This document shows, piece after piece, positions 1 through 64,000 of a stretch of 64,000 bases of DNA; position 1 is the first letter of the stretch, and the number at the start of each line of letters is the position of its first letter. The stretch is taken from positions 186,001 to 250,000 of the IMG/VR virus record IMGVR_UViG_3300050821_013430. The stretch is one strand, 5' to 3'. The notes under the pieces were generated by a model, which was not told the DNA's origin, searched no databases, and saw only the letters and a list, made by a program, of their open reading frames with translations. The position numbers and the translations under genes are program-made.

Positions 1-488
1 CAACTTGTACATAGTCGTTTTTCAACTACACCATCGGAAAAAATCTTACCATTTTTGATAAAATCAAGATTTTTTGTTCTATAACCTTCAGATAATGCTT
101 GAGCGGCCAGGCATACAACTCTCTTCATATTTGATGAAGAAAAGGGAGGCAGATGTTCATTAGTCAAAATTTGATCAGGTTTTAAACAGAAAAAGCATGT
201 ACCCCTGATTTCTTTGTTTTCAATAAATTTATTTTTACTAAAAGAGTTCCATTCATATCCATCTGGTACAGATATATTACATTCATATAACTTATGCGCT
301 GGCAAAAATTCCGTATTGCCATACCTTTGATCATATTGGGAATGCAATTTTTTACTAAATTCAGTATAAATGTATGAATTAGGAATTAATATTCCGCTAG
401 AATTCAGAATCCATTTATGTTTTTTTAAATAGTGATATATTTTTTGCCTATCTATATTAGTATTATAAAAATAATCTGCTACTCTAAT
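1..488 (-). CDS. HNH-type endonuclease, runs off the window edge; not in the ORF track (no ATG)
   Basis: Manual translation of an open frame: ...TCFFCLKPDQILTNEHLPPFS...KRLCTS(C), i.e. CxxC, HxxP and LCxxC of HNH/zinc-finger nucleases. Possible ATT start 6 nt after GGAG. Confidence 0.55.
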   Translation of the reverse strand, partial: MRVADYFYNTNIDRQKIYHYLKKHKWILNSSGILIPNSYIYTEFSKKLHSQYDQRYGNTEFLPAHKLYECNISVPDGYEWNSFSKNKFIENKEIRGTCFFCLKPDQILTNEHLPPFSSSNMKRVVCLAAQALSEGYRTKNLDFIKNGKIFSDGVVEKRLCTS

Positions 489-508
489 GTTTTACTCCAT
501 ATAGATAA

Positions 509-1513
509 TTATTTATTATCTAATAATAGTTTTTCTTTTTTCGCTTCTTTCATGTCATAAGCCATCATCTCATCTACCAACGCATTAAAATCATATTTGG
601 GCTCCCATCCAAGTTCTTTCCTAATCTTTGACGCGTCTCCGCATAACGCATCCACTTCGGAAGCACGATAATACTTTGGATCAATTTCAACATAATCTCG
701 ATAATCCATATCGAGTTTGCTAAAAACTATCTCAACAAATTCTCTTACTGATCTCATCTCCCCGCTTGCGATAACGAAATCATCTGCTCGGTCTGCCGTA
801 GCGATAAGATACATGGCCTCTGCCATATCGGCAGCGTGCGACCAGTCTCGTTTCGCTTCCAAATTACCAAGATACAATTTCTCTTGCAATCCAAGTTTGA
901 TTCTGCAAGCAGCGGCGGTGATCTTTTTTGAAACGAAGTTCTCGGATCGTCTATATGACTCATGATTAAATGCTATACTGTTAGAAGCATGTAAATTATA
1001 TGCCTCTCTGTAATTTACTGTTGTATGATACGAAGCGATCTTTGCTGTCGCGTATGGGCTTCTTGGATGGAATAAACTTTTTTCACTTTGTAAAGGTGGG
1101 GTCGAGCCAAACATTTCGGATGAAGATGCTTGTAAGAAATGAGTTTTTGGGCTTGTCTTTCTGATTGCTTCTAATACTCTAACCGTTCCCGTTCCCACAA
1201 CATCCATAACATATTCTGGTATTTCAAAAGAAATTTTCACGTGAGACATCGCTGCCATATTGAAAAATAGATCGGGCTTAATATCTCCTATCCAACTAAA
1301 TAACGAAGATGAATCGCCCAAATCACCATAAGTGAGTTCGAGATTTTTCTTCTTCTCTGGTTCGAGTTCGATATGATCAATTCGTTCGGTGTTAAAAACA
1401 CTCGATCGTCGTTTAAGCCCACAAACCTTATATCCTTTGGATAATAGGAGATCGGTTAAAAAACTTCCCGTTTGTCCGGTGATACCAGTGATACATGCTG
1501 TCCCGATAGTCAT
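509..1513 (-). CDS. gmd: GDP-mannose 4,6-dehydratase
   Basis: ITGITGQTGS nucleotide-binding motif, QASSSEMFG, PRSPYATAK (YxxxK), FNHES, LGNLEAKRDW. Confidence 0.95.
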   Translation of the reverse strand: MTIGTACITGITGQTGSFLTDLLLSKGYKVCGLKRRSSVFNTERIDHIELEPEKKKNLELTYGDLGDSSSLFSWIGDIKPDLFFNMAAMSHVKISFEIPEYVMDVVGTGTVRVLEAIRKTSPKTHFLQASSSEMFGSTPPLQSEKSLFHPRSPYATAKIASYHTTVNYREAYNLHASNSIAFNHESYRRSENFVSKKITAAACRIKLGLQEKLYLGNLEAKRDWSHAADMAEAMYLIATADRADDFVIASGEMRSVREFVEIVFSKLDMDYRDYVEIDPKYYRASEVDALCGDASKIRKELGWEPKYDFNALVDEMMAYDMKEAKKEKLLLDNK

Positions 1514-2619
1514 TTAATTTCCTTCCGTATTTCTTTCCAATCATTTTCCCAAATAGTAATTATGTTATATCCCGCTTCTTTTAACAAAATTTCTCTTTGC
1601 TTAGTATTTTTAAATAACTCACCAAATGAACGTTTGTTGGATAAGTTTGTTTCATTTTCTGAAAAGACTTTTGGATTACCATGCCAATAATCGCCATAAA
1701 ATTCATAAATAGTATTTGTATGAGGATCAAACGCATCTGGTTTAATAGTTTGTTTTCCTATTTTCATCTTTTTAGGATGGCGATATTCTTGCGGAATATT
1801 TAAATAATCTAACCATTCCATTTCTATTTTAGAAATATTTGAAAAACATTCGGGACATCCAGTTCCACGCAAATGATTGTACGGGGCTTGTGAAAAATCG
1901 CCATGTTTAGGACATATTATTATTACGTGTTCATGAGAATGAGTATAAATTGCTTTACTATATAAGTAGTAATCGTTATGTCTGATATTGGCTTGTTCAA
2001 TAAATTCTTGTGTCGTAAGAGTCAGTTTTTGATTGGCTTCTTCCCTACTACATCCAGGACACTTCGCGCCGCTCAAATGATCATTCGGGGCCTGTTTAAA
2101 TTCACCATGAATATGACAATAAATAATGACTGTTATCTTATTAGTTTCATAAACAACTTGTTCATATCCGTATTTATTGTTATGTTTTTCATTTGCTCTA
2201 CGAATAAAATCTTCTCTACCAATTTTACTAGCATCTATTGCGCATAGATTGCATCCTTTTCCTTTAAGATGACCGCTCGCGCGCTGTTTGAATTTTCCAT
2301 GTATTCGACAAATTACAATTATTTTTTCTTTACTTTGACCATAAATTGTTTCACTATAATCGTATAGTGATCCATGAATTTGTTTGGCTTTTAAAATAAA
2401 TTCTTTCGTATTTGAATTTTGTTCTTCGTATTTGCATTTAGAACAACCATGCCCTATAACATGGGATACGGCTCTTTGCCAAAAACTACCATGAATCTGG
2501 CAAATTATTTCTATTTTGGAAAGTGCGCCCCGATAATCCGCCTTACTATAATTAAATTTGTCTCCGTGAATCGTACGGGCTTTTTCTATAAATTCCTCTT
2601 TTGTTCCACGCCTCGACAT
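1510..2619 (-). CDS. Putative homing endonuclease with 4 zinc-binding DUF723-like repeats and C-terminal PD-(D/E)XK-like domain
   Basis: Four repeats YSxxxY...IxCxxHGxFxQ...HxxGxxCxxC; C-terminal KPDAFD...YEFYGDYWHGNP; AT-rich. Confidence 0.7.
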   Translation of the reverse strand: MSRRGTKEEFIEKARTIHGDKFNYSKADYRGALSKIEIICQIHGSFWQRAVSHVIGHGCSKCKYEEQNSNTKEFILKAKQIHGSLYDYSETIYGQSKEKIIVICRIHGKFKQRASGHLKGKGCNLCAIDASKIGREDFIRRANEKHNNKYGYEQVVYETNKITVIIYCHIHGEFKQAPNDHLSGAKCPGCSREEANQKLTLTTQEFIEQANIRHNDYYLYSKAIYTHSHEHVIIICPKHGDFSQAPYNHLRGTGCPECFSNISKIEMEWLDYLNIPQEYRHPKKMKIGKQTIKPDAFDPHTNTIYEFYGDYWHGNPKVFSENETNLSNKRSFGELFKNTKQREILLKEAGYNIITIWENDWKEIRKEIK

Positions 2620-2621
2620 TT

Positions 2622-3758
2622 TTACTCTATATTCGTCAAATATTCATCCAATGTTTTCAGGATATGCTTTTGTTCCCATTTTGATAATTCAGGAAACGAA
2701 GGTAATATCAAACATTCCTTATTCAATCGGTCTGCGTTAGTGCAGTCCCCATCCCATATATCCGGATGATTCTGCAAATGTTTATGCGCCTTGATAGAAT
2801 AAAACATTGGTCTTACTTCGATCCCTTTTTCTCTGAAAAAGGCATCAGCAGCCTCAAATGATTTTTGTTTTGGGATACGGACACCAAACATCCAGTTGGC
2901 GTGAGTAGTTTCTTTTGGAATTGCCTGCATCCGAACATCCTCACGATCTTTGAGATGATTTCGATAGGTCTCGAAAATATTGGCTTTCATTTCTTGAATT
3001 TGAGGTAAGATTTCTAATTGCCCCACGAGAAGGCCAGCCTGCACATTCGTAATGCGGTAATTATAACCCAACTCATTATGAATAAATTTCTTACTTGATT
3101 GCCCTTGTCCTTGGACACATTTGGCAAATTCATAAGCATCCACATCGTTGGTGATGAATGCCCCTCCTTCACCACTCGTAATATTTTTATTGGAAAAGAA
3201 AGAAATGGCGGAAGCAAAAGAAGCAGTACCGGTTTGTTTGTCTTCGTAAGTGCCGAGAAAACCCTCACAATTATCCTCAACGAAAAGGGTCTCGGGGTAT
3301 TTGCGTTGTAGAGCAGGGACGTTGAGAATATTTCCGATGTTATGAACAACGAGTACGGAAGCGTCCGGATATTTTTTGATAGCAGCGTCCAAAAGATTTA
3401 GATCGTAGTTCCAAGTGTTTAGATCGGCATCAACAGGAATAAGAAAAAAATCTCCCCGATCAAAAAGAAAAGCATTCCAAGCGGCGACGTAAACGTTATT
3501 GGGAACAATTAGTTTTTGGAAGAAGGGCGAAAGTTTGAGTTCGACTTGCCAGTAACGAGTAAGCTCTTTGGCCATCAGGTGGCACGCTACTGTTCCGTTG
3601 AAAACTGGCAGAACATATTTGACATCGAGAAGTTCTTGTAGTTTCTCTTGCATCATCTGAACATACTTACCATGGAATGAAATCCAACCAGAATCGAGGG
3701 CATCGTGAGCATATTTCAATGAGGAGGGTGGCAAAAAGGGTTTATGAATAGGGATCAT
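2622..3758 (-). CDS. DegT/DnrJ/EryC1/StrS PLP aminotransferase (perosamine synthase-like)
   Basis: FNGTVACHL, EDNCEG, SFFSNKNITSGEGG (PLP lysine), GYNYRITNVQA; adjacent to gmd. Confidence 0.9.
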   Translation of the reverse strand: MIPIHKPFLPPSSLKYAHDALDSGWISFHGKYVQMMQEKLQELLDVKYVLPVFNGTVACHLMAKELTRYWQVELKLSPFFQKLIVPNNVYVAAWNAFLFDRGDFFLIPVDADLNTWNYDLNLLDAAIKKYPDASVLVVHNIGNILNVPALQRKYPETLFVEDNCEGFLGTYEDKQTGTASFASAISFFSNKNITSGEGGAFITNDVDAYEFAKCVQGQGQSSKKFIHNELGYNYRITNVQAGLLVGQLEILPQIQEMKANIFETYRNHLKDREDVRMQAIPKETTHANWMFGVRIPKQKSFEAADAFFREKGIEVRPMFYSIKAHKHLQNHPDIWDGDCTNADRLNKECLILPSFPELSKWEQKHILKTLDEYLTNIE

Positions 3759-3764
3759 TTTTAT

Positions 3765-4442
3765 TTATACCTGATCAAACTTTATCACTTCTGGGTCTTG
3801 ATCTTTTATTAAATACTTATATGTAAGTCCGGCTTTTTCGCATATTATATCCAATGATTTGCCTTCGAAAAAGAATAAATGAAATTTGGTAAATTCATAA
3901 CAATACTTATAGCAAGGCGTTGAATGCACCATACTTGCACCTGGTTTAAGCAAGGATTTCATCAATCTTAATTCACTAATTGGGTCTTGCAGGTGTTCTA
4001 ATAAATTATGAGAAATGATACCGTCAAATTTTATTTCATTTATTTTTTCTTTACTTAGCGTATCTATTTTCATAAATGGATCGTAATTTAATAATGTATA
4101 TCCTAACTCTTTCGCTTTATTTCCTGCTGGGGAAATTTGACTTCCCCAATTTAAATATATACCATTTGGATTTGGGCTAAGCGCTAATAAATTGGCAACC
4201 TCACGCATAATCGAAGCCTCATCGCCATCACGATATCCACTATCAAATACTTTTTGATATGCTTCACCCAATTTTTCTTTGGATAGATTTAACATTTGTT
4301 GCGTTCCAAAAATAACACCACAATCTGGACATTTATGTCTTACTAGGTGTTGATCTAATCCATCTATTGGTAAAAATAGACAATCACTCTCCAAAATACC
4401 AAAAGTATCTCCTTGATATTGGCAAATTGGACAAATCATCAT
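3765..4442 (-). CDS. Class I SAM-dependent methyltransferase-like protein with N-terminal CxxC pairs
   Basis: CPIC/CPDC N-terminus; FDGIISHNLLEHLQDP...LLKPG motif. Confidence 0.65.
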   Translation of the reverse strand: MMICPICQYQGDTFGILESDCLFLPIDGLDQHLVRHKCPDCGVIFGTQQMLNLSKEKLGEAYQKVFDSGYRDGDEASIMREVANLLALSPNPNGIYLNWGSQISPAGNKAKELGYTLLNYDPFMKIDTLSKEKINEIKFDGIISHNLLEHLQDPISELRLMKSLLKPGASMVHSTPCYKYCYEFTKFHLFFFEGKSLDIICEKAGLTYKYLIKDQDPEVIKFDQV

Positions 4443-5107
4443 TTTATTCTAATAGCAATACCAACGCCCGGCTCCGATACTGTATAAGCGTGATACTCAA
4501 AATTTGTATATAACTGTTGTATATCTCTAAATACTTGATCTAAATGTCCGCCATGATTTGGATTCAACACAATATCATCAAATAATAATATACCGCCAAT
4601 ATTGAGCCGTGACATTGTATTATTGAGATCATCGCGCGCCCCGTTATCTGAATGATCCCCATCTACCAAAATTAGGTCGAACATCATTTCAGGATTTTTC
4701 TGGAAAAATTCAGGCACTGTTTGATGGCTATTTCCATTGAAAAAATGGATTTCTTTCTGATATCCTAATTTCTTCATTTCTCTGGCAACAAAGTCTGGGC
4801 CCGGATTAGGAGAATTGCAATAGTCAGGCTCCCACACATCAAAACAATATAATTCGCATTCGGGAGCAGCAACGGCGACCATACCCAATGACCACCCGCG
4901 GCGAGTACCAATTTCTAAATAATTTTTTGGTTTTAGAAGTTTAGCGGCCCAAGCAACAAACCCACGGGTTTCACCCCACCCCGCGTTGAGCATACTTATT
5001 AAATAGGGCCCTATAACCTGATCTTCTTCCATTGCTGTTATGATATCTTTGACAAAAAGAATGTTATTGGGATCACGAACTCCCGTGAATATTTGTTCGG
5101 ATTCCAT
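4439..5107 (-). CDS. Class I SAM-dependent methyltransferase (Methyltransf_24-like)
   Basis: YLEIGTRRGWS, FDLILVDGDHS, GGILLFDD. Confidence 0.8.
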   Translation of the reverse strand: MESEQIFTGVRDPNNILFVKDIITAMEEDQVIGPYLISMLNAGWGETRGFVAWAAKLLKPKNYLEIGTRRGWSLGMVAVAAPECELYCFDVWEPDYCNSPNPGPDFVAREMKKLGYQKEIHFFNGNSHQTVPEFFQKNPEMMFDLILVDGDHSDNGARDDLNNTMSRLNIGGILLFDDIVLNPNHGGHLDQVFRDIQQLYTNFEYHAYTVSEPGVGIAIRIK

Positions 5108-5126
5108 TTAGGCCTTATATAAATGT

Positions 5127-5957
5127 CTAATTTGTATATAAACTTTTCAATTTCTGAATAAATTGAAACCAATTTTTGGCTATATACGCGGTATCATACT
5201 GAGAATTACCAATCAAATTAACCACCGCATCATTATCATCTCTATACCCAATAGTATTAGCAACTGCCAATGGCATCCATAAATTGCCCCCAATACCAAT
5301 AGAAATGACAAACTTAGACTCCTTCATAATAAGGCAGTCTTGTTGAATTTGTTTTAGTGTAGGAACGGTAACGCCCAATGCGGGAATAGTCAAATCTATA
5401 ATTCGATCATTTGGAATATTTTCTATTATTTGATCATAGATACAAAAGATAGAGCTTCTATTTACACTAACATCGTATTCTTTATTTTTTTCTATTTCTC
5501 TTTCCCCCAAAACAACGATTTTATATCTCTGAGAAATTTTTTGTAATACTTCCCATAAAGTGGGAGATAGTTTAGTAAATACAGATTTTAGTATGCCTCT
5601 AATTTTTGTGGTCAAAACTATATACTCTCCTCCCAAATTTAGAGAAGTGCCTTTACATAACAAATGAGATAGATTAGGGGTTTTAGGAGGTGTTCCTAAA
5701 TTAGTGAGAGTATTAACGGTATGTATAACCGTATGATTGAAATGATCAAAAGCATATGGTGGTTCGGTGAATAATAGATTTCCCAACTCATCCAAAAACT
5801 GATAATATTTCGGATCACCTTTTCTCCAAAAATCTACAATTTTCCTATCATGAGAAATTCTAATTTCCTCATATTCGTGCTTTACGGCATCAAAAAATAT
5901 TCTAATAACAAGGCTATCTCCGAGACCCCCGGCTATTGTTAGTGCGGTTTTTTTCAT
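5127..5957 (-). CDS. GT9 (heptosyltransferase)-like glycosyltransferase paralog 1
   Basis: N-terminal GGLGD; shares LCKG...EYIVxTTKxR and DLTIPALG...QIQQDCLIM...GxGGN blocks with the next two genes. Confidence 0.45.
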   Translation of the reverse strand: MKKTALTIAGGLGDSLVIRIFFDAVKHEYEEIRISHDRKIVDFWRKGDPKYYQFLDELGNLLFTEPPYAFDHFNHTVIHTVNTLTNLGTPPKTPNLSHLLCKGTSLNLGGEYIVLTTKIRGILKSVFTKLSPTLWEVLQKISQRYKIVVLGEREIEKNKEYDVSVNRSSIFCIYDQIIENIPNDRIIDLTIPALGVTVPTLKQIQQDCLIMKESKFVISIGIGGNLWMPLAVANTIGYRDDNDAVVNLIGNSQYDTAYIAKNWFQFIQKLKSLYTN

Positions 5958-6805
5958 AGATATTTTTTTAGTGTTTTAATAAAATGCAGCCAATTTTTAG
6001 TAACTATCGCATTGGGATATTCTTTACTATATATAATATCCGCGAATATAGCGGTGTCAGTTCTAAATCCTATTACCATTTTTGCTACCGATTGGGCCAT
6101 GCAAGTATTACCGCCAATGCCAAGAGTGATACAAAATTTAGCTTCATTCATAATAAGACAATCTTGTTGTATCTGCGTTATATCAGATACTGTTTCCCCA
6201 AGTGCTGGGACAGTTAAATCCACGATACGATCGGCTGGTAGATTAGCTATAATTTGTTCATAAATCCCAAACACTGAGGATTTAATATTGTCATATTCTT
6301 TACGCATTTCTACAACACGTTCCCCTAAAACAACTATTTTATATTTTTTAGATAGTTCTCGTAGCACTTTCCATAATTCTACCGAGAGAGGAAGAAAAAG
6401 ATATTTCTCTAATTGCCTTAATTTAGTAGTAATAACTATATACTCTTCTCCTAAATTGAGAGGAGCGCCTTTACATAGGAAATGGGCCATTTCCGCTTTT
6501 TGCGGTGTTAATCCTAATTTTTGTACTAAGACGCCACAATCTCCACCATAAACAGGCGAATCTAGCTCTAATATATAAGGAGGTTCTGAAAAAAATAATT
6601 TGCCAAGATCTGCTAAAAGTTTATCCCATAATTGCTTTTTATGTGGCCAATCTGGCGCTTCCATATGCAAACCGCCCTCCCATAATTTGGTATGGAAACT
6701 TAATTTGATTTGGTCGTATTGATTTTTAATAAGATCCAAATGATATTTTATATTTATAATTTCCCCAAGGGAAGTTGGTATTCCCCCATAATCTAAAACT
6801 CTCAT
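5954..6805 (-). CDS. GT9-like glycosyltransferase paralog 2
   Basis: Same conserved blocks; TSLGE in place of GLGD. Confidence 0.45.
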   Translation of the reverse strand: MRVLDYGGIPTSLGEIINIKYHLDLIKNQYDQIKLSFHTKLWEGGLHMEAPDWPHKKQLWDKLLADLGKLFFSEPPYILELDSPVYGGDCGVLVQKLGLTPQKAEMAHFLCKGAPLNLGEEYIVITTKLRQLEKYLFLPLSVELWKVLRELSKKYKIVVLGERVVEMRKEYDNIKSSVFGIYEQIIANLPADRIVDLTVPALGETVSDITQIQQDCLIMNEAKFCITLGIGGNTCMAQSVAKMVIGFRTDTAIFADIIYSKEYPNAIVTKNWLHFIKTLKKYL

Positions 6806-7632
6806 TATGATCCTTCCAATGTTTTGATAAATTCATCCCAATTTTTGAATATTTTTGCAGAAGTGAAATTAGGATTTAGAATTATATCAGCAGCATAATC
6901 ATTATCTGTTTCGTTCCTATAACCAATTACTTTATTACCTGCCGTTGCAGCGAGCCAAACATTACCACCAAGGCCTAAGGTTATAATAAATTTTGCCCGC
7001 TGCATGATCAATCCATCTTGTTGTATTTGCGGTAATGTGGGCGCCGTGACTCCTAATGCCGGAATAGTCAAATCTATTACACGATCTGTCGGAAGGTTGG
7101 TTATAATTTGATCATAAATTCCATAGGCTAAATCCATAAAATGTCCGTATTCAACATTTTTTTCTACTTCTCTTTCTCCTAAAATAACTATTTTGTATTT
7201 AGTAGATAGTTTTTGTAATACTTTCCATAATTTGATAAGCATTGGAAGTATTTTTTTTCTTGATATTGCTCTAATTTTAGTAGTAATAACCACATACTCT
7301 TCATCTATACTAATCGGAGTTCCCTTACATAAAAGATGCTGTAATTTTGGTTTGGTAACAGGGACAGAAAGACTTTTTACCGTATTTAGAGTATGAATGG
7401 CTTGATAAGCATTATGATCGAAAATATATGGAGGCTCTGTAAATAATAAAGTCCCTATATCATCTAAGAATTTTAGATAAGCGCTATCGCCATTTTTATG
7501 GTGGCGAATAACATTTTTGTCATGCGAAATCTTAATCAAATTATATTCATGTTTTACTGTATCAAAAATGATACGAGCGACGATATTATCGCCCAAACCT
7601 AAACAGATTGATGTAGATATCTGTTTCATCAA
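6805..7632 (-). CDS. GT9-like glycosyltransferase paralog 3
   Basis: LGLGD N-terminus and same conserved blocks. Confidence 0.45.
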   Translation of the reverse strand: MMKQISTSICLGLGDNIVARIIFDTVKHEYNLIKISHDKNVIRHHKNGDSAYLKFLDDIGTLLFTEPPYIFDHNAYQAIHTLNTVKSLSVPVTKPKLQHLLCKGTPISIDEEYVVITTKIRAISRKKILPMLIKLWKVLQKLSTKYKIVILGEREVEKNVEYGHFMDLAYGIYDQIITNLPTDRVIDLTIPALGVTAPTLPQIQQDGLIMQRAKFIITLGLGGNVWLAATAGNKVIGYRNETDNDYAADIILNPNFTSAKIFKNWDEFIKTLEGS

Positions 7633-7934
7633 TATGTTTTATGTTGATCTTGTATAAATGATCCATTATCCAAATCTTGTGTTTTAGAAACCATAATCAT
7701 TTCTACTACTTTTTTATCTACTTCCAAAATGATCTGCTGCCTTTGCACGTTTAGATCGCAAGACTTCTTGAAAGCATCAAAAAGTTTTGCAAGTCCAACA
7801 TCATCGCTACCGTATGTGGTCTTGAATTCGTCGAAAGTCATTCTTCGTATAGCATACAAATTTTCTTGTACCATAAACATTTTTTGATTTATTGTTGCTA
7901 ATTTGTCAATGAGCGATCCAAGTGTATCTGACAT
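7629..7934 (-). CDS. Small helical protein, DUF4254-like
   Basis: TLGSLIDKLATIN resembles the DUF4254 'GSxIDxLSI' motif; coupled by stop/start overlap. Confidence 0.4.
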   Translation of the reverse strand: MSDTLGSLIDKLATINQKMFMVQENLYAIRRMTFDEFKTTYGSDDVGLAKLFDAFKKSCDLNVQRQQIILEVDKKVVEMIMVSKTQDLDNGSFIQDQHKTY

Positions 7935-7946
7935 AATATTCTCCGT

Positions 7947-8567
7947 CTATTTTCTTATTAGTTTTTTGGCAGGTATCCCCACATAAATACCAGGATCTAC
8001 TATATCCTTGGCTACACAAGCAGCGGCACCAATTACAACATTATTGCAAATATCAATACTTTCAATAGAGGAGGCGTTGGTGCCAAAATAAACACATTCC
8101 CCCGCATTTACTTTCCCACTAATATGCACGCCCGGGGCAGTGGTGAAAAACTGGCCAGTCGTGGTATCATGCCCGATAGTAGTGGCCAAATTTAGTTGGG
8201 ACCAAGCTCCCAATTTTACATCACAAGTAATAATGCAATTGGCACAAACAACGGAGCCATAGCCTATCTCAATGGTTTTAGACATCAAATTGGCTGAGGG
8301 CGAAATCAATGTCTCAAAAATATCTTCCGTTCTATGACGGTCTCGTATTTTAGACACTATCTTTTTTCTAAGTTGGGAGTCTCCTACCGCTATCACGGCG
8401 TAGTGTTTAGTCGGATCAAAATATTCTTCTGATTCTATTTTCTTATCGCAACAATATCCACCATATTCAACATCAATAAATGCCTCTACTTCTTTACCAC
8501 ATTGATTGGCTAACCAAAAAACTTCTTTGGCAAATCCACCCGATCCGAATATACAAATTTTCTTCAT
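7947..8567 (-). CDS. Sugar acetyltransferase, NeuD/PglD/PerB family (left-handed beta-helix)
   Basis: IFGSGGFAKEV, VIAVGD, hexapeptide repeats IGYGSVV/IGHDTT, YVGIPAK. Confidence 0.88.
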   Translation of the reverse strand: MKKICIFGSGGFAKEVFWLANQCGKEVEAFIDVEYGGYCCDKKIESEEYFDPTKHYAVIAVGDSQLRKKIVSKIRDRHRTEDIFETLISPSANLMSKTIEIGYGSVVCANCIITCDVKLGAWSQLNLATTIGHDTTTGQFFTTAPGVHISGKVNAGECVYFGTNASSIESIDICNNVVIGAAACVAKDIVDPGIYVGIPAKKLIRK

Positions 8568-9214
8568 CTTGAATAAACCGGTTTTGGAACACCATTATCC
8601 ATATCTTTGATGCTTGGCAAAATTCTTACATTGCCATCAATATCATCACAATCAAAAGCCACAATCATCAATCGTAATCCTTTTGATTGTACAACGCTAG
8701 AGGCCCTATGCAAATCTCTCGCAGTATATTCTATCATTTGATTTTTTGGTGCAGAAACGATATCATGGGGTTCTCCTAATTTTTTAGAAAGAGCATTGTC
8801 CCATAAATCCCATTTTTCTTTTGTATCTTTGGTTTCTAAATTATTGGGCAATTCCATTGGCGTATCAATAAATTCAGTAGAAGGCCCCGCCCCCCATGAA
8901 ATTACCATCAAATGAAATTCATCATGATTTTTAGCATAGACCTTTTTATCTAAAAGTCTAACATTATAGTCCGTATGCCAGTGTTTTCCATCGATACCGG
9001 CCTCGCCCGCTCTAAAATCTTGGGGTCTAATTTGGAGAATATTTTTCCGACCATCAAATGGAAACTGATCTAAAAGATCAATAAGAAATTTAGGAGCACC
9101 GGAAGTCTTGACTTGATCATAACTCATTGCAAAATAATGCGGACAATTATAGATATCTTCCTGGGCTGGGGCCTCAATAATTTTAGTGAATTTATGAGTT
9201 GTATTATAGAGCAT
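8564..9214 (-). CDS. Putative 2OG-Fe(II) dioxygenase-like protein
   Basis: WHTD (HxD) plus distal LHRA...LR pattern of double-stranded beta-helix oxygenases. Confidence 0.4.
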   Translation of the reverse strand: MLYNTTHKFTKIIEAPAQEDIYNCPHYFAMSYDQVKTSGAPKFLIDLLDQFPFDGRKNILQIRPQDFRAGEAGIDGKHWHTDYNVRLLDKKVYAKNHDEFHLMVISWGAGPSTEFIDTPMELPNNLETKDTKEKWDLWDNALSKKLGEPHDIVSAPKNQMIEYTARDLHRASSVVQSKGLRLMIVAFDCDDIDGNVRILPSIKDMDNGVPKPVYSR

Positions 9215-10133
9215 TTGCTAACCTTTCATCTAACATATTCAATACTTTTTTAGTATTAGTTTCGGTCGAAAGCGAAAATTCTGCTGAATACTTCACTTTA
9301 TCTTGCAACATCGTGCTTAGCCAAAATTGCTCTGGTTTTTTCGGCATCACAATCGGTTTGACGAAACCAATAAATTTGACCTTCCGCTTGAACAAATTTT
9401 CCTGAGTAAGAGCAAAAGTCCATACACCAGAAGCCCGTCCGATGATGGTATCGCAGTGAGTGCTGAGAAAAGAAACCTCATTTAGATCGGATAATTGTTT
9501 ATCTTTCTTCTTGATAATGTTGGAAGTATAAACTACATTGTCCGGCAATTTGATATTAGCACCCTTGGACAAGATGAAAATCTTATCCATATGTTTCTTG
9601 GCCAATTCGGCAATAATGGGGGCCATATCAAAATTGACCGCCTGATTGGAAGCGGCAGCACCGTTCTCAATCAAAATCTTGGGGCCAGTATGTTCCTCTA
9701 ACCACCTCTGAGTTTCCTCAATCTCAAACTTAGAATAGTCAATGGCAGGAAAGAAATCGGATACCTCAGTCGAGATATCGGATAGTGAAAATTCCCATAA
9801 TTTTTTGCAGGTATCGTCGAAGGCTTCGTAGAGGCTATCGATGGTCAGCCCATATTTCCGAAAGTATTTCAATCCTTGCTGGCAGTACCAGGTATTGACA
9901 TAAACATCATCGCCCAATCTAATAAAATTGGCATATTGATCGACATTTTTATAGGCGAGCGGATCGTAGCCGAGATTTGGAATATCCGAGAGTAAATTGA
10001 ATGGGTTTGGATGTGAATAGGTAAATGTTGTTTCGGGGCACTGCTCTTTGACCTTTTGCATAATCAAACGAACAAATGATCTCCCGGTATGAATATCCCC
10101 CCGGTGATGGTGGGAAAAGAACACAATTCTCAT
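9204..10133 (-). CDS. Putative GT-B fold glycosyltransferase-like protein
   Basis: HRGDIHTGRSFV N-terminus, DLNEVSFLSTHCDTIIGRASG C-terminal block; cluster context. Confidence 0.35.
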   Translation of the reverse strand: MRIVFFSHHHRGDIHTGRSFVRLIMQKVKEQCPETTFTYSHPNPFNLLSDIPNLGYDPLAYKNVDQYANFIRLGDDVYVNTWYCQQGLKYFRKYGLTIDSLYEAFDDTCKKLWEFSLSDISTEVSDFFPAIDYSKFEIEETQRWLEEHTGPKILIENGAAASNQAVNFDMAPIIAELAKKHMDKIFILSKGANIKLPDNVVYTSNIIKKKDKQLSDLNEVSFLSTHCDTIIGRASGVWTFALTQENLFKRKVKFIGFVKPIVMPKKPEQFWLSTMLQDKVKYSAEFSLSTETNTKKVLNMLDERLANAL

Positions 10134-11542
10134 AGAATGGATGGCCCAACAAATAGGTAGGGGCCGGTCGTGCGGTCTTCTTCTGAATGATTTCTAACAT
10201 TGGAATTATGATGGTGATAGGCCCTAATAGACTTACTGGGATTGATTACCGTATAGTTCGCGTTGCTAAACTCTTGGGCAAGCCTTTCATCGCACCCCGG
10301 CATTCCAAGCCTAAAATCCGCACTCACACCCTCTATCTTGCCGCGGAATATCCAAGCATCTTGATTTTTTTCATCGAGAACGGGAGGTTTAGTTGGCTCA
10401 CAATTCCAACGACTGAGAGCATAAATTGTGTTAGGGGGCATTCTATCAATCAATGCTATGGTACCATCGAAATAAATATCCGAGTTGCAAATAATTGCAA
10501 TATCATTATCCCCACTAATCTGATTGACTTTCTGAAAGAGAAAATCAAAAGTTGGGTTATCATCGGAACTTACAATGATGATATCGAAAAGAGAGTTCTC
10601 AATGTTCTTCTGCAAGCAGAAATCTATCTCGGCTTTTCGTTGAGGGTCTTTGTCTTCATAGTAATTATAGAACAAGCGCACTTTGCTGGTCAATTTGGGG
10701 ACGGGCAGTTGAAATGGTGATGACGACGGAGCCGGAGGTGGGCGGGGCGGAGTAGGCTTACGATGATAAGTAGTAGCCGGGCGAAGCGGAGTTCTTGCTT
10801 GCGGTTTCAGCACTTCTGCTATTTTTCTATTGTCGGGGGCTGCATCGATAGAAGCGATTGGGGCGATGATCTGAGATGAGGGATTGGATTGAATAACGAG
10901 CTTAGCGTCTGTGGAAGCGGTGGCAAACCAAATGCGACGATTATGCGGCAATGCTTCGAGAGTATTTTTGAGGGGCCAGTTATATTGGAAAGGATCGGTG
11001 TTAAGTTTTGCTTCGTCTTTTCTATTGAAAGAAGCCCCTGCACCCTTGATAATTTGTTCTATTTTTTCAGCAGTGCCAATTGAGCCAAAACCGTTATAGG
11101 AAAAGGTTTGTTCGAGCCTATTCTCTTGATAAACTAACTCTTTGCTGACATCGCCGCTATTGATGACCGAAGTTTCTAAAACGAATTGTTTGGCGCAAGA
11201 CAAAATATTCTTGATATGTTGCTCGTAATTTTTCAAATGACAGGCGGTATCAATAGAAAGGACAAGATCAAAAGTTTGATTTTGGAAAGGCCAGTTATGA
11301 TCGAGGTCTGACCTGATGGTCTTTATTCCTGGAAATTTCTGAGAAACGAGTTTTAGATGTTGATCTCTGGCATCAACTACGGTAATTTCTCCGCCAAGAC
11401 GAAAAAGTGCTCCCGCCAATTCGCCCGTACCACAGCCAAGATCGAGGATTTTCTTGCCCCAAAAAAACGGGTGGCCATAATGATCAACTATCGCTTTTAC
11501 GATGCGATGCGACCATTCGTGATAACGAGGGCCAAGATGCAT
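10130..11542 (-). CDS. Fusion: SAM methyltransferase + Pro-rich linker + GT-A-like domain
   Basis: KILDLGCGTG; PTPPRPPPAP linker; IICNSDIYFD (DxD-like)...ALSRW...QDAWIF. Confidence 0.6.
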   Translation of the reverse strand: MHLGPRYHEWSHRIVKAIVDHYGHPFFWGKKILDLGCGTGELAGALFRLGGEITVVDARDQHLKLVSQKFPGIKTIRSDLDHNWPFQNQTFDLVLSIDTACHLKNYEQHIKNILSCAKQFVLETSVINSGDVSKELVYQENRLEQTFSYNGFGSIGTAEKIEQIIKGAGASFNRKDEAKLNTDPFQYNWPLKNTLEALPHNRRIWFATASTDAKLVIQSNPSSQIIAPIASIDAAPDNRKIAEVLKPQARTPLRPATTYHRKPTPPRPPPAPSSSPFQLPVPKLTSKVRLFYNYYEDKDPQRKAEIDFCLQKNIENSLFDIIIVSSDDNPTFDFLFQKVNQISGDNDIAIICNSDIYFDGTIALIDRMPPNTIYALSRWNCEPTKPPVLDEKNQDAWIFRGKIEGVSADFRLGMPGCDERLAQEFSNANYTVINPSKSIRAYHHHNSNVRNHSEEDRTTGPYLFVGPSIL

Positions 11543-11543
11543 C

Positions 11544-11711
11544 TTAGCCCGTCTCCGATCGCTTGGCTCTAATGAATACTTCTGGTTCTTTGGAATGCTC
11601 GGTTAGAGAAGAAGTAAAACCACAACCTTTGCATTTGACCTGCTTCTGGGCACCTAACTCAGAGATGATATCGAGTTCATCTTCGCAGAGGAGACATTTC
11701 AATAGCCTCAT
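11544..11711 (-). CDS. Small zinc-ribbon protein (55 aa, not in ORF track)
   Basis: Manual translation MRLLKCLLCEDEL...VKCKGCGF; GGAG SD upstream; stop 1 nt before next start. Confidence 0.55.
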   Translation of the reverse strand: MRLLKCLLCEDELDIISELGAQKQVKCKGCGFTSSLTEHSKEPEVFIRAKRSETG

Positions 11712-11818
11712 ACTGCTCCTAATCCGGCCCAGGACGAATGATTAGAAGTAGGATGGGGGTAGAGGGCTAAGGGCGTCTCGGCGTCATATAAGTCAAACTG
11801 GTTCATCTTTCTTTGCTT

Positions 11819-12706
11819 TCAATATCCTCGGTGTTTTCTACTGGCCTTTTCGGAAGCATTCTTGCCCTTGGTAGTCAATTGTAATCCTACCCCGCTGCGT
11901 TTGATATACTCTGCGGCAATTAGTTGCTCAATAGCATCCGCTACACCAGGCCCAAGTTCCGCCAAATACTGCTTTCGATAGCCCGCTTTCAATCGAAAGA
12001 TGGCCAAGATTTTCTCTTGCAGTTCCGGCAGTTCTTCCTCTTGAGTCAATGTAGCCGGAGCCATCGAGGGTGGCAAGACCACCGTGGCAAAAATATGTTG
12101 CCCCGCTTTGCCTAAGATGATGGCAGTATCATCAGGAATAGCATACACATTCTCATCCCAATCTACCGTTGATTTCTCAAACATATTCTTTCCGCCAAAA
12201 TTACCATATTGAGAAGAGACTTGCCCAGTTTTCAAATCTACTTTGGCGAAAAACAAACGACTGCCATCTCCGCTAGCATACCCACTCAATTTGGTATTGG
12301 GACTGATTTTTACTTCGACATCTCTTTTATTATAGCCGAAATGACGCAGGGCTTTTTGGATGGCCGGATGCAAATCTTTTATGTCCATCTGCACACCGCG
12401 TTGATAGGAATACGGCTCTTCGCTCTTGGTCAATTCGCTGAAACTTTCGGTTGGCTCTGCCTCTATTTGGGGCTGATCCTGCACCATAGCATCCAAAATT
12501 TCCTTGGCCGCATTGATCTCTACCGTCTTAGCGTGGGCTTCCGGGGAAGGATTGACATCGGGATGAAATTCCAAAACCCTTTCTCGATAGGCTTTATTGA
12601 GTTGTTCCTGAGTAAATGGTGATTGTAAGCCCAAAATATCGAGGGCTTGTTGATGAGTGAGGGTGGCTAATTTGAGGAAATAATAGGCTTTTCGGTGCAA
12701 ATCCAT
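11819..12706 (-). CDS. J-domain (DnaJ-type) protein with unknown C-terminal region
   Basis: ALDILGL...LNKAYRERVLEFHPDVNP...EINAAKEIL with HPD motif. Confidence 0.85.
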   Translation of the reverse strand: MDLHRKAYYFLKLATLTHQQALDILGLQSPFTQEQLNKAYRERVLEFHPDVNPSPEAHAKTVEINAAKEILDAMVQDQPQIEAEPTESFSELTKSEEPYSYQRGVQMDIKDLHPAIQKALRHFGYNKRDVEVKISPNTKLSGYASGDGSRLFFAKVDLKTGQVSSQYGNFGGKNMFEKSTVDWDENVYAIPDDTAIILGKAGQHIFATVVLPPSMAPATLTQEEELPELQEKILAIFRLKAGYRKQYLAELGPGVADAIEQLIAAEYIKRSGVGLQLTTKGKNASEKASRKHRGY

Positions 12707-12723
12707 ATGAGAATGCTAAAAAA

Positions 12724-13320
12724 TTACTTAGTGTCCGGGTCGTTCAGAATATCTTTGATATCTTGCTTATTGAGCGTGCCCCAACCACCCTCACTAAGGA
12801 AGTGTATTACTTGTCGCTCATTTCTGGCCCTGCCGCATCGATTGCATCGCTCACAAGTCCATATCTCATCTTCTTTGGCATAAGTATCGCGAAACTCTGA
12901 ATTGAGACCTAACCAATGGGAGAGTTTATGTAAAACACTAATTTTGGGGACTGGCCTAAATGCCCCTCGGTAATAAGCGGCAAAAGGAGAACAGGCAATA
13001 AGTTCTGATTTTGTCATCCATTTCACGGGACAATTTTCTTCGGTCATCTTAGGTTCGCCCGTTGCTTCGACACGAAAAAGATAGACCCAATTTCCGCGTC
13101 CTTCATCTACAATTGCTCCGGTAGGGCCATTATACATCGGAGTGATTTTGGTCGCAATCATTCCTGTTTCTTCTTTGAGTTCTCGGGCACAAGCGGCTTC
13201 GAGGGTTTCGCCTTCTTCGCATTTTCCGCCAGGGAGCGAGAAGCCATTTCCGCGTCTATTCCAAACGCATAAAATCTTTCCCTCATTGTTTTCGATATAG
13301 GCCACGACTGCTTTATTCAT
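12724..13320 (-). CDS. NUDIX hydrolase with C-terminal Cys cluster
   Basis: Nudix box GGKCEEGETLEAACARELKEETG. Confidence 0.9.
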   Translation of the reverse strand: MNKAVVAYIENNEGKILCVWNRRGNGFSLPGGKCEEGETLEAACARELKEETGMIATKITPMYNGPTGAIVDEGRGNWVYLFRVEATGEPKMTEENCPVKWMTKSELIACSPFAAYYRGAFRPVPKISVLHKLSHWLGLNSEFRDTYAKEDEIWTCERCNRCGRARNERQVIHFLSEGGWGTLNKQDIKDILNDPDTK

Positions 13321-13346
13321 CTTACTTTCTTTCCAATATGTAATTG

Positions 13347-13583
13347 CTACTTTTCGGTTTTCTTTTCATCAGTAGTGTCATCAAACACTACTACGGACGC
13401 CCCATTATGAGAATGAACAAAAAGTAAGTCTTCGAGTGAATGATAGATGTTTATCGATGAGTGGCTGCCCTCCCAATGTAGGGCACACTGACCATCCGAA
13501 AACATCACTCCTAATGCAACAATCCCACAACCACTAACACCACTTACATCTACCTTACGCTCTAATTTGAACGTTTTTAGCAT
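13347..13583 (-). CDS. Conserved phage hypothetical protein
   Basis: FxLxRxxDVSGVSGxGxVAxGVxFxDG pattern; GGAG SD. Confidence 0.55.
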   Translation of the reverse strand: MLKTFKLERKVDVSGVSGCGIVALGVMFSDGQCALHWEGSHSSINIYHSLEDLLFVHSHNGASVVVFDDTTDEKKTEK

Positions 13584-13620
13584 ATGTTTTCTCCGCTAAT
13601 ATACATATCGGACTATCACC

Positions 13621-13648
13621 AATCTAATTACTGACAATTTGATGTCAA
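13621..13648 (-). promoter_or_regulatory. Sigma70-type promoter TTGACA-16-TAGATT
   Basis: Intergenic, oriented toward downstream minus-strand gene; same layout as 27641 and 58609. Confidence 0.5.
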
Positions 13649-13677
13649 GGGGATAATCATTGGGATTTGTTGGTCAA

Positions 13678-14547
13678 TTAGACATTGAAAATCGTTGGCC
13701 CCGGCTCTATCATATTCTTAGGAGTTTGCATCGGCGTGCCTCCGGGCATTGGTTTTGGTGCCGGAGCAGGCACTTGCTCTGGTTTGGCGGGCATCATCTT
13801 CATCAATTGATCATGCAGATAGTTCAATATTCCTTCTACTTTCTTATGGTATTCAGGATTGAGAACACCTTTATAGACATTGAGTCCTTGCAAAACAAGT
13901 TCAACATTTTTGAGAGGATCGGTAGCATTTCCCATTTTGAGGTCTTCTAGGGTATAAAGCAGCGTATCGTGTTCTCTATTCAACCAGGTAGCAACCTGAT
14001 GATTTTTAGCATCTTCACTAAATGCGAAGTAGCGGCTCACTAATGGCTTGTTCTTTTCTTGCAGGGCCTTGGAAGGATTAGCGAGTAGTGCTAAAAGATA
14101 TTGAACGGTCTTTTCCATTTCGGGAGCGACGGGATGAATTTCTTGGGCCTTGGCAATCAAACGATCTGCCAATTCCATTACGGCGGATTTCTTCTTTTTA
14201 TCCTTGCCGATGGCGGGATATTTGGAATGCACTTTGCGACTAACTAAGTCTTGTAATCCTTTGAGACTGCCTTTATACCAGGATGGGGCTTTACTATACT
14301 GATGTGCCCGGGCTAATGCGTTGCGGGCCTGATCAATATCGTTGATAGGGAAATGGTCTTTATGATCCTTAGCACTCGAAGCGGGGACACAAACGGTGCC
14401 CCTATTTCTTACCTTGGCCTTGGGGTCGAGTTTCTTCTTTTTCTTCTTCTCGGCCGTTTTAGCCAGCAACTCATTTGCAAATTCCGCGTAGTTCTCACAA
14501 TATTTGCTGAGTTTGTTCAGATTGGCTATCGTTTTCAGATCATTCAT
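13678..14547 (-). CDS. Hypothetical protein with DUF6582-like motif, possibly virion-associated
   Basis: HFPINDIDQARNALAR motif; poly-Lys stretch; Pro-rich tail. Confidence 0.4.
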   Translation of the reverse strand: MNDLKTIANLNKLSKYCENYAEFANELLAKTAEKKKKKKLDPKAKVRNRGTVCVPASSAKDHKDHFPINDIDQARNALARAHQYSKAPSWYKGSLKGLQDLVSRKVHSKYPAIGKDKKKKSAVMELADRLIAKAQEIHPVAPEMEKTVQYLLALLANPSKALQEKNKPLVSRYFAFSEDAKNHQVATWLNREHDTLLYTLEDLKMGNATDPLKNVELVLQGLNVYKGVLNPEYHKKVEGILNYLHDQLMKMMPAKPEQVPAPAPKPMPGGTPMQTPKNMIEPGPTIFNV

Positions 14548-14589
14548 CGCTATACTCCCTAATAGGAAATATGCAGATTTATTGGCAGT

Positions 14590-15324
14590 TTAGAACAAAA
14601 CGCTCATTTTTGCCAATTTTGAGCGGGGCACCGCTTTGGCGAATTTTTCAATGCCCACCATATTTTGAGTTTCCAAGATGGCTTCTTCTAACTTCTCAAT
14701 GTTAGCGCCTATAATATCTCTCGCAAACAAACGCAAATAGGTTGGGCTGCCGCTGGATATGATTAGTTTCTCTATTTTAGCCATCTCTTTTCGACTTGTC
14801 AATAGATATTTGGCTAACTCGTATAAAAATCTTGGTCGCTTGGACTTGATGATCATTTCCTTGAATTTCTCCACTTTGGATGACCCAAGATGTTTGATGA
14901 TCATATAAGCAAACTTAGCTCGACCTGATTTGAGAATTAGGTTTTCTATCTTGCCTTTCTTAGCACCTTTGACAAGGCAAGCGAAATAAGTCATTACTTT
15001 CAGATCGCCAGAAGTTTGGACTACTTGTTGTAGTCGATGAATATCGGCCCCTGGTATATATTGGGCGAACAATAGGGAATATTTTGTGTTCCTTTGATCT
15101 AAGATCAATTGCTGCATTCGATACATCTTGAAGCGAGCAACATAAGCAAAAAAGAAGGCCGAAGAAACATCTTTATCCTCGATGATCTCATCTTGCACTT
15201 GATTGAGAAACCCATCGTCTTCTGGCTGATATGGATCATATTCATCAATACCGGGATACTTATCTAAGTAGGTATTGAAATCATCATAGTAATCTTTGGA
15301 TGTAAATACGGCAGGTATGATCAT
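14590..15324 (-). CDS. Alpha-helical repeat protein
   Basis: About 25-aa repeats (LILKSGRAKFAY / MIIKSKRPRFLY / LIISSGSPTYLR). Confidence 0.5.
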   Translation of the reverse strand: MIIPAVFTSKDYYDDFNTYLDKYPGIDEYDPYQPEDDGFLNQVQDEIIEDKDVSSAFFFAYVARFKMYRMQQLILDQRNTKYSLLFAQYIPGADIHRLQQVVQTSGDLKVMTYFACLVKGAKKGKIENLILKSGRAKFAYMIIKHLGSSKVEKFKEMIIKSKRPRFLYELAKYLLTSRKEMAKIEKLIISSGSPTYLRLFARDIIGANIEKLEEAILETQNMVGIEKFAKAVPRSKLAKMSVLF

Positions 15325-15340
15325 ACCATATTTATATCGC

Positions 15341-16606
15341 TTAGGCTTTGATTTCGCTCAATATTTTATCCAAGAACGAATTGCTCCAAGTCCCTTCTCT
15401 TTTTGCCTTGACAATAAAATCCTTCACACCCTCACATTTCTTGTCGTATGTCGAATAGAAGGGTGCGGGGAAAGAGACATTTCTACGCTGAATTTCGAGG
15501 GCAAAATCCTTCTTATTTTTTGACCCCTCCGCACTTATCAGGCTCCAAATCTCCCTATATTCCGCTTCCATTTTTTTGAGCCAAGCCACATATCGTTTTT
15601 TGAGGTCTTGAACGGTCTCGGCGATTTCAGGAGGCATTGCTCCCACAACATCGTCATCCTTTTCGTGAAGGATCAATTCCAAACAATTGCGAGTAGAGGC
15701 GCCCAAACTATCTCGCATCTTATTCAATACGACATAATTTGCGTTCTTGACCTTTATTCGATTGAATTTACCATCCAAAACAACAACGCCTTCTCCGCCT
15801 TGTTCCAAGGGATTTTGGGCATTGACAAATTCGATCACCTTATCGATATTGGATAGGGAATAGGTTTTGACAGTAGGGATATTGACTACTTCCATCTCGG
15901 ATTGAATGTAATGATTGTCAATTGACACTTCTTGTAGGGTGTTGAGGTTTCTTGCGGCTAAGAATACTACTCGACAATCATTATTGCGGATTACGATTTG
16001 ATTGAAGGGGCTGGTGAGTTCAAATACCCAAGTGTAATTTTTATCTAAATAGGAAGTAATCTCCTCGAAGGTATTGCCGGAAGTATCCTTGACCGCCTTC
16101 TCGAAAAGAGTGCGGAAGGTCATTTCCTTCCAACTATCGAGGGGAATATCGGCCTCGGGCACGCTCCGCGTTGAAACTACCCAGCGGTAATTCTCAAACG
16201 GATTTGCCCAGAGAAGAATAAGAGTACCATCTTCCTTATTTTGGACTTTGAGATTGGGATCGCTCCAATCAATTTGGGCAGCCGCACCTTGTCCAAAATT
16301 GTAGAAGCGTCGAAATCCCATTGCGAGCACTACGGTTTCGCCTGGGCAAATGTCATCGTAGCATAAACGATCATTGACCATCTTGGCTTGGGAGGTAAGA
16401 GAGCGGCCATCCTTGGTCGCTAAGATTAGCCCACGGCATTCCTGCACGATAAGATCATCATCTTTGGCCTCGATCTGGTCATAATTCATAGACCAAAAAT
16501 AACCCGCTTTGGCGAAAGAAACATAAATTCCGTGTTCTCGCGCCAGATCGCCGAATGACCTTGTTTCTAAGTATTGCTGAACAAGAAGTTTGTTATTTTG
16601 TTCCAT
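15341..16606 (-). CDS. T4 Rnl1-like RNA ligase
   Basis: ECRGLIL, GFRRFYN, KEDGT (motif I KxDG), FELTSP, EGVVV, RIKVKN. Confidence 0.85.
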   Translation of the reverse strand: MEQNNKLLVQQYLETRSFGDLAREHGIYVSFAKAGYFWSMNYDQIEAKDDDLIVQECRGLILATKDGRSLTSQAKMVNDRLCYDDICPGETVVLAMGFRRFYNFGQGAAAQIDWSDPNLKVQNKEDGTLILLWANPFENYRWVVSTRSVPEADIPLDSWKEMTFRTLFEKAVKDTSGNTFEEITSYLDKNYTWVFELTSPFNQIVIRNNDCRVVFLAARNLNTLQEVSIDNHYIQSEMEVVNIPTVKTYSLSNIDKVIEFVNAQNPLEQGGEGVVVLDGKFNRIKVKNANYVVLNKMRDSLGASTRNCLELILHEKDDDVVGAMPPEIAETVQDLKKRYVAWLKKMEAEYREIWSLISAEGSKNKKDFALEIQRRNVSFPAPFYSTYDKKCEGVKDFIVKAKREGTWSNSFLDKILSEIKA

Positions 16607-16854
16607 AGAGAAGGTTTCCGAGAAGGAATGATGTTTTTACTAACTTGCAATGGGGCGTAAGGAAACCAAAATTGCAAAGGCCGCAAGGTTTCTCGAATGG
16701 TAATTTGCCGAATAACTCCCACAAGCCTTCTTTTGGCTTCGGTAGTCTTAGCGGCCAAAACACAATCAGTTAGTCGCATAGAAATATAGGTCAATGTAGA
16801 GGTGTCCAATTTTCGGACGCTATCATACATCTTATCGAAACGAGCATATATCAT
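16567..16854 (-). CDS. Hypothetical protein
   Basis: ORF in coupled gene run. Confidence 0.4.
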   Translation of the reverse strand: MIYARFDKMYDSVRKLDTSTLTYISMRLTDCVLAAKTTEAKRRLVGVIRQITIRETLRPLQFWFPYAPLQVSKNIIPSRKPSLWNKITNFLFSNT

Positions 16855-17099
16855 TGGTTAGTTTCATCTCCGTGAAACGTAGTTTCCGATAGACGATTAC
16901 GAATTTCCTTGCGAAAACTTGCAATTTTGTCCCCGAGGGATTTTGCCATAACGGAGCCCAAGAGGATTGCTTCCTGCTCACTTGCCTTCTCGAAATTGGA
17001 TAGAAGATGATCCATTTCTATCTCGAATTTGCGGAAGAGTTCCTTGCCATCGTCGGTGAGATATCCGTTTCCGTTGATGTATTTTCTAAAAGTTTTCAT
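16851..17099 (-). CDS. Hypothetical protein (start trimmed to MKTFRK)
   Basis: ORF track, start adjusted to avoid long overlap. Confidence 0.5.
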   Translation of the reverse strand: MKTFRKYINGNGYLTDDGKELFRKFEIEMDHLLSNFEKASEQEAILLGSVMAKSLGDKIASFRKEIRNRLSETTFHGDETNQ

Positions 17100-17355
17100 A
17101 ATTTTGTTTTGCCTTGAATTTAGTGGTTGCGATTGCGAGGAGAAAAACGGCGGTGGGAACGACCATTGCCCACGACATCGAGAAGGCCTGATCTCCGATG
17201 GGGATGGTGAAACACGGTTGAGAGGATGACGGAATCCAAACATTCATACAAAGATAAATCCCAATGTATCCAAAGACGAAAATAATGCCCTTGAATAACC
17301 ATCCGCGGAAAAACAAGAGGTATAAAAGAACGCCTAAAACTGCTATAAAAATCAT
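17086..17355 (-). CDS. Small membrane protein
   Basis: Three hydrophobic segments. Confidence 0.55.
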   Translation of the reverse strand: MIFIAVLGVLLYLLFFRGWLFKGIIFVFGYIGIYLCMNVWIPSSSQPCFTIPIGDQAFSMSWAMVVPTAVFLLAIATTKFKAKQNYENF

Positions 17356-17358
17356 AAT

Positions 17359-17760
17359 TTATCCAAAAATTTGTAATGTCTGAAAGAAGTCTATCACATC
17401 TTCCCGATTGTAAATGTCGATCTCAAATGAGTGGGCATCGGAAGCAAATTCTCTTTGCCATCCCTTTTCCGTCCAATATGACATTTCAATAGGATCAGAA
17501 GAGGTTCGTCGCACTTGAATATAGGAGAGTTTGTATTTGCTATCGATGAATAATTCTTGTTCGACAACATTGAATTTACCATCAATGCCATATCTGAAAT
17601 GCAGCGGCCCTTTGCAGCCATCAAAATACCATTTATTTGCTTCGGTATATTTTCTAATGGGCTCTCTGCAAACGGGGCATCCTTCGCGGGTGAGAATGTC
17701 CCAAGGAACGGGGAAGACTGGAATATATGGGATACTCACTGAGACATTAATGGGAAGCAT
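17359..17760 (-). CDS. Hypothetical protein (CxxC; ends FFQTLQIFG)
   Basis: TAATG overlap with upstream gene. Confidence 0.5.
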   Translation of the reverse strand: MLPINVSVSIPYIPVFPVPWDILTREGCPVCREPIRKYTEANKWYFDGCKGPLHFRYGIDGKFNVVEQELFIDSKYKLSYIQVRRTSSDPIEMSYWTEKGWQREFASDAHSFEIDIYNREDVIDFFQTLQIFG

Positions 17761-18068
17761 TATTCTAGGGAACACGCAGCGTCGAAATGATCTTTGCCGC
17801 ATTGAGCACACTTCTCATCCATCAATGATGACCAATCGAGGGATATTGAATTGCTATATGTAGAAGTTCCAAATCCTTCGTCATCGAAATATTTTTTGAT
17901 ACGATCACGATATTTTGGTGGCAAAGAGGCGTCAATAGCATAGGAGACATAGCCTCTTCCTTTGGTGGTGGCATCGAGAATGGTGCCTCTAATTTTGTCA
18001 ATTTCGTTTTTCATTTTGATAAGAAGACTGCGTTTGCTGTTGTTGGCCATTTCTTGGGCAAGTTTCAT
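17760..18068 (-). CDS. Hypothetical, 'DWS' paralog family, C-terminal CAQCGKDH tag
   Basis: Similarity to 24068, 24382 and 24762 ORFs. Confidence 0.6.
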   Translation of the reverse strand: MKLAQEMANNSKRSLLIKMKNEIDKIRGTILDATTKGRGYVSYAIDASLPPKYRDRIKKYFDDEGFGTSTYSNSISLDWSSLMDEKCAQCGKDHFDAACSLE

Positions 18069-18256
18069 TTTGATTTCTTCTTTGCTTTCTTATCTAACTT
18101 TTTGAGGTATGTTTCAACGGTATCAATTAGTTCTTCCAAATTTTCGGCAGCATAATCTGGTTCCTCGGCAGTTTCGGGATCAAAGCCTTTGGCCAAATCG
18201 TAATCGGTTTGATTGAGAATTAGGAGAATAAGGCTTTTGATTTGAGTCCTATTCAT
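18065..18256 (-). CDS. Hypothetical protein
   Basis: Coupled ORF. Confidence 0.5.
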   Translation of the reverse strand: MNRTQIKSLILLILNQTDYDLAKGFDPETAEEPDYAAENLEELIDTVETYLKKLDKKAKKKSK

Positions 18257-18473
18257 TTGGTTCCTTGTAATTTAGGATTTCAAGATAGGTTTCGTAGGGC
18301 ATCCACATTGTTGGCGTCCCGTCTTTACGACGGAAGACGACGAGACTATCGGGGTCATCGTCATCGGCAAACTCGCAATAATCGCCTTTTTCGTGTTTGA
18401 GGGGAGGAGAGAGTTTATCGAGAAGTCGGAGGGCTTCGAGTATTTCTTTGTTGTCGGAGGATTTGGTGGTCAT
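18249..18473 (-). CDS. Hypothetical protein
   Basis: Coupled ORF. Confidence 0.5.
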   Translation of the reverse strand: MTTKSSDNKEILEALRLLDKLSPPLKHEKGDYCEFADDDDPDSLVVFRRKDGTPTMWMPYETYLEILNYKEPNE

Positions 18474-18847
18474 TGAATATCAAATACCATTTTGATATCA
18501 CTGATAGGGTATAATTTATCCTTAAAATTATCTATATTGCTATAATCAACATCATCAGCATTAGAGATATTCATTCTACTTTGCATTTTATTATATTTTA
18601 CTTTATAGTATCTGCATTGCTTCTCGATAGAAGAAACTATTTCCAATTCGATGGTCGAATCATTCCTATTTTCAAATTCTCGTAAAAATCGCAAACAAGT
18701 AAGAGGAATATAACTCAATCCACTATATTTATTATTAGAAGCCCCGCCAGAAATGATTATTTGAGTAAAATTTTTTTCTATAAGAAAAGTATCATTTGTC
18801 AAGGAACGTCCGTCTAATATAATTTTCGCATCAAGTATTGTTGTCAT
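18470..18847 (-). CDS. Hypothetical protein (AT-rich)
   Basis: Coupled ORF. Confidence 0.45.
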   Translation of the reverse strand: MTTILDAKIILDGRSLTNDTFLIEKNFTQIIISGGASNNKYSGLSYIPLTCLRFLREFENRNDSTIELEIVSSIEKQCRYYKVKYNKMQSRMNISNADDVDYSNIDNFKDKLYPISDIKMVFDIQ

Positions 18848-18851
18848 TTTG

Positions 18852-19388
18852 TTATCCTATAATACCTTCGGCAGCCATTCTATAACCGTGAAGTGCAAAA
18901 AGTGCGCTATAACTTGCATAAATAAGCAGAAAAATTTTTCTAATCAATGATAGATCAAATCTATAAATTGTTCTTAATGCATATTTCCAAGCATTACATT
19001 CTTCTCTGAATATAATATTTATTGGGGATTGATCTAAATCATAATTTACACCCATTTCTGAAATGAAAATATTTTCTTCCCTATTATAATTTCCTGCCAA
19101 TAGAGAAAGATGGTGCCCATACTCATGAAATAATGTTGTTGTTTCGTGCAACAAAGAATAATCAGGAATTGTTAGCAATGATCGATGTATAACAATTTTA
19201 TTTGGATAATATTGTCCAATATTGTCCTTTTTTATATTTATTCTATCTTTTACGGTTTCATTGCTAAAAATGATTAGTGAAAATACACCATTTTTCATCC
19301 ACCTATCATAGTCATATCGTGAATCACACAATTTACGATCAATATAATGAAAAATATTATTATAAATTTGAGAATTAATTATTTGCAT
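18852..19388 (-). CDS. Putative HExxH zinc metallopeptidase (ImmA/IrrE-like)
   Basis: LFHEYGHHL and downstream EECNAW. Confidence 0.55.
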   Translation of the reverse strand: MQIINSQIYNNIFHYIDRKLCDSRYDYDRWMKNGVFSLIIFSNETVKDRINIKKDNIGQYYPNKIVIHRSLLTIPDYSLLHETTTLFHEYGHHLSLLAGNYNREENIFISEMGVNYDLDQSPINIIFREECNAWKYALRTIYRFDLSLIRKIFLLIYASYSALFALHGYRMAAEGIIG

Positions 19389-19684
19389 TAGTATAATTGA
19401 GGTTTATTCCCTTTGGCACAATCTTCGCACACACCCAATTCATTTTGATCGTAATAGTGGTGTTCGCTATCTCCAAATTCAAAATTACCGAAACAACAAT
19501 TACAAACTCGGTATTCGGAAACAAAAGCATTATTATCTACTGTTTTGACATCGGTAGGTGGTTCCCACCCAGTTTTTAATGCATCAACAAATCGCTGTCT
19601 CATTTGTTGAAAACAGGCAATGTTTGCGTCGCAAATCTCAATTTGATGATTTAAGTTTTGTCGTTTGATTTCATTAGCATCCAT
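19388..19684 (-). CDS. Hypothetical protein with Cys pairs
   Basis: GGAG SD; CNCC...CEDC. Confidence 0.5.
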   Translation of the reverse strand: MDANEIKRQNLNHQIEICDANIACFQQMRQRFVDALKTGWEPPTDVKTVDNNAFVSEYRVCNCCFGNFEFGDSEHHYYDQNELGVCEDCAKGNKPQLY

Positions 19685-19703
19685 TGGTTATTTCTCCATG
19701 TTT

Positions 19704-20306
19704 TCATTCTATACCAACTAATAATAAAGGGTGAGCAATATCAGCATATATAATTTCTATTAGAGTTTTTTCATAATTGCCGGGCCCCGTGCTCATATTT
19801 TTTGCAACCTTTTTGATCGGCACCAACTCAATGCCCAAATCACTAATTCCATTCTTACGGAAAAGAGGTATTTTGAATAAACAATCACTTGTCATAAATG
19901 TGTATTTACCAAATTGGACTTCTAATATTATTTTAATTAAATTAGAATTTAATGAAAGTTCTTTATAAAAATCAGCATCAGAATAAGTTCGTTTAAGTTC
20001 GGATTTTTCTTTTTCTTTTGCTGACAATTTACAAAAATCATCAATAGTTTGCCTATCTGCATTTTTGATTTTTGGACATTTGTAATTTGTTGTCCAGCCA
20101 CATTTAATAAGACCATCAGATATTTTTGCATTCATATCTATTGGACTATAAACTACTGTTCCGGTTCTATTAGAATTACCACCAATGGTGTGTGTTCTAC
20201 ACGATTCTAAATCCACATTAGATAAAGTTGAATTAAGTTCTGTAATAATTGGGCCGCTATCACATAGTCCTTGCATATTAAATGCTTCAAATTTACTTAC
20301 TTTCAT
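19704..20306 (-). CDS. BglII/BstYI-family type II restriction endonuclease
   Basis: DADFYK...LEVQFGKYTFM..D...GIELVP...MSTG...YEK pattern; directly downstream of MTase. Confidence 0.75.
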   Translation of the reverse strand: MKVSKFEAFNMQGLCDSGPIITELNSTLSNVDLESCRTHTIGGNSNRTGTVVYSPIDMNAKISDGLIKCGWTTNYKCPKIKNADRQTIDDFCKLSAKEKEKSELKRTYSDADFYKELSLNSNLIKIILEVQFGKYTFMTSDCLFKIPLFRKNGISDLGIELVPIKKVAKNMSTGPGNYEKTLIEIIYADIAHPLLLVGIE

Positions 20307-21363
20307 CTTCTTTTTTGACTTTCTTGGGATCATAAATCGGAGTATTCATTGCGCGGGTTTTTAGTTCACCTTTCTCCAATAATTCAATTCTTTCTAAGGA
20401 AATATCGATATATTTTTTCTCGATATCACATCCATATCCTTTTCTCTTGTTTTTGAGTGCAGCAATCACAGTAGAGCCCGCACCCAGATAAGGATCAAAA
20501 ACAATATCATTTTCATTAGTAAGGGAAAGAACAAATCTTTCTACTAATTCAACAGGAAATTGACAAGGGTGTTCTGTTTTTTCACAATGATTATGTTTCA
20601 CATTTGGAATGTCCCACACATCGCCAGGATTTTTACCAAGCGGATTACCAGATAATTCCCCTTTGCGTAGTCCTTTGTAATATCTTTTGCCAGGATATTT
20701 AGAAGGAACTCTTACCGGATCAAGATTGAAAATATAATTATTAGTGTCTTTAACAAACCATAAAATGGTTTCATGTCTTCCTGAAAATCTATTTTTACAA
20801 TGTAATCCGTGTTCGAAGTGCCAAATGATCCTATTTTTGAGAGTAAAACCAAGTTTTTTGAAAATAGGATATAAAATAATATCCAATGGAATAACTTCTG
20901 CATCTTTTTTAGAAATAGAATTGCCCACTTGCCAACAAATAGACCCCGTGTCTTTTAGTTTTGTTGCACATTTTGTAATAATTTCTTCTTGAATTTTTAC
21001 ATAGGCATCGAGCGAAGAAATTTTTTCATACTCTTTACCAACATTGTATGGTGGGGATGTAATGATTAGCTGAACTGACTTATTTTCTATTTTATCTAAA
21101 AAATCTAAATTACTACCTTGCTCTACTAAATAATCTGTTAGATTTTGTTTTGAGCAAAATTGTCTATTAGTTTCTTGAAACTTACCATCTATTCCACGAA
21201 TGATAATGGGCGCGGCTTTCTGTTCGGCAAGAGCACCGGCAGCAAGTATAGCTTTATTACGAGTACGATAGTATCGATTAGAGTGGGGCGCCCCCCATAT
21301 TGCTCGTTGCCACCCTCGTTGAGTTTTAGAAACACAAACCGCTTGTATCTTTGATATTTTCAT
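20293..21363 (-). CDS. Beta-class N4-C/N6-A DNA methyltransferase with N-terminal DUF2188-like domain
   Basis: LIITSPPYN, HPCQFP, VFDPYLGAGST; N-terminus GW...TRNKAILAAGALA...IIIRGIDGKFQE. Confidence 0.88.
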   Translation of the reverse strand: MKISKIQAVCVSKTQRGWQRAIWGAPHSNRYYRTRNKAILAAGALAEQKAAPIIIRGIDGKFQETNRQFCSKQNLTDYLVEQGSNLDFLDKIENKSVQLIITSPPYNVGKEYEKISSLDAYVKIQEEIITKCATKLKDTGSICWQVGNSISKKDAEVIPLDIILYPIFKKLGFTLKNRIIWHFEHGLHCKNRFSGRHETILWFVKDTNNYIFNLDPVRVPSKYPGKRYYKGLRKGELSGNPLGKNPGDVWDIPNVKHNHCEKTEHPCQFPVELVERFVLSLTNENDIVFDPYLGAGSTVIAALKNKRKGYGCDIEKKYIDISLERIELLEKGELKTRAMNTPIYDPKKVKKEDESK

Positions 21364-21364
21364 C

Positions 21365-21553
21365 TTATTCCTCGTTTGATTTGCCTAATGTCTTATTGCA
21401 CTGGGCCTGTAAAATATTACGAATAAACTCCGCTCTGCTAATGTATTTCCCCGTCTTTTTCAAATACTGAGAAAACGCATCGTCAATTAGTTGCACCAGC
21501 GAGGGCGTCAATTTTAAAAGATACTGCTCGCTCAATTTTTCAATTTTTTTCAT
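21365..21553 (-). CDS. Ribbon-helix-helix-like DNA-binding protein (copy 1)
   Basis: QYLLKLTPSLVQLIDDAF...ISRAEFIRNIL; homologous to 47551..47718. Confidence 0.6.
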   Translation of the reverse strand: MKKIEKLSEQYLLKLTPSLVQLIDDAFSQYLKKTGKYISRAEFIRNILQAQCNKTLGKSNEE

Positions 21554-21572
21554 TAAAACCTGCCGTTTGCAT

Positions 21573-21590
21573 GATATATACTTATATATC
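21573..21590. promoter_or_regulatory. Perfect inverted repeat GATATATA-CT-TATATATC between divergent genes (candidate operator or divergent promoter)
   Basis: Direct reading of the 71-nt intergenic region. Confidence 0.45.
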
Positions 21591-21624
21591 TAAATATATA
21601 CCTATATTTTGAAAGGAAACTAAT

Positions 21625-22674
21625 ATGGAAACTTTTTGTTGCTCGGTTTGTGCTCGCGATATGCCTCAAACATATAGATGTCGTGGAATGTGTTGTGCCT
21701 GTTATACTCGTCTTAGACGACACGGGGTTATCAGCAAGATAGATAAACCAATACTACCAATTTCTTTAACACCTGAACAATCAGCATATATCAACGGAAG
21801 TTTGCTTGGTGATGGACATATTAATTATTATAGCGGCACCGGAAATGCTTCTTTCCGAAAATTACGCTCACAAAAAGACAAATCATATCTTGAATGGGAA
21901 AGACAATTTCTGATTGATTTCTGCACACCATCCTCTAAGGTTTTTGATAGTTCTATATTTGACACGCGAACAAATAAATATTATTACCATTCACGGTTTC
22001 ATACACGATCATGTAGTTTATTTGGAGAATTATATGAAAAATGGTATCCAAACGGTATAAAAATTGTTCCTCGAGATTTGGAATTAACACCATTAACAAT
22101 GGCGATTTGGTTTTTGGATGATGGCGGAATAAGCATTAAGGGAAATAAGCCGCATCTATTTGAAATAAAAATAGCAACTGATGGATTTTTAGAACAAGAT
22201 GTTGAATTTTTGGCACATTTATTACAAGAACGATACAATGAATATTTTGCCGTTTGCAAACACGAAAAACATTTCATAATAAATGCTGCTACTATGGCCT
22301 CGCGTGCCATCATTAAGGATATTGATCCTTATATTCCAAAAGAAATTATGGAACGAAAAACTATAAAATGGAGAAATTCACTTTCTAAAATAAATGAAGA
22401 CATTTTTCTCGGCGGAAACGGCAAATTGAAAGAACAACGATTTTTACAAAATTTTAATGAGAAATTGCAAAATTTATTTAAAAGTAGTAAAAGTTTTACA
22501 ATTTCTGAAATCGGTGAAATGCTGGAATGTTTCAAATCTGTAAATGGACAAATTTGTATAAATAGAGATAAAGTATTAGGATACTTAGAAAAATATCTAC
22601 AAAATAATTTGATTACACAAGAAAAAATTGGTAGAAAATATGTGTATTCCTTTACCAAAGAATTTATGATTTAA
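21625..22674 (+). CDS. LAGLIDADG homing endonuclease (two-motif, I-SceI-like)
   Basis: YINGSLLGDGHI and MAIWFLDDGGI; N-terminal CxxC...CCAC. Confidence 0.8.
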   Translation: METFCCSVCARDMPQTYRCRGMCCACYTRLRRHGVISKIDKPILPISLTPEQSAYINGSLLGDGHINYYSGTGNASFRKLRSQKDKSYLEWERQFLIDFCTPSSKVFDSSIFDTRTNKYYYHSRFHTRSCSLFGELYEKWYPNGIKIVPRDLELTPLTMAIWFLDDGGISIKGNKPHLFEIKIATDGFLEQDVEFLAHLLQERYNEYFAVCKHEKHFIINAATMASRAIIKDIDPYIPKEIMERKTIKWRNSLSKINEDIFLGGNGKLKEQRFLQNFNEKLQNLFKSSKSFTISEIGEMLECFKSVNGQICINRDKVLGYLEKYLQNNLITQEKIGRKYVYSFTKEFMI

Positions 22675-23606
22675 AAATCAGCATCAGGTGATCCAACTCG
22701 AAAAAGTGGAAGTCCGTTCTCATACACCCATCTACAAATCTGCAACCGGTCATCAATCCAAGCGCATACCTTATACTTCCCCCTGATCTGCTCCTCGAAA
22801 ATTCGTTCTTTTATCAGGACATCTTTTTCTTTGTTGCCACTGGGACGCATAAACAATTCGTACTTCACTTCGGGCAAGTGCTTCTGATAGAAGCGTTCCG
22901 TTGGTGCTCGATCTTTTTCTTCTCGTCCCGAGACAAACAAAACCTTATAGCCTAATTTGAAATAGTTCCGCACGCATTCAATCACGTGCGCGTGCGGTAT
23001 GTCCAAATCCGAGGTGCTCGCGTCATACACATTGCGCCCCGGATGAGGCAAACAAATTGTTCCATCATTATCCACGACGATCGCGGCAGGTAAGCCAGTA
23101 TCTTGCTCCAATGGCCTCCATACCTTCGAGCCTAATTTAGGCGCAAAAACCTCTACCTTTGGTTTGTAATGCTTGAACATTTCCTTCCCGCTCGTCTTCC
23201 ACCATTTCTCAATTACCTTGTCATCTAATCTGGCAGTGCCCGTGCGCTTGGAATTGCGTTCTAAGGCTTCTTCCAAAGAGATATAAAAATGCTTTTCGAT
23301 GACCATTGCATCAACATTGCACTTTTTGACGATTTCACAAGTTTGGGAGAAATGCTTGGGCGCCAAATTTAGATTGTCGATGATGATATTTTTACCAGTC
23401 TTCAATCCTTTTTCGATGAGGAAATTTCGTGTTGCCTCAATGATTTTTTCGTATTCGGAAGACCATACCGATCCATTGAAAGTGGCACGAAGGTCATCGT
23501 TGTTCAGGCGTAAGGTGTTTAGAGGGTCTTTGGCCACCTCTTCCTTAGCCCAAGTCGATTTTCCACTTGATGGTATTCCGACCGTTAGAAATATCTTTCT
23601 TTGCAT
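22671..23606 (-). CDS. pseT: Polynucleotide 5'-kinase/3'-phosphatase (T4 PseT-like)
   Basis: GIPSSGKST P-loop, RLNNDDLR, HAD DNDGT, SGRE, IDDRLQI. Confidence 0.88.
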   Translation of the reverse strand: MQRKIFLTVGIPSSGKSTWAKEEVAKDPLNTLRLNNDDLRATFNGSVWSSEYEKIIEATRNFLIEKGLKTGKNIIIDNLNLAPKHFSQTCEIVKKCNVDAMVIEKHFYISLEEALERNSKRTGTARLDDKVIEKWWKTSGKEMFKHYKPKVEVFAPKLGSKVWRPLEQDTGLPAAIVVDNDGTICLPHPGRNVYDASTSDLDIPHAHVIECVRNYFKLGYKVLFVSGREEKDRAPTERFYQKHLPEVKYELFMRPSGNKEKDVLIKERIFEEQIRGKYKVCAWIDDRLQICRWVYENGLPLFRVGSPDADF

Positions 23607-23619
23607 TTTATTCTCTCTT

Positions 23620-24075
23620 TCAATCAGCAGCCCACTTTATCGCTGTCAATAAAAATCCATCCGCATTTTGCAACAATCTAAATTCGTTATAGTTCGCAAA
23701 TTCTCTGGTAAATTTTTCTACCAAGTCTTGTTCTTCTTGTATCGAAAGTTTGGGCACAAGAGGAATTAAAAGCCTACCATTTCTATATGAATAGCATTGA
23801 TTTGCTCGTATTGTTCTAAACCCATAATCTAATCCAACATAAGCGATAGCGTCATTTTCCCTTGCCTTAACCAATGGAATAGCGCCATATGGCAACTGGT
23901 CGGTGATAATTGCCTTTGGAAAGGTCTCTCGTCGTTTTCGTTCTCGATCAAGAAGATCTTGCAAATTGCTTTCTTTGCAACGCAAGCACTTATAGACTTC
24001 TCCATCTGTATGATACCAATCGCACACGATGGTGAGTTTATTATGACCGAAAAGGCGACACCAAAAGTTATTCAT
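23620..24075 (-). CDS. Hypothetical protein
   Basis: Start trimmed to MNNFWC. Confidence 0.5.
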   Translation of the reverse strand: MNNFWCRLFGHNKLTIVCDWYHTDGEVYKCLRCKESNLQDLLDRERKRRETFPKAIITDQLPYGAIPLVKARENDAIAYVGLDYGFRTIRANQCYSYRNGRLLIPLVPKLSIQEEQDLVEKFTREFANYNEFRLLQNADGFLLTAIKWAAD

Positions 24076-24391
24076 TTTCGTGAAATTGGCCACATTGCGC
24101 ACACGGTACCGGCATCCCACCGCTCCAATCGAGAGTAATCGTTGGCTTGCTGGTATAAGTAAGCCAAAGTCTAACTTTTATTCCCTCATCAGTAAAATAT
24201 TTCACCACCTTGTCAATATCTTGCTGCGACAAATTGAAATTCTCAATCCAATTGTAATGATCTACTTTGGTCTTACCATCCGCAGCGACATTCCACATAT
24301 CTTGTTTGAGATGATCGATTGCTTTTCTCGGTCTATCTTCAATGGCCTTTTTAGTTCCTATGCAAATTGTTTCGAGTAGGCTCATTGACAC
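24068..24391 (-). CDS. Hypothetical, 'DWS' family, C-terminal CAQCGQFH tag
   Basis: KYFTDEGI...LDWS...CAQCGQFH. Confidence 0.6.
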   Translation of the reverse strand: MSMSLLETICIGTKKAIEDRPRKAIDHLKQDMWNVAADGKTKVDHYNWIENFNLSQQDIDKVVKYFTDEGIKVRLWLTYTSKPTITLDWSGGMPVPCAQCGQFHENE

Positions 24392-24771
24392 GCCTCATGT
24401 ACCTCATGACATTGTGGGCAAGTATCTGGATAGGTATTGTTTGATTGCTTCATTTTGTCTGACCAATCAAAATAGACTAAAACATCATTATCCCATTCAG
24501 GATCGAAATCGTTCCAATCATCATCTTCATCATAATTGCAAGAAAGATCATTCACGAAAAATCCCTCATTCTCAAAATATTTCTTGATCTTTTTTCGATC
24601 TTTTTTGGAAAGTTTCTGCCACTTCTTCATTTCACGAAAATTATAGTGAGTTTTTCCTTTGATAGCCTTTTTCTTTATTCCATCAACAATCTTTTGTACT
24701 ATCAATGTATAATGACTATCTTTATTGTCTGCTGACAATTTACAAACCTCATCAATTAAATTCATTGGCAA
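24382..24771 (-). CDS. Hypothetical, 'DWS' family, C-terminal CPQCHEVH tag
   Basis: KYFENEGF...FDWS...CPQCHEVHEAC. Confidence 0.6.
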   Translation of the reverse strand: MPMNLIDEVCKLSADNKDSHYTLIVQKIVDGIKKKAIKGKTHYNFREMKKWQKLSKKDRKKIKKYFENEGFFVNDLSCNYDEDDDWNDFDPEWDNDVLVYFDWSDKMKQSNNTYPDTCPQCHEVHEACQ

Positions 24772-25061
24772 ACCTCATGCATCTCGCCACATTGGGAACA
24801 CGGCTTCTTTATATGCTTCGACCAATCTACTCTAATTGTATGAATGCCGGTCTGTTTGACCTCAAAACCCTTTTCAATTAATTCTTTGATGATTTTATCC
24901 ATTAGATGGGGTGAAAAACAATCGTAAAAAGTAAAAACCGTGCTTTCATTTCCGACTAAGGCCTTATTTTTGATATGGATATAGAGATTATCCATATCTG
25001 ATTGTATTTTTAATTTATTAGCCGCTTCTACTTCCTTTGCCATTTCTTCTGCTAAATTCAT
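24762..25061 (-). CDS. Hypothetical, 'DWS' family, C-terminal CSQCGEMH tag
   Basis: EKGFEV...VDWS...CSQCGEMHEVC. Confidence 0.6.
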   Translation of the reverse strand: MNLAEEMAKEVEAANKLKIQSDMDNLYIHIKNKALVGNESTVFTFYDCFSPHLMDKIIKELIEKGFEVKQTGIHTIRVDWSKHIKKPCSQCGEMHEVCQ

Positions 25062-25603
25062 TTTATTTTACCGTCTTTCTTTGCTTTCCCTACACTATCA
25101 ATTGTTTTCTTCATACTCTTTTCTAATCTTTTGAGATATTTGGCGTTTTGTTCCTTCTTATACTTCGCCATTTCGATATCAAATTTAGCCTTTTCTATCT
25201 TATATTTAGCATAATTTTCTTTATGCTTTTTCATATTTTGTTTGTAAGATTTCAGAAGCGCCTCATATCTTTGATATTCCGCTTCATAAAACTCATTATC
25301 AACGATTTTCCTACCGTTGAATACGAGATGACAAGTAATGGTCTTTTCGTCATAGTAGCCGTGCTCTATGTCCAAAACAATTCCTACATCAGTATTATTC
25401 GGGTCAGCGTCGGTGGGTAGTTTGACCATATTTAGAAATTCGTTGTATGACATAAAAGTGCTGTCCCCATCGCCCCAATCATTTGAGCAGCAAGTTCTTG
25501 CTAATTCGTGCTTGTCAATTCGAGCAAAAGTTTCTTTTTGTTTTAGGGGCGGAGTAGGCTTGCTCGGCGGAGAGGGACGAAAAGGTTCAATAGGGCGTTT
25601 CAT
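25058..25603 (-). CDS. Hypothetical protein with Lys-rich coiled coil
   Basis: ORF track. Confidence 0.55.
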   Translation of the reverse strand: MKRPIEPFRPSPPSKPTPPLKQKETFARIDKHELARTCCSNDWGDGDSTFMSYNEFLNMVKLPTDADPNNTDVGIVLDIEHGYYDEKTITCHLVFNGRKIVDNEFYEAEYQRYEALLKSYKQNMKKHKENYAKYKIEKAKFDIEMAKYKKEQNAKYLKRLEKSMKKTIDSVGKAKKDGKIK

Positions 25604-25606
25604 TTC

Positions 25607-25870
25607 TTACTCCAATAATTTTTCTATACCGTTATCAACCTTGACACGCATCTTCTCAAATTTTTCACACTCTTCATCCCAAGTGGCAGTAAGTTTGCGT
25701 GCGATATTAGCACGACGAATAAACTCTTGTTTATCCTGTTCTGGGACTTCTTTTAGATACCAGGTGATTTGTTCTTCTAAATCATCAGGATGACATCCAA
25801 CATCATCAGCAAGACTTTTGAGTTTAGTTTTGGTTTTCTTTTGCAATTGTTTCCAGGCCTTCTTTTTCAT
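25607..25870 (-). CDS. Hypothetical protein
   Basis: ATGA overlap with upstream gene. Confidence 0.5.
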   Translation of the reverse strand: MKKKAWKQLQKKTKTKLKSLADDVGCHPDDLEEQITWYLKEVPEQDKQEFIRRANIARKLTATWDEECEKFEKMRVKVDNGIEKLLE

Positions 25871-26118
25871 AGAATTTCCTTTGCGATTTTCTGAAAGGAT
25901 TTCTTGTCTATTTGTAATAGACATTCTTGAATGATACTAGCGGGTTTGCCAACCTCAATATGCATTTCGCCACTATTCTCATCACCTTCCGGATCAAAAT
26001 ACCATTCTCGGTCATCGAGAAAATAGAGAGTGGGATTTTTACCTTTGCCCACTTCGGGCACATAAAACTCAAAATCACTACCACTGCAATGAACGAGTTT
26101 CTCAATTTTCTGCGTCAT
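25867..26118 (-). CDS. Hypothetical protein, tandem paralog A (MTQKIEK)
   Basis: Same first 21 nt as 26115..26366. Confidence 0.55.
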   Translation of the reverse strand: MTQKIEKLVHCSGSDFEFYVPEVGKGKNPTLYFLDDREWYFDPEGDENSGEMHIEVGKPASIIQECLLQIDKKSFQKIAKEIL

Positions 26119-26366
26119 TTTGCCAATTCCTTTACAAGTCTATTGAAATCTTTCAAATCTATACAATAGTCATACCAATCACCAATCACGCTCGCTGGTA
26201 AGCCGGGTTTGATTTTGGGCGGAGCCCCTACCTCATCTTCATCGTGATAATAATCTCTATTGAGGAAATATAGTTTGGCATTTTTGCCTCTCCCAATTTG
26301 GGCAGCATAGAGAGCGGGATAGGGAATATTATTGCACTTGACAAATTTCTCAATTTTCTGCGTCAT
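26115..26366 (-). CDS. Hypothetical protein, tandem paralog B (MTQKIEK)
   Basis: Shared GxGKN..LYFL..G.PASVI pattern. Confidence 0.55.
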   Translation of the reverse strand: MTQKIEKFVKCNNIPYPALYAAQIGRGKNAKLYFLNRDYYHDEDEVGAPPKIKPGLPASVIGDWYDYCIDLKDFNRLVKELAK

Positions 26367-26367
26367 C

Positions 26368-26676
26368 TTATTTCTCTCCCAACTGATATGTAATACTAAC
26401 TTTTCTTACTTCCAATTCATCTACTGTAATTGGTTTTCTCCAATCGAATTTATTTGGAATAGTGCGAAAGCACCTGTAAGCAAGATCGAGCCCGGGAAAA
26501 TGTTTCCCTGCATCTGATTTCTTATCAAACAAATATACATTGAGAAGATCATCAGTGAAATAATACTCATAAACATATCCTGACTTTTGATATCCTACGC
26601 TATGTATGCCCTCTTCCTCTAAGAGAAGTTTGTTTTTAGGATCATATAGGACATATTTAGTTTGCGTCGTTTTCAT
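26368..26676 (-). CDS. Hypothetical protein
   Basis: ATGA overlap. Confidence 0.5.
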   Translation of the reverse strand: MKTTQTKYVLYDPKNKLLLEEEGIHSVGYQKSGYVYEYYFTDDLLNVYLFDKKSDAGKHFPGLDLAYRCFRTIPNKFDWRKPITVDELEVRKVSITYQLGEK

Positions 26677-27290
26677 TTCTTTATCTCGTGAATATTTCCG
26701 CACTGTGGGCAAACACACTCATCAAACTTCTGAGGTTTGACTACGCATACGCCTCTTGGATTGATGATCCCGATACCTAACTCGCCATCGTTTGTCTCTG
26801 GAATAACACCGAGAAATTTTGGATCAGTGATCAAAATCATATCATCACCAGTCAAATACTCCGATGTCATAATTTCCATTCCGTTGGAATATCGTCTGCC
26901 ATATACTTTTTCAATAGGCATCTGATCAATACTGGTGTTCTGGTGCGATACCATTATACGACTGCACATCAAATTCCAAGACTGAAATTTGTTCAATGCC
27001 TTCTCTATGGTAGGCACAACACGATCTGTAATTTCCGCCGCTTTGTATAGCGCTGAAATAAGAGCCTTATTGAAAGTCTCTACATCAGGAAAATGATAGG
27101 TAGGAACAATGCAGTGGTCGCCAAAAGTTGTGATCTCCGGCTCAAAACTACCACCAACATTTTTACCAATGACTACCCGTGGTAGATCAAAATCACATTC
27201 ATAGGATGGTGATGCGGTGCCCAACGGGTCTATAATTAGTATTTGCGCCAATGGATTTTTGTCAGTCAATTCTATGCTATTATTCATCAT
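26673..27290 (-). CDS. Hypothetical protein with C-terminal CPQCGNIH tag
   Basis: ATGA overlaps at both ends. Confidence 0.55.
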   Translation of the reverse strand: MMNNSIELTDKNPLAQILIIDPLGTASPSYECDFDLPRVVIGKNVGGSFEPEITTFGDHCIVPTYHFPDVETFNKALISALYKAAEITDRVVPTIEKALNKFQSWNLMCSRIMVSHQNTSIDQMPIEKVYGRRYSNGMEIMTSEYLTGDDMILITDPKFLGVIPETNDGELGIGIINPRGVCVVKPQKFDECVCPQCGNIHEIKK

Positions 27291-27625
27291 CGCAGTCCCT
27301 TTATCAACTCTTTCCAATTGACCTTATGTTTCTTGCAATGTTTTTCGAGACGCTTCATTAGCGTTTCCAAATTACCAATGAAATACATATCACAATCGGA
27401 ATAGATTGAAACTTTATAGACATCTTTTGATCCGGCTTTTTGACCTAACTTGAATGCATTTGCGGTAGTCTCAAATGCATCATAATTGTATGCCTCAGGA
27501 TGAACGACAAGATCAGCACTATCGTAAAAAGTATCATAACACTCATCGTACGGGGCGCCATCCAGCCATTTATTATATAATCGTTCGAGAATATCGGTGA
27601 ATTTATTATTGGTTTTGAGTTTCAT
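27287..27625 (-). CDS. Hypothetical protein
   Basis: GAGG SD; downstream of promoter at 27641. Confidence 0.5.
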   Translation of the reverse strand: MKLKTNNKFTDILERLYNKWLDGAPYDECYDTFYDSADLVVHPEAYNYDAFETTANAFKLGQKAGSKDVYKVSIYSDCDMYFIGNLETLMKRLEKHCKKHKVNWKELIKGLR

Positions 27626-27640
27626 CTTGCCTCGTGTCAA

Positions 27641-27668
27641 TATGTAATCAGGAATAATTGAGTGTCAA
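27641..27668 (-). promoter_or_regulatory. Sigma70-type promoter TTGACA-16-TACATA
   Basis: TTGACACTCAATTatTCCTGATTACAT, near-identical to 58609..58636. Confidence 0.55.
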
Positions 27669-27670
27669 TG

Positions 27671-28771
27671 CTACTGGGTCGCTTCGTGCAACGCCGAAAC
27701 CTTGGAAAAGAAAGGCTGACAATTGAGCAACGCCCGATGCTGAACGACGATGTTCATCGGGAATGAATTTCTGATCCCCACCAATTCTATTTCTTTCTCA
27801 ACCGCATTGTCATCCAAGAAACGGCATAAGCGCTCTACATACCGAATTTTGGGTTTGGTGCCCCCATCAAAACACTTCAATTTCGCCAAATGACAAGCCG
27901 TGAGAACGAACACGAATTTTTCCGTTTGATCCAGTTTGGCATAATCGACGCCGCAGGTGCCCCGTTCCAAAAGCGAGTAAATGATCGGCTCGAAACGCTT
28001 GTAATGTTCGTGCCAAATTCTAAACTGAATTGCTGCCGCTGCTCCCACATAGCCTGCTATAATACTCTCGACGGTATCGAGATCATCCAAATTGAGTTTC
28101 GCTGCTTCTTGCATAGCATTTGACGCAAGCGTCCATCCGCGCGGTGATGGGCTGGCAAATTCAACACCGCTTTCAATTTCGCCGCACGCCAATTCGGGAT
28201 GCCTTATCAAAAAACCAAGAATAAGTTCATTGAGACCTGCATCCCGAGCCCATTTGATCCAATGTTGGAAATTGAAACTCAAAATAAACTTGGCACCTCG
28301 ATCGAGCAGGGCAGTGCTAATATTATTGGAATATGCGCCTTCGCTTATTAGGTTTCCCGTTAGAATGCACGCTGCGGCATTGATTGGCTTTCCATTTATT
28401 GTTCTGAATTGCAAAAGTTCCAATAATGGGGCAGTGATTTCACTATGGCACTTATCGACCTCATCAAATAGTAGGATTTGATCGGCCACGCCACCTTCTA
28501 ACTTGGGTAGGTAATAAGGCTGCTTATAGACGACCACATCCGAGGCATCGTTGAGGATTGGCCAGCCTGCGAGGTCTGGGCGTTCAATAACTGAGAGATT
28601 TACAATGCTAATTTTATAGCCCATCTCTCGTGCAGCCTGCAAGGAGAGAAAGGTCTTTCCAATACCCCTCCGCCCAAATAGGAATAAATTGCCCTCAGTT
28701 TTGATATTGAAACGGAGTAAATTGAGGGCTTCCTCTTGATTGATTTCTTTTAGGTTGAGGGCGTTTCCCAT
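27671..28771 (-). CDS. MoxR-like AAA+ ATPase (AAA_5), paralog 1
   Basis: Walker A GRRGIGKT, Walker B LLFDEVDK, LTGN, ALLDR. Confidence 0.8.
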   Translation of the reverse strand: MGNALNLKEINQEEALNLLRFNIKTEGNLFLFGRRGIGKTFLSLQAAREMGYKISIVNLSVIERPDLAGWPILNDASDVVVYKQPYYLPKLEGGVADQILLFDEVDKCHSEITAPLLELLQFRTINGKPINAAACILTGNLISEGAYSNNISTALLDRGAKFILSFNFQHWIKWARDAGLNELILGFLIRHPELACGEIESGVEFASPSPRGWTLASNAMQEAAKLNLDDLDTVESIIAGYVGAAAAIQFRIWHEHYKRFEPIIYSLLERGTCGVDYAKLDQTEKFVFVLTACHLAKLKCFDGGTKPKIRYVERLCRFLDDNAVEKEIELVGIRNSFPMNIVVQHRALLNCQPFFSKVSALHEATQ

Positions 28772-28798
28772 AGTGTTATACTATGAGATATATCCGAA

Positions 28799-29257
28799 TT
28801 ACTTAGTCTTTTTAACGGCTTTCTTAGTGTTTGGCAGTTTGATATTGTATAGTTTGCTAAGGGCTTCTTTTTGAGCGGAGGACAAAGATTGGACAAGATC
28901 AAATTCAGATTGTTTCTCTTTGATCTTTTCTTGCTCTTGTTCAGCGATTATCTGCATATTTATCATCGCATCCTTATAGGATAGTTGAAAATCAGTTGCC
29001 AAACGTTTTGCTATACTCTTGACTTTTTGCTGAAAAGCGCTCGATGCCAATATTAGTTCTGTCAAATGATCTTTATTTGGCACTGACTTACCAACATAAT
29101 TTTGGCATTCCTCAGGGTTATTCTCAAATAATTGATCAAAATAGGTAGGGACGTCTTCTACATACTGACCATCAGCAAAAGCAAGATCAGTCCCAGACAA
29201 AAAATCGTTCAATAATGATTTGCATTTTTTATCGGTTAGTGTTTTTTTTGTTGTCAT
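28799..29257 (-). CDS. Hypothetical protein
   Basis: ORF track, coupled. Confidence 0.5.
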   Translation of the reverse strand: MTTKKTLTDKKCKSLLNDFLSGTDLAFADGQYVEDVPTYFDQLFENNPEECQNYVGKSVPNKDHLTELILASSAFQQKVKSIAKRLATDFQLSYKDAMINMQIIAEQEQEKIKEKQSEFDLVQSLSSAQKEALSKLYNIKLPNTKKAVKKTK

Positions 29258-29649
29258 TTTGCTTCTTTCACTTTTACATTGGGGTATTTTTCCAACAACG
29301 CTTTCAGCGTTTTGCGTTCTTCTTTTTCTTTATCTTCTTTTGCCTTTTGTTCGCGTCCCAAGCGTTTGGCTTCTTGTTTGTCGAAGGCTTGCCGCTCTTT
29401 GTTGGACATCGGGGCCCTATACGACAAGTATAGTTCTTGATATCCTTCTTCCCAGCCGGTAGTCGATACTTGTAATTGAATATCGGATATCTCTCCGTAT
29501 CTTTTATATAGATCGTCAATATGATTATCTATTTGGGCGATATGCTGACCTATCTTCTTTTCGTAATCGGTCATTGTATAAGTGCCATCTGCTATAACAA
29601 AAGGCCCAGTAATTTGTTCTGATATCACTTTGCTATATTTATTATCCAT
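29254..29649 (-). CDS. Hypothetical protein with charged C-terminal helix
   Basis: Start trimmed to MDNKY. Confidence 0.5.
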   Translation of the reverse strand: MDNKYSKVISEQITGPFVIADGTYTMTDYEKKIGQHIAQIDNHIDDLYKRYGEISDIQLQVSTTGWEEGYQELYLSYRAPMSNKERQAFDKQEAKRLGREQKAKEDKEKEERKTLKALLEKYPNVKVKEAK

Positions 29650-29650
29650 A

Positions 29651-29923
29651 TCAATGCACCTTCTTACACTGCGGGCAACGGTCAATTCCGACCTGCATCT
29701 CTTTGACCACCGTATCAATCGGACAGCCATCCTTCGCGTAGTAGATGAAATCGGTTTTATCGAAATCGGGACGGACGAAATACTCATCAATTCGAGCATA
29801 TGCTTTGACCGTGCAGCCCTTGCACAGACACGCGTAGATGTCCATAAGCGGATACGACTCATAACTATCGGTAATCCGAACATCACTCCGCTTGCAGAGA
29901 TTGCAAATATCGAAGATCATCAA
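29651..29923 (-). CDS. Cys-rich hypothetical with C-terminal CPQCKKVH tag
   Basis: ORF track. Confidence 0.55.
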   Translation of the reverse strand: MMIFDICNLCKRSDVRITDSYESYPLMDIYACLCKGCTVKAYARIDEYFVRPDFDKTDFIYYAKDGCPIDTVVKEMQVGIDRCPQCKKVH

Positions 29924-30357
29924 TGCACCAAATTACACTGAGGACATCGGAGGGTGCGCAGGCGATCGACCGCATCGCTATATTCATTACCATAAGCAAC
30001 CAGCATCGGGTGATCTGGTGATTTGGCGGTAAGTTTCATCTCTTGATACATCTCTTTGGAACAATCAGGACAGAGATAAAAGAAACGTGAATCGATCGTC
30101 GAAGGGACTGAGATGTCTTTTTTGCAGAGATCACATTTAGAGGATATCATAGGTACCTGAATAGTTTGGAAGGTAATATTAGGGATGGTGTAAGTCGTAA
30201 GTGGAATATACTGCGTATAGTATGGATAGGTATAAGTAGTCGTATTCGTATTGAAATACGTTCCCGTACCAGTGAAAAAGGAATTAGTAAGAAGTGTAGA
30301 AGTTCCGGTGGTGGTGTATTGATAATAGCCGGTATTGATGGGAAAAGTTGATGTCAT
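29920..30357 (-). CDS. Thr/Tyr-rich hypothetical with C-terminal CPQCNLVH tag
   Basis: ORF track. Confidence 0.55.
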   Translation of the reverse strand: MTSTFPINTGYYQYTTTGTSTLLTNSFFTGTGTYFNTNTTTYTYPYYTQYIPLTTYTIPNITFQTIQVPMISSKCDLCKKDISVPSTIDSRFFYLCPDCSKEMYQEMKLTAKSPDHPMLVAYGNEYSDAVDRLRTLRCPQCNLVH

Positions 30358-30372
30358 TGTTTAGTCTCTTAG

Positions 30373-30624
30373 TTAGGGGTGTTCTTTGCCGCACTGAGGA
30401 CAGTTTGGTCTCTCGGCCTTCATTTTGATAACGGTTTCATCGGCCATACTGGTGAGAGGATAATAGTATCCGTTGATTACTGTCGGATCGGTCGGGCCCC
30501 AATGACTGCCTGTTTTGGCCCAACAAGTGTTGAGCATTTCGGCAGCACAGATGGGGCATAGCACCCGATAGTGTTGTTCAAAATCTTTGTCAAACCCCGG
30601 CTTGTTGCATAATTCACAGTTCAT
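30373..30624 (-). CDS. Cys-rich hypothetical with C-terminal CPQCGKEH tag
   Basis: ATGA overlap. Confidence 0.55.
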   Translation of the reverse strand: MNCELCNKPGFDKDFEQHYRVLCPICAAEMLNTCWAKTGSHWGPTDPTVINGYYYPLTSMADETVIKMKAERPNCPQCGKEHP

Positions 30625-30842
30625 TGATGGCTTTCTCCACATTGAGGACAATAACCATTGTCTTTCTTGAAAGAGATGATCATACTATCAACAGCGCTCG
30701 TGGCTGCATATCCAAACCAATCGGCGGAATAAATATCACCGAATGTTTTCGATAACCCTGCTTTATAGAAGCATTCCCGGCAAATAACCCTATTCCAAGA
30801 GCCTGAGGAATACCCAGGCTTTTTACACATCTCACACTTCAT
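30621..30842 (-). CDS. Cys-rich hypothetical with C-terminal CPQCGESH tag
   Basis: TGATG overlap with IscA-like gene. Confidence 0.55.
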   Translation of the reverse strand: MKCEMCKKPGYSSGSWNRVICRECFYKAGLSKTFGDIYSADWFGYAATSAVDSMIISFKKDNGYCPQCGESHQ

Positions 30843-31165
30843 CAGAAAGCCACCGATTTTCCGCAGCCGCAAGAGCCTTCGGCAAGAGGCGAATTGAAAC
30901 GAAATCCTGAAGACATCAATCCATCTTCGTAATCTACCGTCGTGCCCTCTAAGTATTGGGCGGACATACTATCGATCACGATCTTGACGCCATCCTGCTC
31001 GGTGATCTCATCCATTTCGTTGGTGATATCATCGAACATCATATCGCGGGTAAATCCCGAACAGCCCCCGCCTTTGACGCAAATTCGGATGCTGAGATGT
31101 CCAATATCCATCTCTTCCGACATCTCTTTCAGTTTAGCGACTGCTTTTTCAGTTAGTATAATCAC
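30842..31165 (-). CDS. A-type Fe-S cluster carrier (IscA/ErpA/HesB family)
   Basis: LTEKAV...GGGCSGF...IDxxSxxYLEGTTVDY...F.FNSP...GSCGCGKS. Confidence 0.92.
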   Translation of the reverse strand: MIILTEKAVAKLKEMSEEMDIGHLSIRICVKGGGCSGFTRDMMFDDITNEMDEITEQDGVKIVIDSMSAQYLEGTTVDYEDGLMSSGFRFNSPLAEGSCGCGKSVAF

Positions 31166-32313
31166 GAATATTCCCTTCCCATCTTACGAGCGCCCATTTC
31201 ATCTTTTCCTGTCCCCCAAGATACATAAGAAATGTCTTTGCCGGTTGCCGTTTCAATTAGACAAATGAAATCCTTATAGGCTTCATCTCCAATTTCTTTC
31301 CATCCCTTTTCCTGAGAAATGATCGGTTTGGCTGAAAAGAAATCCTGACCTGAAATTGGATCGCCCTGTTCATAACTTAGACATACGGGTATGGTGTCCA
31401 TACCAGTTAGAATATCCAATTTGGTTAGAATAAGGCGATCAATAGTGCTCTTAGAAAGAGCATAGCGTAATGCTGGCAAATCAATTCCTCCAATTCGCCG
31501 CGGTCTATTCGTTGTAGCGCCTTTTTCATTCCCGCGCTTTCTAATCTCATCACCCCACTCATTCTTCTGCTCCGTTGGTAGTGGCATATTACCCACTGCC
31601 GTAAAATAGGGTTTGATACAAGCATAAGTATTACTGGGCAAAAATCGAGCAAATCCTGAATTATAGATACCGTTCAATGAGCACTCGCCCGATGAAACAT
31701 AAGGATATGGCCCAAAAGGAATTTCGAGTAGTATCCCTTGTCCGCCCTCGAAGATCAAATCGCTTTGTTGGAAGGTCTCATACATTTCCGACACATACTT
31801 GAATTGCACGCCAAGTTTTTGCAGAGATTGTATCACTTCGGTTTTGTCTTTGATGAGGGCGGATAGTTTGGTGCCGCAACGATTGATCCGATCTGAAAGG
31901 CAAGGCGTGATTCCCTTTCCGGTTGATCCAATGCGCACAACATTTTCTTTGTCCTGCTCTTTATGCTTCGGCAGGACAACGAATGCATCGGGATCAACAA
32001 TTGTTCTGGCAGCGGCTCCGGGAAATAATTCCTCAGTTTCTTGCACTTCTTGCAAAAATGCGTCCGGATCAATTGCCACACCGGATGCCAAAAAGGCGTG
32101 AGCATCGGGATTAGAAAAATCAGTCGAAGGTAAGAGATGCCGAACAATTTTGACGCCATTATGGTATAATGTATGGCCACAATTTGCCCCACCACCGAAA
32201 CGGACAACATAATGACGCTGATGATATTTATGCTGCGACCAGTATAATGTCGCCCTGCCTTTTCCGTTATCACCAAAGGCTGCGTCGAGTATTGCTATGT
32301 TGTCGGTTCTCAT
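31162..32313 (-). CDS. purA: Adenylosuccinate synthetase
   Basis: FGDNGKG (catalytic Asp kept), GGGANCGHT, EGGQG, YPYVSS, GATTNRPRR, LTKLDIL. Confidence 0.85.
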   Translation of the reverse strand: MRTDNIAILDAAFGDNGKGRATLYWSQHKYHQRHYVVRFGGGANCGHTLYHNGVKIVRHLLPSTDFSNPDAHAFLASGVAIDPDAFLQEVQETEELFPGAAARTIVDPDAFVVLPKHKEQDKENVVRIGSTGKGITPCLSDRINRCGTKLSALIKDKTEVIQSLQKLGVQFKYVSEMYETFQQSDLIFEGGQGILLEIPFGPYPYVSSGECSLNGIYNSGFARFLPSNTYACIKPYFTAVGNMPLPTEQKNEWGDEIRKRGNEKGATTNRPRRIGGIDLPALRYALSKSTIDRLILTKLDILTGMDTIPVCLSYEQGDPISGQDFFSAKPIISQEKGWKEIGDEAYKDFICLIETATGKDISYVSWGTGKDEMGARKMGREYS

Positions 32314-33287
32314 TGATTTTCCTCATCCTGAGTGGCGATTTCTTCTTCGGATACATTTGTCTGCTCTTCTACATTGAACTCCGGATCACAATCAAAGCAG
32401 ATTTCATCCTCACCCTCTATCAATTCTTCTCCACATTCACCACAATGGGCTGAGATGTTGTAGTCATTACAATCTTCGCACATATCCCCGCCCTCATCAA
32501 TTTCAATGCCACATTCTTGACAAGTAGTGATATCGCTTTCTTCTGAGGTGCTTTCTTCTTCCGGCATCGAGTACAACGGCTCCGAGCGCTCCTGATCAAC
32601 CACACGCAGTACCTTGTACTTGCATACACGAATTTTCTGGTTGAGGTCATTAGGCACCGAAACTACATCGGCGGGATCGACTTCCACTTCCAACATTGGG
32701 CCATCACCATAAAAACCAAAAGCGTATGACCAACAAGCAGCGTGATACCCACTGCCACAATGTTTATCGGGATTATCTTCTACTTGCTCACGAGGCATCT
32801 CCAAGATTTGGCCAGGAGTATTATCGAAGGTGCCAGTATGACAATCCTTGAAATCCCATCTTACTTTCTTGTATAGAATGATATTTCCGTTCGGGCATAT
32901 TGGTTGGTTATTCTTCTCCAAAAAGGCATATAATTCTTGTCGCGAGCGTTCTGATGGATTGTTGCCTAATTTCTCGGTGAAACGCATCAGCGGCTCGTAT
33001 GGCAGCCCATCGTTCATAAAGTCAGCGATTTTCTGGGCTACCACCGGATGGGCCTCGGTGCCATTGACCATCGCCTTACCTTCTTGGACGGTGAAAACGC
33101 CTTTGCTACCGGTCTCCAAACGCTTGGCACGGTCAATCAGACCCTCGACTTTCTCGTAATCTTTGGATTTGAGGACATCAATGAGTTCGGAGGCTAAGGT
33201 CTCTCGACGACTGATGATATGGGTTTGCCCGTCGTAATTGACAACGACATTTTGGTTAGAGATGATCCAATTTACTTCTGTTTGCAT
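32310..33287 (-). CDS. rIIB: RIIB-like protein with acidic Cys-rich C-terminal extension
   Basis: NNPSERS..ELY.FL, YKKV...DCHTG.FDN.PG...MPR..V.DNP...C..G.H. Confidence 0.8.
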   Translation of the reverse strand: MQTEVNWIISNQNVVVNYDGQTHIISRRETLASELIDVLKSKDYEKVEGLIDRAKRLETGSKGVFTVQEGKAMVNGTEAHPVVAQKIADFMNDGLPYEPLMRFTEKLGNNPSERSRQELYAFLEKNNQPICPNGNIILYKKVRWDFKDCHTGTFDNTPGQILEMPREQVEDNPDKHCGSGYHAACWSYAFGFYGDGPMLEVEVDPADVVSVPNDLNQKIRVCKYKVLRVVDQERSEPLYSMPEEESTSEESDITTCQECGIEIDEGGDMCEDCNDYNISAHCGECGEELIEGEDEICFDCDPEFNVEEQTNVSEEEIATQDEENQ

Positions 33288-35392
33288 TTTGAGGCTCCTT
33301 GTGCCGTATCGATTAGGTTGATGTATTGTATAAACGCTGGTGAAAGGTTGTTCTTTGAATAGTAATCCAATGAATTGATTAGAGGGTATGTGCTCTCTAC
33401 ATTCAGCCGAAGTAAGTCAGCGTCTAACTCTGGGTTTTTCTTGTACCAGGCTTGGATTGCCTTGGTGGGCACGGTTTTGCCCAAACTTGTGTAAGCGTTG
33501 TACAATGCTCCGTACTTGTTGCGCACTTCCAGTAGTTTGGCTATTGCGTTGTGATATCGAACAAACAAAGACTTCTTGTTGATAAATAAGTCCTTCTTCT
33601 TCTCGAAGAGTTCAATCATTGCTGTTTTAGGAAAGTTGTAGTTAGTGCAGGCGACTTGTATTTGCTCCATATCTAACTTGGAATCCGCCCCGAAAATCTT
33701 GTCCACGAAGTCTACGAAAGTTTGCGCCTTGGGAAAGACTTCCTTGATCCTGGCTTCTGGTATCTTCTCATCCACCCCATAGAAAGAGGTCTTGGGCGAG
33801 AGGTTTGCCAAATTGGTGAATAAGTCATTACGAATGCACAAAGCATTATAGAGAGACGAGCGCTCGCCGTTCCATTCATCTCGTTTTAGAGGACATAGCA
33901 CCTTATCAGCGGCATCGTTTTCGACCTCCGCCGCTGGCAGCATACGGAAGGCCCCATTGACAAACTTGAATACGAGCAGGCGCGTGCTCGTACTTGCCTT
34001 TCGCTTCTTGGGAAGCGTGAGATCCACGGTAGAGAGTTTCTGCGTTCCTAATTCAGTTAGATGCAGTTTCTTGTCTAAGGCATCAAAAGAAGGAATAGAT
34101 TCGTGATGATAAGCGGAAAGAATGCAGATATGTTCTACGGTAGGATTGTTGGCAAACAATGGCTTGATCAGATTGGTATTGATCTCGATAGTCTTGACAT
34201 CCAAATCATTGAAATAGAACAACGCCTTATCGAGAATACGCATTGAGTACTTGGTAGAACGAAAGGTTTGAGTTGTTCCTGATTCTCGGCAAAACTCTAT
34301 GATGATAGCCTTATCATTGTAATAATCGAGTTTGATACCGTTGTACAATAACTCAGCCCCCTGCCAGGACAAGGGTTTGAGAAAGTTCGTTGAATTGAAT
34401 TCCGGTTGGATCGTTTCTGCCCAAAGACAATTTGCTTCGTAGTATGAGGCACATTGGCTGATTCGCTTCTCAATACTGGACTTGATCTCTCCAATAACGG
34501 AATTGAGTGTCGCGACAATCTTGGCTTGGGTGGGGGCGTCCAAATGCACCGTCTCTCTATTAGCCGAAAGAGAGAGTTCGCCAGTCTTGAAAAGAAGGTA
34601 GAGGGTACCGTTTAGGCTATTCCAAAATTCTTGGTTCTTGAAACTCTTCAATTGATGGACATCTAATGGGTATTCGATCTCATCGATGATTAGCCCAACA
34701 CTTCGATAGTCATCATAAAGACCATCCGTGATCATCCAATTAGCGCCAGAAACGGCAGGTTTGATCTCCTCCCATTTCCAGCCAGTGTCGTTCTTGATGA
34801 TGGGCTTGACTTTCCAATGACGACATACTGCTTGTGTATGCTCGGCAAAGGAACGAAAGTCTTGCCCCTTGACTTCGATGATGATCTCGGTACCATTGGG
34901 ATCGTCAGTAGAGATTTTGGAAAGGAGCACGATCTTGCCTACCTGAGTTTCATCGATGACACAGGCGTAGTTGTACTTGGTGCCATCAACGATAGTTTCA
35001 ATGGTGAAAGTATCGGTATATGCGAGGGGAACTTTGGCCCCAATTCCAAAACCACCCACTTGGGTGTTAGAGCCTCGTTTAGAAGAGGAACCAAACTTGA
35101 CGAAAATGTTCTCCATTCGATCCGGGGAGATGCCCGGGCCCCAATCCTTGATCTTATACCAAGGCTCAAAGGCGGTAGGTAAAGTGATCTGAATTGGATG
35201 TTCGGCCTTTCCAACTTCTCGATGAGCATCCACTGCATTGGATGCGACTTCGCGGCAAATAGAGGAAATTGGGTTTGAGTAGAGTTTATTCCTGAGGATA
35301 TCAAAGACCATCCCCAAATCACCAATAGAGAAAAAGTTCTCCTTGAAATTTCCGGAGGATTCAATCGTGGGTTTGATTGTATTGAGTATCAT
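33272..35392 (-). CDS. rIIA: RIIA-like protein (N-terminal GHKL/HSP90-type ATPase domain)
   Basis: LYSNPISSICREVASNAVDAH, IKDWGPGIS, GGFGIGAK; directly upstream of rIIB. Confidence 0.8.
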   Translation of the reverse strand: MILNTIKPTIESSGNFKENFFSIGDLGMVFDILRNKLYSNPISSICREVASNAVDAHREVGKAEHPIQITLPTAFEPWYKIKDWGPGISPDRMENIFVKFGSSSKRGSNTQVGGFGIGAKVPLAYTDTFTIETIVDGTKYNYACVIDETQVGKIVLLSKISTDDPNGTEIIIEVKGQDFRSFAEHTQAVCRHWKVKPIIKNDTGWKWEEIKPAVSGANWMITDGLYDDYRSVGLIIDEIEYPLDVHQLKSFKNQEFWNSLNGTLYLLFKTGELSLSANRETVHLDAPTQAKIVATLNSVIGEIKSSIEKRISQCASYYEANCLWAETIQPEFNSTNFLKPLSWQGAELLYNGIKLDYYNDKAIIIEFCRESGTTQTFRSTKYSMRILDKALFYFNDLDVKTIEINTNLIKPLFANNPTVEHICILSAYHHESIPSFDALDKKLHLTELGTQKLSTVDLTLPKKRKASTSTRLLVFKFVNGAFRMLPAAEVENDAADKVLCPLKRDEWNGERSSLYNALCIRNDLFTNLANLSPKTSFYGVDEKIPEARIKEVFPKAQTFVDFVDKIFGADSKLDMEQIQVACTNYNFPKTAMIELFEKKKDLFINKKSLFVRYHNAIAKLLEVRNKYGALYNAYTSLGKTVPTKAIQAWYKKNPELDADLLRLNVESTYPLINSLDYYSKNNLSPAFIQYINLIDTAQGASKCKQK

Positions 35393-35432
35393 TCAATTCA
35401 CCGTAATATGCCCGACCAATTGTCGAGCGGAT

Positions 35433-35461
35433 AGTGTAATGTCGAAGGAAAAGCACGTCAA
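35433..35461 (-). promoter_or_regulatory. Sigma70-type promoter TTGACG-17-TACACT upstream of rIIA
   Basis: Intergenic consensus match. Confidence 0.5.
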
Positions 35462-35469
35462 TGATCTGC

Positions 35470-35970
35470 TCATTCTTTCGATTTGAGTTGGCTAACGCCG
35501 AATAACTGACGGGCCAGATCATTGACTTCCCGTCGCACGAAGTGTAAGTCCTTGTAAGTGATCGGGCCAAATGGCCCCATTTTAGGTTGTTGGCCATCTT
35601 CCGTTTTCTCCAACATCACGGGAGATAAGTCTTCGCCTTCGAGATTGGTATCGAAAGAAAGCCACCAAGTTTGGGTAGGAGCGTAGGCTTTATCTATGGT
35701 GGCTAATTTGCCCACATAGGAGATGCCACCATACACTTCCATCTCTAAAAACCACTTGAATTCGAGCAATTGATCGAAGGTCTTGTTGTGAGCGGGATGG
35801 CCCTTAGGAAGGCCCACGAAGCCCTTCCAGGTGCCCGAGACGGGTTCTCGGAGGGCAAGGCAGGGGAAAGTGTGGCGATACCAGAAACAAAGATCGGGCT
35901 CTCTTCTCTTCCAAATTCCATCTGGAAGTGAAGATTTATCAAAAAATTCTATTCTAATTAGATTAGACAT
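35470..35970 (-). CDS. Conserved phage hypothetical protein
   Basis: GFVGLPKGHP...VYGGISY...WWLSFD pattern. Confidence 0.55.
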   Translation of the reverse strand: MSNLIRIEFFDKSSLPDGIWKRREPDLCFWYRHTFPCLALREPVSGTWKGFVGLPKGHPAHNKTFDQLLEFKWFLEMEVYGGISYVGKLATIDKAYAPTQTWWLSFDTNLEGEDLSPVMLEKTEDGQQPKMGPFGPITYKDLHFVRREVNDLARQLFGVSQLKSKE

Positions 35971-35974
35971 AAGG

Positions 35975-36889
35975 TTATTTATCTTTCTTATGCCTTTTTC
36001 TAAGCACTCCGTCTAATATATTTTGCTTAGCACTTAGTGGTCGTAGATTTTCCAATGACCAACATTTCTTGAAATTCTCATCTTCCATAGAAGAATACGG
36101 AAGATCAGATTGAGGAATAATATGATCAATTTGCCAAGTCCAAGTGGCAGGATCATTATCATCCCAAGTATCTACTTTATACATTCCGTGGTTATTTCTA
36201 TTCATCCAAGTATTTTCTCCGATCATTTGAGATGTCAAATGGTCTATAAGTTGATACATAGTATAACCAAGATATTTCATAATAGATTGTTCATATTTTG
36301 AACTATCACTTCTTTTGATCATTCTCCATATAGCATTAGAAAATAATATTCTAAAAGCAAATGCCAAATCATTTTTTCTTCGTTTTCTTCTATTTTTATT
36401 TATTTTTTCTTTGTTCTTATATTGTTCTCTATACTTTTTACCATATGCTCTATGATATTCTCGATTTTGTTGGCGATATTCTTTATGTTTTTTATTTATG
36501 TTTTCTTTATTTGCTTGATAATATTCTTTGGATTGGGCATTTTTGGCTTCTCTATTTTCTTCACGATATTTTTTATGCTGAACAGCAATTTTTTCTTTAT
36601 TTTTTTGATAAGATCGTCTATTTCCGGCATTTAGTTTTTCTTTATTTTCTGCTCTTTTTGCCGCAAGTTTTTCTTCATTTTCTTTTCTATATTTCTTTAC
36701 ACGGACACTAATTTCTTCTTTATGTTCCTGATGATATGTTCTACTATATTGATTTAGTTTTTCTTTATGAGTTGCATTATATATGCGTTTTTGTTCTTTT
36801 CGGCAAGACTTACACACATTTCTACCTTTTTCGAAAAGGTCAGGAGACCCCGACAAATTGCATTTTATACAAATTTTTATATCAGTCAT
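35975..36889 (-). CDS. HNH-family endonuclease with long Y-x-E-x-N-K-E-K repeat helix (paralog 1)
   Basis: N-terminal CIKC...CKSC; C-terminal WQIDHIIPQSDLPY...CWSLENLRPL. Confidence 0.7.
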   Translation of the reverse strand: MTDIKICIKCNLSGSPDLFEKGRNVCKSCRKEQKRIYNATHKEKLNQYSRTYHQEHKEEISVRVKKYRKENEEKLAAKRAENKEKLNAGNRRSYQKNKEKIAVQHKKYREENREAKNAQSKEYYQANKENINKKHKEYRQQNREYHRAYGKKYREQYKNKEKINKNRRKRRKNDLAFAFRILFSNAIWRMIKRSDSSKYEQSIMKYLGYTMYQLIDHLTSQMIGENTWMNRNNHGMYKVDTWDDNDPATWTWQIDHIIPQSDLPYSSMEDENFKKCWSLENLRPLSAKQNILDGVLRKRHKKDK

Positions 36890-37016
36890 TGCAAAATAGT
36901 GTCATTTAGAGGGGCGGAAGAGATGTCTAACCCAGCGCCCAACACTATATATCGCCCAAACCAAGAACGAAGAAACAAAGAGTAATCGCAGTAATGGAAT
37001 GGCAAAATCAATCATC

Positions 37017-38444
37017 TCAATCACCTAACTTATAGACCTTTCCGAAGGGAGCGACAAAATCTCCCTCATTAGTAATTAGCCAGAATACGGGCACCTGAGG
37101 GTTTTTCATCTTGGCCAAATCCTCATCGAGTAATCCGCCATCAGTAATCACGATTAGGAAATCGGCTTGACCCAGGTGCTTCTTATACTCATCGAAGTAG
37201 GATGCGAGCACCGTACCTCCGCGTCCCACCGGTTTCAGGTTTTGCAGAGTCGTCTTATTGAAGCGTTGCAGTTTGATAGCCTTATCCCAATACACTTTGG
37301 CATCGGCATAGACTATGCTTCCTTCGGCTCGTTGGTCTAATGATTGCAACTGCGATACTCCGTAGGCCATATTGTCTTTGGACATTGACATAGAGGTATC
37401 GAGAAGGCAGGCAAATTTGCAGCGCTGATCAATGCGTTTAGGTATTAGCAAGCCTGCAAAGAAAGCACGAGAACGAAAGCGTGTCCAGTCATTTTGAGAA
37501 TGACCATCACGAGATCGAAGCATTTGGGCACGAATAGCGTCCTGAAACCTAATCTTGGGAGCCAATAATGCCCCTAATTCATCTTCCAAGGCTCCCGGCA
37601 CCTTGCCCGCCATTCGTTTGGTCATATCCATCGCACGAGCGATCCGTTTGGCCATTTCTTCTTGGCTTTCCTCGGCGTCCATATGTTCATCAATGGTGCC
37701 CCCAAAATCGAAAACGCTACTATCAGGATACTTGGTTTGCAAATCCAAGAGATACTGGTAGATTTTCTCCGGTGAGCGCATCGCTTCCGGCAGTTTGGGA
37801 TCGGCAAAGAAAAACTTGACCATCTTGGTCTTTTCTTCCATTGCGTCTTTTTCTTGCTGAGTGAGGTCTCGATTTTCTTCCGGATGCGGCATCGGGAGAG
37901 AAGGCATTTCCATATCAGGATCGACCAGAACGGTATCGAAATCATCCGGAATGGCCTTTGGGTCTTTACATAACTCTTCTAATTGACTAAGGGTAAGAAA
38001 GTTGCCAAGTTCCTTCTTGAAGGTAGCGGCAGGGTCTCTACCGCGAAGTTTGAGATCGTCCATTACGGTAAAATTGACCAAATAATCAACAGCGATGTTC
38101 CAAAGGTGAGGATCACGACGACCTCGACGCTGGGCATGCATATACAGGCAGTGCCATGCCTCATGACAACAAATTAATCGTAATCCGAGCAAAGACTTAG
38201 AAAGTATAAAATGGATGTTCCAAAAAAATTTACGGCCTGTTGTTGCGGCAGTGGGAACATGCGTTGTAGCAATATGCTCAACGGGAAACATTAGAGCAAA
38301 TAATAAAGGAGACCCTCCCAAACCAGTTCCAATGGATGATGGTTTAGGATTTAGGCCAAGTTCTAAAAAAATCTTTTCTAATTTCTTCTCAGCCTGACAA
38401 ATGAGATCGGGCTCAATTTTACCAATAATTTTTGAGAATTTCAT
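37017..38444 (-). CDS. DUF2201-type metallopeptidase-like + VWA domain protein
   Basis: PTAAT.G, CHEAWH (HExxH), WNIAVDYLVN; MIDAS DTSMSMS, GRGGT, ITDG. Confidence 0.8.
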   Translation of the reverse strand: MKFSKIIGKIEPDLICQAEKKLEKIFLELGLNPKPSSIGTGLGGSPLLFALMFPVEHIATTHVPTAATTGRKFFWNIHFILSKSLLGLRLICCHEAWHCLYMHAQRRGRRDPHLWNIAVDYLVNFTVMDDLKLRGRDPAATFKKELGNFLTLSQLEELCKDPKAIPDDFDTVLVDPDMEMPSLPMPHPEENRDLTQQEKDAMEEKTKMVKFFFADPKLPEAMRSPEKIYQYLLDLQTKYPDSSVFDFGGTIDEHMDAEESQEEMAKRIARAMDMTKRMAGKVPGALEDELGALLAPKIRFQDAIRAQMLRSRDGHSQNDWTRFRSRAFFAGLLIPKRIDQRCKFACLLDTSMSMSKDNMAYGVSQLQSLDQRAEGSIVYADAKVYWDKAIKLQRFNKTTLQNLKPVGRGGTVLASYFDEYKKHLGQADFLIVITDGGLLDEDLAKMKNPQVPVFWLITNEGDFVAPFGKVYKLGD

Positions 38445-39436
38445 TTCTTACGATGTCTTACTCTATGGACGCCATCTAATATATTTTGTTTAGCATTTAG
38501 CGGTCGAAGATTTTCGAGAGCCCAACATTTCTTGAAATTTTCATCTTCCATCGAAGTATATGGAAGATCGGACTGAGGAATGATATGATCAATATTCCAA
38601 GTCCAAGTAGAAGGGTCATTATCATCCCAGGTTTTTGGATCATATCTTCCGTGATTATTCCAATTCATCCAAGCATTTGAACCAATCCATTGACTTTCTA
38701 TATGGTGTTTCACTTTTTGCTTTGTATATCCCAATATAATAAATGTTTTATCAGACTTGGGAACGCTATTTTTCTTCAAACTATTTATCAATAAGGCCCT
38801 AACCATTCTATGTATAATAATATTTGGATTATTTTTATTTCTATGATATTGTCTTTTAGATATTTCTTTTTTCTTTTCGGAATTTTCTCTCACCCAATTT
38901 TTATTATTTTGTAATTCCTTTTCTTTATTTTTATTGTAATATTCTTTTCTTTTTAGTTTTATTTTTTCTTTATTCTCTTCTCGATATTCTTTATAATGGG
39001 CGCCAATTTCTTCTATATTTTCTTGACGCCATTCTTTTTTGCGGGCCGCTATTTTCTCTTTATTATTTTCTCGATAATTTTTTTGTTGATAAGAAACTTT
39101 TTCTTTATTTTCTTTTCTATATTTTCTTTCACGATCAGCAATATAATCTTTATTTTCTTCTCTATATACGGCAATATTTTCTTTGTTTTTCTGATAATAT
39201 TCTTTATGATATTCTAAAATATATTCTTTATTATTTTCGTAATATTCTTTCTCTCGCGCAGCAATTTTCTCTTTATTGTCTTCACGATATTTTGAATACC
39301 TAATTTTATAGCATACTCGACATTCAGTATTATATTTATTAGTGTCTTTTCTAAAAAAGAAATTTTCTTTTGTAAGTGGCTTGGTCTCACCGCAAACCCG
39401 ACACTTTTGTATTTGTTCTACTGTTTTCTTATTCAT
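38441..39436 (-). CDS. HNH-family endonuclease with repeat helix (paralog 2)
   Basis: CRVC...CRVC; WNIDHIIPQSDLPY...CWALENLRPL. Confidence 0.7.
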   Translation of the reverse strand: MNKKTVEQIQKCRVCGETKPLTKENFFFRKDTNKYNTECRVCYKIRYSKYREDNKEKIAAREKEYYENNKEYILEYHKEYYQKNKENIAVYREENKDYIADRERKYRKENKEKVSYQQKNYRENNKEKIAARKKEWRQENIEEIGAHYKEYREENKEKIKLKRKEYYNKNKEKELQNNKNWVRENSEKKKEISKRQYHRNKNNPNIIIHRMVRALLINSLKKNSVPKSDKTFIILGYTKQKVKHHIESQWIGSNAWMNWNNHGRYDPKTWDDNDPSTWTWNIDHIIPQSDLPYTSMEDENFKKCWALENLRPLNAKQNILDGVHRVRHRKK

Positions 39437-39472
39437 ATATCTATGCGATTTTATTTAGTATTTTATCAAAAA

Positions 39473-39766
39473 TTACTCTTCTTCATTAGCAATTTTTAGA
39501 AGGACTGAGCCGTGGCAAGGCAGAGGAGCACAAAAACAGCCGAGTACCTTTCCACGCAATTCCTTCTTGGCTGCTGCCATCAATTCCGGCTGTTCTCGTA
39601 GCCACACCTCATAAAATTGGATAGCCTCTTCACGCGTATCGGCTTCGTATAATGCGGCTGTTCCTTTCTGATGAGAGAAAGGATTACCCCATTTTGATCC
39701 CTTCCCCCGTCCTACATAGATATCATAGGGCTCACCACTATGAATATTGACTACCTTGGGCGTCAT
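39473..39766 (-). CDS. DUF4326 family protein
   Basis: IYVGR.KGSKWGNPF...LRGKVLGCFCAPLPCHG. Confidence 0.8.
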   Translation of the reverse strand: MTPKVVNIHSGEPYDIYVGRGKGSKWGNPFSHQKGTAALYEADTREEAIQFYEVWLREQPELMAAAKKELRGKVLGCFCAPLPCHGSVLLKIANEEE

Positions 39767-40903
39767 TTATGCGGCCTCACATAGTGTCTTATATATCTCG
39801 CGCATAAAAGGCCAGGTCTCGTGCTTGCTCAATTTCCAATCGAGTATTCGTTGATGACCCATTTCATTCCTCAATGAGACGAGAACGGTTTCCTGTTCTA
39901 CTTGTTGTAAGAAGCGTCCGACCCAAGTCAATTCCTTCGGAATCTTCACTTCCAATTTGGCATACTCATCCAAGAAGGATGCCAGCCGGGCGCACACCAT
40001 TGAGCAAGCCACGAATTGTTGGCTTTTGTCCTTCAATTTCTTGAAGGCAGAGGACATATCATCGCCAGCAAAAAGGTAATCTACCATCGGCAGCAACTGC
40101 TTGTAATACTCGAAATACACCAGGTAATTGATGCCCACTTGCTTGCCAACGCATCCGCAGACTTTTTCGGACAAGAGATCGGTGCCCCAATTTCTCTCCT
40201 CTCCCTCAAAAAGGAGAGCAGAGGCATTAGTCCAACTACGGGGAGAAGGATCACCATAGTTATCGGCATTGTCTTCCGGGCCCACCAAATGTTGGGGATG
40301 ATCGGTAAGATAGGTAGTGATAGAAGGGTGAATGGCTTTGGATACCGCAGCCCAGGCCAAAAATGCTTTGATATTGGCTTCCAACCGATACTTTTCCGTC
40401 CGATCCAATAGTGGCTGAATGGGTCGCTGGCTACCTTCGGTAAGCAAATTACCAGTCATTACTACGCTACGAAGATTGGGTAGCGCTAACCCATTGATGG
40501 TATGTCGTTGAGTAAGTTCCAATAATGGCGCTTGTAGGCTATGATCGGCCTTATCCACCTCATCCAATAAGGCTACCACTGGTTTATCGCCTTCAATCAT
40601 TGGGGCGAAGAAAATGGGTAGCATATACTCCACAAACTTCTTTCGATCATCATTATTGAAGAGTTTTGGATAGCCTCCGAGATCAGGACGCTCTAATACC
40701 GAAAGATTGATGTAGGCTTCTACCATTCCAGCCTTTTTGATCTCTTGTTCGATGATACTGGTTTTCCCTATACCTCTTCGACCAAAGATGGCTAAATTAC
40801 TCCCTACTGCCAATGAAGCGGCAAGGTGTTGGCTATACTGCTCGGTATTGAGGGTTAGCAGATTATAGTCAGAAGCGACGGTTGCTTGAATAGTGTCAGT
40901 CAT
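39767..40903 (-). CDS. MoxR-like AAA+ ATPase (AAA_5), paralog 2
   Basis: GRRGIGKT, LLDEVDKA, MTGN, PLLDR, PSPRSW. Confidence 0.8.
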   Translation of the reverse strand: MTDTIQATVASDYNLLTLNTEQYSQHLAASLAVGSNLAIFGRRGIGKTSIIEQEIKKAGMVEAYINLSVLERPDLGGYPKLFNNDDRKKFVEYMLPIFFAPMIEGDKPVVALLDEVDKADHSLQAPLLELTQRHTINGLALPNLRSVVMTGNLLTEGSQRPIQPLLDRTEKYRLEANIKAFLAWAAVSKAIHPSITTYLTDHPQHLVGPEDNADNYGDPSPRSWTNASALLFEGEERNWGTDLLSEKVCGCVGKQVGINYLVYFEYYKQLLPMVDYLFAGDDMSSAFKKLKDKSQQFVACSMVCARLASFLDEYAKLEVKIPKELTWVGRFLQQVEQETVLVSLRNEMGHQRILDWKLSKHETWPFMREIYKTLCEAA

Positions 40904-41251
40904 TTAGTTGAGTAGGCTCTTGTCCGTAGTATGGCTCTTCCCTAACAAGTTCAACTTGTCTAAGTCATCATCATCAAAAACGAGAGTTCCATCAACATAC
41001 TCTTTGAGAAGAGTTTGAGCACTCTTCCAAGGATCAGACTGAAAGGAAAGTTGGCCGTGAGAAAAGGCAATTCGCACCTTGATATTAGCGGGACATTTCA
41101 GAGCATCTAACTCAGAAGCAAGCCAATAAGAGGAAATGCAGATGTCTTTGAGATTAGGGGTGGTCTTGAAAGCCTCGGGAATAAGGGGATCGTTTTCCAC
41201 TTGTTTAGTCCAGGCGCTGTATTGTTCTTCGGTAATGTAGTCAGGTCTCAT
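40904..41251 (-). CDS. Hypothetical protein
   Basis: GGAG SD. Confidence 0.5.
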   Translation of the reverse strand: MRPDYITEEQYSAWTKQVENDPLIPEAFKTTPNLKDICISSYWLASELDALKCPANIKVRIAFSHGQLSFQSDPWKSAQTLLKEYVDGTLVFDDDDLDKLNLLGKSHTTDKSLLN

Positions 41252-41279
41252 TGATAGTAATAGTCTCCGTTATCAGTGT

Positions 41280-41308
41280 AAAGTAATGCTGGTCATTTGA
41301 CCTGGCAA
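41280..41308 (-). promoter_or_regulatory. Sigma70-type promoter TTGCCA-17-TACTTT
   Basis: Intergenic; CCCC precedes the -35 box as at 13648 and 44854. Confidence 0.4.
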
Positions 41309-41319
41309 GGGGGTGCTAA

Positions 41320-41781
41320 TTAGAGATGATAGAGTTTGCTACCACCAGATTTAGCGTAAAAGTCGCGGCTGGTTTTGTCCCAAGGTACCACGACCAATTT
41401 TTTGCGAGGCGTCAATCGTTTGGCCTTTTTGAGGATGGCAGTGCCTACTCCTTGTTTTCGATAAGAGCGGCTGACATAAATCTCGAAGAGACTTCCTTGA
41501 AAAGATCGATAACTGGTGAAACCAGCACCGTGGTTGCTTTCATAGATGCAGTTAGCGCCATCTTCATTGGATAGAAGAGCCCAGCCCGCAATCTTGTCAT
41601 CGACCAAGGCTAAGATGGCTTTGGCATCAATCGAGCGCATTTCACTGGCTCGTTCTAAGTAATTGAGTTCATAATTCATCCCCGACCAATGATCCAGGGT
41701 AAGTTTGCGAAGTTGCTTATGCAGTTTGGGATCGGCGAAGACTTTGGATAGGGGTAGAGTTTTAGTGCGGACTTGTGGCAT
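41320..41781 (-). CDS. GNAT N-acetyltransferase
   Basis: IYVSRSYRKQGVGTAIL, FYAKSG. Confidence 0.75.
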   Translation of the reverse strand: MPQVRTKTLPLSKVFADPKLHKQLRKLTLDHWSGMNYELNYLERASEMRSIDAKAILALVDDKIAGWALLSNEDGANCIYESNHGAGFTSYRSFQGSLFEIYVSRSYRKQGVGTAILKKAKRLTPRKKLVVVPWDKTSRDFYAKSGGSKLYHL

Positions 41782-42263
41782 TATTCCTCGTTAGGATTGA
41801 TGATCAGAATTGGTTTGTTGATGCTCTTAGCGTATTGGATACAGTTATAGGTACCGCCTTTGCTACCGTCGTGAATAGCAATCAGGGTATCGCAACGATC
41901 GACCATCCATTGGTTGCGGGTTTGCATCTTCGCAGGTGAGTACCCGCCCTCGCTAACGATTACTACCTCGGTAGCCAAAGCCAATAGTCTCTTGTAAGTC
42001 TCTTGGGATTGTTGGGGCCAGGCCGTTTCTTGGCCAATGAATGGCACTGCGGCGATGAACGGGATGCTGAGTTTATAGCAGACGAAGGCAGCATACTGAT
42101 CTACACCGAGAGCCATTCCTGAAATGGCTTTCTCGGGTTTGAGTTCTTTGAGAGCGGCTTCGAGTTTCTGGCAGATGCGGAGATAGGTGGGGTTGGGGAG
42201 TTTATAGCCGGTCGCCTTGTCAGGCAGTTTGTCGGGGCGGTGCCCGGTGAATGCCACCATCAT
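41781..42263 (-). CDS. SLOG superfamily protein (YspA/DUF1273-like)
   Basis: VAFTGHRP, ISGMALGVDQ, RNQWMVD, KGGTYNCI. Confidence 0.8.
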   Translation of the reverse strand: MMVAFTGHRPDKLPDKATGYKLPNPTYLRICQKLEAALKELKPEKAISGMALGVDQYAAFVCYKLSIPFIAAVPFIGQETAWPQQSQETYKRLLALATEVVIVSEGGYSPAKMQTRNQWMVDRCDTLIAIHDGSKGGTYNCIQYAKSINKPILIINPNEE

Positions 42264-42640
42264 AGTTTCTTGACCTGCCACTCCAAATTAGTGAGTTTGC
42301 TTTGCAATTCACGCATCTCCCTCAAATCGTCGCTGGTTTTAGTCAGGATGGTCATGCGGCGCTTGATCGCAGCCACCTGTTTCTTCAATCCCTTCTTGTT
42401 CTCCTTGCGATTTTCGACTACTTCAATAGCAATCCAATATCCACGACCTTTACGAACGATAACGCGTGTTCCGTCCTTGGCAGACATCAATCGCTTCATC
42501 ACCGACTTGGAAAAGGTACCCGGTTGAATATCCTCTAACTTGAAAGGGATTTTCAGAGCCTTAGTTTTGGGAGAGAGCCAATCTTTGATCTGATTAGTAG
42601 ATACATAGTTGCTTACGAACTTGAACCTCTTCATTGTCAT
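42260..42640 (-). CDS. Hypothetical basic protein
   Basis: Coupled ORF. Confidence 0.5.
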   Translation of the reverse strand: MTMKRFKFVSNYVSTNQIKDWLSPKTKALKIPFKLEDIQPGTFSKSVMKRLMSAKDGTRVIVRKGRGYWIAIEVVENRKENKKGLKKQVAAIKRRMTILTKTSDDLREMRELQSKLTNLEWQVKKL

Positions 42641-42648
42641 TCTCCTTC

Positions 42649-43098
42649 TTAGCACCCAAGGCTGCTGGTATGCCACCCACAATCATCCATCGCACTATAC
42701 AACGGGCCAGTAGCATCATACATCTCACTTAGGCTAAGACCCGCCTCGGAAGCAAGATGCTTGGCCTCAGTAATGGCCGCACCTGCCTCCGCCATTTTGG
42801 CTTTGACTTGCTTCTCAACGGCTCGAAACTCTTGTTCCAAGGTGTTGGATTTGGTTTTGGCTTCCTCTTCCGTCATCAACCTCTCGTGGTCTAAGAGCAG
42901 GTTATCCTCTTTCTTAGCCACCCACGCACTATCCCACTTGACCATTATCTTGCCTCGGGAGGTGATATCTGTCACCGTTCCAAAGACGAGGTTGCTTTCT
43001 TCTCCGTTGAAAACGGGCTTCTTGTCGAAACCACCATCATAATAGCCATAAGCAGCACCAACACGATCACCAATCGCAAACTTCTTTGTCTCTGTCAT
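42649..43098 (-). CDS. Hypothetical protein (SH3-like N-terminus + helix)
   Basis: FAIGDRV...FGTVT...IMVKWD; TAATG overlap. Confidence 0.5.
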   Translation of the reverse strand: MTETKKFAIGDRVGAAYGYYDGGFDKKPVFNGEESNLVFGTVTDITSRGKIMVKWDSAWVAKKEDNLLLDHERLMTEEEAKTKSNTLEQEFRAVEKQVKAKMAEAGAAITEAKHLASEAGLSLSEMYDATGPLYSAMDDCGWHTSSLGC

Positions 43099-43328
43099 TA
43101 TTCTGTTTCCTTTCCATTCTGTTTCATAGCACGCATACGCGCAGACAAGTACGGGTGCAAATTCCACGCACATTCTAACGCTGCGGCCTCTAAGGTATCG
43201 TTTCTCACTTGATTGAGTAGGACTTCTAAGCCCCATACCAAATCGTCTTCCATCTCTTCATCGCCGATGTTCAATTCTTCAAGTAAGGGGCGAAGCCAAG
43301 TCTGAGCCAGTTTGTAGGTATCCATCAT
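43098..43328 (-). CDS. Hypothetical protein
   Basis: Coupled ORF. Confidence 0.45.
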   Translation of the reverse strand: MMDTYKLAQTWLRPLLEELNIGDEEMEDDLVWGLEVLLNQVRNDTLEAAALECAWNLHPYLSARMRAMKQNGKETE

Positions 43329-43540
43329 CGTTTTCCTTTCAATAGGTCAGTTCTGATTTCAATCCCGTCTTTTACTACCGGGATCACCTTGCGGATACCG
43401 TCATCAATTCGATGTACTTGTACCACCACAAGAAAGTCTTCCTTGGCTGGCAGCACCATCGTGCCTCCAAACCAAGCGTATTTGCTAAGTTGCATTTTCA
43501 GGGCCAGACATATTTGCCGGGCTTCGAAGAAGGTAGCCAT
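43325..43540 (-). CDS. Hypothetical protein
   Basis: GGAG SD. Confidence 0.5.
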   Translation of the reverse strand: MATFFEARQICLALKMQLSKYAWFGGTMVLPAKEDFLVVVQVHRIDDGIRKVIPVVKDGIEIRTDLLKGKR

Positions 43541-43551
43541 AGGGGCTCCGT

Positions 43552-44130
43552 TTAGTGAAAGGTAAGGAAAGTTTGGATGCGCTCGACCATATCAGCGCGG
43601 TCTGACAAATCAGCGTCATCAAAAAGATGACCACAATCAATGCTACTGCCAGTTGATGAGGTGTCTATATACCAGCCCCCAGGAGGATTGAAATCGTGCC
43701 CTACCGTATAAGAGACAGAAGAGTGCGGTGAATAGTAGTGTAGTGAGAGGTATTCTATGCCGAATTGGAAGACTTTTCGCTCTTCACTATTGATAATGAT
43801 GTTAGAGGAGGCTGAATATGAGCAGGGCCATTTGTCCGGGAAGGTTTTGCAGTTTGCGTGAGCCCAGAAGTAAAAGTCTTCCGGCGTATTGCGCAGCGTT
43901 TCCGACGGTTGTTCGACATATTGATTGGTTGCCAAATCAATCACCAAATCGAATTGACGAGGCTTGGTGCGTTTGCCACCCGTCAATGATAGATGGGTGG
44001 CGGTCATTTTTTGACCTTCGCACCAAAAAGGATCGGCAACAGAGAACTCTATCTTCCTTTTGCCGTTGCAAATTGGACACACCTCTATCTGCTCAATCAA
44101 TTGGCCGAGAGTGTCGAAGGCAGGTTGCAT
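43552..44130 (-). CDS. Hypothetical protein (CxxC; ends IQTFLTFH)
   Basis: ORF track. Confidence 0.5.
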   Translation of the reverse strand: MQPAFDTLGQLIEQIEVCPICNGKRKIEFSVADPFWCEGQKMTATHLSLTGGKRTKPRQFDLVIDLATNQYVEQPSETLRNTPEDFYFWAHANCKTFPDKWPCSYSASSNIIINSEERKVFQFGIEYLSLHYYSPHSSVSYTVGHDFNPPGGWYIDTSSTGSSIDCGHLFDDADLSDRADMVERIQTFLTFH

Positions 44131-44132
44131 CC

Positions 44133-44357
44133 TTAGTCGGTAGGTTTTTCTACCGTCTCAATGGTAATGAGAACACGCTGACCAATTTTGAGTTGATCAG
44201 CGATAAAAGGCTTGATGATCAAACTACCATCAAAAAGGGCTTCTTTGGCGGTAGTGGGTGTATCGAGCACGCTGCCATCGCATTTGATGGCGATATTGGT
44301 TTTGGAATCATTGATCTTCACCACATCACCAAACTTACCAGTTAGAACGACTTTCAT
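44133..44357 (-). CDS. Hypothetical protein
   Basis: ATGA overlap. Confidence 0.5.
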   Translation of the reverse strand: MKVVLTGKFGDVVKINDSKTNIAIKCDGSVLDTPTTAKEALFDGSLIIKPFIADQLKIGQRVLITIETVEKPTD

Positions 44358-44554
44358 TGCTTGCTCCTTTTGGGAATGGCCCGCACCCGAGGATAACTCT
44401 CTTCCCAGTGCCCCGCGTCGTCGCATCCAATTGCTGTCAATAGATGCCTATCTATTTCGCAGCACTTCTTACACCAATAAGCATATTGAGTTTCACGGGA
44501 AAGATATACAGGCATATCCGTCTCTTGCTCGCAGTGATCGCAGAAGGTTTTCAT
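44354..44554 (-). CDS. Small zinc-finger-like protein
   Basis: CDHC...CKKC; ATGA overlap. Confidence 0.5.
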   Translation of the reverse strand: MKTFCDHCEQETDMPVYLSRETQYAYWCKKCCEIDRHLLTAIGCDDAGHWEESYPRVRAIPKRSKQ

Positions 44555-44805
44555 TCGTGTTTCTTTCCGCATTGGGGACAAATGCCAAGATCAATGATTT
44601 GGGTTTTGAGTTTGGCTACTTCTTCACGAAGTTGGGCCAAATCGTTTTCAACCTTCTTTTCGGGAAAGAGCGGCTCCTCGAAAAAGATGCCGGTGCAGCC
44701 ACCACTAACAGGGCTGAAATATGCCACCCCAGAAGCCATAGAACGAATGGGCTCACCAGAAACGCCTGATGGGCCGGTAGGCCCGGATATGATGTTGTTG
44801 TTCAT
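44551..44805 (-). CDS. Hypothetical with C-terminal CPQCGKKH tag
   Basis: AAGGAG SD. Confidence 0.55.
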   Translation of the reverse strand: MNNNIISGPTGPSGVSGEPIRSMASGVAYFSPVSGGCTGIFFEEPLFPEKKVENDLAQLREEVAKLKTQIIDLGICPQCGKKHE

Positions 44806-44826
44806 TGAGATATCTCCTTGCTAAGG

Positions 44827-44854
44827 AGCATAATCATCAATGATGGGATGGCAA
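44827..44854 (-). promoter_or_regulatory. Sigma70-type promoter TTGCCA-16-TATGCT
   Basis: Intergenic consensus match. Confidence 0.45.
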
Positions 44855-44861
44855 GGGGTGG

Positions 44862-45095
44862 TTAGTGTTTTTGTCCGCACTGAGGGCAGAGATCGGTGGG
44901 CCAATCCAATTGAATTGAAGGAATGTAGAGATATTGAATTGGGTTTGGGAGTTGAATTGTGCAAGTATAAGTCCCGGTTTCCACATCAAAATTGGAAGAG
45001 AGTATTTTGAGTTCGGGGATGAGTTCATCCTTAGGCCAAATCTCAGACATCAATTCCAAATAGGTCGTTATGTTTTGGCCATCATCCTTGGTCAT
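44862..45095 (-). CDS. Hypothetical with C-terminal CPQCGQKH tag
   Basis: ORF track. Confidence 0.55.
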   Translation of the reverse strand: MTKDDGQNITTYLELMSEIWPKDELIPELKILSSNFDVETGTYTCTIQLPNPIQYLYIPSIQLDWPTDLCPQCGQKH

Positions 45096-45381
45096 CTTTG
45101 CTCCTAAACAGATACCCCATTAGTCCGGTGCCGAAAAGGCATACCGCCCCACCTGCTAAGAACCACAACACAATGGGGAAAGGTTGCAACAGATAGACGC
45201 TTAGTCCTGCCCAGCATCCAAGACAAAAGGGACACTCGAACAATTTGTAGAAGAAGACGCCGAGATAAGGTACCCGAAAGAGTTGCAAACGAAGTTTGAG
45301 CATCAGATCGAAGGGCCCGTCTGCCTCCTTCAATGCGAAGAAAATTCCGAAAATGGCCAGAATAGAGATGACTATTGACAC
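45082..45381 (-). CDS. Small membrane protein, DUF1360-like
   Basis: Hydrophobic helices with CPFCLGCW. Confidence 0.5.
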   Translation of the reverse strand: MSIVISILAIFGIFFALKEADGPFDLMLKLRLQLFRVPYLGVFFYKLFECPFCLGCWAGLSVYLLQPFPIVLWFLAGGAVCLFGTGLMGYLFRSKDDQG

Positions 45382-45432
45382 GAGAAACCTCAGTGGTTAT
45401 ACATAGTTAGGCATAGAAATGGAGCAGAAATT

Positions 45433-46368
45433 ATGAATAAATATGTTTGCAACGAGAAAATTTTCACCACAGAAAATGCTTTGTCATTTTATTTGCTGGG
45501 TGTATTTTTGACTGATGGCTGGATCGAAAAATCCAAGCCAAATTTAGTAGGATTTTGTTCAACAGATTTCGAATGGATCAGAGATATCAAAAATATTATA
45601 TCTTTGGATTTACCATTGCATACTAAGAAAACGAAATATAAAAATTTATACCATTTTGAGATGAATAATAAAATTATACGAAAATGGTTTGACAAATATG
45701 GATTTACTACAAATAAATCATTAGATATACAATTTCCAAAAATACCAAATGAATATATCATAAGTTTTATTAGAGGGTGTTGGGATGGCGACGGATTTAT
45801 ATCACATACATCTCGACACAAAACGGGTGGGCGTCATAATAAAGATATTTTATATCACGATATAAGTTGCGGAATTTCATCGGGAAGTAAAAATTTTATT
45901 GACGAAATGGGTGCCAACATAACAAGAATATTTGACATCGATGTCAATATAACCAATAAATTTTCAGAAAAACCTGATGCATTATATATCGTGGGTAGAA
46001 AATGTATTGATATACACGAGCATTTTATGCTGCGAATAAATGGAACTAAATGTTATAAATTTGTTAAAATGCTATATGACGGGGCTGAAATATTTCTTGA
46101 AAGAAAGAAAATAATAGCGGATGATGTTATCAACTATTATAATACAAATAACATTATACCACACGATAAAATTATGTGGCCAAAAATTGATTTACTCGTA
46201 GCAATGGTAAATAATAAAGGTTATAGGGCAGTTGGTCGAGAACTAAATACAACAGACTGCACAGTCAAAAATCATATAAGAAGTAATAATAAATTACATC
46301 TTGTAAAATCACCTTTCGTATCATTTGGTAGTAAAAATACGCAAGACAATATTAGTCAGCAGAAATAG
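45433..46368 (+). CDS. LAGLIDADG (DOD-type) homing endonuclease
   Basis: YLLGVFLTDGWI and FIRGCWDGDGFI; AT-rich. Confidence 0.8.
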   Translation: MNKYVCNEKIFTTENALSFYLLGVFLTDGWIEKSKPNLVGFCSTDFEWIRDIKNIISLDLPLHTKKTKYKNLYHFEMNNKIIRKWFDKYGFTTNKSLDIQFPKIPNEYIISFIRGCWDGDGFISHTSRHKTGGRHNKDILYHDISCGISSGSKNFIDEMGANITRIFDIDVNITNKFSEKPDALYIVGRKCIDIHEHFMLRINGTKCYKFVKMLYDGAEIFLERKKIIADDVINYYNTNNIIPHDKIMWPKIDLLVAMVNNKGYRAVGRELNTTDCTVKNHIRSNNKLHLVKSPFVSFGSKNTQDNISQQK

Positions 46369-47071
46369 CGCACCTTGTTCCTGCCTCATATTGACGAAAC
46401 CGATTTGGATGAGCAAAATTTGAGAAGGTGCAATATTCGGGCCCACCATATCGCTGGTGCCAAAATCCACCCTTCGTTGCATAACCCCATTGACGGTTGG
46501 GTGCTTTTACTATCTCAGTCGTATTACCAAGCATATCGAACAAACCATACTCATTAGTGCATAATGGATGCGATCCTGATGGCGATCCCTTGAACAAACT
46601 CTTTGCATAGGGACGCCAAGTATTTGGAAACCATAACTTCCACCAATCTACCTTGATATAATTGATAGCGTCATCTCGACACCATCCAAGATGGTAGGTG
46701 TTGCCGTAGAAGAATTGATGATGCGCTGGCCCAAGACACGCAGTTTCCCATTCTTCTTCGGTCGCTAATCGTTTATGCTGAGATGCGCAGTATTGTTCGG
46801 CATCAGAAAAAGTTAGTGCGTAGTAAGGAAGATGCAGGTACAAATTTGGTGCTTCATAAACATCGAGGCAAAAATCGTGATCCTTATCCTCGATTTTTAC
46901 CATCCCTGCTGGGCATTTGGATGGAATATGGATATCGATCTGTTTATCGGCCAGAAACTCAACCGGATGGTCTTCAATAGCATTCAACTGAACAGCGCTT
47001 AGTTTTGGTTGATCGTGTCTAAGCAGACTACCAAGCCATACGGCAGCCATAACATACGAAAGTCTCACCAT
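46352..47071 (-). CDS. FGE-sulfatase (SUMF1) domain protein, probably exported; start uncertain
   Basis: CPAGMV, FCLDVYE, KRLATEEEWETAC, YGLFDMLGN..E, GGFW. Confidence 0.75.
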   Translation of the reverse strand: MVRLSYVMAAVWLGSLLRHDQPKLSAVQLNAIEDHPVEFLADKQIDIHIPSKCPAGMVKIEDKDHDFCLDVYEAPNLYLHLPYYALTFSDAEQYCASQHKRLATEEEWETACLGPAHHQFFYGNTYHLGWCRDDAINYIKVDWWKLWFPNTWRPYAKSLFKGSPSGSHPLCTNEYGLFDMLGNTTEIVKAPNRQWGYATKGGFWHQRYGGPEYCTFSNFAHPNRFRQYEAGTRCAISAD

Positions 47072-47237
47072 CCATTTGATTAGGGCCGTTCGCAAAAGGG
47101 TAATATTCATTGCATTGCCTGCAAATCTCGCCCTCATAGTCTTTGCTCCGCTTACTTCTCGGAATATCCTCATCTATATAGTCTTCCAGCGTTTGATCGA
47201 GATCACCAGAAAAATCGAGGTTTAGGTTATCTGCCAT
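47028..47237 (-). CDS. Small zinc-finger protein
   Basis: CRQC...CYGC. Confidence 0.5.
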   Translation of the reverse strand: MADNLNLDFSGDLDQTLEDYIDEDIPRSKRSKDYEGEICRQCNEYYPFANGPNQMDGETFVCYGCRMAW

Positions 47238-47266
47238 GCGCTTTTCCCTTTCGAGGAGATGTCAAA

Positions 47267-47539
47267 CTATTCGTCTAATAGGGTAAGGTCTTCTTTCAGA
47301 ACCCAACAAGTGGCATTGTTTTGAGTGTCTTTGACCTCCATTACCGCAATGCTATGATTGTCGTATCTTTCTCTCTGTAAAAACTGCGGCCCGCTAACGA
47401 TCATTAGTTGATCATACCCACTATCGAGTTCCACATCCCAGTCAATGCCTACATTCGCTAATGTAGAACTGAACTTGAAAGTTGGGCCACCCGTTTTGGT
47501 GAAACGAGCCCTTTTTCCAAGATAATCGTGCATTGTCAT
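47267..47539 (-). CDS. Hypothetical protein
   Basis: AAGGAG SD before MTMHDY. Confidence 0.5.
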   Translation of the reverse strand: MTMHDYLGKRARFTKTGGPTFKFSSTLANVGIDWDVELDSGYDQLMIVSGPQFLQRERYDNHSIAVMEVKDTQNNATCWVLKEDLTLLDE

Positions 47540-47550
47540 TCTATCTCTCC

Positions 47551-47718
47551 TTATTTGGTTTTCTTCGAACAAGCCTCTTGCAAGAGCCTGCGAACAAACT
47601 CCGATTTCGCGATGTATTCGCCCGTCTTTTTCAGATGCTTCGAGAATGCCTCGTCGATCATCTCATCCAACTCGGGCGAGAGTCGGATCAGGTATTGTTT
47701 CGTGAGATTTTGTTTCAT
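47551..47718 (-). CDS. Ribbon-helix-helix-like DNA-binding protein (copy 2; 55 aa, not in ORF track)
   Basis: Manual translation MKQNLTKQYLIRLSPELDEMIDEAFSKHLKKTGEYIAKSEFVRRLLQEACSKKTK; aligns without gaps to 21365..21553. Confidence 0.7.
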   Translation of the reverse strand: MKQNLTKQYLIRLSPELDEMIDEAFSKHLKKTGEYIAKSEFVRRLLQEACSKKTK

Positions 47719-47782
47719 TTTACACCGTATATTTGTATGTGGCGATATGCATAGTGTGGTATATATTTATTAGGAGAACGAA

Positions 47783-49132
47783 ATGCCAGCAAAGAAAACA
47801 ACAGAACAGTTCGTCCAAGATGCTCGTTGTGTGCATGGCGACACCTACGATTACTCTATGGTCATTTATATCAACAGCGCTACAAAAGTGCAGATTGGCT
47901 GCATCCAACACGGGATTTTCTTGCAAACGCCCAACGATCATTTAGGCGGACATGGCTGCAATAAATGTGCCAAAATAATAACTGCTAACAAGAAAAGAAG
48001 AACAAATGATAGTTTTATTGTTATGGCAAACGAAACTCATGGCAATAAATATGATTATTCACTTGTGGAATATTGTGATAGTCTTACAAAAGTAAGTATT
48101 AAATGCTCTAAACACGGAGTATTTAGTCAGACCCCAGCGAGACATCTTTCTGGTCAAGGGTGTCCTAAATGTGGCAGAGAAAAAGCAAATGATAGCATGC
48201 GCAAGGAACTATCTGATTTTATCAACGAAGCGATAAGCATACATGGCACTACATATGATTATTCATTAGTTGAATATATTACAACACATAAACCAGTGAA
48301 TATAATATGCAAAATTCACGGAAATTTCCAACAGACGCCACACGGTCATTTAGAAGGCCGTGGGTGCCCAAATTGTGGCTATGAATGCGTATCACAAAAA
48401 CTTTTATCTAATACAGGTGCCTTTATACAGAAGGCACAAGAAAAATATGGAAATCTATATGATTATAGTTTTGTTGAATATATCAGTAGTCATATACCGG
48501 TGTTAATTGTATGCCAAAAACACGGACTTTTTAGTCAAAAACCAATAACACATTTACAATATGGTTGTGTGCAATGTGGTTATGATACGACCAGTGAAAA
48601 ACTCTCATATACACTTAAAGAATTTGTGGCGAAGGCAGATATTATACATCATGATAAATATGACTATTCCAAATCAATATATGTGGGGTCTCGATCCGAG
48701 ATTTGCATTAAATGCCCGCAACATGGAGAATTTTGGCAGAAACCCGTAACTCATCTCAGGGGTTCTGGGTGTCCCAAATGTGGGAAATCTATTTCCAATG
48801 TAGAAACCATGTGGCTTGATACCGTTGGTGTCCCAAATGACAAAAATCATAGACAAGTATTGATTAGGATTACCGATGCACAATCTAAAAAGAAGCGTAT
48901 TATAGTTGATGGATTTATGCCGGAAACCAATACGATTTACGAATTTTTAGGAGATTTCTGGCACGGAAATCCATCAGTTTTTGATCTAAATACTATCAAT
49001 GCTGCCACTCATACAACTTTTGGAGAGTTATATGAAAATACTATTGAACGAGAGCGACTAATCAAACAAGCAGGGTATAATGTTGTCAGTATTTGGGAAA
49101 ATGAATGGCATAGAATAAAAAATGCTATGTGA
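47783..49132 (+). CDS. Putative homing endonuclease with 5 DUF723-like repeats and PD-(D/E)XK-like domain
   Basis: Five CxxHGxFxQxPxxH...CxxC repeats; IVDGF...YEFLGDFWHGNP. Confidence 0.72.
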   Translation: MPAKKTTEQFVQDARCVHGDTYDYSMVIYINSATKVQIGCIQHGIFLQTPNDHLGGHGCNKCAKIITANKKRRTNDSFIVMANETHGNKYDYSLVEYCDSLTKVSIKCSKHGVFSQTPARHLSGQGCPKCGREKANDSMRKELSDFINEAISIHGTTYDYSLVEYITTHKPVNIICKIHGNFQQTPHGHLEGRGCPNCGYECVSQKLLSNTGAFIQKAQEKYGNLYDYSFVEYISSHIPVLIVCQKHGLFSQKPITHLQYGCVQCGYDTTSEKLSYTLKEFVAKADIIHHDKYDYSKSIYVGSRSEICIKCPQHGEFWQKPVTHLRGSGCPKCGKSISNVETMWLDTVGVPNDKNHRQVLIRITDAQSKKKRIIVDGFMPETNTIYEFLGDFWHGNPSVFDLNTINAATHTTFGELYENTIERERLIKQAGYNVVSIWENEWHRIKNAM

Positions 49133-51014
49133 GCATTTCCAAAAAATCTAACTCTCCAATACATTGAACGCCAAGTTTTTTCGCTTTTTCACTTTTGGTG
49201 CTTGTCGAGTCGGATTGTGCTTGAACTAAATAAGTTAGACCCCGAGACACACTTTTGATTTCACCACCATTATTTTTGACCATTTCTTCAAGTTCTGCAC
49301 GCTGATGTTCCATTTTTCCAGTAAAACAAAAACTTTTACCATCAAATTTCCCGCCAATCACTTTTTCTTTCTTTTCCATTATCTTTACTCCATTTTTCAA
49401 CAATTTATCGATCACACTTTGATATTTTTTAAGTCCGTCAAATAAACTTTGTGATCTTGACTCGCCCATCCCTTTTACTTGCATCATTTTCTCAACAGAT
49501 AGAGACATCAGTTTATCTATATTATCATAGCCAGCACTTATCAAAAGACGAATACTGCTTGATCCTATTAAATTTATTGACAGTCCGCCTACAAATACAT
49601 CAAGAGGGATAGGATTTACTTTCCATAACTCCTGATGAACTTTGGTAGCGGATTTCTTTCCCATACGATCTAATGATTGTAAATCGTCAATAGTTAAGGT
49701 ATATAAGTCTGAAACATTTTCTACCAAATTTTCAGAGACTAATCTCTCAATTAATTTCTGACCCACTTCCAAGATGTTGAGTTCCTTGACCCAATTCTTG
49801 ATGCGACCAATGACTTGCTCGGGACACTTGTCGGTATTACGGCAAACCAAGTATTCCCCATCCATTACCAGTGAATGATCACAGGAAGGGCATTTCTTGG
49901 GGGCCTTGGCAACAATGGTAGCCTTCTTGACCACCTTTTCAACTCTCGGGATAATTTCTCCTGCCTTGCAGACCAAGACTTCTGCGCCTTCTCCCAATCC
50001 CAAACTTTCGATGTAGGAAAGGTTATAGACGGAAGCCTTCTCGATTTCAGAGCCGAGAAGTTTGGTCTTCTCAAACCAGCATCTTGGGTTTATTCTCCCC
50101 ATACTCCCAGTCTCCCAGGTGATGGCTTTGACGATGGCTTTGGCAAACTGATTGGCAAACTTGAACGCCATCTTGCCTTTGGGCCTGAGATTAGTTTCAC
50201 CAAGAGAGTGTTGGAACATAAGATCGTCGCAGGCCACTACTAATCCATCAATTTCGTAGTTGAGGCTATCGCGTGTCTTATCCTGGTAGTCTTGCCACAT
50301 TTGATTGACTTCTTTGGTAGTGGTATAAGACTTCCAATTAGGAGTAATGAAGCCATTCCCCTCCAAGAAGTCAAACTTCTCGTGTTCATAAACCCATTCT
50401 GGGTTATCTGTCAGGATGTCATACATCATCAGAGTAAGATGTTGGCAGCCCTCCCCATCCAAACGACGACACAAGCCGGATGCCGCGTTCCTGGGATTGC
50501 TATAAGTTGGAAAGTACTTTTGATGGTCATCTTTCAGGAGGACGATTTCACCGCGAATGACACCAGAGAAATCTTCCCAATAAGCATCCAGTTTCTTGAC
50601 TGCACCTTTCATTTTGCGAACATTGACGAGAATGTTTTCCCCAGTTTCTCCCCCGCCTCTAAGAATTGCCTTGACCAGTTTGCCATCCTCATATTGACAA
50701 CCGATGCTAAGTCCATCTAATTTCTCGGAGACCACAACGGGCTTGCCTTCGAGATCCTCGGTAATCCAGACGGTCATCTCCTCGGGCGTATTGACTTTGT
50801 TGAGAGAGCCCAGGGGGAAGAGATGCTTCTCCTTCTTCCACTCGGTGGTAGATGGCTCTGCACCGACCTCGGCAAGGATCGGATTGGTAGGATCTAAGAC
50901 GCCTAACTCGGCGATGAGCGCGTCAAACTCATCATCATCGATGATGGACTGACCATTGTAGTAAGCCTCTCGGGCTTTGTTGATGGTCTTCTCTAACTCT
51001 TGAACATTGGGCAT
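49125..51014 (-). CDS. ligA: NAD-dependent DNA ligase
   Basis: AYY.G..II.D.EFD, SL.KV, SEKLDG (KxDG), RGE, NPRNAASG, IDGLV, AFKF, HhH repeats, C-terminal BRCT (FCFTG). Confidence 0.95.
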   Translation of the reverse strand: MPNVQELEKTINKAREAYYNGQSIIDDDEFDALIAELGVLDPTNPILAEVGAEPSTTEWKKEKHLFPLGSLNKVNTPEEMTVWITEDLEGKPVVVSEKLDGLSIGCQYEDGKLVKAILRGGGETGENILVNVRKMKGAVKKLDAYWEDFSGVIRGEIVLLKDDHQKYFPTYSNPRNAASGLCRRLDGEGCQHLTLMMYDILTDNPEWVYEHEKFDFLEGNGFITPNWKSYTTTKEVNQMWQDYQDKTRDSLNYEIDGLVVACDDLMFQHSLGETNLRPKGKMAFKFANQFAKAIVKAITWETGSMGRINPRCWFEKTKLLGSEIEKASVYNLSYIESLGLGEGAEVLVCKAGEIIPRVEKVVKKATIVAKAPKKCPSCDHSLVMDGEYLVCRNTDKCPEQVIGRIKNWVKELNILEVGQKLIERLVSENLVENVSDLYTLTIDDLQSLDRMGKKSATKVHQELWKVNPIPLDVFVGGLSINLIGSSSIRLLISAGYDNIDKLMSLSVEKMMQVKGMGESRSQSLFDGLKKYQSVIDKLLKNGVKIMEKKEKVIGGKFDGKSFCFTGKMEHQRAELEEMVKNNGGEIKSVSRGLTYLVQAQSDSTSTKSEKAKKLGVQCIGELDFLEMLT

Positions 51015-51015
51015 C

Positions 51016-51237
51016 TTAGTGATCTCCTCCGCACTGCGGGCAGCATTCCTTGAAAGTCAGGAAGCCTGACTTTGATTTTCCGGGCTCTGTGGTGTAATAC
51101 TTACAGACACGCGCCATCCGTGGGCCCCAATTACCTACACCGGTAGCGATATAGGTTTTGACATCTCTGTCATTATGCACGCCCATACATCCGTTCCCTG
51201 TCGTACAACACCAGACATTTCTATCTAACACACTCAT
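51016..51237 (-). CDS. Hypothetical with C-terminal CPQCGGDH tag
   Basis: ORF track. Confidence 0.55.
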   Translation of the reverse strand: MSVLDRNVWCCTTGNGCMGVHNDRDVKTYIATGVGNWGPRMARVCKYYTTEPGKSKSGFLTFKECCPQCGGDH

Positions 51238-52049
51238 ATCTGTACTTCCTTTACCCAGTGAATTGTCCGCCCGTCTTTGGCTTGGCTTCGGATTACCGGA
51301 TTACCCAATGGGTCTTGCTTTTGTCCATAGACCTTGAATTGGTCGTAGAAGGTACCCACATTTCCATACAAGTCGGAATAGGTGGCAATGGTCGCCCCGC
51401 CCGCATCATAAGCCTCCCGTACGATCTTGATCAGAGACTTGCAGAGAGTGGTAAGTTGAGTATGGGTTAGTTGGCTGACCAATGTATCAGGCTTGATTTT
51501 AGCGGCATAGAGAGCCTCCGCCCTTAGATAATTCCCAGTTCCGCAAAACCATCTTTGATCTAGCATCACCTCAGCGATGGTCTTATGACCACGAGCCTTT
51601 TGCAGTTTGGCAATGAAACCCTCTGGTATATGGGGCCATTCCAAGGCATCCCAGCCCAAGGTATTCAGTTTCCGAAAGGTGTCCATTCGAGAACTGATCT
51701 TGAAAGTCCCAAAATGTCTTGGGTCATTGAAGTAGATGCTACCATTGTCGAAGTCAAATTGAAGGGCAGAGTGCTTTTGCTTCTTGCCAAAAGAGCCCGT
51801 CATTCCGAGCGTGATATGGAAATCAACATCGGCATTGTTGCTGTCAAATGCTTGCCAATAGAGAAACTTGCCCTTGCAGCACATTCGCACATTGGTAAGC
51901 GGCCAATCGAGCCTATCCAAAAGGGCGTGGGTAATATCCATTCCTTTCCCGAAGCGCCCTCCTATTACTGCAATATGGGCCAAATTATGACCTCCAAATT
52001 CAGCATTGAGTTGATTGGTTATGCGTTTGACTTCGGCCGATTCAGGCAT
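51234..52049 (-). CDS. Fpg/Nei-family DNA glycosylase/AP lyase lacking the C-terminal zinc finger
   Basis: N-terminal PE, KGKF, LGMTG, DPRHFG, H2TH LDQ...GTGNYLRAEALY. Confidence 0.88.
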   Translation of the reverse strand: MPESAEVKRITNQLNAEFGGHNLAHIAVIGGRFGKGMDITHALLDRLDWPLTNVRMCCKGKFLYWQAFDSNNADVDFHITLGMTGSFGKKQKHSALQFDFDNGSIYFNDPRHFGTFKISSRMDTFRKLNTLGWDALEWPHIPEGFIAKLQKARGHKTIAEVMLDQRWFCGTGNYLRAEALYAAKIKPDTLVSQLTHTQLTTLCKSLIKIVREAYDAGGATIATYSDLYGNVGTFYDQFKVYGQKQDPLGNPVIRSQAKDGRTIHWVKEVQI

Positions 52050-52051
52050 CG

Positions 52052-52366
52052 TTATTCCCCATACACATCAGCATCAATCCATTGCACACATTCAATCGCA
52101 CGTAAGGTGTTATACACCTCATCTCGCTTCTTCTCATTCACCCCAATTCTCACTAAGGGTAGAGCGTTGATATGGGCATCTTGATAGACAAGAGTGTCTT
52201 TCAGCAGTTTGATGTCTTTGGCTTTGATCAGGGGCTCGATAGCGGTCAGAAAAGTCTGCTTGACCTTATCATCCAGTTTGGCCTGACCCGCTTGGGTATC
52301 GGCCTTCTTGTCGCCCTTCTTGGGGTAGTAGGGAGTTTGGTGTAGGAAGATAGTGTAGTGTTTCAT
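52052..52366 (-). CDS. Hypothetical protein
   Basis: ORF track. Confidence 0.5.
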   Translation of the reverse strand: MKHYTIFLHQTPYYPKKGDKKADTQAGQAKLDDKVKQTFLTAIEPLIKAKDIKLLKDTLVYQDAHINALPLVRIGVNEKKRDEVYNTLRAIECVQWIDADVYGE

Positions 52367-52737
52367 TTGAGTAGCGGTAATCCCTTGATTAGTTTGGGAG
52401 CATTGGATTTGCGAACGGGGAACAGGGCCGCGCAGGTGATGGTGCCCGGATCAATTTCCGTTCGACCCGCGTCGCGCACCGTCGCATCCGCCAAGCCTTC
52501 GTCCAACAAGGCTTGCCATTCCACTTCGGATGCTGCCAACACCACCTTGGCGTGGGCGCTTTCCATCCACTCCTGCATCACTTGCTTCTGCTGCTTGGAA
52601 AGAGATGGCGTATTGGTGTAATAGCGTTGTAGGATGTATTGTAGAGCGTGGCAGCACTGGGCTGCGGTTTTGCCCGTTGAGAGACCTAACTCTTTGCGGA
52701 CGACGATGTAGAGAACAGGCTCGTTGGGATCACTCAT
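52363..52737 (-). CDS. pth2: Peptidyl-tRNA hydrolase type 2
   Basis: VVRKEL.LSTGKTAAQCCHA, KVVL, DAGRTEI.PGT. Confidence 0.88.
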   Translation of the reverse strand: MSDPNEPVLYIVVRKELGLSTGKTAAQCCHALQYILQRYYTNTPSLSKQQKQVMQEWMESAHAKVVLAASEVEWQALLDEGLADATVRDAGRTEIDPGTITCAALFPVRKSNAPKLIKGLPLLK

Positions 52738-53212
52738 TGGGTGCCCTCACAATCTTGAACGGTTCATACGGACTAACATAGAAATAGCCGCGCTGGTAAT
52801 CAGCATATCCTTCCGCTCGATTATAGTCAGACTTCTTGCCATCCGCACGCTTGGGGGCGTTGGGCAATGCATTCACTGGCTTGATTTGTAGATACACTTT
52901 GATAGTGCTGGCTGCTTTGGGGTAGAGCCAAAAGTAGTAGTACTTACTTTGACCAGCGTATGGTAGATTGTCATAGTCAATGTCGTTATTGAATTTGGCC
53001 AGCAATTGGCAATGGATATGGTCGAGAGCAAACTCGACGTAGGGGCCGAGGTCGCCATAGACAATCCGCCGATAGCCACGAGCGAAGAGTATTCCGTTAG
53101 GAAGGTGAAACTCGGTAGTTTCATCGCCTTGTTCAGGGAGTGTAAGTTTCTCTTCCAATTCTTGCTTGTCTTCTAAGCGATTGGGATAGATGGCGGTAGT
53201 TTGGAAAGTCAT
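52730..53212 (-). CDS. Hypothetical protein
   Basis: RIVYGDLGPYVEF...YADY..G.FYVSP; coupled. Confidence 0.5.
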   Translation of the reverse strand: MTFQTTAIYPNRLEDKQELEEKLTLPEQGDETTEFHLPNGILFARGYRRIVYGDLGPYVEFALDHIHCQLLAKFNNDIDYDNLPYAGQSKYYYFWLYPKAASTIKVYLQIKPVNALPNAPKRADGKKSDYNRAEGYADYQRGYFYVSPYEPFKIVRAPNE

Positions 53213-54645
53213 TCATCTTCCTCGATATTGATCTTCCTAACCATATACAGTTTGCCCCGCGTCCTCGTAAAGGCCACATAATTGCATCGACGTTCTTCCT
53301 CTGAGTTAGACCTCAATGTATCCGCTAAGATGAATACCGTATCACTTTCCTTCCCCTTGATACGATGTATCGATGAGCCCAATACAATACTCCTTTCATC
53401 CCCGTCCTTGAACAAGTTCTTGATGTTATCTTTTACCTCTTCAATGGAGGAAGTGCCGCTGCATAGATTTTGCAAGCATTCCGCCTTGTCCGAAATCCAT
53501 TCGGTGTTGGCTCTTGGGTTTTTGTCCAGCATTCGTTTCCGTTCGGTTTTCTCCCAATTATCGAGCCATTTGAGGAAGGCATCTACTTTCTTTTTCTTGG
53601 AACGCTTGATCAGGTATAGTAGCCCATCACCAATATCCCTACCGAGGATGTTAGTAGGTATTCCGTTTTTGATTAGCCTCATACACAAGGCTATCAATGG
53701 GGCATTAGTTCTACTCAACAAATAGGAGTTAGGTTTGATATGCTTCTGAATATCGACAAGGGCTATATTGATGATTTCCCCATCACCATTATGCTCGAAT
53801 GGTTGGATATCAGATACGATCTTCTGCGCTAAGGCGACTATCTTTTTAGGGCATCGATAGCAAATTGGTAGTGGAAACTCTTTCGGTTTCAGTCGGTGTC
53901 GTAAGTTATCTAAGGCCGATGCATCCGCTCCTCTCCAATTGTAAATTGCCTGCCAGGGGTCAATGACCGCGATCACTCTACCACCAGGCTTGACCACCGA
54001 TAATGCTAACGCGATCATAATCTTGGATAGGTCGTGGCACTCGTCGATCATTACCACATCAAAACTTCCGGCATTCAGATTGAATACAAAAGGCCACCAA
54101 ACCATATCATCATAATCGAGAGTATCAGTCTTTTCTTTACACTGCCTGAGAGCCTTACATACATACTGAATGAATACTTCGCGTTCGACATCGCAAGTAT
54201 CGATACCATATTGATCAATCAGATCATCAATTTTGGACGATGTATCAATAATGGTCGATTTGCATAGTGAAACGGTTTTGCACACATTGTCAATCAGATC
54301 GTAGCGTTCTTTTGGGTCATCAACGAGATTTTCTACGATCTCCCAGCACTTATTGTTGTTGAGAACGACATTAGGAAATCGTTGGCGCACTGCTCGATAC
54401 CCGAGGCTATGTAGCGTCATACAATCCACGAAAGAGCCAAGTTTGCTACTCAATTCTTCTTGAATTGACTTGTTGAATGCACAAAATAGCAGCCGCTTAC
54501 CTTTGGGTATATATTTGGCACCCTCGACAAGGACGGTAGTTTTTGCTGAGCCCGCGCGAGCAATGACAATCAAATTGTCGTTAGTTTTGGCAATGGCCCT
54601 GAATATATCGACCTGGTACGACGACCAGTCCAGTTTCTTCTGCAT
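53209..54645 (-). CDS. UvrD/Rep-family SF1 helicase
   Basis: ARAGSAKT, DECHD, DPWQAIYNWRGA, CYRCP, SIHRIKGKE, YVAFTR. Confidence 0.9.
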   Translation of the reverse strand: MQKKLDWSSYQVDIFRAIAKTNDNLIVIARAGSAKTTVLVEGAKYIPKGKRLLFCAFNKSIQEELSSKLGSFVDCMTLHSLGYRAVRQRFPNVVLNNNKCWEIVENLVDDPKERYDLIDNVCKTVSLCKSTIIDTSSKIDDLIDQYGIDTCDVEREVFIQYVCKALRQCKEKTDTLDYDDMVWWPFVFNLNAGSFDVVMIDECHDLSKIMIALALSVVKPGGRVIAVIDPWQAIYNWRGADASALDNLRHRLKPKEFPLPICYRCPKKIVALAQKIVSDIQPFEHNGDGEIINIALVDIQKHIKPNSYLLSRTNAPLIALCMRLIKNGIPTNILGRDIGDGLLYLIKRSKKKKVDAFLKWLDNWEKTERKRMLDKNPRANTEWISDKAECLQNLCSGTSSIEEVKDNIKNLFKDGDERSIVLGSSIHRIKGKESDTVFILADTLRSNSEEERRCNYVAFTRTRGKLYMVRKINIEEDE

Positions 54646-54669
54646 CCTCTACTTGTAATTCCACACCAT

Positions 54670-54882
54670 TCACTTGTCAATGCCCAACAATCGCAAACAC
54701 ATCCCACACTTCTCTTTTCTCCGCTTCCTCACCGTCGAGAAACGCCTACCACACATTGTTCTCGGCCCACCATTCGGGATGTAATGCTGCGTGCTGCCTT
54801 CCTCAGCATCATCGAATACCTCGACCCACCAGCCCCTTCCTGTTTGGCCGTAGTAGGCTTCTTCAAGGGGTCTAATGCTCAT
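54670..54882 (-). CDS. Hypothetical protein with Cys/His cluster
   Basis: Start trimmed to MSIRP. Confidence 0.4.
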   Translation of the reverse strand: MSIRPLEEAYYGQTGRGWWVEVFDDAEEGSTQHYIPNGGPRTMCGRRFSTVRKRRKEKCGMCLRLLGIDK

Positions 54883-55213
54883 TTGGATTCTTCTTCCACT
54901 CCTCAAATCCCACCTTCTCAATCTCTTTCTCGACACATTTATTGCAGGTTCCATAGGTGCATTTCACCCCACAAGTCCCACAAGAGGGACAATTGGCTTC
55001 GACCCATACTCGACACTCGGGGCAGTCAGTTTCCTCGGCGGTGAAAGTGTATCCAACATCGCAAGCGGGTTTGGGCAAATGGCTGTACTTATTGTCGCGC
55101 TGCACGATTGCCCAAGTCGATAGGACTTTCCCGCACGCCATCGTAGCATCCTGCGCGGACTGATAGACTTCGACGCAGTAATGAATGGCTTGTCCATCCC
55201 AATCTTCAATCAT
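54872..55213 (-). CDS. Cys-rich hypothetical protein
   Basis: Several CxxC pairs. Confidence 0.45.
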   Translation of the reverse strand: MIEDWDGQAIHYCVEVYQSAQDATMACGKVLSTWAIVQRDNKYSHLPKPACDVGYTFTAEETDCPECRVWVEANCPSCGTCGVKCTYGTCNKCVEKEIEKVGFEEWKKNPNEH

Positions 55214-55215
55214 TG

Positions 55216-55617
55216 CTAAAACCACATCAATTCCAACACTCCGTCCTTATTGAGAGGACAAGTGATCATTGCTACGGCAGGATGGAATAGGCTTGGGCGT
55301 CTGGTAGTAAAAAGTCCGTGTTCAACATAGAGATTAGCGTTGAGCGGATATTCTGCTTGGTGATCATACATATCAGTCTGAAAAATCATCCGCGTTCCCC
55401 AAACGGTCATTCGGTTAGTACCCTTTGTACTATCATCGTGCTGATCTCTTATGTCGTCAATAATGCCAATGGGGGCGGTACCATCTGATACGGTGGCGAC
55501 TACCTGACTATCAGCCACAATGAGTTGCGCCACCATACCGGGTGAAAATGTAGCGTTTGGATGGACGAGGAAAGAAGCCGGTAATCCGTGTCCAAAAGTA
55601 TTTACAAGTCGTAGCAT
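55216..55617 (-). CDS. Hypothetical beta-rich protein, possibly capsid decoration-like
   Basis: F.PGMVAQL...APIGIIDD pattern; functional guess only. Confidence 0.35.
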   Translation of the reverse strand: MLRLVNTFGHGLPASFLVHPNATFSPGMVAQLIVADSQVVATVSDGTAPIGIIDDIRDQHDDSTKGTNRMTVWGTRMIFQTDMYDHQAEYPLNANLYVEHGLFTTRRPSLFHPAVAMITCPLNKDGVLELMWF

Positions 55618-55618
55618 A

Positions 55619-55972
55619 TTAGTGTCCTTTCTTACTTGGTGTTTGTCTCGTTATCGTTTCTATCTGTCTATACATCTTGGCTGCCTCCCCTAACTCGGGA
55701 ACATTATGGGCATACTTTTCCGCTACTTCCAAAACATAGAGAAGGTATTGCAGTTCCATTTCGGCATAATATGGGTCTTCGTGTAGTTCGGGTTTGAGAT
55801 ATGGTCGTAGGCTTTCTTCTGACCATTTTGGATTGGCCTCGCGTACGGCAGTGTTGCGCTCTTTGTTCATTACTCGTGCGCAAATTTTCACCGGGTTGAA
55901 CATATGCTCTGCGATATACTTACAACCTTCTTCGGTCGAAAGGAGTTCTTCCAATGACTTCTTATCGCTCAT
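55619..55972 (-). CDS. Hypothetical protein
   Basis: GGGAG SD before MSDKK. Confidence 0.5.
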   Translation of the reverse strand: MSDKKSLEELLSTEEGCKYIAEHMFNPVKICARVMNKERNTAVREANPKWSEESLRPYLKPELHEDPYYAEMELQYLLYVLEVAEKYAHNVPELGEAAKMYRQIETITRQTPSKKGH

Positions 55973-56237
55973 AATGTCTCTCCCATCCCTCAATAAATCC
56001 ATCCACAAAGCATTGCAGTTTGATTTGCCTCGCGTCGCCCAATGTATCCCAAGTTGCCCTTTTGATCATCAGCCGTGAGGTATGACCGGCTTCGACATTT
56101 ACGAAGTCAGTCCAAATACCTCGCTCTATTCCCAGCCAAATGGCTACTTCATATGCCGCATCATTCAAGCAGTCTTCTTCTTTGGAAGTGCCAAGACAAT
56201 AAGTCTCGATCTCGTTGCCTTCATTGTCAATCATCAT
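55962..56237 (-). CDS. Hypothetical protein
   Basis: Coupled ORF. Confidence 0.45.
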   Translation of the reverse strand: MMIDNEGNEIETYCLGTSKEEDCLNDAAYEVAIWLGIERGIWTDFVNVEAGHTSRLMIKRATWDTLGDARQIKLQCFVDGFIEGWERHYER

Positions 56238-56413
56238 ATCTGTCCCATCAAAATTGACCTAACTATTTTCATCTTCCTCTGCCATTCGGCCAATAACTCT
56301 TCACTCTCTAAAAGTTCTCCAAGTCGTTCTTCCAATGCTTGATGATCTACGGGCCCTTCCCATAAATCACCAAATACTACCTTGTTGATCTTTTTGACTG
56401 TTAGTTTCTTCAT
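56234..56413 (-). CDS. Hypothetical protein (59 aa, not in ORF track)
   Basis: Manual translation MKKLTVKKINKVVFGDLWEG...; ATGA overlaps at both ends. Confidence 0.5.
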   Translation of the reverse strand: MKKLTVKKINKVVFGDLWEGPVDHQALEERLGELLESEELLAEWQRKMKIVRSILMGQI

Positions 56414-56646
56414 CCCTCAAATCCTCCCTCTATTTTCTTGCCTTGCTTGATCATCTCGGCCGCTTTGGCAAATGCCTCGGCTTCGGCGCAATGGCTTGTT
56501 GCCCACCGCATAACTAAAACTTCCTCCGCATCTTTGAGAGCTTTCTTTTCCAATGAGAGCAAAAACTCCACCACCTTGGTGCGCATTTCTTCATAGCCTT
56601 GATCATAACTATCGTGTAAGTCTTCCATATTGATACCAAGTGCCAT
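56410..56646 (-). CDS. Hypothetical protein
   Basis: Start trimmed to MALGIN. Confidence 0.45.
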   Translation of the reverse strand: MALGINMEDLHDSYDQGYEEMRTKVVEFLLSLEKKALKDAEEVLVMRWATSHCAEAEAFAKAAEMIKQGKKIEGGFEG

Positions 56647-56657
56647 CGTATTTTTCT

Positions 56658-56894
56658 CTATCGGGGATTTATTGACCGGACATAGATGTTGTCCTGCCCC
56701 ACACAAACTGCTCGATTTGGATAGCAGGCTTGAATTGGATCGTCGCCGCAAACCATTTTGCAGGCACTCATTTGCATTGCTTGCTCCCTCACACCCGCGC
56801 CACAATAAACAAGCAAAAATCCAAAACTTACCAGCATAAGCAGCGCAAATCCGACCGTGCCTGCGATCTCCCAAAATTGTTCTCGTGTCATCAT
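56658..56894 (-). CDS. Small membrane protein with Cys-rich C-terminus
   Basis: One TM helix followed by four Cys; ATGA overlap. Confidence 0.5.
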   Translation of the reverse strand: MMTREQFWEIAGTVGFALLMLVSFGFLLVYCGAGVREQAMQMSACKMVCGDDPIQACYPNRAVCVGQDNIYVRSINPR

Positions 56895-57127
56895 TGAAGT
56901 TTCCGACAATAGCAAGCGTTAGGTGTAGGGAATGGTTTAGAGAAGCAATTCCCCTGTAAACAAGTAGCCCGATCGGGATCATAGCAATTTGTTGAGCAGG
57001 ATGCATAGTGGGCGCCACGACAATCGAGCGCATCAACATAACACGAGTTCGAGTTAGGGCAATCTGCTGCCGCGAGCGAGGTACCCACCATCAGTGCCAA
57101 ACCTAAACCAATCATTACCTTCTTCAT
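56891..57127 (-). CDS. Small secreted Cys-rich protein
   Basis: Signal peptide MKKVMIGLGLALMVGTSLA followed by 9 Cys; GAGG SD. Confidence 0.6.
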   Translation of the reverse strand: MKKVMIGLGLALMVGTSLAAADCPNSNSCYVDALDCRGAHYASCSTNCYDPDRATCLQGNCFSKPFPTPNACYCRKLQ

Positions 57128-57129
57128 TG

Positions 57130-57429
57130 TTATACCTCGTTATCTAATCCACACATCAATCTAAAACACTGCGGGCACCTATCATAATGACCGTATTTGA
57201 GCACCTTGGATATCTGAATGTTATTGGCAGGCCTGCTGGTAAATTTGGGAGCCATCATCCAATCCGTCTCGTATGAATCCGTTTTGGTTAGAATTGGATT
57301 CTTATGGGGTAATTCCAATCTGACGCAGCAGCCAGCACCACACGTGCTAATCACGCAGCCTTGTATTACTATGTTGCCAATTGTAGCGGAAACAATATCT
57401 CCCTTGTTGATTTCGGATAGCGCAATCAT
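57130..57429 (-). CDS. Hypothetical with variant tag CPQCFRLMC
   Basis: ORF track. Confidence 0.5.
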   Translation of the reverse strand: MIALSEINKGDIVSATIGNIVIQGCVISTCGAGCCVRLELPHKNPILTKTDSYETDWMMAPKFTSRPANNIQISKVLKYGHYDRCPQCFRLMCGLDNEV

Positions 57430-57794
57430 TCATCATCTCCAAGTTCTACGGACACCAAACGTCCATCTGGCGTCGTGTCAAATCCCCGCAGTAGATCATC
57501 AATCTGGTGATGATCCCATGCCTCTAACCACACACGCACGCGTGCAAGTAAGGGCTTGTAGGATGGTAGGTGGCCCGATAAAGGGTAGGACGCAGAAAGA
57601 AACCCAATAGCGATAGTGGTGGTGGTAATCTTGCCTAAATCCACGGCTGCCAATGTTGCATCGATGGCTGCAAAGTCGGGCCTCTCATCGAAAGAGCAAC
57701 AAGCACGATAGATCAGGTCGAGCGCACGATCAATTCGGTTTTCGGATTGTAAGGCGTAGAGTTTGTCCCAATCGAGTGGTGTAAGGTCGCTCAT
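57426..57794 (-). CDS. Hypothetical protein
   Basis: ATGA overlap. Confidence 0.45.
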   Translation of the reverse strand: MSDLTPLDWDKLYALQSENRIDRALDLIYRACCSFDERPDFAAIDATLAAVDLGKITTTTIAIGFLSASYPLSGHLPSYKPLLARVRVWLEAWDHHQIDDLLRGFDTTPDGRLVSVELGDDE

Positions 57795-58063
57795 TTTCCC
57801 CATAACTCAGTTATCGGATACATATGCGCACCTTCGTGATTTGCTTCGAGTTGGCATTGCGGCCCGAGGAAGGTTCTCTCCTGTTGGCAACGATTGGTCT
57901 CACCTTTTAGTTCAACCATTGTTCGTAGAGTAGCACGCAAGCGTTCGTTCTCAGCACGCAACTCAACAATCTCTTGCTGCTCTTTGGTGCCGGGGCAGGG
58001 CAAATGGTCGCGGTAATCCTCACCAGTTCTAAACTTGGTTCCGCAGGTGCAAAAATCATCCAT
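57791..58063 (-). CDS. Hypothetical protein (Cys/His clusters and coiled coil)
   Basis: GGAG SD. Confidence 0.5.
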   Translation of the reverse strand: MDDFCTCGTKFRTGEDYRDHLPCPGTKEQQEIVELRAENERLRATLRTMVELKGETNRCQQERTFLGPQCQLEANHEGAHMYPITELWGK

Positions 58064-58077
58064 TGAGTATTCTCCTA

Positions 58078-58248
58078 TTATAGGGGTAGATAGACGCCCT
58101 TAGGCAAACGAATTTGCAAGTCCTTAGCCACCGATAGGTTGGTGCTAAACCGATCGATATACTCAGCAATCTCTCCGTATAAGTCCTGCAATTCGCTCAC
58201 CTCAGTCTCTTCCGGCACTTCGATTTCAATGGTCATCTTGGTAATCAT
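58078..58248 (-). CDS. Hypothetical protein (56 aa, not in ORF track)
   Basis: Manual translation MITKMTIEIEVPEE...; GGAG SD. Confidence 0.5.
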   Translation of the reverse strand: MITKMTIEIEVPEETEVSELQDLYGEIAEYIDRFSTNLSVAKDLQIRLPKGVYLPL

Positions 58249-58562
58249 CAGTTCAACTCCTTGGTTTCCGTTTCTTTTCCGTGCTCCTCATACGGCTCTC
58301 CGCAGTCGGGACAAACACCTTCACAATGAGCGTCAAAAGCGCTCCAAAACTCATCTTCCGTCCAACCAGTCGTAGCCAAAAACAAATTCCATAGCGAGAT
58401 CATATGGAAATTGAGGGTTTCATCTTCTTCCAATCCATCGGGATGGAAGGCATTGAAAAGAGCGTCATATACCGAATTGACGCCATCAAAATCGGCTCGG
58501 AAGCCGGTGTCTAAAACTTCCTCTACTACTGGGGTCGTATCTTTCTTCTCTGTATCGTTCAT
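58248..58562 (-). CDS. Acidic hypothetical protein with C-terminal CPDC
   Basis: Start trimmed to MNDTEK; AAGGA SD. Confidence 0.5.
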   Translation of the reverse strand: MNDTEKKDTTPVVEEVLDTGFRADFDGVNSVYDALFNAFHPDGLEEDETLNFHMISLWNLFLATTGWTEDEFWSAFDAHCEGVCPDCGEPYEEHGKETETKELN

Positions 58563-58608
58563 CGTGTTATCCTTGTTTTTGAGGCCGCGTGGGCCGTATG
58601 ATAGGGGT

Positions 58609-58636
58609 AATGTAATCAGGATGAATTGAGTGTCAA
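58609..58636 (-). promoter_or_regulatory. Sigma70-type promoter TTGACA-16-TACATT
   Basis: TTGACACTCAATTcaTCCTGATTACAT, near-identical to 27641..27668. Confidence 0.55.
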
Positions 58637-58701
58637 GATTTTGGTAATCAGAATGATTGGAAAGGGCGAAAAACGCTGGTAGAACGGATATATAGACGCT
58701 G

Positions 58702-59700
58702 ATGACGAAAATCAATGTATCGCCCGAAAAACTCGCTGATATGGTGCGTCAAACTTCGATCGCTGAGGTGGCGAAAGAATTGAATTGTAGTGGTAATCTT
58801 ATTAGGACGGTTTTGCATCGAAACGGGTTCAGTAATCTGGTAATGAGGATGAATAAGCACATCCAATGGCCAACAAATGAAGCGCTTGTCGAATGGATCA
58901 ATAATGGATCACTAACATCCGTTGCCAAGCAACTAAATTGTTCAATAACGGCAGTCCATAGAAAGGTAAAAGTAGAGGGCTTATCTAACCTTATTGACAA
59001 GTACTCCAATTTCGTGGCTTACAACAAACAAGTGCTCTTGGATGAAGGGGCAGAGGCCTTTTACCTTTTGGGCGCCTTTATGACTGATGGGTGCATACGA
59101 AATACGCATTGTTATGCGAGCATAACATCAAAAGATGGTGATTGGATCGAGATCATCAAGAATACTCTTTGCCCCAATGCAAATATCGTCAAAACCGGCA
59201 ATGCTAACATACTCAGAATATGCTGCCTAAGAATTGTAGAGTGGTTTATTGACCATCAATGTACGCCCAAAAAGTCGCTAACCCTACAATTTCCCAATGT
59301 ACCGGACGAATACCTACCAGACTTTATTCGCGGATGCATCGATGGTGATGGAAGCATATCTAAAACTCACTCTTTTAGTAGGCGCAATAATCGATATTAT
59401 GATGCCGTATCTTGTTATCTTTGCGGCAGTTCCTTAGCGTTTATGCAAACACTTTGCGCTATACTTGAAAAACAAGGCATTGAGCATAGCCTACTCACTA
59501 TTGAGAACAATACATCAGTATTAGATGGTAGGGTTATAGAACAACAACACCCACACTATCGGGTGGGTTTCAAGCAGCGCACATTGGACAAATTCCTCGA
59601 ATGGATTTACTATCCGGGACATACATTGTCAATGCCAAGAAAGAAAGCATTGGCTGAATACGCTATCGCTTTTAGAAAGACCGTGCGGCCACATATTTGA
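58702..59700 (+). CDS. LAGLIDADG (DOD-type) homing endonuclease with N-terminal HTH repeats
   Basis: FYLLGAFMTDGCI and FIRGCIDGDGSI; two 'VAKxLNCS' HTH-like units. Confidence 0.8.
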   Translation: MTKINVSPEKLADMVRQTSIAEVAKELNCSGNLIRTVLHRNGFSNLVMRMNKHIQWPTNEALVEWINNGSLTSVAKQLNCSITAVHRKVKVEGLSNLIDKYSNFVAYNKQVLLDEGAEAFYLLGAFMTDGCIRNTHCYASITSKDGDWIEIIKNTLCPNANIVKTGNANILRICCLRIVEWFIDHQCTPKKSLTLQFPNVPDEYLPDFIRGCIDGDGSISKTHSFSRRNNRYYDAVSCYLCGSSLAFMQTLCAILEKQGIEHSLLTIENNTSVLDGRVIEQQHPHYRVGFKQRTLDKFLEWIYYPGHTLSMPRKKALAEYAIAFRKTVRPHI

Positions 59701-59720
59701 TCAACAATGATCAACTATTA

Positions 59721-60986
59721 TCAGGTCTGCTCAAATACCTTGACATATCGTTGGGCTATTTTCGTCCAACTATTCTCTTCTATGTGTTTGATTTGCTTGG
59801 CGATTTGGGCTTCCTTGCCAGCCGGATCAGAAAAGAGCTTGTCCAAATTCTCAGCAATTTGCTCAGGCGTGTCCGCTTTGATGGTAGGTAGGTCGCTAAA
59901 ATGGGGAATAGAGGAGCTGATCACCGGCATCCCCGCAGCCATCGCCAAACGAGCCGCGCCCGAGGCCCCGAAAACCTGATGGCCCGGTGCCGAGACATAG
60001 GGAAAGACCGCTACTTGATTGGTGCGCAAGTAGCTCTCTACTACCTGATCAGATTGAAACCCCCGCACAATACCAACTTGCTCCCGTACTCCCAGCTCTT
60101 CGATTAGCCTCATTAGGTCATCGAAGTAGAATTGATGCTCAGTTTTGGCGAAGGGACTTTCGGAAAAGACCGCAGTGAAGAAGATGTCCGGATGTTTGCC
60201 TTTCAGTAGAGCAGTGGCCCGGATGCAATGCTCGAAGCGTTTGTATCGTAGTCCAAACCCTATCTGAATGAATGTCTTCTCCGACCGATAGAGGTTCCAG
60301 AGTCGTTCCTTACGATATGGATAGCAGCCGTGAGGGATCAAATGGGTTTGGGCTAAAACGCCTTTGTTCCGAAGAGCTTGTTGTCCGCCCGGAAGATGCA
60401 CGATGATCTCATGCATTGCTGCTTCGCAAATGGTTTTGTCCAAGTGCGTTGGGAAGATGGAATGCATAATGGTGATGACACGAAAGTCGGAAAGTTGAGT
60501 GAGTAGGGAGAGCCAGTGCCGAGCATTGGGAAAGAGCCCGAACTCATGGTTGAGGAGTACGATGTCGGGATCATAGGACTTGACCTTGGCTACCAATTCG
60601 GTCAGACCTTCTCCTCGTTTCCAACAAGAGATGATCTTGTCCGATGTCAGTTTGGGATTGGTGTAGGACGGAACGGGAGGATTGCGTTCGGCAAAAATGC
60701 GAAGCTCGCCCACCATCTCTACCAGCTCATTGGCCAACGATTTTGCATAGGAAGCAAGTCCGCACTCCATATCCCAATTAGTGATGAAGGCTACTTTGAG
60801 TTTGGTGGGACACTTCTTTTCGCTCTTGCAGCAAATTTGTCCATCTACTATCTTGTAGTTGGTTAGCAGTTCCTTAGTTGGCACCCCATCCAAATCCTTA
60901 GCCTCAATTACTCGCAAGTCAGGATGATCAAATGGCTGATCAGAAACTAACTGGATACGATTCTGCTTGATTCCAAGGTACCGCAT
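59721..60986 (-). CDS. GT4-family glycosyltransferase
   Basis: CGLASYA, HEFGLF, TIMHS, IPHG, GFGLRYKRFE, ASGA..LAMAAG.PVI. Confidence 0.8.
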   Translation of the reverse strand: MRYLGIKQNRIQLVSDQPFDHPDLRVIEAKDLDGVPTKELLTNYKIVDGQICCKSEKKCPTKLKVAFITNWDMECGLASYAKSLANELVEMVGELRIFAERNPPVPSYTNPKLTSDKIISCWKRGEGLTELVAKVKSYDPDIVLLNHEFGLFPNARHWLSLLTQLSDFRVITIMHSIFPTHLDKTICEAAMHEIIVHLPGGQQALRNKGVLAQTHLIPHGCYPYRKERLWNLYRSEKTFIQIGFGLRYKRFEHCIRATALLKGKHPDIFFTAVFSESPFAKTEHQFYFDDLMRLIEELGVREQVGIVRGFQSDQVVESYLRTNQVAVFPYVSAPGHQVFGASGAARLAMAAGMPVISSSIPHFSDLPTIKADTPEQIAENLDKLFSDPAGKEAQIAKQIKHIEENSWTKIAQRYVKVFEQT

Positions 60987-60989
60987 CTT

Positions 60990-61943
60990 TTAGCCTCCAC
61001 CTATAATTGATCTCACTCTTGATTTCAGTTCCTCAAAGAGATGAGTTTCTATCGGTAGGTGCGGAGGTAGTTTCTTGCTTTTGGCCTGTTCTATGGCGGA
61101 AAAGAGCCGATCTTTCGAGAAACCAAAGAACGGCAGTAAAACCCCTCCTCCGGCATGAGTGAATTTCAACTTGTCATGATGGTGAATTGACACGCAGGGT
61201 GTTCCGGCTAATTCAGCCAGAATAGTGCCGTGGTATCGTTGGGTGATCACCAATTGATACTGTGAGAAGAGATAGGTAAGCCTTTCGATAGTGGGAGGTA
61301 CTTGGCATAGCAAACCGTCGAAGTTTCGAGCCGCAGTTTTGCTCAATATCTCCATCGAAGCGGCATGATCATCCAAAGTTGCGTTTTGACACATCGGATA
61401 GAAGTCAATCCGATACTCCGGATACAATGCTTCCAATGCCTGAGCAAACTCTGACTTGAAGTGTTCCCAAGCGGTCTGCTTCCAAATAGGATCGTTCCAA
61501 GTTGGAATGACCAAACAATTGGACATAATAAGAATGGCTTGTTGCTTATTCCAAGATCGAGTCTTGCCATCCAACGCATACACCAAATCAGGAATGTAAA
61601 TACTGTTGGGGTAGATCTGATTGGGGGAGCGGGTGGCGATCAGTTTGGCCCGATCCAATAGGGCTTGATGATCGGGATGGATATTGGTTTCCAATCCGAC
61701 CCCAATGTAGAGGATAGATCTAGCCCGCAATGCTTGCTTGACAGCAGCATCCGTCGGAAGCGGATTGTCCAAGAAGGATCCGCCCCCCAAGAAAACCGCA
61801 TCTGCGGCTTCTATGTCGATTTGATTGAGTTGATCGACAAACTTGAAGTCGATCTCAGGAAAGAGGTATTGGAAGGACTGCTTGAAGAGTTCATCTCCCG
61901 CGTTGCCCTTCCCATAAAACCCCCACACCAAAACTTTCGGCAC
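60990..61943 (-). CDS. Polysaccharide pyruvyl transferase family protein
   Basis: GFYGKGNAGDE, GGGSF, IATR, PDLV, ITQRYHG. Confidence 0.8.
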   Translation of the reverse strand: MPKVLVWGFYGKGNAGDELFKQSFQYLFPEIDFKFVDQLNQIDIEAADAVFLGGGSFLDNPLPTDAAVKQALRARSILYIGVGLETNIHPDHQALLDRAKLIATRSPNQIYPNSIYIPDLVYALDGKTRSWNKQQAILIMSNCLVIPTWNDPIWKQTAWEHFKSEFAQALEALYPEYRIDFYPMCQNATLDDHAASMEILSKTAARNFDGLLCQVPPTIERLTYLFSQYQLVITQRYHGTILAELAGTPCVSIHHHDKLKFTHAGGGVLLPFFGFSKDRLFSAIEQAKSKKLPPHLPIETHLFEELKSRVRSIIGGG

Positions 61944-61952
61944 TTGCTACCT

Positions 61953-62189
61953 TTAGTAGTCTGCTTCCCAAACTACTTCTCTGGCCGAAGAAACCGACCA
62001 TTCAATCACGAGGAAGTGTTGCCCATTAGTATGGGTTACCTCGAAATCGAGTTCATCTGGCACTGCATTACTGCAAGGAATTTCAACCAGTTCACACTTG
62101 AAATACACTCTTACTCTATCCGGCTTACCACGTCGCAAACGAAGTGATACCGAATTACTTCCAACTACAAGTAGTTCTCCACTGATCAT
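61953..62189 (-). CDS. Hypothetical protein
   Basis: GGAGG SD. Confidence 0.55.
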   Translation of the reverse strand: MISGELLVVGSNSVSLRLRRGKPDRVRVYFKCELVEIPCSNAVPDELDFEVTHTNGQHFLVIEWSVSSAREVVWEADY

Positions 62190-62285
62190 ATTGCCTCCAT
62201 ATAACTATGACAGGTTATGCAGTCAATTGTGAAGAATTAGCCCTCGTCGTCCGACAATCAGAGAATCGTTTGTAATGTGGCGGGC

Positions 62286-62573
62286 TTAGACCTTACAAAT
62301 CACCTGATCTTCGCGCAAAACCAAGTAGTTCTTGTTGTCAAACTTGACTTCGGACGCGGCGTGACGACGGAAGAGGATCCGATCACCGACTGCTACCTCT
62401 AAGGGCAGAATGCCATTGTTGGTAATACGTCCAGAGCCGATAGCAACGATGGTGGCCTCGATCTCGGCGGAGTCGATATTGCCCGGCTTATAGAGCAAGC
62501 CTCCGGCAATCTTCTCGTCTTCCTTCTTTTCGGGCGCTTCGCAGATAATTCCGTCTCGAATAGGTTGTAGCAT
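62286..62573 (-). CDS. groS: Co-chaperonin GroES (Cpn10)
   Basis: LQPIRD.II, mobile loop KIAGGLLYKP, AIGSG, VAVGDRILF, YLVLREDQV. Confidence 0.9.
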   Translation of the reverse strand: MLQPIRDGIICEAPEKKEDEKIAGGLLYKPGNIDSAEIEATIVAIGSGRITNNGILPLEVAVGDRILFRRHAASEVKFDNKNYLVLREDQVICKV

Positions 62574-62577
62574 AATG

Positions 62578-63135
62578 TTAGTCTCCTTGTATAGGCGTTT
62601 CAATGATAGTAATGAGTTGTGAAAAGGCCTGCTTGATCCGTTTGACTTGCGCAGGTTTAGAGAGTGAGAGTTGAATATCCTTGCAAGGCTGTTTCAATTC
62701 GGAGAGAAAGTCTTTCAGGATAGTAGGGTGATGATGCCAATAATCGTCTTTCAGTTTGGAATGGGCCCAGGAGATCAATTCCTTAGGCACCCAAGGCTTG
62801 TCGGTTTGGATAGCCTTTTTTCTGCCCACTTGCAGGATTTTGATTTTGGAATTGGCAACGAAGAGGTGGAAGTACTTGGTGATCTTGATTGTGGGCCAAT
62901 CAAATTCGGCAGCAAACTCGAAGAAGTTTCGATGTCCTCGGCGCTGGTTGCAGGGTTTGCAGGCAACGGTGAGATTGGTGGGGCAGAAGGCCCCGTCTTT
63001 TGAGTCAGGCACGATATGGTCTAAACTCACCTCTTCGAGATCGAGATAGCACTCGCAAAAACAGCAGATCGGCCCGTCTCGTTTGATCACTGCTTCGCGA
63101 ATGCGTTTCTCTTTACGGCGTTGGGAGGCGCTCAC
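62578..63135 (-). CDS. HNH endonuclease
   Basis: RDGPICCFC...SLDHIVP..KDG.....NL.VACKPCNQ.RG. Confidence 0.85.
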   Translation of the reverse strand: MSASQRRKEKRIREAVIKRDGPICCFCECYLDLEEVSLDHIVPDSKDGAFCPTNLTVACKPCNQRRGHRNFFEFAAEFDWPTIKITKYFHLFVANSKIKILQVGRKKAIQTDKPWVPKELISWAHSKLKDDYWHHHPTILKDFLSELKQPCKDIQLSLSKPAQVKRIKQAFSQLITIIETPIQGD

Positions 63136-63429
63136 TTAGTTGCTCAGTAGGCTTCTCAACTCATCTACTGGGTTGAGAGGCTTATTGTCCGAAGCGGTAA
63201 TCAGTTTGGCCAAATCCATCAGCGCATCCGATACCGTCTCTCCGGATGCCTTGAAAGCCACTTCTTTGCCGCGGCCGAAGGCGTCCTTATGTCTGACTGC
63301 GGAGACATACCACTTACCGTTCTTCAATTGACTGACTAATACGCCTGGGGCGGTCTTATCCTTGTCATACTTGAACGTTAGTGCTTTTGCCACCAACTCG
63401 ATCATCGTTTCTGTATTCGTGTTCTTCAT
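63136..63429 (-). CDS. Hypothetical protein
   Basis: Coupled ORF. Confidence 0.5.
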   Translation of the reverse strand: MKNTNTETMIELVAKALTFKYDKDKTAPGVLVSQLKNGKWYVSAVRHKDAFGRGKEVAFKASGETVSDALMDLAKLITASDNKPLNPVDELRSLLSN

Positions 63430-63965
63430 TGTACCTCTGGGAATAATGCGTTGAGTTCTTCTTGATCACGGTTCAATAACAAGCGATACCTTGCGAATTG
63501 ATTGCTTGGCCCGTTGTTGATGATTACGTGATTGCGGCGGAGGAAATCGAGTGTCGTATCGTACTCCTTGGAAGTGATCTTGCACTTCATCGCCTTGTCT
63601 AAATTCTGCTTGATTGTCGTGGTCAATATCGGAGTAGTCGTGTTGAGCAACGAGACCAATTTTTCCGCGATATCCTTCACCTTTGTAGGTGCCTTGTCCA
63701 AAATCGAAGTGATGCTGGGCTTAGCAGATGGTAATCTAATCACCGGTGCTATTGTTGGCAAGGTGAGTTGCGTCGATTTGGTTTTGCCATCTCCAATTCC
63801 AGTACGGATAATTCCAAGCAATTCCTTCTTGCACGAAGTAAAACAAGGAGAGCAAACTTTTCGACCTTTCTTCTCGTACTCTTCGACTGTGCAGGGCCGC
63901 TCCTTAGTTAGTTTTTGTTGGCAGGCAGAAGCAAACACTCCATCCGCATTCTTGACCAAATGCAC
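63426..63965 (-). CDS. Hypothetical protein (N-terminal Cys cluster, possible winged helix)
   Basis: ORF track. Confidence 0.45.
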   Translation of the reverse strand: MHLVKNADGVFASACQQKLTKERPCTVEEYEKKGRKVCSPCFTSCKKELLGIIRTGIGDGKTKSTQLTLPTIAPVIRLPSAKPSITSILDKAPTKVKDIAEKLVSLLNTTTPILTTTIKQNLDKAMKCKITSKEYDTTLDFLRRNHVIINNGPSNQFARYRLLLNRDQEELNALFPEVQ

Positions 63966-64000
63966 TTGATGCCCTTCCTTGGCGAAGTAGAGTTCGTTAT

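What the first reader, a model, noticed from the sequence alone, without database searches (positions are those of the whole stretch)
509..11542. Phage-encoded GDP-(N-acetyl)perosamine-type glycan pathway with its own transferases and tailoring enzymes
Seen: gmd, a DegT aminotransferase, a PerB/NeuD-like acetyltransferase, three methyltransferase domains, four GT-B-like proteins, one GT-A-like domain and a putative oxygenase in one coupled run. Established: Gmd, Per and PerB make GDP-4-acetamido-4,6-dideoxymannose. Inference: the phage builds a methylated/acetylated glycan for virion glycosylation, host surface conversion or possibly DNA modification. No flippase or polymerase (Wzx/Wzy) is visible, which argues against a full O-antigen locus.
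Basis: partly seen in the sequence, partly recalled or inferred. Interest (0 to 1): 0.6.

Follow-up and report, generated by a model that had tools for sequence, protein, structure and literature searches.

The report
Huge-phage operon for a methylated amino-sugar glycan
A 472-kb soil phage carries a tightly packed 13-gene operon that should turn host GDP-mannose into an N-acetyl-perosamine-type sugar and build a methylated oligosaccharide with its own soluble transferases; related huge phages share the cassette, and what it decorates is still unknown.

Summary
Window 509-11542 (minus strand) is one gene run with overlapping or nearly abutting reading frames. It encodes Gmd, a perosamine-synthase-like DegT aminotransferase, a VioB/PerB-like N-acetyltransferase and three methyltransferase domains. 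It also encodes four proteins whose AlphaFold models (pLDDT 94-96) are GT-B folds closest to GT9 heptosyltransferases.

The "oxygenase" (8564-9214) rests only on an invariant HxD...H...R motif. The "GT-A-like" domain (C-terminus of 10130-11542) rests only on motifs and on fusions to real GT domains in other proteins.

One is an HNH homing endonuclease inserted between DegT and Gmd. The other is a DUF4254 protein (7629-7934), the best-conserved non-enzymatic member.

The contig is viral (472,749 bp, CheckV 100%). At least 14 other huge-phage contigs carry the cassette, with 1-5 copies of one GT family. Both GT families have their nearest viral structural relatives in giant-virus MAGs.

No cluster protein has a membrane segment. 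The genome has no ManC, Wzx, Wzy, initiating phosphoglycosyl transferase or TET-like enzyme.

Best reading: a cytoplasmic glycan-building system that needs no lipid carrier, most likely acting on a phage protein. A GxT-rich collagen-like fibre protein elsewhere in the genome is a candidate acceptor. The acceptor is inferred, not shown.

The parts
11003..11542 (-). N-terminal class I SAM methyltransferase domain (residues about 1-180) of the 470-aa first gene, 10130-11542
   Evidence: PF13649 and PF08241 E 1e-13, PF13489 E 3e-12. Best PDB hit is the SAM-dependent MT 8k76, E 1e-7.
10133..10687 (-). C-terminal domain of about 185 aa (residues about 286-470) of the same protein, behind a Pro-rich linker. 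It is a putative glycosyltransferase-like (GT-A-like?) module and the fold is unverified.
   Evidence: The family in alignment A3 has invariant motifs NSDIYFD, SRWD, SQDAW, CDNR and NP..H.H. Homologues occur standalone (about 260 aa) or fused to PF13524, PF00535, PF01755, PF03016 or PF00777 GT domains. No Pfam or PDB hit.
9204..10133 (-). GT-B glycosyltransferase, GT9-like ('GT9b' family), 309 aa
8564..9214 (-). Putative Fe(II)/2-oxoglutarate-type oxygenase, 216 aa (motif-level call only)
   Evidence: Invariant H80, D82, H169 and R181, and near-invariant R170, in 17 homologues. phrog_1843, function unknown. No Pfam or PDB match. Atlas gives a weak lead to DUF1826. Present in only about 6 of 15 related cassettes.
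7947..8567 (-). NeuD/PglB/VioB/PerB-type sugar 4-N-acetyltransferase (left-handed beta-helix), 206 aa
   Evidence: PglD_N 44.6 bits against a cut-off of 23.4. TIGR03570 158 bits against 160.8. PDB hits VioB 7txp 5e-29 and PerB 4ea7 6e-18. H133 lies in the 'IGHD' motif.
7629..7934 (-). DUF4254-family small helical protein, 101 aa, translationally coupled to the next GT9a gene
   Evidence: 6 of 16 homologues match PF14063, best E 1.6e-6. It is 51-79% identical across cassettes and always lies next to a GT9a gene. Function unknown.
6805..7632 (-). GT-B glycosyltransferase, GT9-like ('GT9a' family), paralogue 1, 275 aa
5954..6805 (-). GT9a paralogue 2, 283 aa
   Evidence: 43% identical to paralogue 1 in A1. 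A1 HMM 382 bits.
5127..5957 (-). GT9a paralogue 3, 276 aa
   Evidence: 53% identical to paralogue 1 in A1. A1 HMM 416 bits.
4439..5107 (-). Cation-dependent O-methyltransferase-like protein (Methyltransf_24/3), 222 aa
   Evidence: PF13578 E 2e-16 and PF01596 E 2e-9. Best PDB hit is caffeoyl-CoA O-MT 1sui, E 2.5e-5.
3765..4442 (-). Class I SAM methyltransferase (Methyltransf_23) with an N-terminal CxxC...CxxC zinc-ribbon-like segment, 225 aa
   Evidence: PF13489 E 1.6e-11. Sequence read.
2622..3758 (-). DegT-family PLP aminotransferase, perosamine-synthase-like, 378 aa
   Evidence: PF01041 E 4e-59. Best NCBIfam is the LegC family at 187 bits, below its cut-off. Best PDB hits are perosamine synthetases 3bn1, 3dr7 and 3dr4, E about 4e-32. 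Lys191 lies in the 'SFFSNK' motif, so it is an aminotransferase rather than a ColD-type dehydratase.
1510..2619 (-). HNH/DUF4379 homing-endonuclease-like gene inserted between DegT and Gmd. It is an intruder, not a pathway gene.
   Evidence: phrog_559 HNH endonuclease E 1e-58. PF14311 E 9e-10. A paralogue lies at 47783-49132. It is absent from this position in all related cassettes.
509..1513 (-). GDP-mannose 4,6-dehydratase (Gmd), 334 aa
   Evidence: TIGR01472 equivalog 417.6 bits against a cut-off of 415. PF16363 E 5e-115. Motifs GxxGxxG, 'KRRSS', S132-E133 and Y154xxxK158 are present.

Best explanation
The operon is a phage-encoded, cytoplasmic glycan-building system. It uses the host's GDP-mannose pool but needs no lipid carrier or export machinery of its own.

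Step 1 (well supported): Gmd makes GDP-4-keto-6-deoxymannose. The Per-like PLP aminotransferase adds a C4 amino group. The VioB/PerB-like acetyltransferase N-acetylates it. The product is a GDP-4-acetamido-4,6-dideoxyhexose, of the GDP-N-acetylperosamine type.

Step 2 (fold shown, activity inferred): four soluble GT9-like GT-B transferases (three paralogues plus one of a second family) assemble a short oligosaccharide. The C-terminal domain of the first gene probably contributes a transfer as well. Donors would be this sugar and host nucleotide sugars.

Step 3 (inferred): two or three SAM methyltransferases cap or tailor it, and a putative Fe/2OG oxygenase may hydroxylate the glycan or the acceptor.

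Step 4 (inferred, least certain): the acceptor is a soluble phage protein made in the cytoplasm, most likely a virion surface protein. The Thr-rich collagen-like fibre proteins encoded at genome 90-99 kb are the best candidates, by analogy with Mimivirus fibrils, B. anthracis BclA/anthrose and glycosylated mycobacteriophage virions.

The DUF4254 protein is probably an accessory partner of the GT9a enzymes. The HNH gene is a selfish insertion.

Rough sub-confidences: sugar pathway 0.75; the four proteins are active glycosyltransferases 0.7; virion-protein acceptor 0.4.
For: Enzyme assignments: (Gmd above the equivalog cut-off; catalytic Lys191, His133 and S/E/YxxxK present; nearest solved relatives are Per, VioB and PerB).

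GT-B/GT9-like folds with high-confidence models.

Solubility: no hydrophobic 19-mer above 1.45 Kyte-Doolittle in any cluster protein.

Whole-genome absences: no ManC; no Wzx, Wzy/ligase, Bac_transf or WecA-type transferase.

Cassette conservation:
- It recurs in the same order in at least 14 other contigs of 120-500 kb, classed as viral or with phage-like gene content (one lies in a MAG bin), and in the 636-kb LR756504.
- GT9a copy number varies from 1 to 5, and the MT and oxygenase content also varies. This pattern is expected of a surface glycan under diversifying pressure.
- Cassette GC tracks each genome's local GC, 28-44%, so it is long resident.

Relatives of the GT families:
- Among 50,697 GenBank phage records they occur only in uncultured huge phages.
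- Their best viral structural relatives are giant-virus MAG proteins (Hyperionvirus, Solumvirus, Mimivirus LCMiAC01). One 581-aa Solumvirus protein matches both families. In giant viruses such machinery decorates capsid fibrils (PMC9614988).

Candidate acceptors and parallel loci in the same genome:
- A 2349-aa protein has 13 collagen-like segments with Thr at the Y position in 153 of 343 triplets. It sits beside a GT2+GT4 fusion, a GT1, two SDRs and a sugar C-methyltransferase.
- A GT4 plus pyruvyl-transferase pair lies at window 59721-61943.
Against: - No acceptor is identified by any direct evidence.
- The cassette is never adjacent to a collagen-like or recognisable structural gene in the 20-kb loci examined. 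It sits among replication and RNA-repair-type genes (Thg1, RNA ligase, NUDIX, DnaJ).
- The known acceptors of characterised GT9 enzymes are mostly lipid A-core, which would favour a host-envelope target.
- The aminotransferase reaches no NCBIfam equivalog cut-off, so nucleotide and stereochemical specificity are not established.
- Several related cassettes show no Gmd within the fetched 20 kb.
- The oxygenase and GT-A-like calls are motif-level only.
- There are no expression data; no RNA run holds the locus.
Confidence: 0.45

Rival explanations
1. Host envelope remodelling. During infection the phage GT9-like enzymes act at the cytoplasmic face of the inner membrane on host lipid A-core or another lipid-linked glycan. 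They add N-acetylperosamine-type and methylated sugars, which the host's own machinery then exports. This would change the cell surface, for example for superinfection exclusion or receptor masking.
For: The nearest solved folds are the LPS-core heptosyltransferases WaaC and WaaF. Characterised GT9 enzymes are peripheral, not integral, membrane proteins, so the lack of TM segments is compatible. N-acyl-perosamine is a classic O-antigen sugar (own knowledge; PMC9614988). LPS-like gene sets are known in cyanomyoviruses (own knowledge), and weak DegT hits to Synechococcus phages appear.
Against: The whole genome has no initiating transferase, flippase, polymerase or ligase. Pfam GT9 (PF01075) does not match any gene. 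TibC, a protein-glycosylating GT9 enzyme, scores nearly as well as WaaC and WaaF. The same families occur in giant viruses of eukaryotes, which have no LPS. A cassette inherited vertically across phages with local GC of 28-47%, presumably with different hosts, would have to fit many different host acceptors.
Confidence: 0.25
2. DNA hypermodification. The transferases attach the sugar(s) to a modified base in phage DNA to block host nucleases.
For: Phage GT-A and GT-B enzymes related to LPS and teichoic-acid enzymes can glycosylate 5hmC, including with heptose and Kdo (bioRxiv 10.1101/2023.12.21.572611). The cluster has an HxD...H protein and methyltransferases, which superficially resembles MT + 5mYOX + GT clusters. 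All proteins are soluble.
Against: There is no Tet_JBP match anywhere in the genome. The methyltransferases are small-molecule or O-MT types (Methyltransf_23/24/25), not C5-cytosine MTases. The single ThyA-family gene lies 240 kb away and scores 336 bits, like a canonical thymidylate synthase. T4 beta-GT is not among the top 50 structural matches of either model. Five transferase modules are far more than known DNA systems use.
Confidence: 0.07
3. Another soluble target. The operon might make a free glycoside or secondary metabolite. It might instead glycosylate an RNA or a host protein, for example to inactivate a host factor, rather than a virion component.
For: Thg1-like and RNA-ligase genes flank the cassette in most relatives. 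A CCoAOMT-like O-MT and an oxygenase are also typical of natural-product tailoring. The DegT/AHBA-synthase family is used in antibiotic sugar pathways (PMC12801897).
Against: The cassette has no aglycone-forming enzymes (PKS, NRPS or terpene). The flanking synteny may only reflect collinear genomes. Variable GT copy number fits a polymeric surface glycan better.
Confidence: 0.1
4. The region is a cellular polysaccharide locus, on a mis-binned or chimeric contig or recently captured from a bacterium, with no phage function.
For: Cluster GC is 37.3% against 45.3% for the genome. Some homologous contigs are deposited in Saccharimonadia and Bacteroidales MAGs.
Against: The record is viral and rated complete. 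The same order recurs in many contigs of 120-500 kb, classed as viral or with phage-like gene content, with GC tracking each genome. The MAG contigs carry the same phage-type neighbours: Thg1, RNA ligase, Acb5 and HNH. An independent assembly spans the junctions. A homing endonuclease sits inside the operon.
Confidence: 0.03

Closest known systems
Bacterial GDP-perosamine / GDP-N-acetylperosamine pathway (Gmd-Per-PerB; Caulobacter crescentus, E. coli O157, Vibrio cholerae O1)
   Same: The same three enzyme families in one operon. The nearest solved relatives of the aminotransferase and, as second-best hit, of the acetyltransferase are the Caulobacter Per and PerB enzymes. Gmd passes the equivalog cut-off.
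   Different: It is encoded by a phage. There is no ManB/ManC, no Wzx/Wzy or ABC exporter, and no lipid-carrier initiation. The acetyltransferase is closer to VioB, a dTDP-viosamine enzyme. The sugar's stereochemistry is untested.
Mimivirus fibril-glycan gene cluster (R141 dehydratase, L136 aminotransferase, L142 acetyltransferase-GT, several GTs, methyltransferase, L143 pyruvyl transferase; PMC9614988)
   Same: A virus-encoded 4,6-dehydratase, C4-aminotransferase and N-acetyltransferase make a 4-acetamido-4,6-dideoxyhexose that is O-methylated and placed on virion fibrils by several viral GTs. This phage also has collagen-like proteins and a pyruvyl transferase. The GT9a and GT9b families have their best viral structural relatives in Mimiviridae-like MAGs.
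   Different: A GDP-mannose (manno) route instead of UDP-glucose (viosamine). A bacterial virus. GT9-like GT-B enzymes rather than the Mimivirus GT set. The acceptor is not known here.
CAZy GT9 heptosyltransferases (WaaC, WaaF, TibC/BAHT)
   Different: No sequence-level match to PF01075. They are 40-70 residues shorter. The two phage families are not detectably related to each other by hhalign. Donor and acceptor are unknown.
Chlorovirus PBCV-1 capsid glycosylation (GMD A118R; A064R = GT-GT-methyltransferase fusion; PMC9614988)
   Same: A virus-encoded Gmd, cytoplasmic virus-encoded GTs and a methyltransferase fused to a transferase module. The product is a methyl-capped glycan on the capsid protein.
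   Different: A eukaryotic virus whose pathway continues to fucose and rhamnose rather than to an amino sugar. The GT families are different.
Mycobacteriophage virion glycosylation (Che8, Corndog; Freeman et al. 2023, cited in PMC12801897; details from own knowledge)
   Same: Phage-encoded GTs and O-methyltransferases decorate capsid and tail proteins in the cytoplasm.
   Different: Those genes lie beside the structural genes and use host nucleotide sugars. No amino-sugar pathway and no GT9-like enzymes have been reported there.
Bacillus anthracis BclA / anthrose (own knowledge; anthrose structure in PMC9614988)
   Same: A GxT-rich collagen-like surface fibre O-glycosylated with an oligosaccharide that ends in a 2-O-methyl-4-acylamido-4,6-dideoxyhexose. 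This genome has both such a fibre protein and a pathway to that class of sugar.
   Different: The system is bacterial. The sugar has the gluco configuration and a different acyl group. The link between the cassette and the collagen-like proteins here is only a hypothesis.
Phage DNA-glycosylation gene clusters (MT + 5mYOX/ThyS + GT; 10.1101/2023.12.21.572611)
   Same: Soluble phage GTs recruited from LPS-type enzymes, clustered with MT and oxygenase-like genes.
   Different: No C5-MT, TET/JBP or hydroxymethylase is linked to the cassette. There are many more transferases, plus an amino-sugar pathway.

Membership tests
GDP-N-acetylperosamine pathway (Gmd-Per-PerB) | GDP-mannose 4,6-dehydratase present and catalytically intact | tested here: met
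   TIGR01472 417.6 bits against a cut-off of 415. GxxGxxG, KRRSS, S132-E133 and Y154xxxK158 present.
GDP-N-acetylperosamine pathway (Gmd-Per-PerB) | C4 aminotransferase specific for GDP-4-keto-6-deoxymannose | tested here: inconclusive
   DegT family with Lys191. The best solved relatives are perosamine synthetases, E 4e-32. The best NCBIfam is the GDP-sugar LegC family at 187 bits against a cut-off of 420. Specificity was not assayed.
GDP-N-acetylperosamine pathway (Gmd-Per-PerB) | 4-N-acetyltransferase of the NeuD/PglD/PerB class | tested here: met
   PglD_N above cut-off. TIGR03570 158 bits against 160.8, just under. VioB 5e-29 and PerB 6e-18. Catalytic-type His133 present.
GDP-N-acetylperosamine pathway (Gmd-Per-PerB) | Product has manno configuration (perosamine rather than another 4-amino-4,6-dideoxyhexose) | not testable with these tools
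   Needs NMR or MS of the reconstituted product.
GDP-N-acetylperosamine pathway (Gmd-Per-PerB) | Own GDP-mannose supply (ManB/ManC) | tested here: not met
   No PF00483 match in the 472,749-bp genome, so the pathway must draw on the host pool.
CAZy GT9 glycosyltransferases | GT-B fold with GT9 enzymes as closest structures | tested here: met
CAZy GT9 glycosyltransferases | Sequence membership (Pfam Glyco_transf_9) | tested here: not met
   No PF01075 hit for any ORF, even at E 10, or in a six-frame genome search. They therefore work like, but are not filed as, GT9.
CAZy GT9 glycosyltransferases | ADP-heptose donor and Kdo/heptose acceptor | not testable with these tools
   Needs enzymology.
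Wzx/Wzy- or ABC-dependent O-antigen/capsule locus | Initiating phosphoglycosyl transferase, flippase, polymerase or ligase | tested here: not met
   PF01943, PF04932, PF02397 and PF00953 are absent from the whole genome. No TM segment in the cluster.
Phage DNA sugar-hypermodification cluster | Linked base hydroxymethylase, 5mC dioxygenase or C5-MT | tested here: not met
   No Tet_JBP. The single ThyA-like gene lies at 437.6 kb and scores 336 bits. The cluster MTs are Methyltransf_23/24/25. PF00145 itself was not searched.
Fe(II)/2-oxoglutarate oxygenases | HxD/E...H facial triad plus a basic residue for 2OG, on a double-stranded beta-helix | tested here: inconclusive
   The triad and Arg are invariant in A4. 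No Pfam or PDB sequence match.
GT-A glycosyltransferases | Rossmann-like GT-A fold with a DxD metal site | tested here: inconclusive
   The invariant 'NSDIYFD' and the distal H.H are compatible, and homologues are fused to GT domains. No profile hit to PDB, Pfam or a GT92 protein. The fold was not modelled.
DUF4254 (PF14063) | Match to the family profile | tested here: met
   6 of 16 aligned homologues match, best E 1.6e-6. The window's own copy does not reach significance alone but is 51-79% identical to those that were aligned.
Virus-encoded virion glycosylation systems | Virus encodes both the nucleotide-sugar pathway and the transferases | tested here: met
Virus-encoded virion glycosylation systems | A virion protein carries the glycan | not testable with these tools
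   The phage is uncultured and there are no proteomic data. The candidate GxT-rich collagen-like proteins are only inferred.

The most novel reading that the evidence does not exclude
Soil huge phages and soil giant viruses share an undescribed protein-glycosylation system that is independent of lipid carriers. It has two GT9-like transferase families, a DUF4254 partner and a GDP-N-acetylperosamine-type pathway. It coats GxT-rich collagen-like virion fibres with a methylated amino-sugar glycan, a viral counterpart of the BclA/anthrose and Mimivirus fibril coats. GT copy-number variation would generate glycan diversity between related phages.
Probability: 0.22. Interest if true: 0.75.

Novelty: new variant of a known kind. 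Interest (0 to 1): 0.55.

Why it matters
Virus-encoded, host-independent glycosylation is established for giant viruses and for a few mycobacteriophages, but not for the huge phages of soil.

This cassette is conserved in contigs of 120-500 kb that are classed as viral or have phage-like gene content, and it is absent from every cultured phage in GenBank. It contains two unannotated transferase families and a DUF4254 protein with no known role. It therefore gives concrete, clonable candidates for several new activities:
- a phage GDP-amino-sugar pathway;
- GT9-like enzymes that probably do not act on LPS;
- a possible function for DUF4254.

The structural kinship with giant-virus proteins raises the question of gene flow, or shared solutions, between the largest viruses of bacteria and of eukaryotes in the same habitat.

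If the glycan is on the virion it would bear on host recognition, particle stability in soil and antigenic masking. If it is on the host envelope it would be a new superinfection-exclusion route.

Tried and rejected
- Near-identity DNA search of the cluster against GenBank phages: no match.
- Sequence-profile searches of A1-A5 against the PDB: nothing significant.
- Pfam at E up to 10 for the seven unassigned ORFs or domains: only noise.
- hhalign of A3 against a GT92 protein from a related locus, and of A1 against A2: no similarity.
- Promoter and terminator scans over 1-13500: counts equal to shuffled expectation, so uninformative.
- Pfam Terminase_6C in the genome: no match. I did not pursue other hallmark structural families. 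Viral status rests on the IMG/VR/CheckV record, rIIA, T4 RNA ligase and the homing endonucleases.
- Literature on DUF4254: two incidental mentions only.
- A paper linking GDP-perosamine with virus-encoded pathways: none found. PMC10527164 (mycobacteriophage virion glycosylation) is not held.
- Collagen-like ORFs next to the cassette in 20 related loci: none, so adjacency gives no support for the proposed acceptor.
- RNA evidence: no RNA run holds the locus.
- No alternative genetic code was needed. All ORFs are open under table 11.

Full report
**What is there**

The window is bases 186,001-250,000 of a single 472,749-bp virus record that CheckV rates as complete. Between 11542 and 509 the minus strand carries 13 ORFs. 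Their junctions overlap by 1-11 nt or are separated by at most 19 nt, so "one coupled run" is correct.

An independent Logan contig of 69 kb from the probable source sample, a soil metagenome, spans window 300-6200 without a single difference. A second soil study holds fragments of the aminotransferase and methyltransferase genes at 94-100% identity. A second IMG/VR record (L008) has the identical cluster.

**The sugar-nucleotide part**

- ORF 509-1513 is a GDP-mannose 4,6-dehydratase. It scores 417.6 bits against the TIGR01472 equivalog (cut-off 415) and E 5e-115 against PF16363. It keeps the Rossmann motif, the KRRSS NADP motif, S132-E133 and Y154xxxK158.
- ORF 2622-3758 is a DegT-family enzyme with the Schiff-base lysine (K191 in SFFSNK), so it is an aminotransferase and not a ColD-type dehydratase.
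  - Its best solved relatives are the Caulobacter perosamine synthetases (3bn1, 3dr7, 3dr4; E about 4e-32).
  - Its best NCBIfam model is the LegC family of GDP-sugar C4 aminotransferases, well below that model's cut-off.
- ORF 7947-8567 is a NeuD/PglB/VioB-type left-handed beta-helix acetyltransferase. PglD_N is above its cut-off, and TIGR03570 scores 158 bits against 160.8. The best solved relatives are VioB (5e-29) and perosamine N-acetyltransferase PerB (6e-18), and H133 lies in an IGHD motif.

Established biochemistry of these families (Gmd, Per, PerB) gives GDP-4-acetamido-4,6-dideoxy-D-mannose. What the sequence shows is a GDP-4-acetamido-4,6-dideoxyhexose pathway of that type. The stereochemistry and nucleotide preference are inferred.

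The genome has no NTP_transferase (ManC) homologue, so GDP-mannose must come from the host.

**The transferases**

None of the remaining ORFs matches a Pfam glycosyltransferase family.

The three ORFs 5127-5957, 5954-6805 and 6805-7632 are paralogues, 43-53% identical. Their family has about 100 members in the big protein collection, many on contigs of 200-500 kb.
- An AlphaFold2 model built on 51 sequences has mean pLDDT 94.3 and two Rossmann-like halves.
- Foldseek puts E. coli WaaF first, at E 5e-7.

ORF 9204-10133 belongs to a second family, which hhalign does not relate to the first.
- The ESM Atlas lists almost purely viral clusters, with a viral GT9 cluster at TM 0.64.

Both families keep a Gly-Asp pair at the end of the first strand (invariant G14 in GLGD; invariant G12-D13). 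That is where WaaC has its catalytic Asp13; this comparison is from my own knowledge.

More precisely they are GT9-like in fold but not GT9 members by sequence, since PF01075 finds nothing in the genome.

**The two weaker calls**

ORF 8564-9214 has only 26 relatives at E 1e-3 or better among 1.8 billion representatives.
- The alignment shows invariant H80, D82, H169 and R181 and near-invariant R170. This is the pattern of an Fe(II)/2-oxoglutarate oxygenase.
- No Pfam or PDB profile match exists, and the Atlas holds no model.
- It is an optional member, present in about 6 of 15 related cassettes.

The first gene (10130-11542) is an N-terminal class I methyltransferase, then a proline-rich linker, then a C-terminal domain of about 185 residues.
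- That domain defines a family with invariant NSDIYFD, SRWD, SQDAW, CDNR and NP..H.H motifs.
- Elsewhere it occurs alone (about 260 aa) or fused to bona fide glycosyltransferase domains: PF13524, PF00535, PF01755, PF03016 and PF00777.
- This is what one expects of a further transferase module, and the motifs are compatible with a DxD-type GT-A. Profile searches found nothing, and I had no structure predictions left. The GT-A call is therefore unproven.

- 3765-4442 is a Methyltransf_23 enzyme with a CxxC...CxxC N-terminus.
- 4439-5107 is a cation-dependent O-methyltransferase-like protein (Methyltransf_24/3; best PDB hit caffeoyl-CoA O-MT).
- 1510-2619 is an HNH/DUF4379 homing-endonuclease-like gene (phrog_559, E 1e-58) with a paralogue at 47783-49132. 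It fills exactly the DegT-Gmd intergenic space and is absent there in every relative. It is a selfish insertion, not a pathway gene.
- 7629-7934 (101 aa, helical) belongs to DUF4254: 6 of 16 homologues match PF14063, best E 1.6e-6. It is 51-79% identical across cassettes and always sits beside a GT9a gene, even in the most divergent loci. I infer that it is an accessory partner of GT9a.

**Conservation**

The same gene order recurs in the 636-kb LR756504 genome and in at least 14 further contigs of 120-500 kb, classed as viral or with phage-like gene content. The order is: MT-fusion, GT9b, (oxygenase), acetyltransferase, DUF4254, GT9a x 1-5, DegT, (two MTs), (Gmd).
- A few homologous contigs are deposited in Saccharimonadia or Bacteroidales MAGs, but they carry the same phage-type neighbours (Thg1, RNA ligase, Acb5, HNH). 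I read them as mis-binned phage DNA.
- The cassette's GC follows each genome's local GC, from 28% to 44%, and is usually a little lower. Here it is 37.3% against 45.3% genome-wide. That argues for long residence rather than recent capture.
- HMMs of all five unannotated families find no second copy elsewhere in this genome.
- Among 50,697 GenBank phage records the two GT families occur only in the uncultured 636-735-kb phages, so no cultured model exists.

**Relatives in giant viruses**

In the BFVD library, the best matches of both models are proteins of metagenomic giant viruses.
- GT9a: Hyperionvirus (E 6e-18, TMq 0.76, 23% identity), Mimivirus LCMiAC01, and Solumvirus including a methyltransferase fusion.
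- GT9b: the 581-aa Solumvirus protein A0A3G5AGL4 (E 2e-22, TMq 0.83, 27% identity). The same protein also matches GT9a (TMq 0.76) and is as long as the two together.
- One related locus (L021) is a giant-virus MAG contig with the acetyltransferase next to a GT9a-like gene.

If those bins are clean, the two families work together and are shared between the largest viruses of bacteria and of eukaryotes. If not, the giant-virus bins contain huge-phage DNA. I could not decide between the two.

**What it acts on**

No cluster protein has a hydrophobic segment: the maximum Kyte-Doolittle 19-mer average is 1.45. The whole genome lacks Wzx, Wzy/ligase, Bac_transf and WecA-type families. The system is therefore soluble and cannot by itself start or export a lipid-linked polymer.

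The DNA reading is weak.
- There is no TET/JBP gene.
- The only ThyA-family gene lies 240 kb away and scores like a canonical thymidylate synthase.
- The methyltransferases are of the small-molecule type.
- T4 beta-GT is not among the top structural matches. This contrasts with the DNA-glycosylating phage GT-B enzymes described in 10.1101/2023.12.21.572611.

The host-envelope reading remains possible, because the closest folds are LPS-core enzymes that work at the inner face of the membrane.

I favour a phage protein acceptor for four reasons:
- TibC, a protein-glycosylating GT9 enzyme, matches almost as well as WaaC and WaaF.
- The families are shared with viruses whose hosts have no LPS.
- GT copy number and tailoring genes vary between close relatives, as surface glycans do.
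- This genome is otherwise rich in virion-glycan hallmarks.

Those hallmarks are as follows. At 77.8-99.2 kb the genome encodes a 2349-aa protein with 13 collagen-like segments in which Thr occupies the Y position of 153 of 343 G-X-Y triplets. The same region holds a 318-aa collagen-like protein, a pectate-lyase-like protein, a GT2+GT4 fusion, a GT1, two SDR enzymes and a sugar C-methyltransferase. At window 59721-61943 there is a GT4 enzyme next to a polysaccharide pyruvyl transferase.

GxT-rich collagen-like fibres carrying a methylated 4-acylamido-4,6-dideoxyhexose are known from B. anthracis BclA/anthrose (own knowledge). Mimivirus fibrils carry 2-O-methyl-N-acetylviosamine made by an analogous dehydratase, aminotransferase and acetyltransferase set (PMC9614988).

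Against this reading, the cassette is never adjacent to a collagen-like or recognisable structural gene in the loci I fetched. It lies among RNA-repair and replication genes, and there are no expression data.

**Verdict**

The pathway inference is well supported at the family level. The phage origin is secure, and the target is unresolved, with a virion protein as the leading hypothesis.

The kind of system, a virus-encoded autonomous glycosylation system, is known. This version is new in three respects: a GDP-amino-sugar route, two unannotated GT9-like families plus DUF4254, and restriction to uncultured huge phages with kin in giant-virus MAGs. I found no paper describing it.

Noticed in passing
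G000:C1:77837-99244 (outside the window; loci L034, L035): A second glycan locus lies beside candidate virion fibres. It holds a 2349-aa protein with 13 collagen-like segments (Thr at Y in 153 of 343 G-X-Y triplets), a 318-aa collagen-like protein, a pectate-lyase-like 685-aa protein, a GT2+GT4 fusion (829 aa), a GT1 (696 aa), two SDR epimerase/dehydratases and a sugar C-methyltransferase (Methyltransf_14/13). Further collagen-like ORFs lie at 399.8 kb and 464.5-466.9 kb.
   Followed up: partly
window 59721-61943 (-): A GT4/GT1-family glycosyltransferase (59721-60986) lies directly next to a polysaccharide pyruvyl transferase (60990-61943, PF04230 E 1.6e-14). This is a third glycan-related locus. 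It recalls the pyruvyl transferase of the Mimivirus fibril cluster.
   Followed up: partly
window 31162-32313 (-): A short (383 aa) adenylosuccinate-synthetase-family gene (PF00709 260 bits; phrog_1211) lies just downstream of rIIA (33272-35392). It could be a PurZ-type enzyme for 2-aminoadenine DNA or an ordinary PurA. The neighbours 28799-30357 and 32310-33287 have no Pfam match.
   Followed up: no
window 1510-2619, 21625-22674, 37017-39436, 47783-49132, 58702-59700; genome 178439-179197: The density of free-standing homing-endonuclease-like genes is unusually high: HNH/DUF4379 x2, further HNH x2, LAGLIDADG x2 and GIY-YIG. These coincide with low-GC patches of the window.
   Followed up: partly
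BFVD hits A0A3G5AGL4, A0A3G5AAP1, A0A3G5AJ32, A0A481Z0Z4; locus L021: The nearest viral structural relatives of both GT9-like families are proteins of soil and sediment giant-virus MAGs (Solumvirus, Hyperionvirus, Mimivirus LCMiAC01). One 581-aa Solumvirus protein matches both families. This is either a real phage/giant-virus shared module or huge-phage contigs mis-binned as giant viruses.
   Followed up: partly
loci L003-L005, L010-L016, L020; genome 183741-184505: A Thg1-like (tRNA-His guanylyltransferase family) gene flanks the cassette in most related phages, on either side, often with an RNA ligase, a Metallophos protein and an Acb5-family gene nearby. This may be conserved synteny only.
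   Followed up: no
L004/L005 (contigs deposited in a 'Saccharimonadales' MAG), L025, L028, L026, L027: Contigs carrying the cassette are filed in Saccharimonadia and Bacteroidales MAGs. Their gene content looks like huge-phage DNA, so these bins probably contain phage contamination, or the labels hint at hosts.
   Followed up: partly
window 20293-21363 (-): An N6/N4 DNA methyltransferase (PF01555 E 1e-58) with an N-terminal DUF2188 domain. It is a phage-encoded DNA methylase unrelated to the glycan cluster.
   Followed up: no
window 11819-13320 (-): A DnaJ-domain protein (11819-12706) and a NUDIX hydrolase (12724-13320) lie immediately upstream of the operon, behind a 276-nt gap. They are not conserved next to the cassette in relatives, except for a NUDIX gene in L028. 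A NUDIX enzyme could in principle act on nucleotide sugars.
   Followed up: no

Follow-up and report, generated by a model that had tools for sequence, protein, structure and literature searches.

The stretch of phage DNA examined here raises the question of why small proteins with bodies that are not detectably related end in the same eight residues, Cys-x-Gln-Cys-x3-His. This stretch, termed the window, is 64,000 nucleotides long and belongs to a 472-kb contig of a huge uncultured phage. A preliminary description, based on the sequence alone, had listed 12 such octapeptides and one variant and had proposed a portable terminal address tag that completes a metal site with a common partner. To determine whether the motif is real, we searched all six frames of the window for C.QC...H. 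The 12 octapeptides were found at the nucleotide positions that had been listed, all on the minus strand, 0-8 residues before a stop and in ORFs with 77-204 codons upstream, and no other match was present, whereas 200 mononucleotide shuffles gave a mean of 0.09 matches (maximum 1). The variant CPQCFRLMC was also present. Synonymous codons were split about evenly (TGT/TGC 7:5 and 6:6 for the two Cys, CAA/CAG 6:6 for Gln, CAT/CAC 6:6 for His), so selection acts on the peptide, as had been claimed. A fourth Cys was confirmed in the three carriers said to have one. No carrier has a significant Pfam, PHROG-function or NCBIfam assignment. The observation therefore stands, and it is larger than first described. 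One statement was wrong, namely that only four carriers are paralogs: once the tags were removed, 8-9 of the 12 carriers fell into two families, A and B, and only three carriers and the variant are singletons within the window.

Features carrying or bearing on the C-terminal motif (positions refer to the window unless a prefix is given; L087 and L044 are sequences outside the window)
Position	Strand	Length (aa)	Feature	Tag and its position	Residues around the tag and remarks
17760-18068	-	102	Carrier, family A	CAQCGKDH, 17787-17810	Followed by FDAAC (fourth Cys, H-x4-C)
24068-24385	-	105 (from ATG)	Carrier, family A	CAQCGQFH, 24080-24103	Tail ENE
24382-24765	-	127	Carrier, family A	CPQCHEVH, 24397-24420	Tail EACQ (fourth Cys, H-x2-C); body hits phrog_3012 (E=4e-8) over residues 3-79 only
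24762-25061	-	99	Carrier, family A	CSQCGEMH, 24777-24800	Tail EVCQ (fourth Cys, H-x2-C)
26673-27290	-	204/205	Carrier, singleton	CPQCGNIH, 26688-26711	Preceded by C-x-C; the 72%-identical ortholog in L003 keeps the tag
29651-29920	-	89	Carrier, family B (N-terminal CxxC...CxxC finger plus tag)	CPQCKKVH, 29654-29677	His is the last residue
29920-30357	-	145	Carrier, family B with a Thr/Tyr-rich N-terminal extension	CPQCNLVH, 29923-29946	His is the last residue
30373-30624	-	83	Carrier, family B	CPQCGKEH, 30379-30402	Followed by Pro; protein modelled by AlphaFold2
30621-30842	-	73	Carrier, family B	CPQCGESH, 30627-30650	Followed by Gln; directly downstream of the IscA-like gene
30842-31165			IscA/HesB-type gene (Pfam E=5e-19)		Directly upstream of the four family-B carriers
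44354-44554	-	66	Family-B body without the tag		Ends ...IPKRSKQ where paralogs continue into the tag; start overlaps the stop of carrier 44551
44551-44805	-	84	Carrier, singleton; Gly/Pro-rich N-terminus, then a helical stretch (a coiled coil in the preliminary description, not tested here)	CPQCGKKH, 44557-44580	Followed by Glu
44862-45095	-	77	Carrier, possibly a distant family-A member (shares the strand-LDW-tag arrangement only)	CPQCGQKH, 44865-44888	His is the last residue
51016-51237	-	73	Carrier, Cys-rich singleton between the Fpg/Nei glycosylase and NAD-ligase genes	CPQCGGDH, 51019-51042	Preceded by an extra Cys; His is the last residue
57130-57429	-	99	Variant carrier	CPQCFRLMC	Cys in place of His at a different spacing, 6 residues before the stop
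L087:376-654			Family-B body without the tag
L044:3408-5627		739	Double-AAA+ protein with a Clp_N domain		Stop overlaps the start of a tagged gene

The idea of a terminal tag had been made to depend on the motif being commoner at C-termini than at internal positions, and we therefore examined its location beyond the window. About 138 kb of the same phage, roughly 29% of the contig and made up of loci fetched because they hold tags, contains 87 motifs; all lie within 12 residues of a stop and none is internal. At least 84 tagged genes were seen in this fraction. Elsewhere the same octapeptide is almost always internal, for example in the TnpB zinc ribbon CPQCGxxHDRD. A 285-kb relative keeps the tags, but they are lacking in a more distant syntenic relative, in cultured phages and in 185,579 cellular genomes. 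Whether orthologs keep or lose the tag had likewise been put forward as a test. The 72%-identity relative L003 keeps 9 tags in 20 kb, including one on a different body at the syntenic position of ORF 29651. Conversely, rare family-B bodies without the tag exist, one in the window, one in L087 and one in a five-repeat protein (P0004), so body and tag are separable.

It had also been stated in advance that the proposal would fail if all carriers proved to be one divergent family. Firstly, a profile comparison (hhalign) of family A against family B aligned only the 13 tag columns (probability 95%, E=3.6e-8). Secondly, Blast clustering of 124 tag-stripped bodies gave 25 clusters, with about ten body types outside the ribbon family. 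The bodies have different predicted architectures: an alpha/beta body with PHROG matches in family A, a Cys-finger body in family B, Cys-free and Trp-rich bodies, and a 205-aa protein. An alternative is that the knuckle is a purely structural staple spread by descent within one fast-evolving superfamily of small zinc proteins, stabilising small folds with no common partner and no address function. In its favour, about two thirds of all 124 carriers belong to two families, small phage proteins diverge beyond detection quickly, and CPxCG knuckles are generic stabilisers, 43 small C(P)XCG proteins occurring for example in Haloferax volcanii (PMC10716476). However, a staple would not need an invariant non-ligand Gln or a fixed distance to the chain end, and the N-terminal finger of the same proteins shows no such non-ligand invariance. 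We consider this alternative unlikely, although much of the sharing of the tag is by descent.

To assess the constraint on individual residues, family B was used as a profile against 1.84 billion cluster representatives from metagenomes. About 80 diverged small proteins were found, and all 77 that were read end in the tag. In an alignment of 83 sequences, with a mean column identity of 18%, only C3, C6, C23, C26, C75, Q77, C78 and H82 are invariant. Among the 124 carriers, P at position 2 of the tag (100 of 124) and G at position 5 (87 of 124) fit the classic CPxCG knuckle. The tail after the His is 0 residues in 32 carriers, 1 in 65 and 2 or more in 27; 97 of 124 (78%) thus stop 0-1 residue after the His, and of the 27 longer tails 9 have a Cys and 15 have Asp/Glu. 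An AlphaFold2 model based on the 83-sequence alignment (pLDDT 86.6, pTM 0.75) predicts that the N-terminal knuckles and helix 24-34 form a complete four-Cys finger. In this model the tag is a separate terminal hairpin, bracketed by single bridge residues at 74 and 81 and of lower confidence (64-74).

These data bear on the proposal that the tag is an incomplete three-ligand half-site to which a single common partner of phage or host supplies the fourth ligand, so that zinc bridges every carrier to the same docking, packaging or localisation machine. Most carriers have no conserved fourth protein ligand, the tag is the least confident part of an otherwise confident model and may need a partner to become ordered, and Gln and the chain terminus are conserved like recognition elements. 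Intermolecular zinc sites exist, as in the Rad50 hook, the RNase E Zn-link, the CD4/Lck clasp and Tat/cyclin T1. Against it, family A usually carries its own fourth Cys (8 of 10 members) and several carriers have an extra Cys just before the tag; these already have four ligands and need no partner. No candidate partner co-occurs specifically with the tags in the data examined, and genes near the tags in the window (IscA-like, MoxR-like AAA) are also present in a tagless relative. There is a simpler answer to the apparent lack of a fourth ligand, since a tail Cys or a carboxylate can fill this role, and the half-site proposal appears improbable. The initial interpretation is thus only partly supported: peptide-level selection, strict C-terminal position, sharing by bodies that are not detectably related, the invariant Gln and the absence of a matching described family are upheld, but no result here shows a partner or a function in localisation, packaging or degradation.

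Two further alternatives came from neighbouring genes. The tag might be a recognition signal or degron routing carriers, or targets bound by them, to a phage-encoded Hsp100 unfoldase for timed removal, unfolding or remodelling. L044 encodes, inside a tag array, a ClpA/B-like protein that matches the ClpA model end to end, and a weak serine-protease-like (Nal1_C) ORF follows. C-terminal degrons with a free terminus are the rule for bacterial AAA+ proteases, as with ssrA for ClpXP and the terminal His of SulA for Lon. This is, however, a single adjacency in a genome where tagged genes are everywhere; by eye no ClpP-docking [IVL]-G-[FL] loop is seen in the second AAA module, the only distant homolog found lies on a contig without tags, and the window itself holds no such gene. 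The unfoldase is only a lead, and this explanation is very unlikely. Alternatively, the Cys2His end, alone or in dimers, might ligate an Fe-S cluster delivered by the phage IscA-like carrier or act as a thiol redox switch, given the position of the IscA-like gene and the existence of Cys3His and Cys2His2 clusters (mitoNEET, Rieske). However, the IscA-like gene is conserved in the syntenic relative L147, which has no tags. The CPxCG preferences are typical of zinc knuckles, and three ligands per chain with no conserved fourth is a poor fit for known cluster sites. We regard this possibility as remote.

The explanation that we favour, with about even confidence, is that the motif is a lineage-specific, autonomously folding C-terminal zinc knuckle with the pattern C-[P]-Q-C-[G]-x-[hydrophobic]-H-COOH. 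In this view, the two Cys and the His would be three metal ligands and the fourth would be a Cys in a short tail (most of family A) or a carboxylate, either the chain terminus itself or an Asp/Glu in the tail. The knuckle would be the constant end of a very large set of small accessory proteins of one clade of huge phages, most of them paralogs of a family with an N-terminal treble-clef-like CxxC...CxxC finger, and would also have been joined to about ten other unrelated bodies. As the non-ligand Gln and the position at the very end of the chain are as conserved as the ligands, we infer that the knuckle is not only a structural staple, and we read it as a common handle presenting Gln and the free terminus to one shared partner while the variable bodies bind different targets. 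The analysis itself establishes the motif, its exclusivity to C-termini, peptide-level selection, confinement to one phage clade, presence on bodies not detectably related, the invariant Gln and the distribution of tail lengths; metal binding, the identity of the fourth ligand and the existence of a common partner are inferences. Metal binding was not measured, ligand geometry was not checked, and a terminal carboxylate is an unusual zinc ligand. Strict C-terminal position could simply reflect that nothing after the His is needed, and invariance of Gln could have a purely structural cause not apparent to us. A bolder reading, not excluded but doubtful, is that the tag is a proteome-scale address signal, a zinc-folded C-terminal peptide marking a large share of the small accessory proteins. 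It would be read by a dedicated phage machine that routes, assembles, imports, packages or removes them, candidates being the ClpA/B-like unfoldase, a compartment import system or the capsid packaging system. This would be a sorting code invented by a virus of bacteria.

Huge phages carry hundreds of small genes of unknown function, and here at least 84 of them share one short invariant terminal motif that can be searched with a regular expression. This gives a single experimental handle on a whole class of 'dark' phage proteins: one peptide, four residues to mutate and one pull-down. If the motif is only a zinc staple, it is a compact new terminal knuckle of the form Cys2-His-carboxylate and a clear case of motif grafting onto unrelated bodies. 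If it is read by a common partner, it would be, as far as we can tell, a first example of a virus-encoded C-terminal sorting or docking code in a bacteriophage. It would also offer a small portable tag for protein engineering.

Short zinc knuckles are already known, and the motif was compared with described systems one by one. The haloarchaeal C(P)XCG micro-proteins (HVO_2753 and HVO_0758 type; PMC10716476) are also large sets of very small proteins built around CPxCG knuckles, and in the ribosome-associated archaeal relatives the last knuckle lies at the very C-terminus. However, they use pairs of knuckles to make Cys4 sites and have no invariant Gln, no His ligand and no single terminal knuckle shared across unrelated bodies, whereas family A and the Cys-free family have one knuckle only. 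Model hits were far below threshold (PF07754, E=0.022 in 2 of 26 family-B members; HVO_0416, E=0.067 at 13 bits against a cut-off of 80). The retroviral-type CCHC knuckle (zf-CCHC, PF00098) is likewise a short self-contained Cys-Cys-His-(Cys) site within about 14 residues, and family A members read C-x2-C-x3-H-x2-4-C. The retroviral spacing is C-x2-C-x4-H-x4-C, whereas all 124 carriers have C-x2-C-x3-H, a following Cys is absent in over 90% of them (present in only 9), and there are no aromatic residues at the base-stacking positions. No Pfam hit to it was obtained at E<=1 for ten window carriers, at E<=0.01 for the other three, or among the top 25 of 47 sub-threshold families listed for the 26 family-B members at E<=0.1. 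Of a LIM domain, which has two consecutive fingers (C-x2-C-x16-23-H-x2-C then C-x2-C-x16-21-C-x2-(C/H/D)), only one half-finger is resembled by the N-terminal C-x2-C-x16-C-x2-C-helix of family B (CRP1 1b8t, E=7e-4), and Foldseek found no PDB match for the whole model. The motif is not a c-type haem site CXXCH, as three residues separate the second Cys and the His in every carrier. Nor is it a zinc-binding anti-sigma motif H-x3-C-x2-C, as the order is reversed and no anti-sigma domain hit was found for the window carriers. In the TnpB/OrfB zinc ribbon the identical octapeptide CPQCGxxH is frequent, but it is the second knuckle of a Cys4 ribbon running straight into the RuvC DRD motif, and the carriers have no nuclease domain. 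The Rad50 zinc hook and the RNase E Zn-link share a lone CPxC(G) knuckle that cannot complete a tetrahedral site by itself, but they are internal, contribute two Cys per chain and make homodimers, whereas here a His is also invariant and the motif is terminal. The closest functional analogy to an address tag is the SEC-C motif (PF02810), a portable metal-binding tail of about a dozen residues at the very C-terminus of SecA and of unrelated proteins, which in SecA docks onto a common partner, SecB. The extreme C-terminal position is shared, but the SEC-C pattern is different (C-x-C-x8-C-H/C, four ligands), it is cellular rather than phage-encoded and has no Gln, and the same Pfam searches gave no hit to it. 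Finally, poxvirus ankyrin proteins with a C-terminal PRANC/F-box-like domain are a virus-encoded multigene family in which variable bodies share one constant C-terminal module that plugs into a common machine; as that module is a 40-50-residue helical domain with no metal, in a eukaryotic virus, the analogy is one of logic only.

To determine whether the C-terminal motif is real, the window was scanned in six frames for C.QC...H. The observation made in the preliminary description held in full: exactly 12 matches were returned, each at the position reported for it, all on the minus strand, 0-8 residues before a stop and in ORFs with 77-204 codons upstream. By comparison, 200 shuffles of the window gave 0.09 matches on average and never more than one. 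The tetrapeptide C.QC occurs 16 times in six frames and thirteen of these are the carriers, including ORF 57130 with the variant CPQCFRLMC. Within the 12 tags, the synonymous codons of Cys, Gln and His are split about evenly; selection therefore acts on the peptide, and a DNA- or RNA-level signal was rejected on this basis. Many tags are followed by ATGA or TGATG overlaps with the next gene, which is the usual translational coupling of phage gene arrays. An artefact of ORF calling or a recoded stop was also rejected, because the ORFs are well delimited by these overlapping junctions and orthologs end at the same place.

The window is part of IMGVR_UViG_3300050821_013430, a 472,749-bp uncultured viral contig, and a second 221-kb contig carries the same sequence. 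It encodes rIIA- and rIIB-like proteins, an NAD-dependent DNA ligase, a T4-type RNA ligase, a polynucleotide kinase/phosphatase, a UvrD-type helicase, an Fpg/Nei glycosylase, adenylosuccinate synthetase (PurA), an IscA-type Fe-S carrier, a MoxR-type AAA protein and several homing-endonuclease-like genes. No cultured phage is close: a megablast search with 7 kb of the window and tblastn searches with two carriers found nothing among cultured phages. The window is 41% GC whereas other stretches attributed to the same 472-kb contig (L033, L044, L129, L244 and L257) are 44-53% GC, reflecting either strong compositional heterogeneity or a joined or binned record; both parts carry the tag.

To assess how the carriers are related, their sequences were compared after removal of the tags. 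The carriers 17760, 24068, 24382 and 24762 are mutually related and were termed family A, while ORF 44862 shares with them only a hydrophobic strand ending in LDW just before the tag. ORFs 29651, 29920, 30373 and 30621 form family B, defined by an N-terminal C-x2-C-x12-20-C-x2-C finger. ORFs 26673, 44551 and 51016, and the variant 57130, are singletons in the window. The carriers thus belong to fewer families than the preliminary description, which counted only four paralogs, had supposed. None has a significant Pfam or NCBIfam family. Family A bodies match PHROGs of unknown function, mainly phrog_3012, and one is annotated Fe-S-cluster redox domain; those matches cover only the part that precedes the tag. 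It had been suggested beforehand to ask whether orthologs elsewhere lack the tag; for family A this was not tested directly, as a word-indexed search found the family only in the two related phages. Searches of the literature for the motif and for similar phage families found nothing relevant.

The phenomenon is far larger than the window. DNA-pattern scans of IMG/VR brought in other stretches of the same contig: L033 holds 11 tags in 7.3 kb, L044 holds 9, L129 holds 18 in 12 kb, and L244, L247, L257, L260, L072, L087, L112 and L127 hold more. An excess of the motif at C-termini over internal positions had been named as a condition for the proposal to stand. After removal of duplicates, about 138 kb of this phage holds 87 occurrences, every one of which lies within 12 residues of a stop, and 84 are in ORFs with at least 40 codons upstream. 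These loci were fetched because they contain tags, so that the density is not to be extrapolated, but at least 84 tagged genes in one genome is a firm lower bound. A relative, ENA ERZ25039590 contig_19309 of 285,913 bp, has an ortholog of ORF 26673 at 72% identity and has 9 tags in 20 kb, one of which sits on a helical 71-aa protein at the position where the window has the family-B gene 29651.

In contrast, the motif was not found as a terminal tag outside this clade, apart from rare hits. In other IMG/VR contigs the octapeptide CPQCGxxH is almost always internal, typically as the second knuckle of the TnpB zinc ribbon followed by the DRD motif, and only two foreign hits are near a C-terminus. 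An origin of the tag from TnpB was rejected because the carriers have no nuclease domain. The pattern CPQCGxxHP-stop occurs in IMG/VR essentially only in this phage, and in 596 Gb of bacterial and archaeal genomes it gave only out-of-frame chance hits. A metagenome scan based on PurA identified a more distant relative (L147, PurA 48% identical) that keeps the gene order PurA, IscA-like, MoxR-like, kinase/phosphatase, RNA ligase, but has other small genes in place of the family-B run and no tag at all. The huge phage LR756500.1, whose rIIA is 34% identical, has none in 41 kb.

Family B was then examined with a profile of 26 sequences searched against 1.84 billion cluster representatives. About 80 small proteins of 64-104 residues match end to end, and all 77 whose sequences were read end in C-x-Q-C-x3-H plus 0-6 residues; the remaining hits are multi-finger, LIM-like proteins that match only the N-terminal finger. 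In the alignment of 83 sequences the mean column identity is 18%, and the only invariant columns are the four Cys of the N-terminal finger and C75, Q77, C78 and H82. The Gln is thus as conserved as the ligands, whereas no non-ligand residue of the N-terminal finger is. No stretch of the family-B alignment was conserved enough to serve in a search for related loci, and short metagenome contigs encoding family-B members added little.

The tag is portable. That all carriers might prove to be one divergent family had been identified in advance as an outcome that would undo the proposal; profile-profile comparison of family A with family B aligned 13 columns, exactly the tag, and nothing else (probability 95%, E=3.6e-8). 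Blast clustering of 124 non-redundant tag-stripped bodies gave 25 clusters, which besides the finger family include family A, a Cys-free Trp-rich family, a Cys-rich family with a conserved YGW motif, the 205-aa protein and several singletons. A beta-rich family with a conserved W..RF.VV motif was recognized later, by eye, in loci fetched after this clustering. Body-only profiles found family-B bodies that lack the tag, in the window and in L087, and a metagenomic protein with tandem family-B bodies also lacks it. Body and tag are therefore separable in both directions, although most of the copy number still comes from paralog expansion. A purely structural staple inherited by descent would fit this expansion, but fits neither the invariant Gln nor the tag-only similarity between families.

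Over 124 carriers, position 2 of the tag is Pro in 100 and position 5 is Gly in 87, which is the classic CPxCG zinc knuckle; position 6 is mostly charged and position 7 mostly hydrophobic. After the His the chain ends at once in 32 carriers and after one residue, often Pro, in 65. Of the 27 longer tails, 9 contain a Cys, mostly in family A as H-x2-4-C, a further 15 contain Asp or Glu, and only 3 have none of these. A first AlphaFold2 model built with 26 sequences was too poor at the C-terminus (pLDDT 57), whereas the alignment of 83 sequences gave a confident model of the product of 30373-30624 (pLDDT 86.6, pTM 0.75). In this model, the first knuckle and the second Cys pair at the start of helix 24-34 make a complete treble-clef-like four-Cys finger, followed by a strand and helix 60-71. 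The tag is predicted to be a separate terminal hairpin, bracketed by single bridge residues at 74 and 81 and with a lower confidence of 64-74. The whole model has no structural neighbour in the PDB or BFVD by Foldseek (all E>=1), and profile and peptide searches of PDB sequences gave only generic CPxCG or LIM-half hits.

Genes lying near the tags were considered for indications of function. A ClpA/ClpB-like gene lies inside the tag array of L044, which raises the possibility that the tag is a signal for a phage unfoldase. This reading rests on one adjacency; by eye, no ClpP-docking loop is seen, and a distant homolog of the unfoldase lies on a contig without tags. Likewise, an Fe-S or redox site is suggested by the IscA-like gene neighbouring the family-B carriers, but that gene is also present in the tagless relative L147. 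These and other features are listed in the table below.

Features of the window and of related loci that bear on the tag or were observed alongside it
Location	Strand	Feature
window 5127-5957, 5954-6805, 6805-7632	-	three tandem paralogs of about 280 aa sharing similar C-terminal sequences (...KNW..FI..LK...); not annotated
window 21625-22674, 45433-46368, 58702-59700, 47783-49132	+	three LAGLIDADG-type genes and one DUF4379/DUF723 treble-clef homing-endonuclease-like gene, interrupting otherwise minus-strand gene arrays
window 27671-28771, 37017-38444, 35975-36889, 38441-39436	-	a MoxR-like AAA gene and a DUF2201 metallopeptidase/VWA gene, the latter flanked by two paralogs of about 300 aa with nearly identical basic C-termini and no Pfam match
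window 29920-30357; L003:6977-7435 (locus of the 285,913-bp relative); protein P0087	- (window)	one family-B lineage with a conserved Thr/Tyr/Asn-rich low-complexity N-terminal extension of about 70 aa
window 30373-30624		family-B carrier modelled with AlphaFold2
window 30842-35392	-	run of an IscA/HesB-type Fe-S carrier, adenylosuccinate synthetase, and rIIB-like and rIIA-like genes directly upstream of the four family-B carriers; the IscA-PurA pair is conserved in L147
window 44354-44554		family-B body without the tag, stopping just where its paralogs enter the tag
window 51234-52049	-	Fpg/Nei-type glycosylase with a C-terminal domain without Cys residues in its last 22 residues (possibly a 'zincless finger'), immediately upstream of the Cys-rich carrier 51016-51237 and the NAD ligase
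L044:3408-5627, with L044:1853-2821 and L044:3148-3411 (same phage)	-	739-aa ClpA/ClpB-like double-AAA+ Hsp100 with a Clp_N domain and no middle domain; its stop overlaps the start of a tagged gene, and an ORF with a weak Nal1_C (serine-protease-like) hit follows
L087:376-654 (same phage)		family-B body without the tag
L147:7714-9414 (tagless relative)	+	RNA ligase of 566 aa that appears to contain an intein-like insert, with a Cys at the start and His-Asn at the end of an inserted block
protein P0004 (metagenomic, 405 aa)		five tandem copies of the family-B body (finger plus aromatic motif), with no C-x-Q-C-x3-H tag between or after them

The sequence preferences, the Cys-Cys-His triad within eight residues and the predicted hairpin point to a small metal site, most likely zinc, that folds on its own. 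The distribution of tails suggests that the fourth ligand is a tail Cys where there is one; otherwise it would be a carboxylate, either the chain terminus 0-1 residue after the His or an acidic side chain. In this view no partner is needed to complete the site. Portability and selection on the peptide are supported directly by the sequences, whereas the metal site and its fourth ligand are inferences, as no metal was measured and the model coordinates were not inspected. The preliminary description had proposed instead a three-ligand half-site completed by a common partner. This remains possible but is weakened by family A, and by carriers with an extra Cys next to the tag, which already have four ligands.

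Two features go beyond a structural staple: the exposed-position Gln is invariant across unrelated bodies and the motif is fixed at the chain end, both of which are typical of short terminal recognition motifs. We therefore favour, with moderate confidence for the model as a whole, a zinc-folded end acting as a constant handle read by one partner while the variable bodies bind different things; the metal-knuckle part is considerably more certain than the common-partner part. Overall, the interpretation given in the preliminary description is only partly supported: the tag is portable and peptide-selected, but paralogy was underestimated, the three-ligand argument is not compelling and no partner is shown. 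A bolder possibility that is not excluded, although we consider it unlikely, is a proteome-scale C-terminal address code read by a phage machine, which would be of very high interest if true.

Finally, the tag was compared with described families and fails the defining features of each one tested. It differs from the retroviral CCHC knuckle in its spacing, in the fourth Cys and by the model, and from the SEC-C tail of SecA by pattern and model, sharing with the latter only the terminal position and the logic of a portable zinc tail that docks on a partner. Compared with haloarchaeal C(P)XCG micro-proteins, it has a single knuckle and only sub-threshold scores. Only half a finger of the LIM domain is present, and only in family B. 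The tag does not fit the ZAS motif or the CXXCH haem site, and haem c attachment was rejected because the His is not adjacent to the second Cys. Zinc knuckles as such are known; what is new is a terminal Cys2-His knuckle, inferred to bind zinc, used as the constant end of a very large phage protein set. The tag would work like a zinc knuckle, but it is not a member of any described knuckle family that we could test.

What the first reader, a model, noticed from the sequence alone, without database searches (positions are those of the whole stretch)
19704..21363. Apparently intact BglII/BstYI-family R-M pair on a phage, with a DUF2188-like domain fused to the MTase
Seen: overlapping MTase (SPPY, beta-class) and REase genes in an AT-rich segment, plus a ~65-aa MTase N-terminal extension matching the DUF2188 pattern (GW...T.xxAI..A..LA.....I.I.G.DGK.QE). 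Established: phages commonly carry orphan MTases, while complete type II pairs are less common. Inference: used for host DNA degradation or competitor exclusion; the role of the fused domain is unknown.
Basis: partly seen in the sequence, partly recalled or inferred. Interest (0 to 1): 0.6.

Follow-up and report, generated by a model that had tools for sequence, protein, structure and literature searches.

The report
BstYI-like restriction-modification cassette on huge phage
A 473-kb soil phage carries an apparently intact three-gene restriction-modification cassette (small regulator, methyltransferase, BstYI-type endonuclease). Its methyltransferase has an unusual extra DUF2188 domain at the front, a modest new twist on a well-known kind of system.

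Summary
On the minus strand, a 356-aa beta-class SPPY methyltransferase (20293-21363) is followed by a BstYI/BglII-family endonuclease (19704-20306, or 20333 for the longest ORF) that overlaps it. All family-invariant catalytic residues are present. MTase residues 1-69 belong to DUF2188 by Pfam (just above cut-off), profile comparison and two structure predictions. No in-frame start codon exists before codon 146, so the fusion is obligatory.

New findings:
- **A third gene.** A 62-aa ribbon-helix-helix-like protein (21365-21553) sits directly upstream. The small-gene/M/R trio recurs in two other phage-like contigs, without DUF2188.
- **Unusual fusion.** It was absent from 10 long bacterial orthologues scanned and from the 120 best database homologues.
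- **Accessory island.** The cassette is low-GC (30-32% against 45%), lies beside a LAGLIDADG homing endonuclease, and occupies a variable slot between PNKP and RNA ligase.
- **Site depletion.** RGATCY, BstYI's site, is specifically depleted in the genome (237 observed, 445 expected), the strongest of 32 comparable classes.

Best reading: a working, mobile type II R-M module, probably cutting RGATCY and methylating N4-cytosine. It would protect phage DNA and cut unmodified host or competitor DNA. The DUF2188 domain's role is unproven; its charge (+10) suggests nucleic-acid binding. This is a new variant of a known kind.

The parts
21365..21553 (-). 62-aa small protein, first gene of the cassette. 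Putative ribbon-helix-helix-like dimeric regulator.
   Evidence: Its stop lies 1 nt before the MTase ATG. Homologues of 39-63% identity sit in the same position before M-R in L091 and L092. The homodimer model scores 0.57 against a best control of 0.00, with antiparallel pairing of residues 9-15. Atlas leads point to RHH_1/DUF3950. No Pfam or PDB sequence hit was found.
21554..21624 (.). 71-bp AT-rich intergenic region between the cassette and the divergent LAGLIDADG gene. Putative promoter/operator.
   Evidence: It shares a TAGATATATA element and a GGCAG..TT.AATG start context with the region upstream of the L092 homologue. The promoter scan was not above chance. This is a lead only.
20293..21363 (-). 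356-aa DNA methyltransferase, beta-class N4/N6 family, with a fused N-terminal DUF2188 domain.
   Evidence: Pfam PF01555 scores E=1.1e-58 and PADLOC MTase_II 7.7e-85. A GAGGA Shine-Dalgarno lies 5 nt before the ATG. It is the only PF01555 gene in the genome.
21157..21363 (-). MTase residues 1-69: the DUF2188 domain (Pfam match 13-66 = 21166-21327), net charge +10.
   Evidence: Searches support the domain assignment. GC is 0.43-0.48 against 0.32 for the core. No in-frame ATG/GTG/TTG occurs between codons 2 and 145.
21046..21057 (-). Catalytic motif IV, SPPY (residues 103-106).
   Evidence: Read from the sequence and aligned to DPPY of M.MboIIA and M.RsrI.
20470..20499 (-). SAM-binding motif I, FDPYLGAGST (residues 289-298).
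   Evidence: Read from the sequence and aligned to M.MboIIA and M.RsrI.
19704..20306 (-). 200-aa BstYI-family PD-(D/E)XK restriction endonuclease. The longest ORF starts at 20333.
   Evidence: Pfam PF09195 scores 30.2 bits. BstYI 1sdo matches at E=8.7e-18. PHROG 28079 scores 2.7e-18 and PADLOC REase_II 6e-19. It overlaps the MTase stop by 14 nt.
19914..19973 (-). Catalytic D112 ... E129-x-Q131 (200-aa numbering; D121/E138/Q140 in the 209-aa ORF).
   Evidence: These residues align with BstYI D119/E128/Q130 and are invariant in 81 family members.
21625..22674 (+). Free-standing LAGLIDADG homing endonuclease, a divergent neighbour and part of the same low-GC island.
   Evidence: Pfam LAGLIDADG_2 scores 5e-31 and PADLOC HEase 2.7e-24. 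GC is 0.317.

Best explanation
This is a functional, horizontally mobile type IIP restriction-modification cassette of three co-transcribed, translationally coupled genes on the minus strand: a small RHH-like dimeric regulator, a DUF2188-fused beta-class SPPY methyltransferase, and a BstYI-family endonuclease.

**What the sequence shows:**
- The gene order and overlaps.
- The intact motifs.
- Family membership of all three domains.
- The obligatory nature of the fusion.
- The accessory, low-GC status of the island.
- The conserved M>R linkage of this MTase core with this REase family in bacteria.

**What is inferred:**
- The endonuclease cuts R^GATCY, or a very similar GATC-centred site. Probability about 0.65.
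- The methyltransferase makes N4-methylcytosine at the same site. It protects the 237 RGATCY sites left in the phage genome, on packaged DNA and on newly replicated DNA.
- Unmodified host chromosome, or co-infecting phage or plasmid DNA, is cut once the endonuclease is made. This supplies nucleotides and/or excludes competitors. The same methylation also shields the phage from host BstYI-like systems.
- The RHH-like protein autoregulates the operon from the 71-bp upstream region.
- The very basic DUF2188 domain acts as an accessory nucleic-acid-binding or tethering module that keeps the methyltransferase on DNA. This is the weakest step, probability about 0.3.
For: **Identity and intactness.**

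**Cognate pairing.** In 76 of 80 bacterial loci with a BstYI-like REase, an orthologue of this MTase core (50-66% identity) sits directly upstream in M>R order. Stop and start overlap or abut (commonly -1 or -4 nt). Burkholderia phages BcepIL02 and DC1 carry the same pair, annotated methyltransferase plus restriction endonuclease II.

**Cassette conservation in phage-like contigs.** L091 has 62 aa-M287-R196, and L092 has 61 aa-M339-R187 next to a GIY-YIG endonuclease.

**Specificity.**
- K134 (BstYI K133) is invariant, and position 173 is T where BstYI has S172.
- The three RGATCY word classes are the three most depleted NGATCN hexamers (O/E 0.46, 0.52, 0.58; ranks 37-55 of 4089).
- RGATCY at 0.53 is the lowest of 32 R/Y-flanked palindromic-core classes; the next is 0.78.
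- There are no RGATCY sites among 19 GATC in the 6-kb island.

**Need for the MTase.** It is the only PF01555 MTase in the genome. No D12/Dam, C5 MTase or TGT genes were found.

**Fusion is obligatory.**

**DUF2188 assignment.**
- Pfam 23.3 and 26.1 bits.
- hhalign probability 68%, E=4.8e-5.
- The four near-invariant family columns W18, T34, A38 and G60 are kept.
- The ESM Atlas's own model has TM 0.66-0.71 to DUF2188 clusters.
- The AF2 model has pLDDT 85-93 over residues 11-50, and its nearest clusters are nearly all DUF2188.

**Basic charge.** +10 against a family median of +1.

**RHH-like dimer.** Score 0.57, best of 3 controls 0.00. Calibration: 20 of 30 true homodimers and 1 of 23 monomers reach the mark. 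The three runs agree in at least 95% of contacts, and partner pLDDT is at least 76.

**Accessory island.**
Against: - No enzymatic, methylome or expression data exist. The only sequencing run that holds the locus is a DNA soil metagenome.
- The RGATCY depletion may have been imposed by host enzymes rather than by this REase. A recently acquired low-GC cassette cannot easily explain a genome-wide bias.
- The REase is far less conserved than the MTase among phage-clade cassettes (35-53% against 74-80%). That pattern would also fit relaxed selection on R.
- The phage-clade REases carry an 8-residue insertion between D and E-x-Q, and T for S at the BstYI S172 position. The specificity may therefore differ from BstYI.
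- m4C against m6A cannot be decided from sequence. The closest solved relatives are m6A enzymes.
- The DUF2188 fold has no convincing solved analogue (best Z 5.4), so the DNA-binding idea rests on charge and on a Phasin+DUF2188 architecture analogy only.
- The 62-aa protein has no Pfam or PDB sequence match.
Confidence: 0.6

Rival explanations
1. The selected function is anti-restriction. The phage keeps the cassette for its methyltransferase, which pre-methylates RGATCY and so defeats the BstYI-like R-M systems that are common in soil bacteria. The endonuclease is a passenger, weakly active or decaying.
For:
- Genome-wide RGATCY depletion indicates long exposure to such enzymes.
- The MTase is much better conserved than the REase in the phage clade.
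- Orphan MTases are common in phages: 841 phage records match this MTase but only 4 match the REase.
Against: - The REase ORF is intact and keeps every residue that is invariant in 81 family members.
- M-R linkage with overlapping genes is kept in at least four independent phage-like contigs.
- A useless nuclease would normally be lost quickly.
Confidence: 0.2
2. The cassette is a selfish mobile element that spreads between phage genomes together with homing endonucleases. It persists by post-segregational killing or by exclusion of cassette-free genomes, with no net benefit to the phage.
For: - The cassette GC is 30-31% in three different genomic backgrounds of 39-45% GC.
- A LAGLIDADG endonuclease lies next to it here and a GIY-YIG endonuclease next to it in L092.
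- It sits in a variable slot between PNKP and RNA ligase that holds unrelated genes in relatives L008 and L009.
Against: This rival does not exclude a benefit to the phage, so it overlaps the best explanation mechanistically. No target-site or homing evidence was obtained, and no cassette-free isolate of the same phage was found: the second record is 100% identical.
Confidence: 0.15
3. The DUF2188 domain is an autoregulatory or operator-binding domain, as in M.SsoII-type methyltransferases whose N-terminal domain represses their own promoter. It is not a general DNA tether.
For: - There is precedent for N-terminal regulatory extensions on type II MTases (my knowledge: M.SsoII, M.EcoRII, M.MspI).
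- The N-terminus of this phage MTase clade is a hot spot for small added modules: none in L091, CxxC...CxxC in L092, DUF2188 here.
- The domain is strongly basic.
Against: - The cassette already has a dedicated small RHH-like gene in the regulator position, kept with and without the extension.
- DUF2188 is not an HTH and has no known DNA-sequence-specific role.
- No repeated operator was demonstrated.
Confidence: 0.12
4. The DUF2188 match is fortuitous. Residues 1-69 are a lineage-specific leader without a defined fold or function.
For: - The Pfam score is only 1.3 bits over the cut-off.
- phmmer of residues 1-85 against 1.84 billion representatives found only two repeat proteins, both spurious.
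- The AF2 model was built on an alignment that I seeded with DUF2188 sequences, so its likeness to DUF2188 is partly by construction.
Against: - Independent lines agree: 26.1 bits in the six-frame search and hhalign E=4.8e-5 over 56 columns.
- All four near-invariant family columns are kept.
- The ESM Atlas's own single-sequence model, which is independent of my alignment, is nearest to DUF2188 clusters at TM 0.66-0.71.
Confidence: 0.08

Closest known systems
BstYI restriction-modification system (R.BstYI, PDB 1sdo/1vrr/2p0j; recognises R^GATCY)
   Same: - The REase is homologous over nearly its full length (E=8.7e-18).
- The catalytic D/E/Q triad and the QFGKY lysine are identical.
- The same MTase core sits directly upstream in bacterial homologues.
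- The genome is specifically depleted of RGATCY.
   Different: - Only about 30% identity.
- An 8-residue insertion between the catalytic D and E-x-Q gives a BamHI-like D-x16-E spacing.
- T replaces S at the BstYI S172 position.
- It is carried by a phage.
- The MTase has a DUF2188 N-terminal domain.
- It is preceded by an RHH-like gene.
Burkholderia phages BcepIL02 gp41/gp42 and DC1 (Lessievirus): methyltransferase plus restriction endonuclease II
   Same: Phage-borne M>R pair of the same two families. MTase core is 61% identical and REase 28-29% identical.
   Different: - Their MTase has no DUF2188 extension; the match starts at residue 85 of the query.
- The REase belongs to the bacterial BstYI-like branch, without the insertion.
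- No homologous small upstream gene is annotated.
- They are 62-kb temperate-type podophages, not a 473-kb phage.
Cassettes in metagenomic phage-like contigs L091 (JGI 3300045970) and L092 (Logan ERR12076151)
   Same: The same three-gene order, small protein-M-R. The small protein is 39-63% identical, the MTase 74-80% and the REase 35-41%. The cassette is low-GC. L092 also has an adjacent homing endonuclease.
   Different: L091's MTase has no N-terminal extension. L092's has a CxxC...CxxC module instead of DUF2188.
Controller (C) protein-regulated type II R-M systems (BamHI, BglII, PvuII) and M.SsoII-type self-regulating MTases
   Same: A small DNA-binding-type gene, or an N-terminal MTase extension, is associated with the operon and would set the timing and level of M and R. 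This comparison rests on my knowledge of these systems.
   Different: Classical C proteins and the M.SsoII N-domain are helix-turn-helix. Here the small protein is RHH-like, not HTH (no Pfam HTH hit), and the MTase extension is DUF2188.
Chlorovirus type II R-M systems (e.g. CviAI/CviAII of PBCV-1)
   Same: Lytic large dsDNA viruses that encode complete type II R-M pairs. They are thought to degrade host DNA while their own genome is methylated (my knowledge; not tested here).
   Different: Eukaryotic-algal viruses with other enzyme families. No evidence was obtained here for virion packaging or early host DNA degradation.

Membership tests
Type II (IIP) restriction-modification system | Separate, adjacent MTase and REase genes. 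| tested here: met
   M 20293-21363 and R 19704-20306 lie on the same strand with a 14-nt overlap. M>R linkage is conserved in 76 of 80 bacterial loci.
Type II (IIP) restriction-modification system | Site-specific cleavage that is blocked by the cognate methylation. | not testable with these tools
   This needs enzyme assays or methylome data. The only indirect evidence is the RGATCY depletion.
BglII/BstYI/BamHI endonuclease family (Pfam PF09195) | HMM match above the gathering score, and homology to a solved member. | tested here: met
   30.2 bits against 26. BstYI E=8.7e-18, BamHI E=0.0063.
BglII/BstYI/BamHI endonuclease family (Pfam PF09195) | Catalytic Asp ... Glu-x-Gln/Glu of the PD-(D/E)XK core. 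| tested here: met
   D112, E129 and Q131 align with BstYI D119, E128 and Q130 and are invariant in 81 sequences.
BstYI isoschizomer (R^GATCY specificity) | Recognition residues equivalent to BstYI K133 and S172. Their roles are recalled from the BstYI structure papers, not verified here. | tested here: inconclusive
   K is conserved. S172 is T here, whereas it is S in 79 of 81 sequences. Genome RGATCY O/E of 0.53 is the lowest of 32 classes, but host enzymes could be the cause.
Beta-class N4/N6 DNA methyltransferase (Pfam PF01555) | HMM match, with motif IV (S/D-PP-Y) N-terminal to motif I (FxGxG). | tested here: met
   E=1.1e-58. SPPY lies at 103-106 and FDPYLGAGST at 289-298.
N4-cytosine-specific MTase | Transfers methyl to N4 of cytosine; SPPY/SPPF is typical. 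| not testable with these tools
   SPPY is present. The best solved matches are DPPY m6A enzymes, and the m4C enzymes score lower.
DUF2188 (Pfam PF09954) | HMM match above the gathering score. | tested here: met
   23.3 bits against 22 and 26.1 bits. This is borderline.
DUF2188 (Pfam PF09954) | Family-conserved columns and the beta-beta-beta-alpha-beta fold. | tested here: met
   W18, T34, A38 and G60 are kept. hhalign probability is 68%, E=4.8e-5. TM is 0.66-0.75 to DUF2188 clusters. AF2 pLDDT is 85-93 over residues 11-50.
Ribbon-helix-helix (CopG/Arc/MetJ) regulators, for the 62-aa protein | Sequence-profile membership. | tested here: not met
   No RHH family appeared in Pfam at E up to 10, and no PDB sequence match was found.
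Ribbon-helix-helix (CopG/Arc/MetJ) regulators, for the 62-aa protein | Homodimer with paired N-terminal beta-strands followed by two helices. | tested here: inconclusive
   The predicted homodimer scores 0.57 against controls of 0.00, with contacts 12-12, 11-13 and 9-15. Atlas leads to RHH_1/DUF3950 are weak. This is a model only.
Classical R-M controller (C) protein | Xre-type helix-turn-helix domain. | tested here: not met
   No HTH family hit was found for the 62-aa protein or its homologues.

The most novel reading that the evidence does not exclude
DUF2188 is an uncharacterised small domain that comparative genomics has repeatedly placed in defence and conflict operons. In this reading it is a portable nucleic-acid-engaging module, and the phage has recruited it to a restriction-modification methyltransferase. 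Together with an RHH-type (non-HTH) controller, this would define a phage-specific regulatory architecture for type II R-M. The MTase N-terminus would act as a swap site for accessory modules (none, zinc-ribbon-like or DUF2188) that tune how fast or where phage DNA is protected.
Probability: 0.2. Interest if true: 0.6.

Novelty: new variant of a known kind. Interest (0 to 1): 0.45.

Why it matters
- **Complete R-M pairs on phages are uncommon.** In the phage collection, 841 records match this MTase but only 4 match the REase. This example sits in a 473-kb soil phage and looks fully functional.
- **A handle on DUF2188.** The domain has no known function, yet here it is attached to an enzyme whose activity is easy to assay. 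Comparing the MTase with and without residues 1-69 is a direct way to learn what it does.
- **A possible new controller type.** The conserved RHH-like first gene suggests a non-HTH kind of R-M controller.
- **A testable specificity.** The specific RGATCY depletion predicts the enzyme's recognition site in advance.
- **Overall weight.** Apart from these points the system is an ordinary member of a well-understood class.

Tried and rejected
- **Megablast of the locus** against 50,697 phage records found no match. The phage has no close cultured relative; rIIA is at most 34% identical.
- **AF2 of the whole MTase without an alignment** was useless, with pLDDT 35.
- **phmmer of residues 1-85** against 1.84 billion representatives gave only two repeat-protein artefacts.
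- **Fold searches of the DUF2188 model:**
  - PDB gave nothing convincing. Foldseek E was at least 0.36; the best VIA Z was 5.4 (actin-like half-domains) and AcrIF5 scored Z 5.2, all under the Z 8 level the tool calls unreliable.
  - BFVD gave only weak DUF1508 and HicB-like leads.
- **The 62-aa protein** gave no Pfam or PDB sequence hit. A sub-threshold caulimovirus coat match was judged spurious.
- **Promoter and terminator scans** were not above shuffled expectation.
- **P0006** looked like a second N-terminally extended MTase (360 aa). It is a TAG read-through of a separate 70-aa ORF plus a 281-aa MTase, and I rejected it as a fusion.
- **Ten bacterial orthologues with long N-terminal ORFs** had no DUF2188. 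One extension was an IS1595 transposase insertion.
- **Upstream genes of bacterial BstYI-like pairs** are heterogeneous; no common regulator was seen.
- **The six-frame search for PF09195** in the phage's own genome did not ring anywhere, including the controls. That is a tool limitation, not absence.
- **Literature search for BstYI recognition residues** found nothing usable. Those residue roles are therefore cited from memory only.
- **Sequencing runs.** Only one DNA run (soil metagenome, probably the source) holds the locus and no RNA run does, so read laying was not used and expression is untested.
- **Hypermodification.** I considered phage DNA hypermodification as an alternative form of self-protection. 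No TGT/DpdA, Dam or C5 MTase gene was found, and the one thymidylate-synthase-family gene (336 bits) looks canonical. This is not excluded.
Full report
**Setting.** The window is bases 186001-250000 of a single 472,749-bp IMG/VR virus record. CheckV rates it 100% complete, and no terminal repeats were found. The genome GC is 45%. The window encodes rIIA, NAD-dependent ligase, RNA ligase, PNKP, helicase and several HNH endonucleases, so this is a huge tailed phage. It has no close cultured relative: megablast found nothing, and the best rIIA match is 34% identical, to an uncultured 462-kb phage. The only public run that holds the locus is a soil metagenome. A second IMG/VR record of 221 kb is 100% identical over 12.6 kb, so it is the same phage.

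**Checking the observation.** Two minus-strand ORFs occupy the stated interval: 20293-21363 (356 aa) and 19704-20333 (209 aa).

- **MTase.** The first ORF is a DNA methyltransferase. Pfam N6_N4_Mtase scores E=1.1e-58 over residues 97-323, and PADLOC MTase_II scores 7.7e-85. SPPY lies at residues 103-106 and FDPYLGAGST at 289-298, which is the beta-class order.
- **REase.** The second ORF is a BglII/BstYI/BamHI-family endonuclease. Pfam scores 30.2 bits against a cut-off of 26. BstYI 1sdo matches at E=8.7e-18 over residues 31-208 and BamHI at E=0.0063. PHROG "restriction endonuclease II" scores 2.7e-18.
- **REase start.** The gene most likely starts at ATG 20306, giving 200 aa and a 14-nt overlap with the MTase stop. 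That is the form held in the protein database, and it matches BstYI's 203 aa.
- **N-terminal extension.** MTase residues 13-66 hit Pfam DUF2188 at 23.3 bits against a cut-off of 22, and at 26.1 bits in the six-frame search.
- **AT-richness.** GC is 0.32 for the MTase core and 0.30 for the REase.

**Is the endonuclease intact?** D121, E138 and Q140 (209-aa numbering; D112, E129 and Q131 in the 200-aa protein) align with BstYI D119, E128 and Q130. I aligned 81 sequences: this protein, its closest homologue and 79 bacterial homologues. In that alignment D, E, Q, the QFGKY lysine, the MS-G motif and about 20 further positions are invariant, and all are kept here.

The phage protein and its nearest relatives form a divergent branch. 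These relatives are P0122 (52% identity), L091 (41%) and L092 (35%). The branch carries an 8-residue insertion between the catalytic D and E-x-Q, and mostly T instead of S at the position of BstYI S172.

**Is the DUF2188 assignment real?** The HMM score is borderline, so I tested it independently.

- phmmer of residues 1-85 against 1.84 billion representatives found only two repeat proteins, both spurious. The domain therefore has no close relatives.
- hhalign against eight Bacillota DUF2188 domains gave probability 68% and E=4.8e-5 over residues 11-66.
- In a 33-row alignment with DUF2188 domains from two phyla, the four near-invariant family columns (W18, T34, A38, G60) are all present in the phage protein.
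- The ESM Atlas's own single-sequence model of this exact protein is structurally nearest to DUF2188 clusters, at TM 0.66-0.71.
- An AF2 model built on my alignment is confident over the domain, with pLDDT 85-93 for residues 11-50 and a beta-beta-beta-alpha-beta topology. Its nearest Atlas clusters are nearly all DUF2188, at TM 0.63-0.75. This last result is partly built in by the alignment I supplied.

The second refutation condition is not met either.

The fusion is obligatory. There is no in-frame ATG, GTG or TTG between codon 1 and codon 146, which lies beyond motif IV. A GAGGA Shine-Dalgarno sits 5 nt before ATG 21363.

**How unusual is the fusion?**

- The MTase core is extremely common. 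All 8000 scored database candidates passed E<=1e-10, and the 120 best are about 60-80% identical to the core and mostly 270-340 aa long. None carries PF09954.
- The closest relatives (80% identity, 284-290 aa) start at about residue 70 of the phage protein.
- Ten bacterial orthologues with long upstream ORFs have no DUF2188.
- In 702 bacterial genomes sampled from two phyla, 52 have a DUF2188 match at the thresholds used. All matches over the Pfam cut-off lie in open frames of 219 aa or less.
- Atlas clusters show DUF2188 fused to other partners (DUF2283, phasin, DUF2382/PRC), but none to an MTase among those returned.
- The segment encoding the domain has GC 0.43-0.48 against 0.32 for the core, consistent with a separate origin.
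- One apparent second case, P0006 (360 aa), is a TAG read-through artefact.
- L092's MTase does have a true in-frame N-terminal CxxC...CxxC module.

The N-terminus of this phage MTase clade therefore appears to be a site where small modules are added.

**A third gene and a conserved cassette.** A 62-aa ORF lies directly upstream at 21365-21553, and its stop is 1 nt before the MTase ATG. Homologues of 39% and 63% identity occupy the same position in front of M-R in two phage-like metagenomic contigs, L091 and L092.

Its sequence has the strand, helix, G-x-x-S-R, helix pattern of ribbon-helix-helix proteins. No Pfam or PDB sequence match was obtained, and the Atlas gave only weak leads to RHH_1 and DUF3950 clusters.

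A homodimer prediction passed its controls. The score was 0.57 against a best control of 0.00. In calibration, 20 of 30 true homodimers and 1 of 23 monomers reached the mark. The three runs agreed in at least 95% of contacts, and partner pLDDT was at least 76. The tightest contacts pair residues 9-15 antiparallel around residue 12, which is the RHH ribbon geometry. I call the protein RHH-like and do not file it as a family member. It is not a classical HTH controller protein.

The 71-bp upstream region shares a TAGATATATA element with L092. That is only a lead, because promoter scans were at chance level.

**The pair is cognate.** In 76 of 80 bacterial loci retrieved with the REase, an orthologue of this MTase core (50-66% identity) lies directly upstream. 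The order is M>R, and stop and start overlap or abut. Burkholderia phages BcepIL02 and DC1 carry the same pair, with M 61% and R 28-29% identical. It is annotated there as methyltransferase plus restriction endonuclease II, without the extension.

**Predicted specificity and an independent genomic signal.** BstYI cuts R^GATCY (my knowledge). In the phage genome, the three RGATCY word classes are the three most depleted of the ten NGATCN classes:

| Word class | O/E |
|---|---|
| AGATCT | 0.46 |
| GGATCC | 0.52 |
| AGATCC/GGATCT | 0.58 |

- These words rank 37-55 of 4089 hexamers. The half-matching RGATCR classes are enriched, at 1.27-1.39.
- Among 32 classes of the form R-core-Y or Y-core-R with a palindromic 4-mer core, RGATCY is the clear outlier: 237 observed against 445 expected, O/E 0.53. 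The next lowest is 0.78.
- The non-palindromic AGATCC/GGATCT class is depleted as well, so this is not general palindrome avoidance.
- The 6-kb island has 19 GATC but no RGATCY, and the cassette has 5 GATC and none.

RGATCY-specific restriction has therefore shaped this genome. The data cannot say whether the pressure came from this enzyme or from host isoschizomers.

237 sites remain. The genome has no other recognisable DNA MTase: there is one PF01555 gene and no D12/Dam, C5 or TGT genes. If the REase is active, the fused MTase is what must protect the genome.

**Genomic context.**

- The cassette and the divergent LAGLIDADG homing endonuclease (21625-22674; Pfam 5e-31) lie in a low-GC stretch.
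- That stretch sits between PNKP (22671-23606) and RNA ligase (15341-16606).
- In two related phage contigs (PNKP 58-60% identical), the same interval is 2.1 or 3.3 kb of unrelated genes.
- The homologous cassettes in L091 and L092 are also about 30-31% GC, in backgrounds of about 39%.
- L092's cassette is flanked by a GIY-YIG endonuclease.

The cassette is an accessory, mobile module of the phage gene pool.

**Mechanism.** My best reading is a working type IIP R-M operon. Identity has probability about 0.9, and the functional narrative as a whole about 0.6.

- Packaged phage DNA arrives already methylated.
- The MTase, probably an N4-cytosine enzyme given SPPY, keeps replicating DNA protected.
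- The REase cuts unmodified host or competitor DNA.
- The same methylation defeats host BstYI-like systems.
- The RHH-like dimer probably autoregulates the operon.

The DUF2188 domain is very basic, with net charge +10 and pI 11 against a family median of +1. DUF2188 also occurs fused to a phasin in place of what is a DNA-binding tail in Pseudomonas PhaF (architecture; the PhaF comparison is from my knowledge). I therefore favour, weakly (about 0.3), an accessory nucleic-acid-binding or tethering role.

Published comparative genomics places DUF2188 in defence-associated operons, but its function is unknown (10.1101/2022.04.27.489752; 10.64898/2025.12.03.692087). The fold has no convincing solved analogue.

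**Rivals.**
- The MTase is the selected anti-restriction function and the REase is a passenger.
- The cassette is a selfish element moving with homing endonucleases.
- The extension is an M.SsoII-like autoregulatory domain.
- The DUF2188 match is chance.

**Verdict.** This is a new variant of a known kind: an ordinary BstYI-family R-M pair, made more interesting by an obligatory and so far unique DUF2188-MTase fusion, a conserved non-HTH small first gene, and a genome-wide RGATCY depletion that predicts the specificity.

Noticed in passing
whole genome G000 (window = 186001-250000): Some palindromes are avoided far more strongly than RGATCY: GCCGGC 0 observed against 74.7 expected, CTCGAG 7 against 91, GAATTC 23 against 123. 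Among 4-mers, CTAG has O/E 0.32, TTAA 0.36 and AGCT 0.39. This suggests heavy exposure to several host restriction systems.
   Followed up: partly
window 21625-22674 (+); L092 1212-2084 (-): A free-standing LAGLIDADG homing endonuclease lies divergent from the cassette. The homologous cassette in L092 sits beside a GIY-YIG/NUMOD3 endonuclease and a second N6_N4 MTase. The cassette may move together with homing endonucleases.
   Followed up: partly
window 15341-16606 and 22671-23606: An RNA ligase and a polynucleotide kinase-phosphatase (an RNA-repair pair) flank a variable island of about 6 kb. Related phage contigs L008 and L009 keep both genes but have 2.1 or 3.3 kb of unrelated genes between them.
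   Followed up: partly
window 17760-18068, 24068-24391, 24382-24771 (all minus strand): Three small ORFs (102-129 aa) look paralogous. They share a KKYF..EGF stretch and a C-terminal C-x-Q-C-(G)-x-x-H motif. Function is unknown.
   Followed up: no
window 36001-37000, 38001-39000, 48001-49000: Other low-GC kilobase bins (0.31-0.36) lie at or next to HNH endonuclease genes (37017-38444, 47783-49132). Low-GC patches in this phage seem to mark mobile endonuclease insertions.
   Followed up: no
L004 757-1839: Database protein P0006 (360 aa, called with TAG=Q) is a read-through. Under the standard code it is a 70-aa CxxC-containing ORF followed by a 281-aa MTase. This may be a mis-assigned genetic code in the source annotation.
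   Followed up: yes
L002 1174-1686; contig of P0007 3807-4382: In two other contigs, the closest REase homologues are followed directly by a NUDIX hydrolase gene. That gene is absent downstream of the cassette in this window.
   Followed up: no
L006/L007 (IMGVR_UViG_3300021407_000383, 221 kb): A second IMG/VR record is 100% identical to the window over 12.6 kb. It is the same phage assembled twice, or a fragment of it, so it gives no independent support.
   Followed up: yes
L093, L097, L098, L102 (Bacillota loci): In Bacillota, DUF2188 often forms the C-terminal half of proteins of about 120-160 aa. Their N-terminal half starts MPW..DYP..KNL, a recurring two-domain architecture.
   Followed up: no
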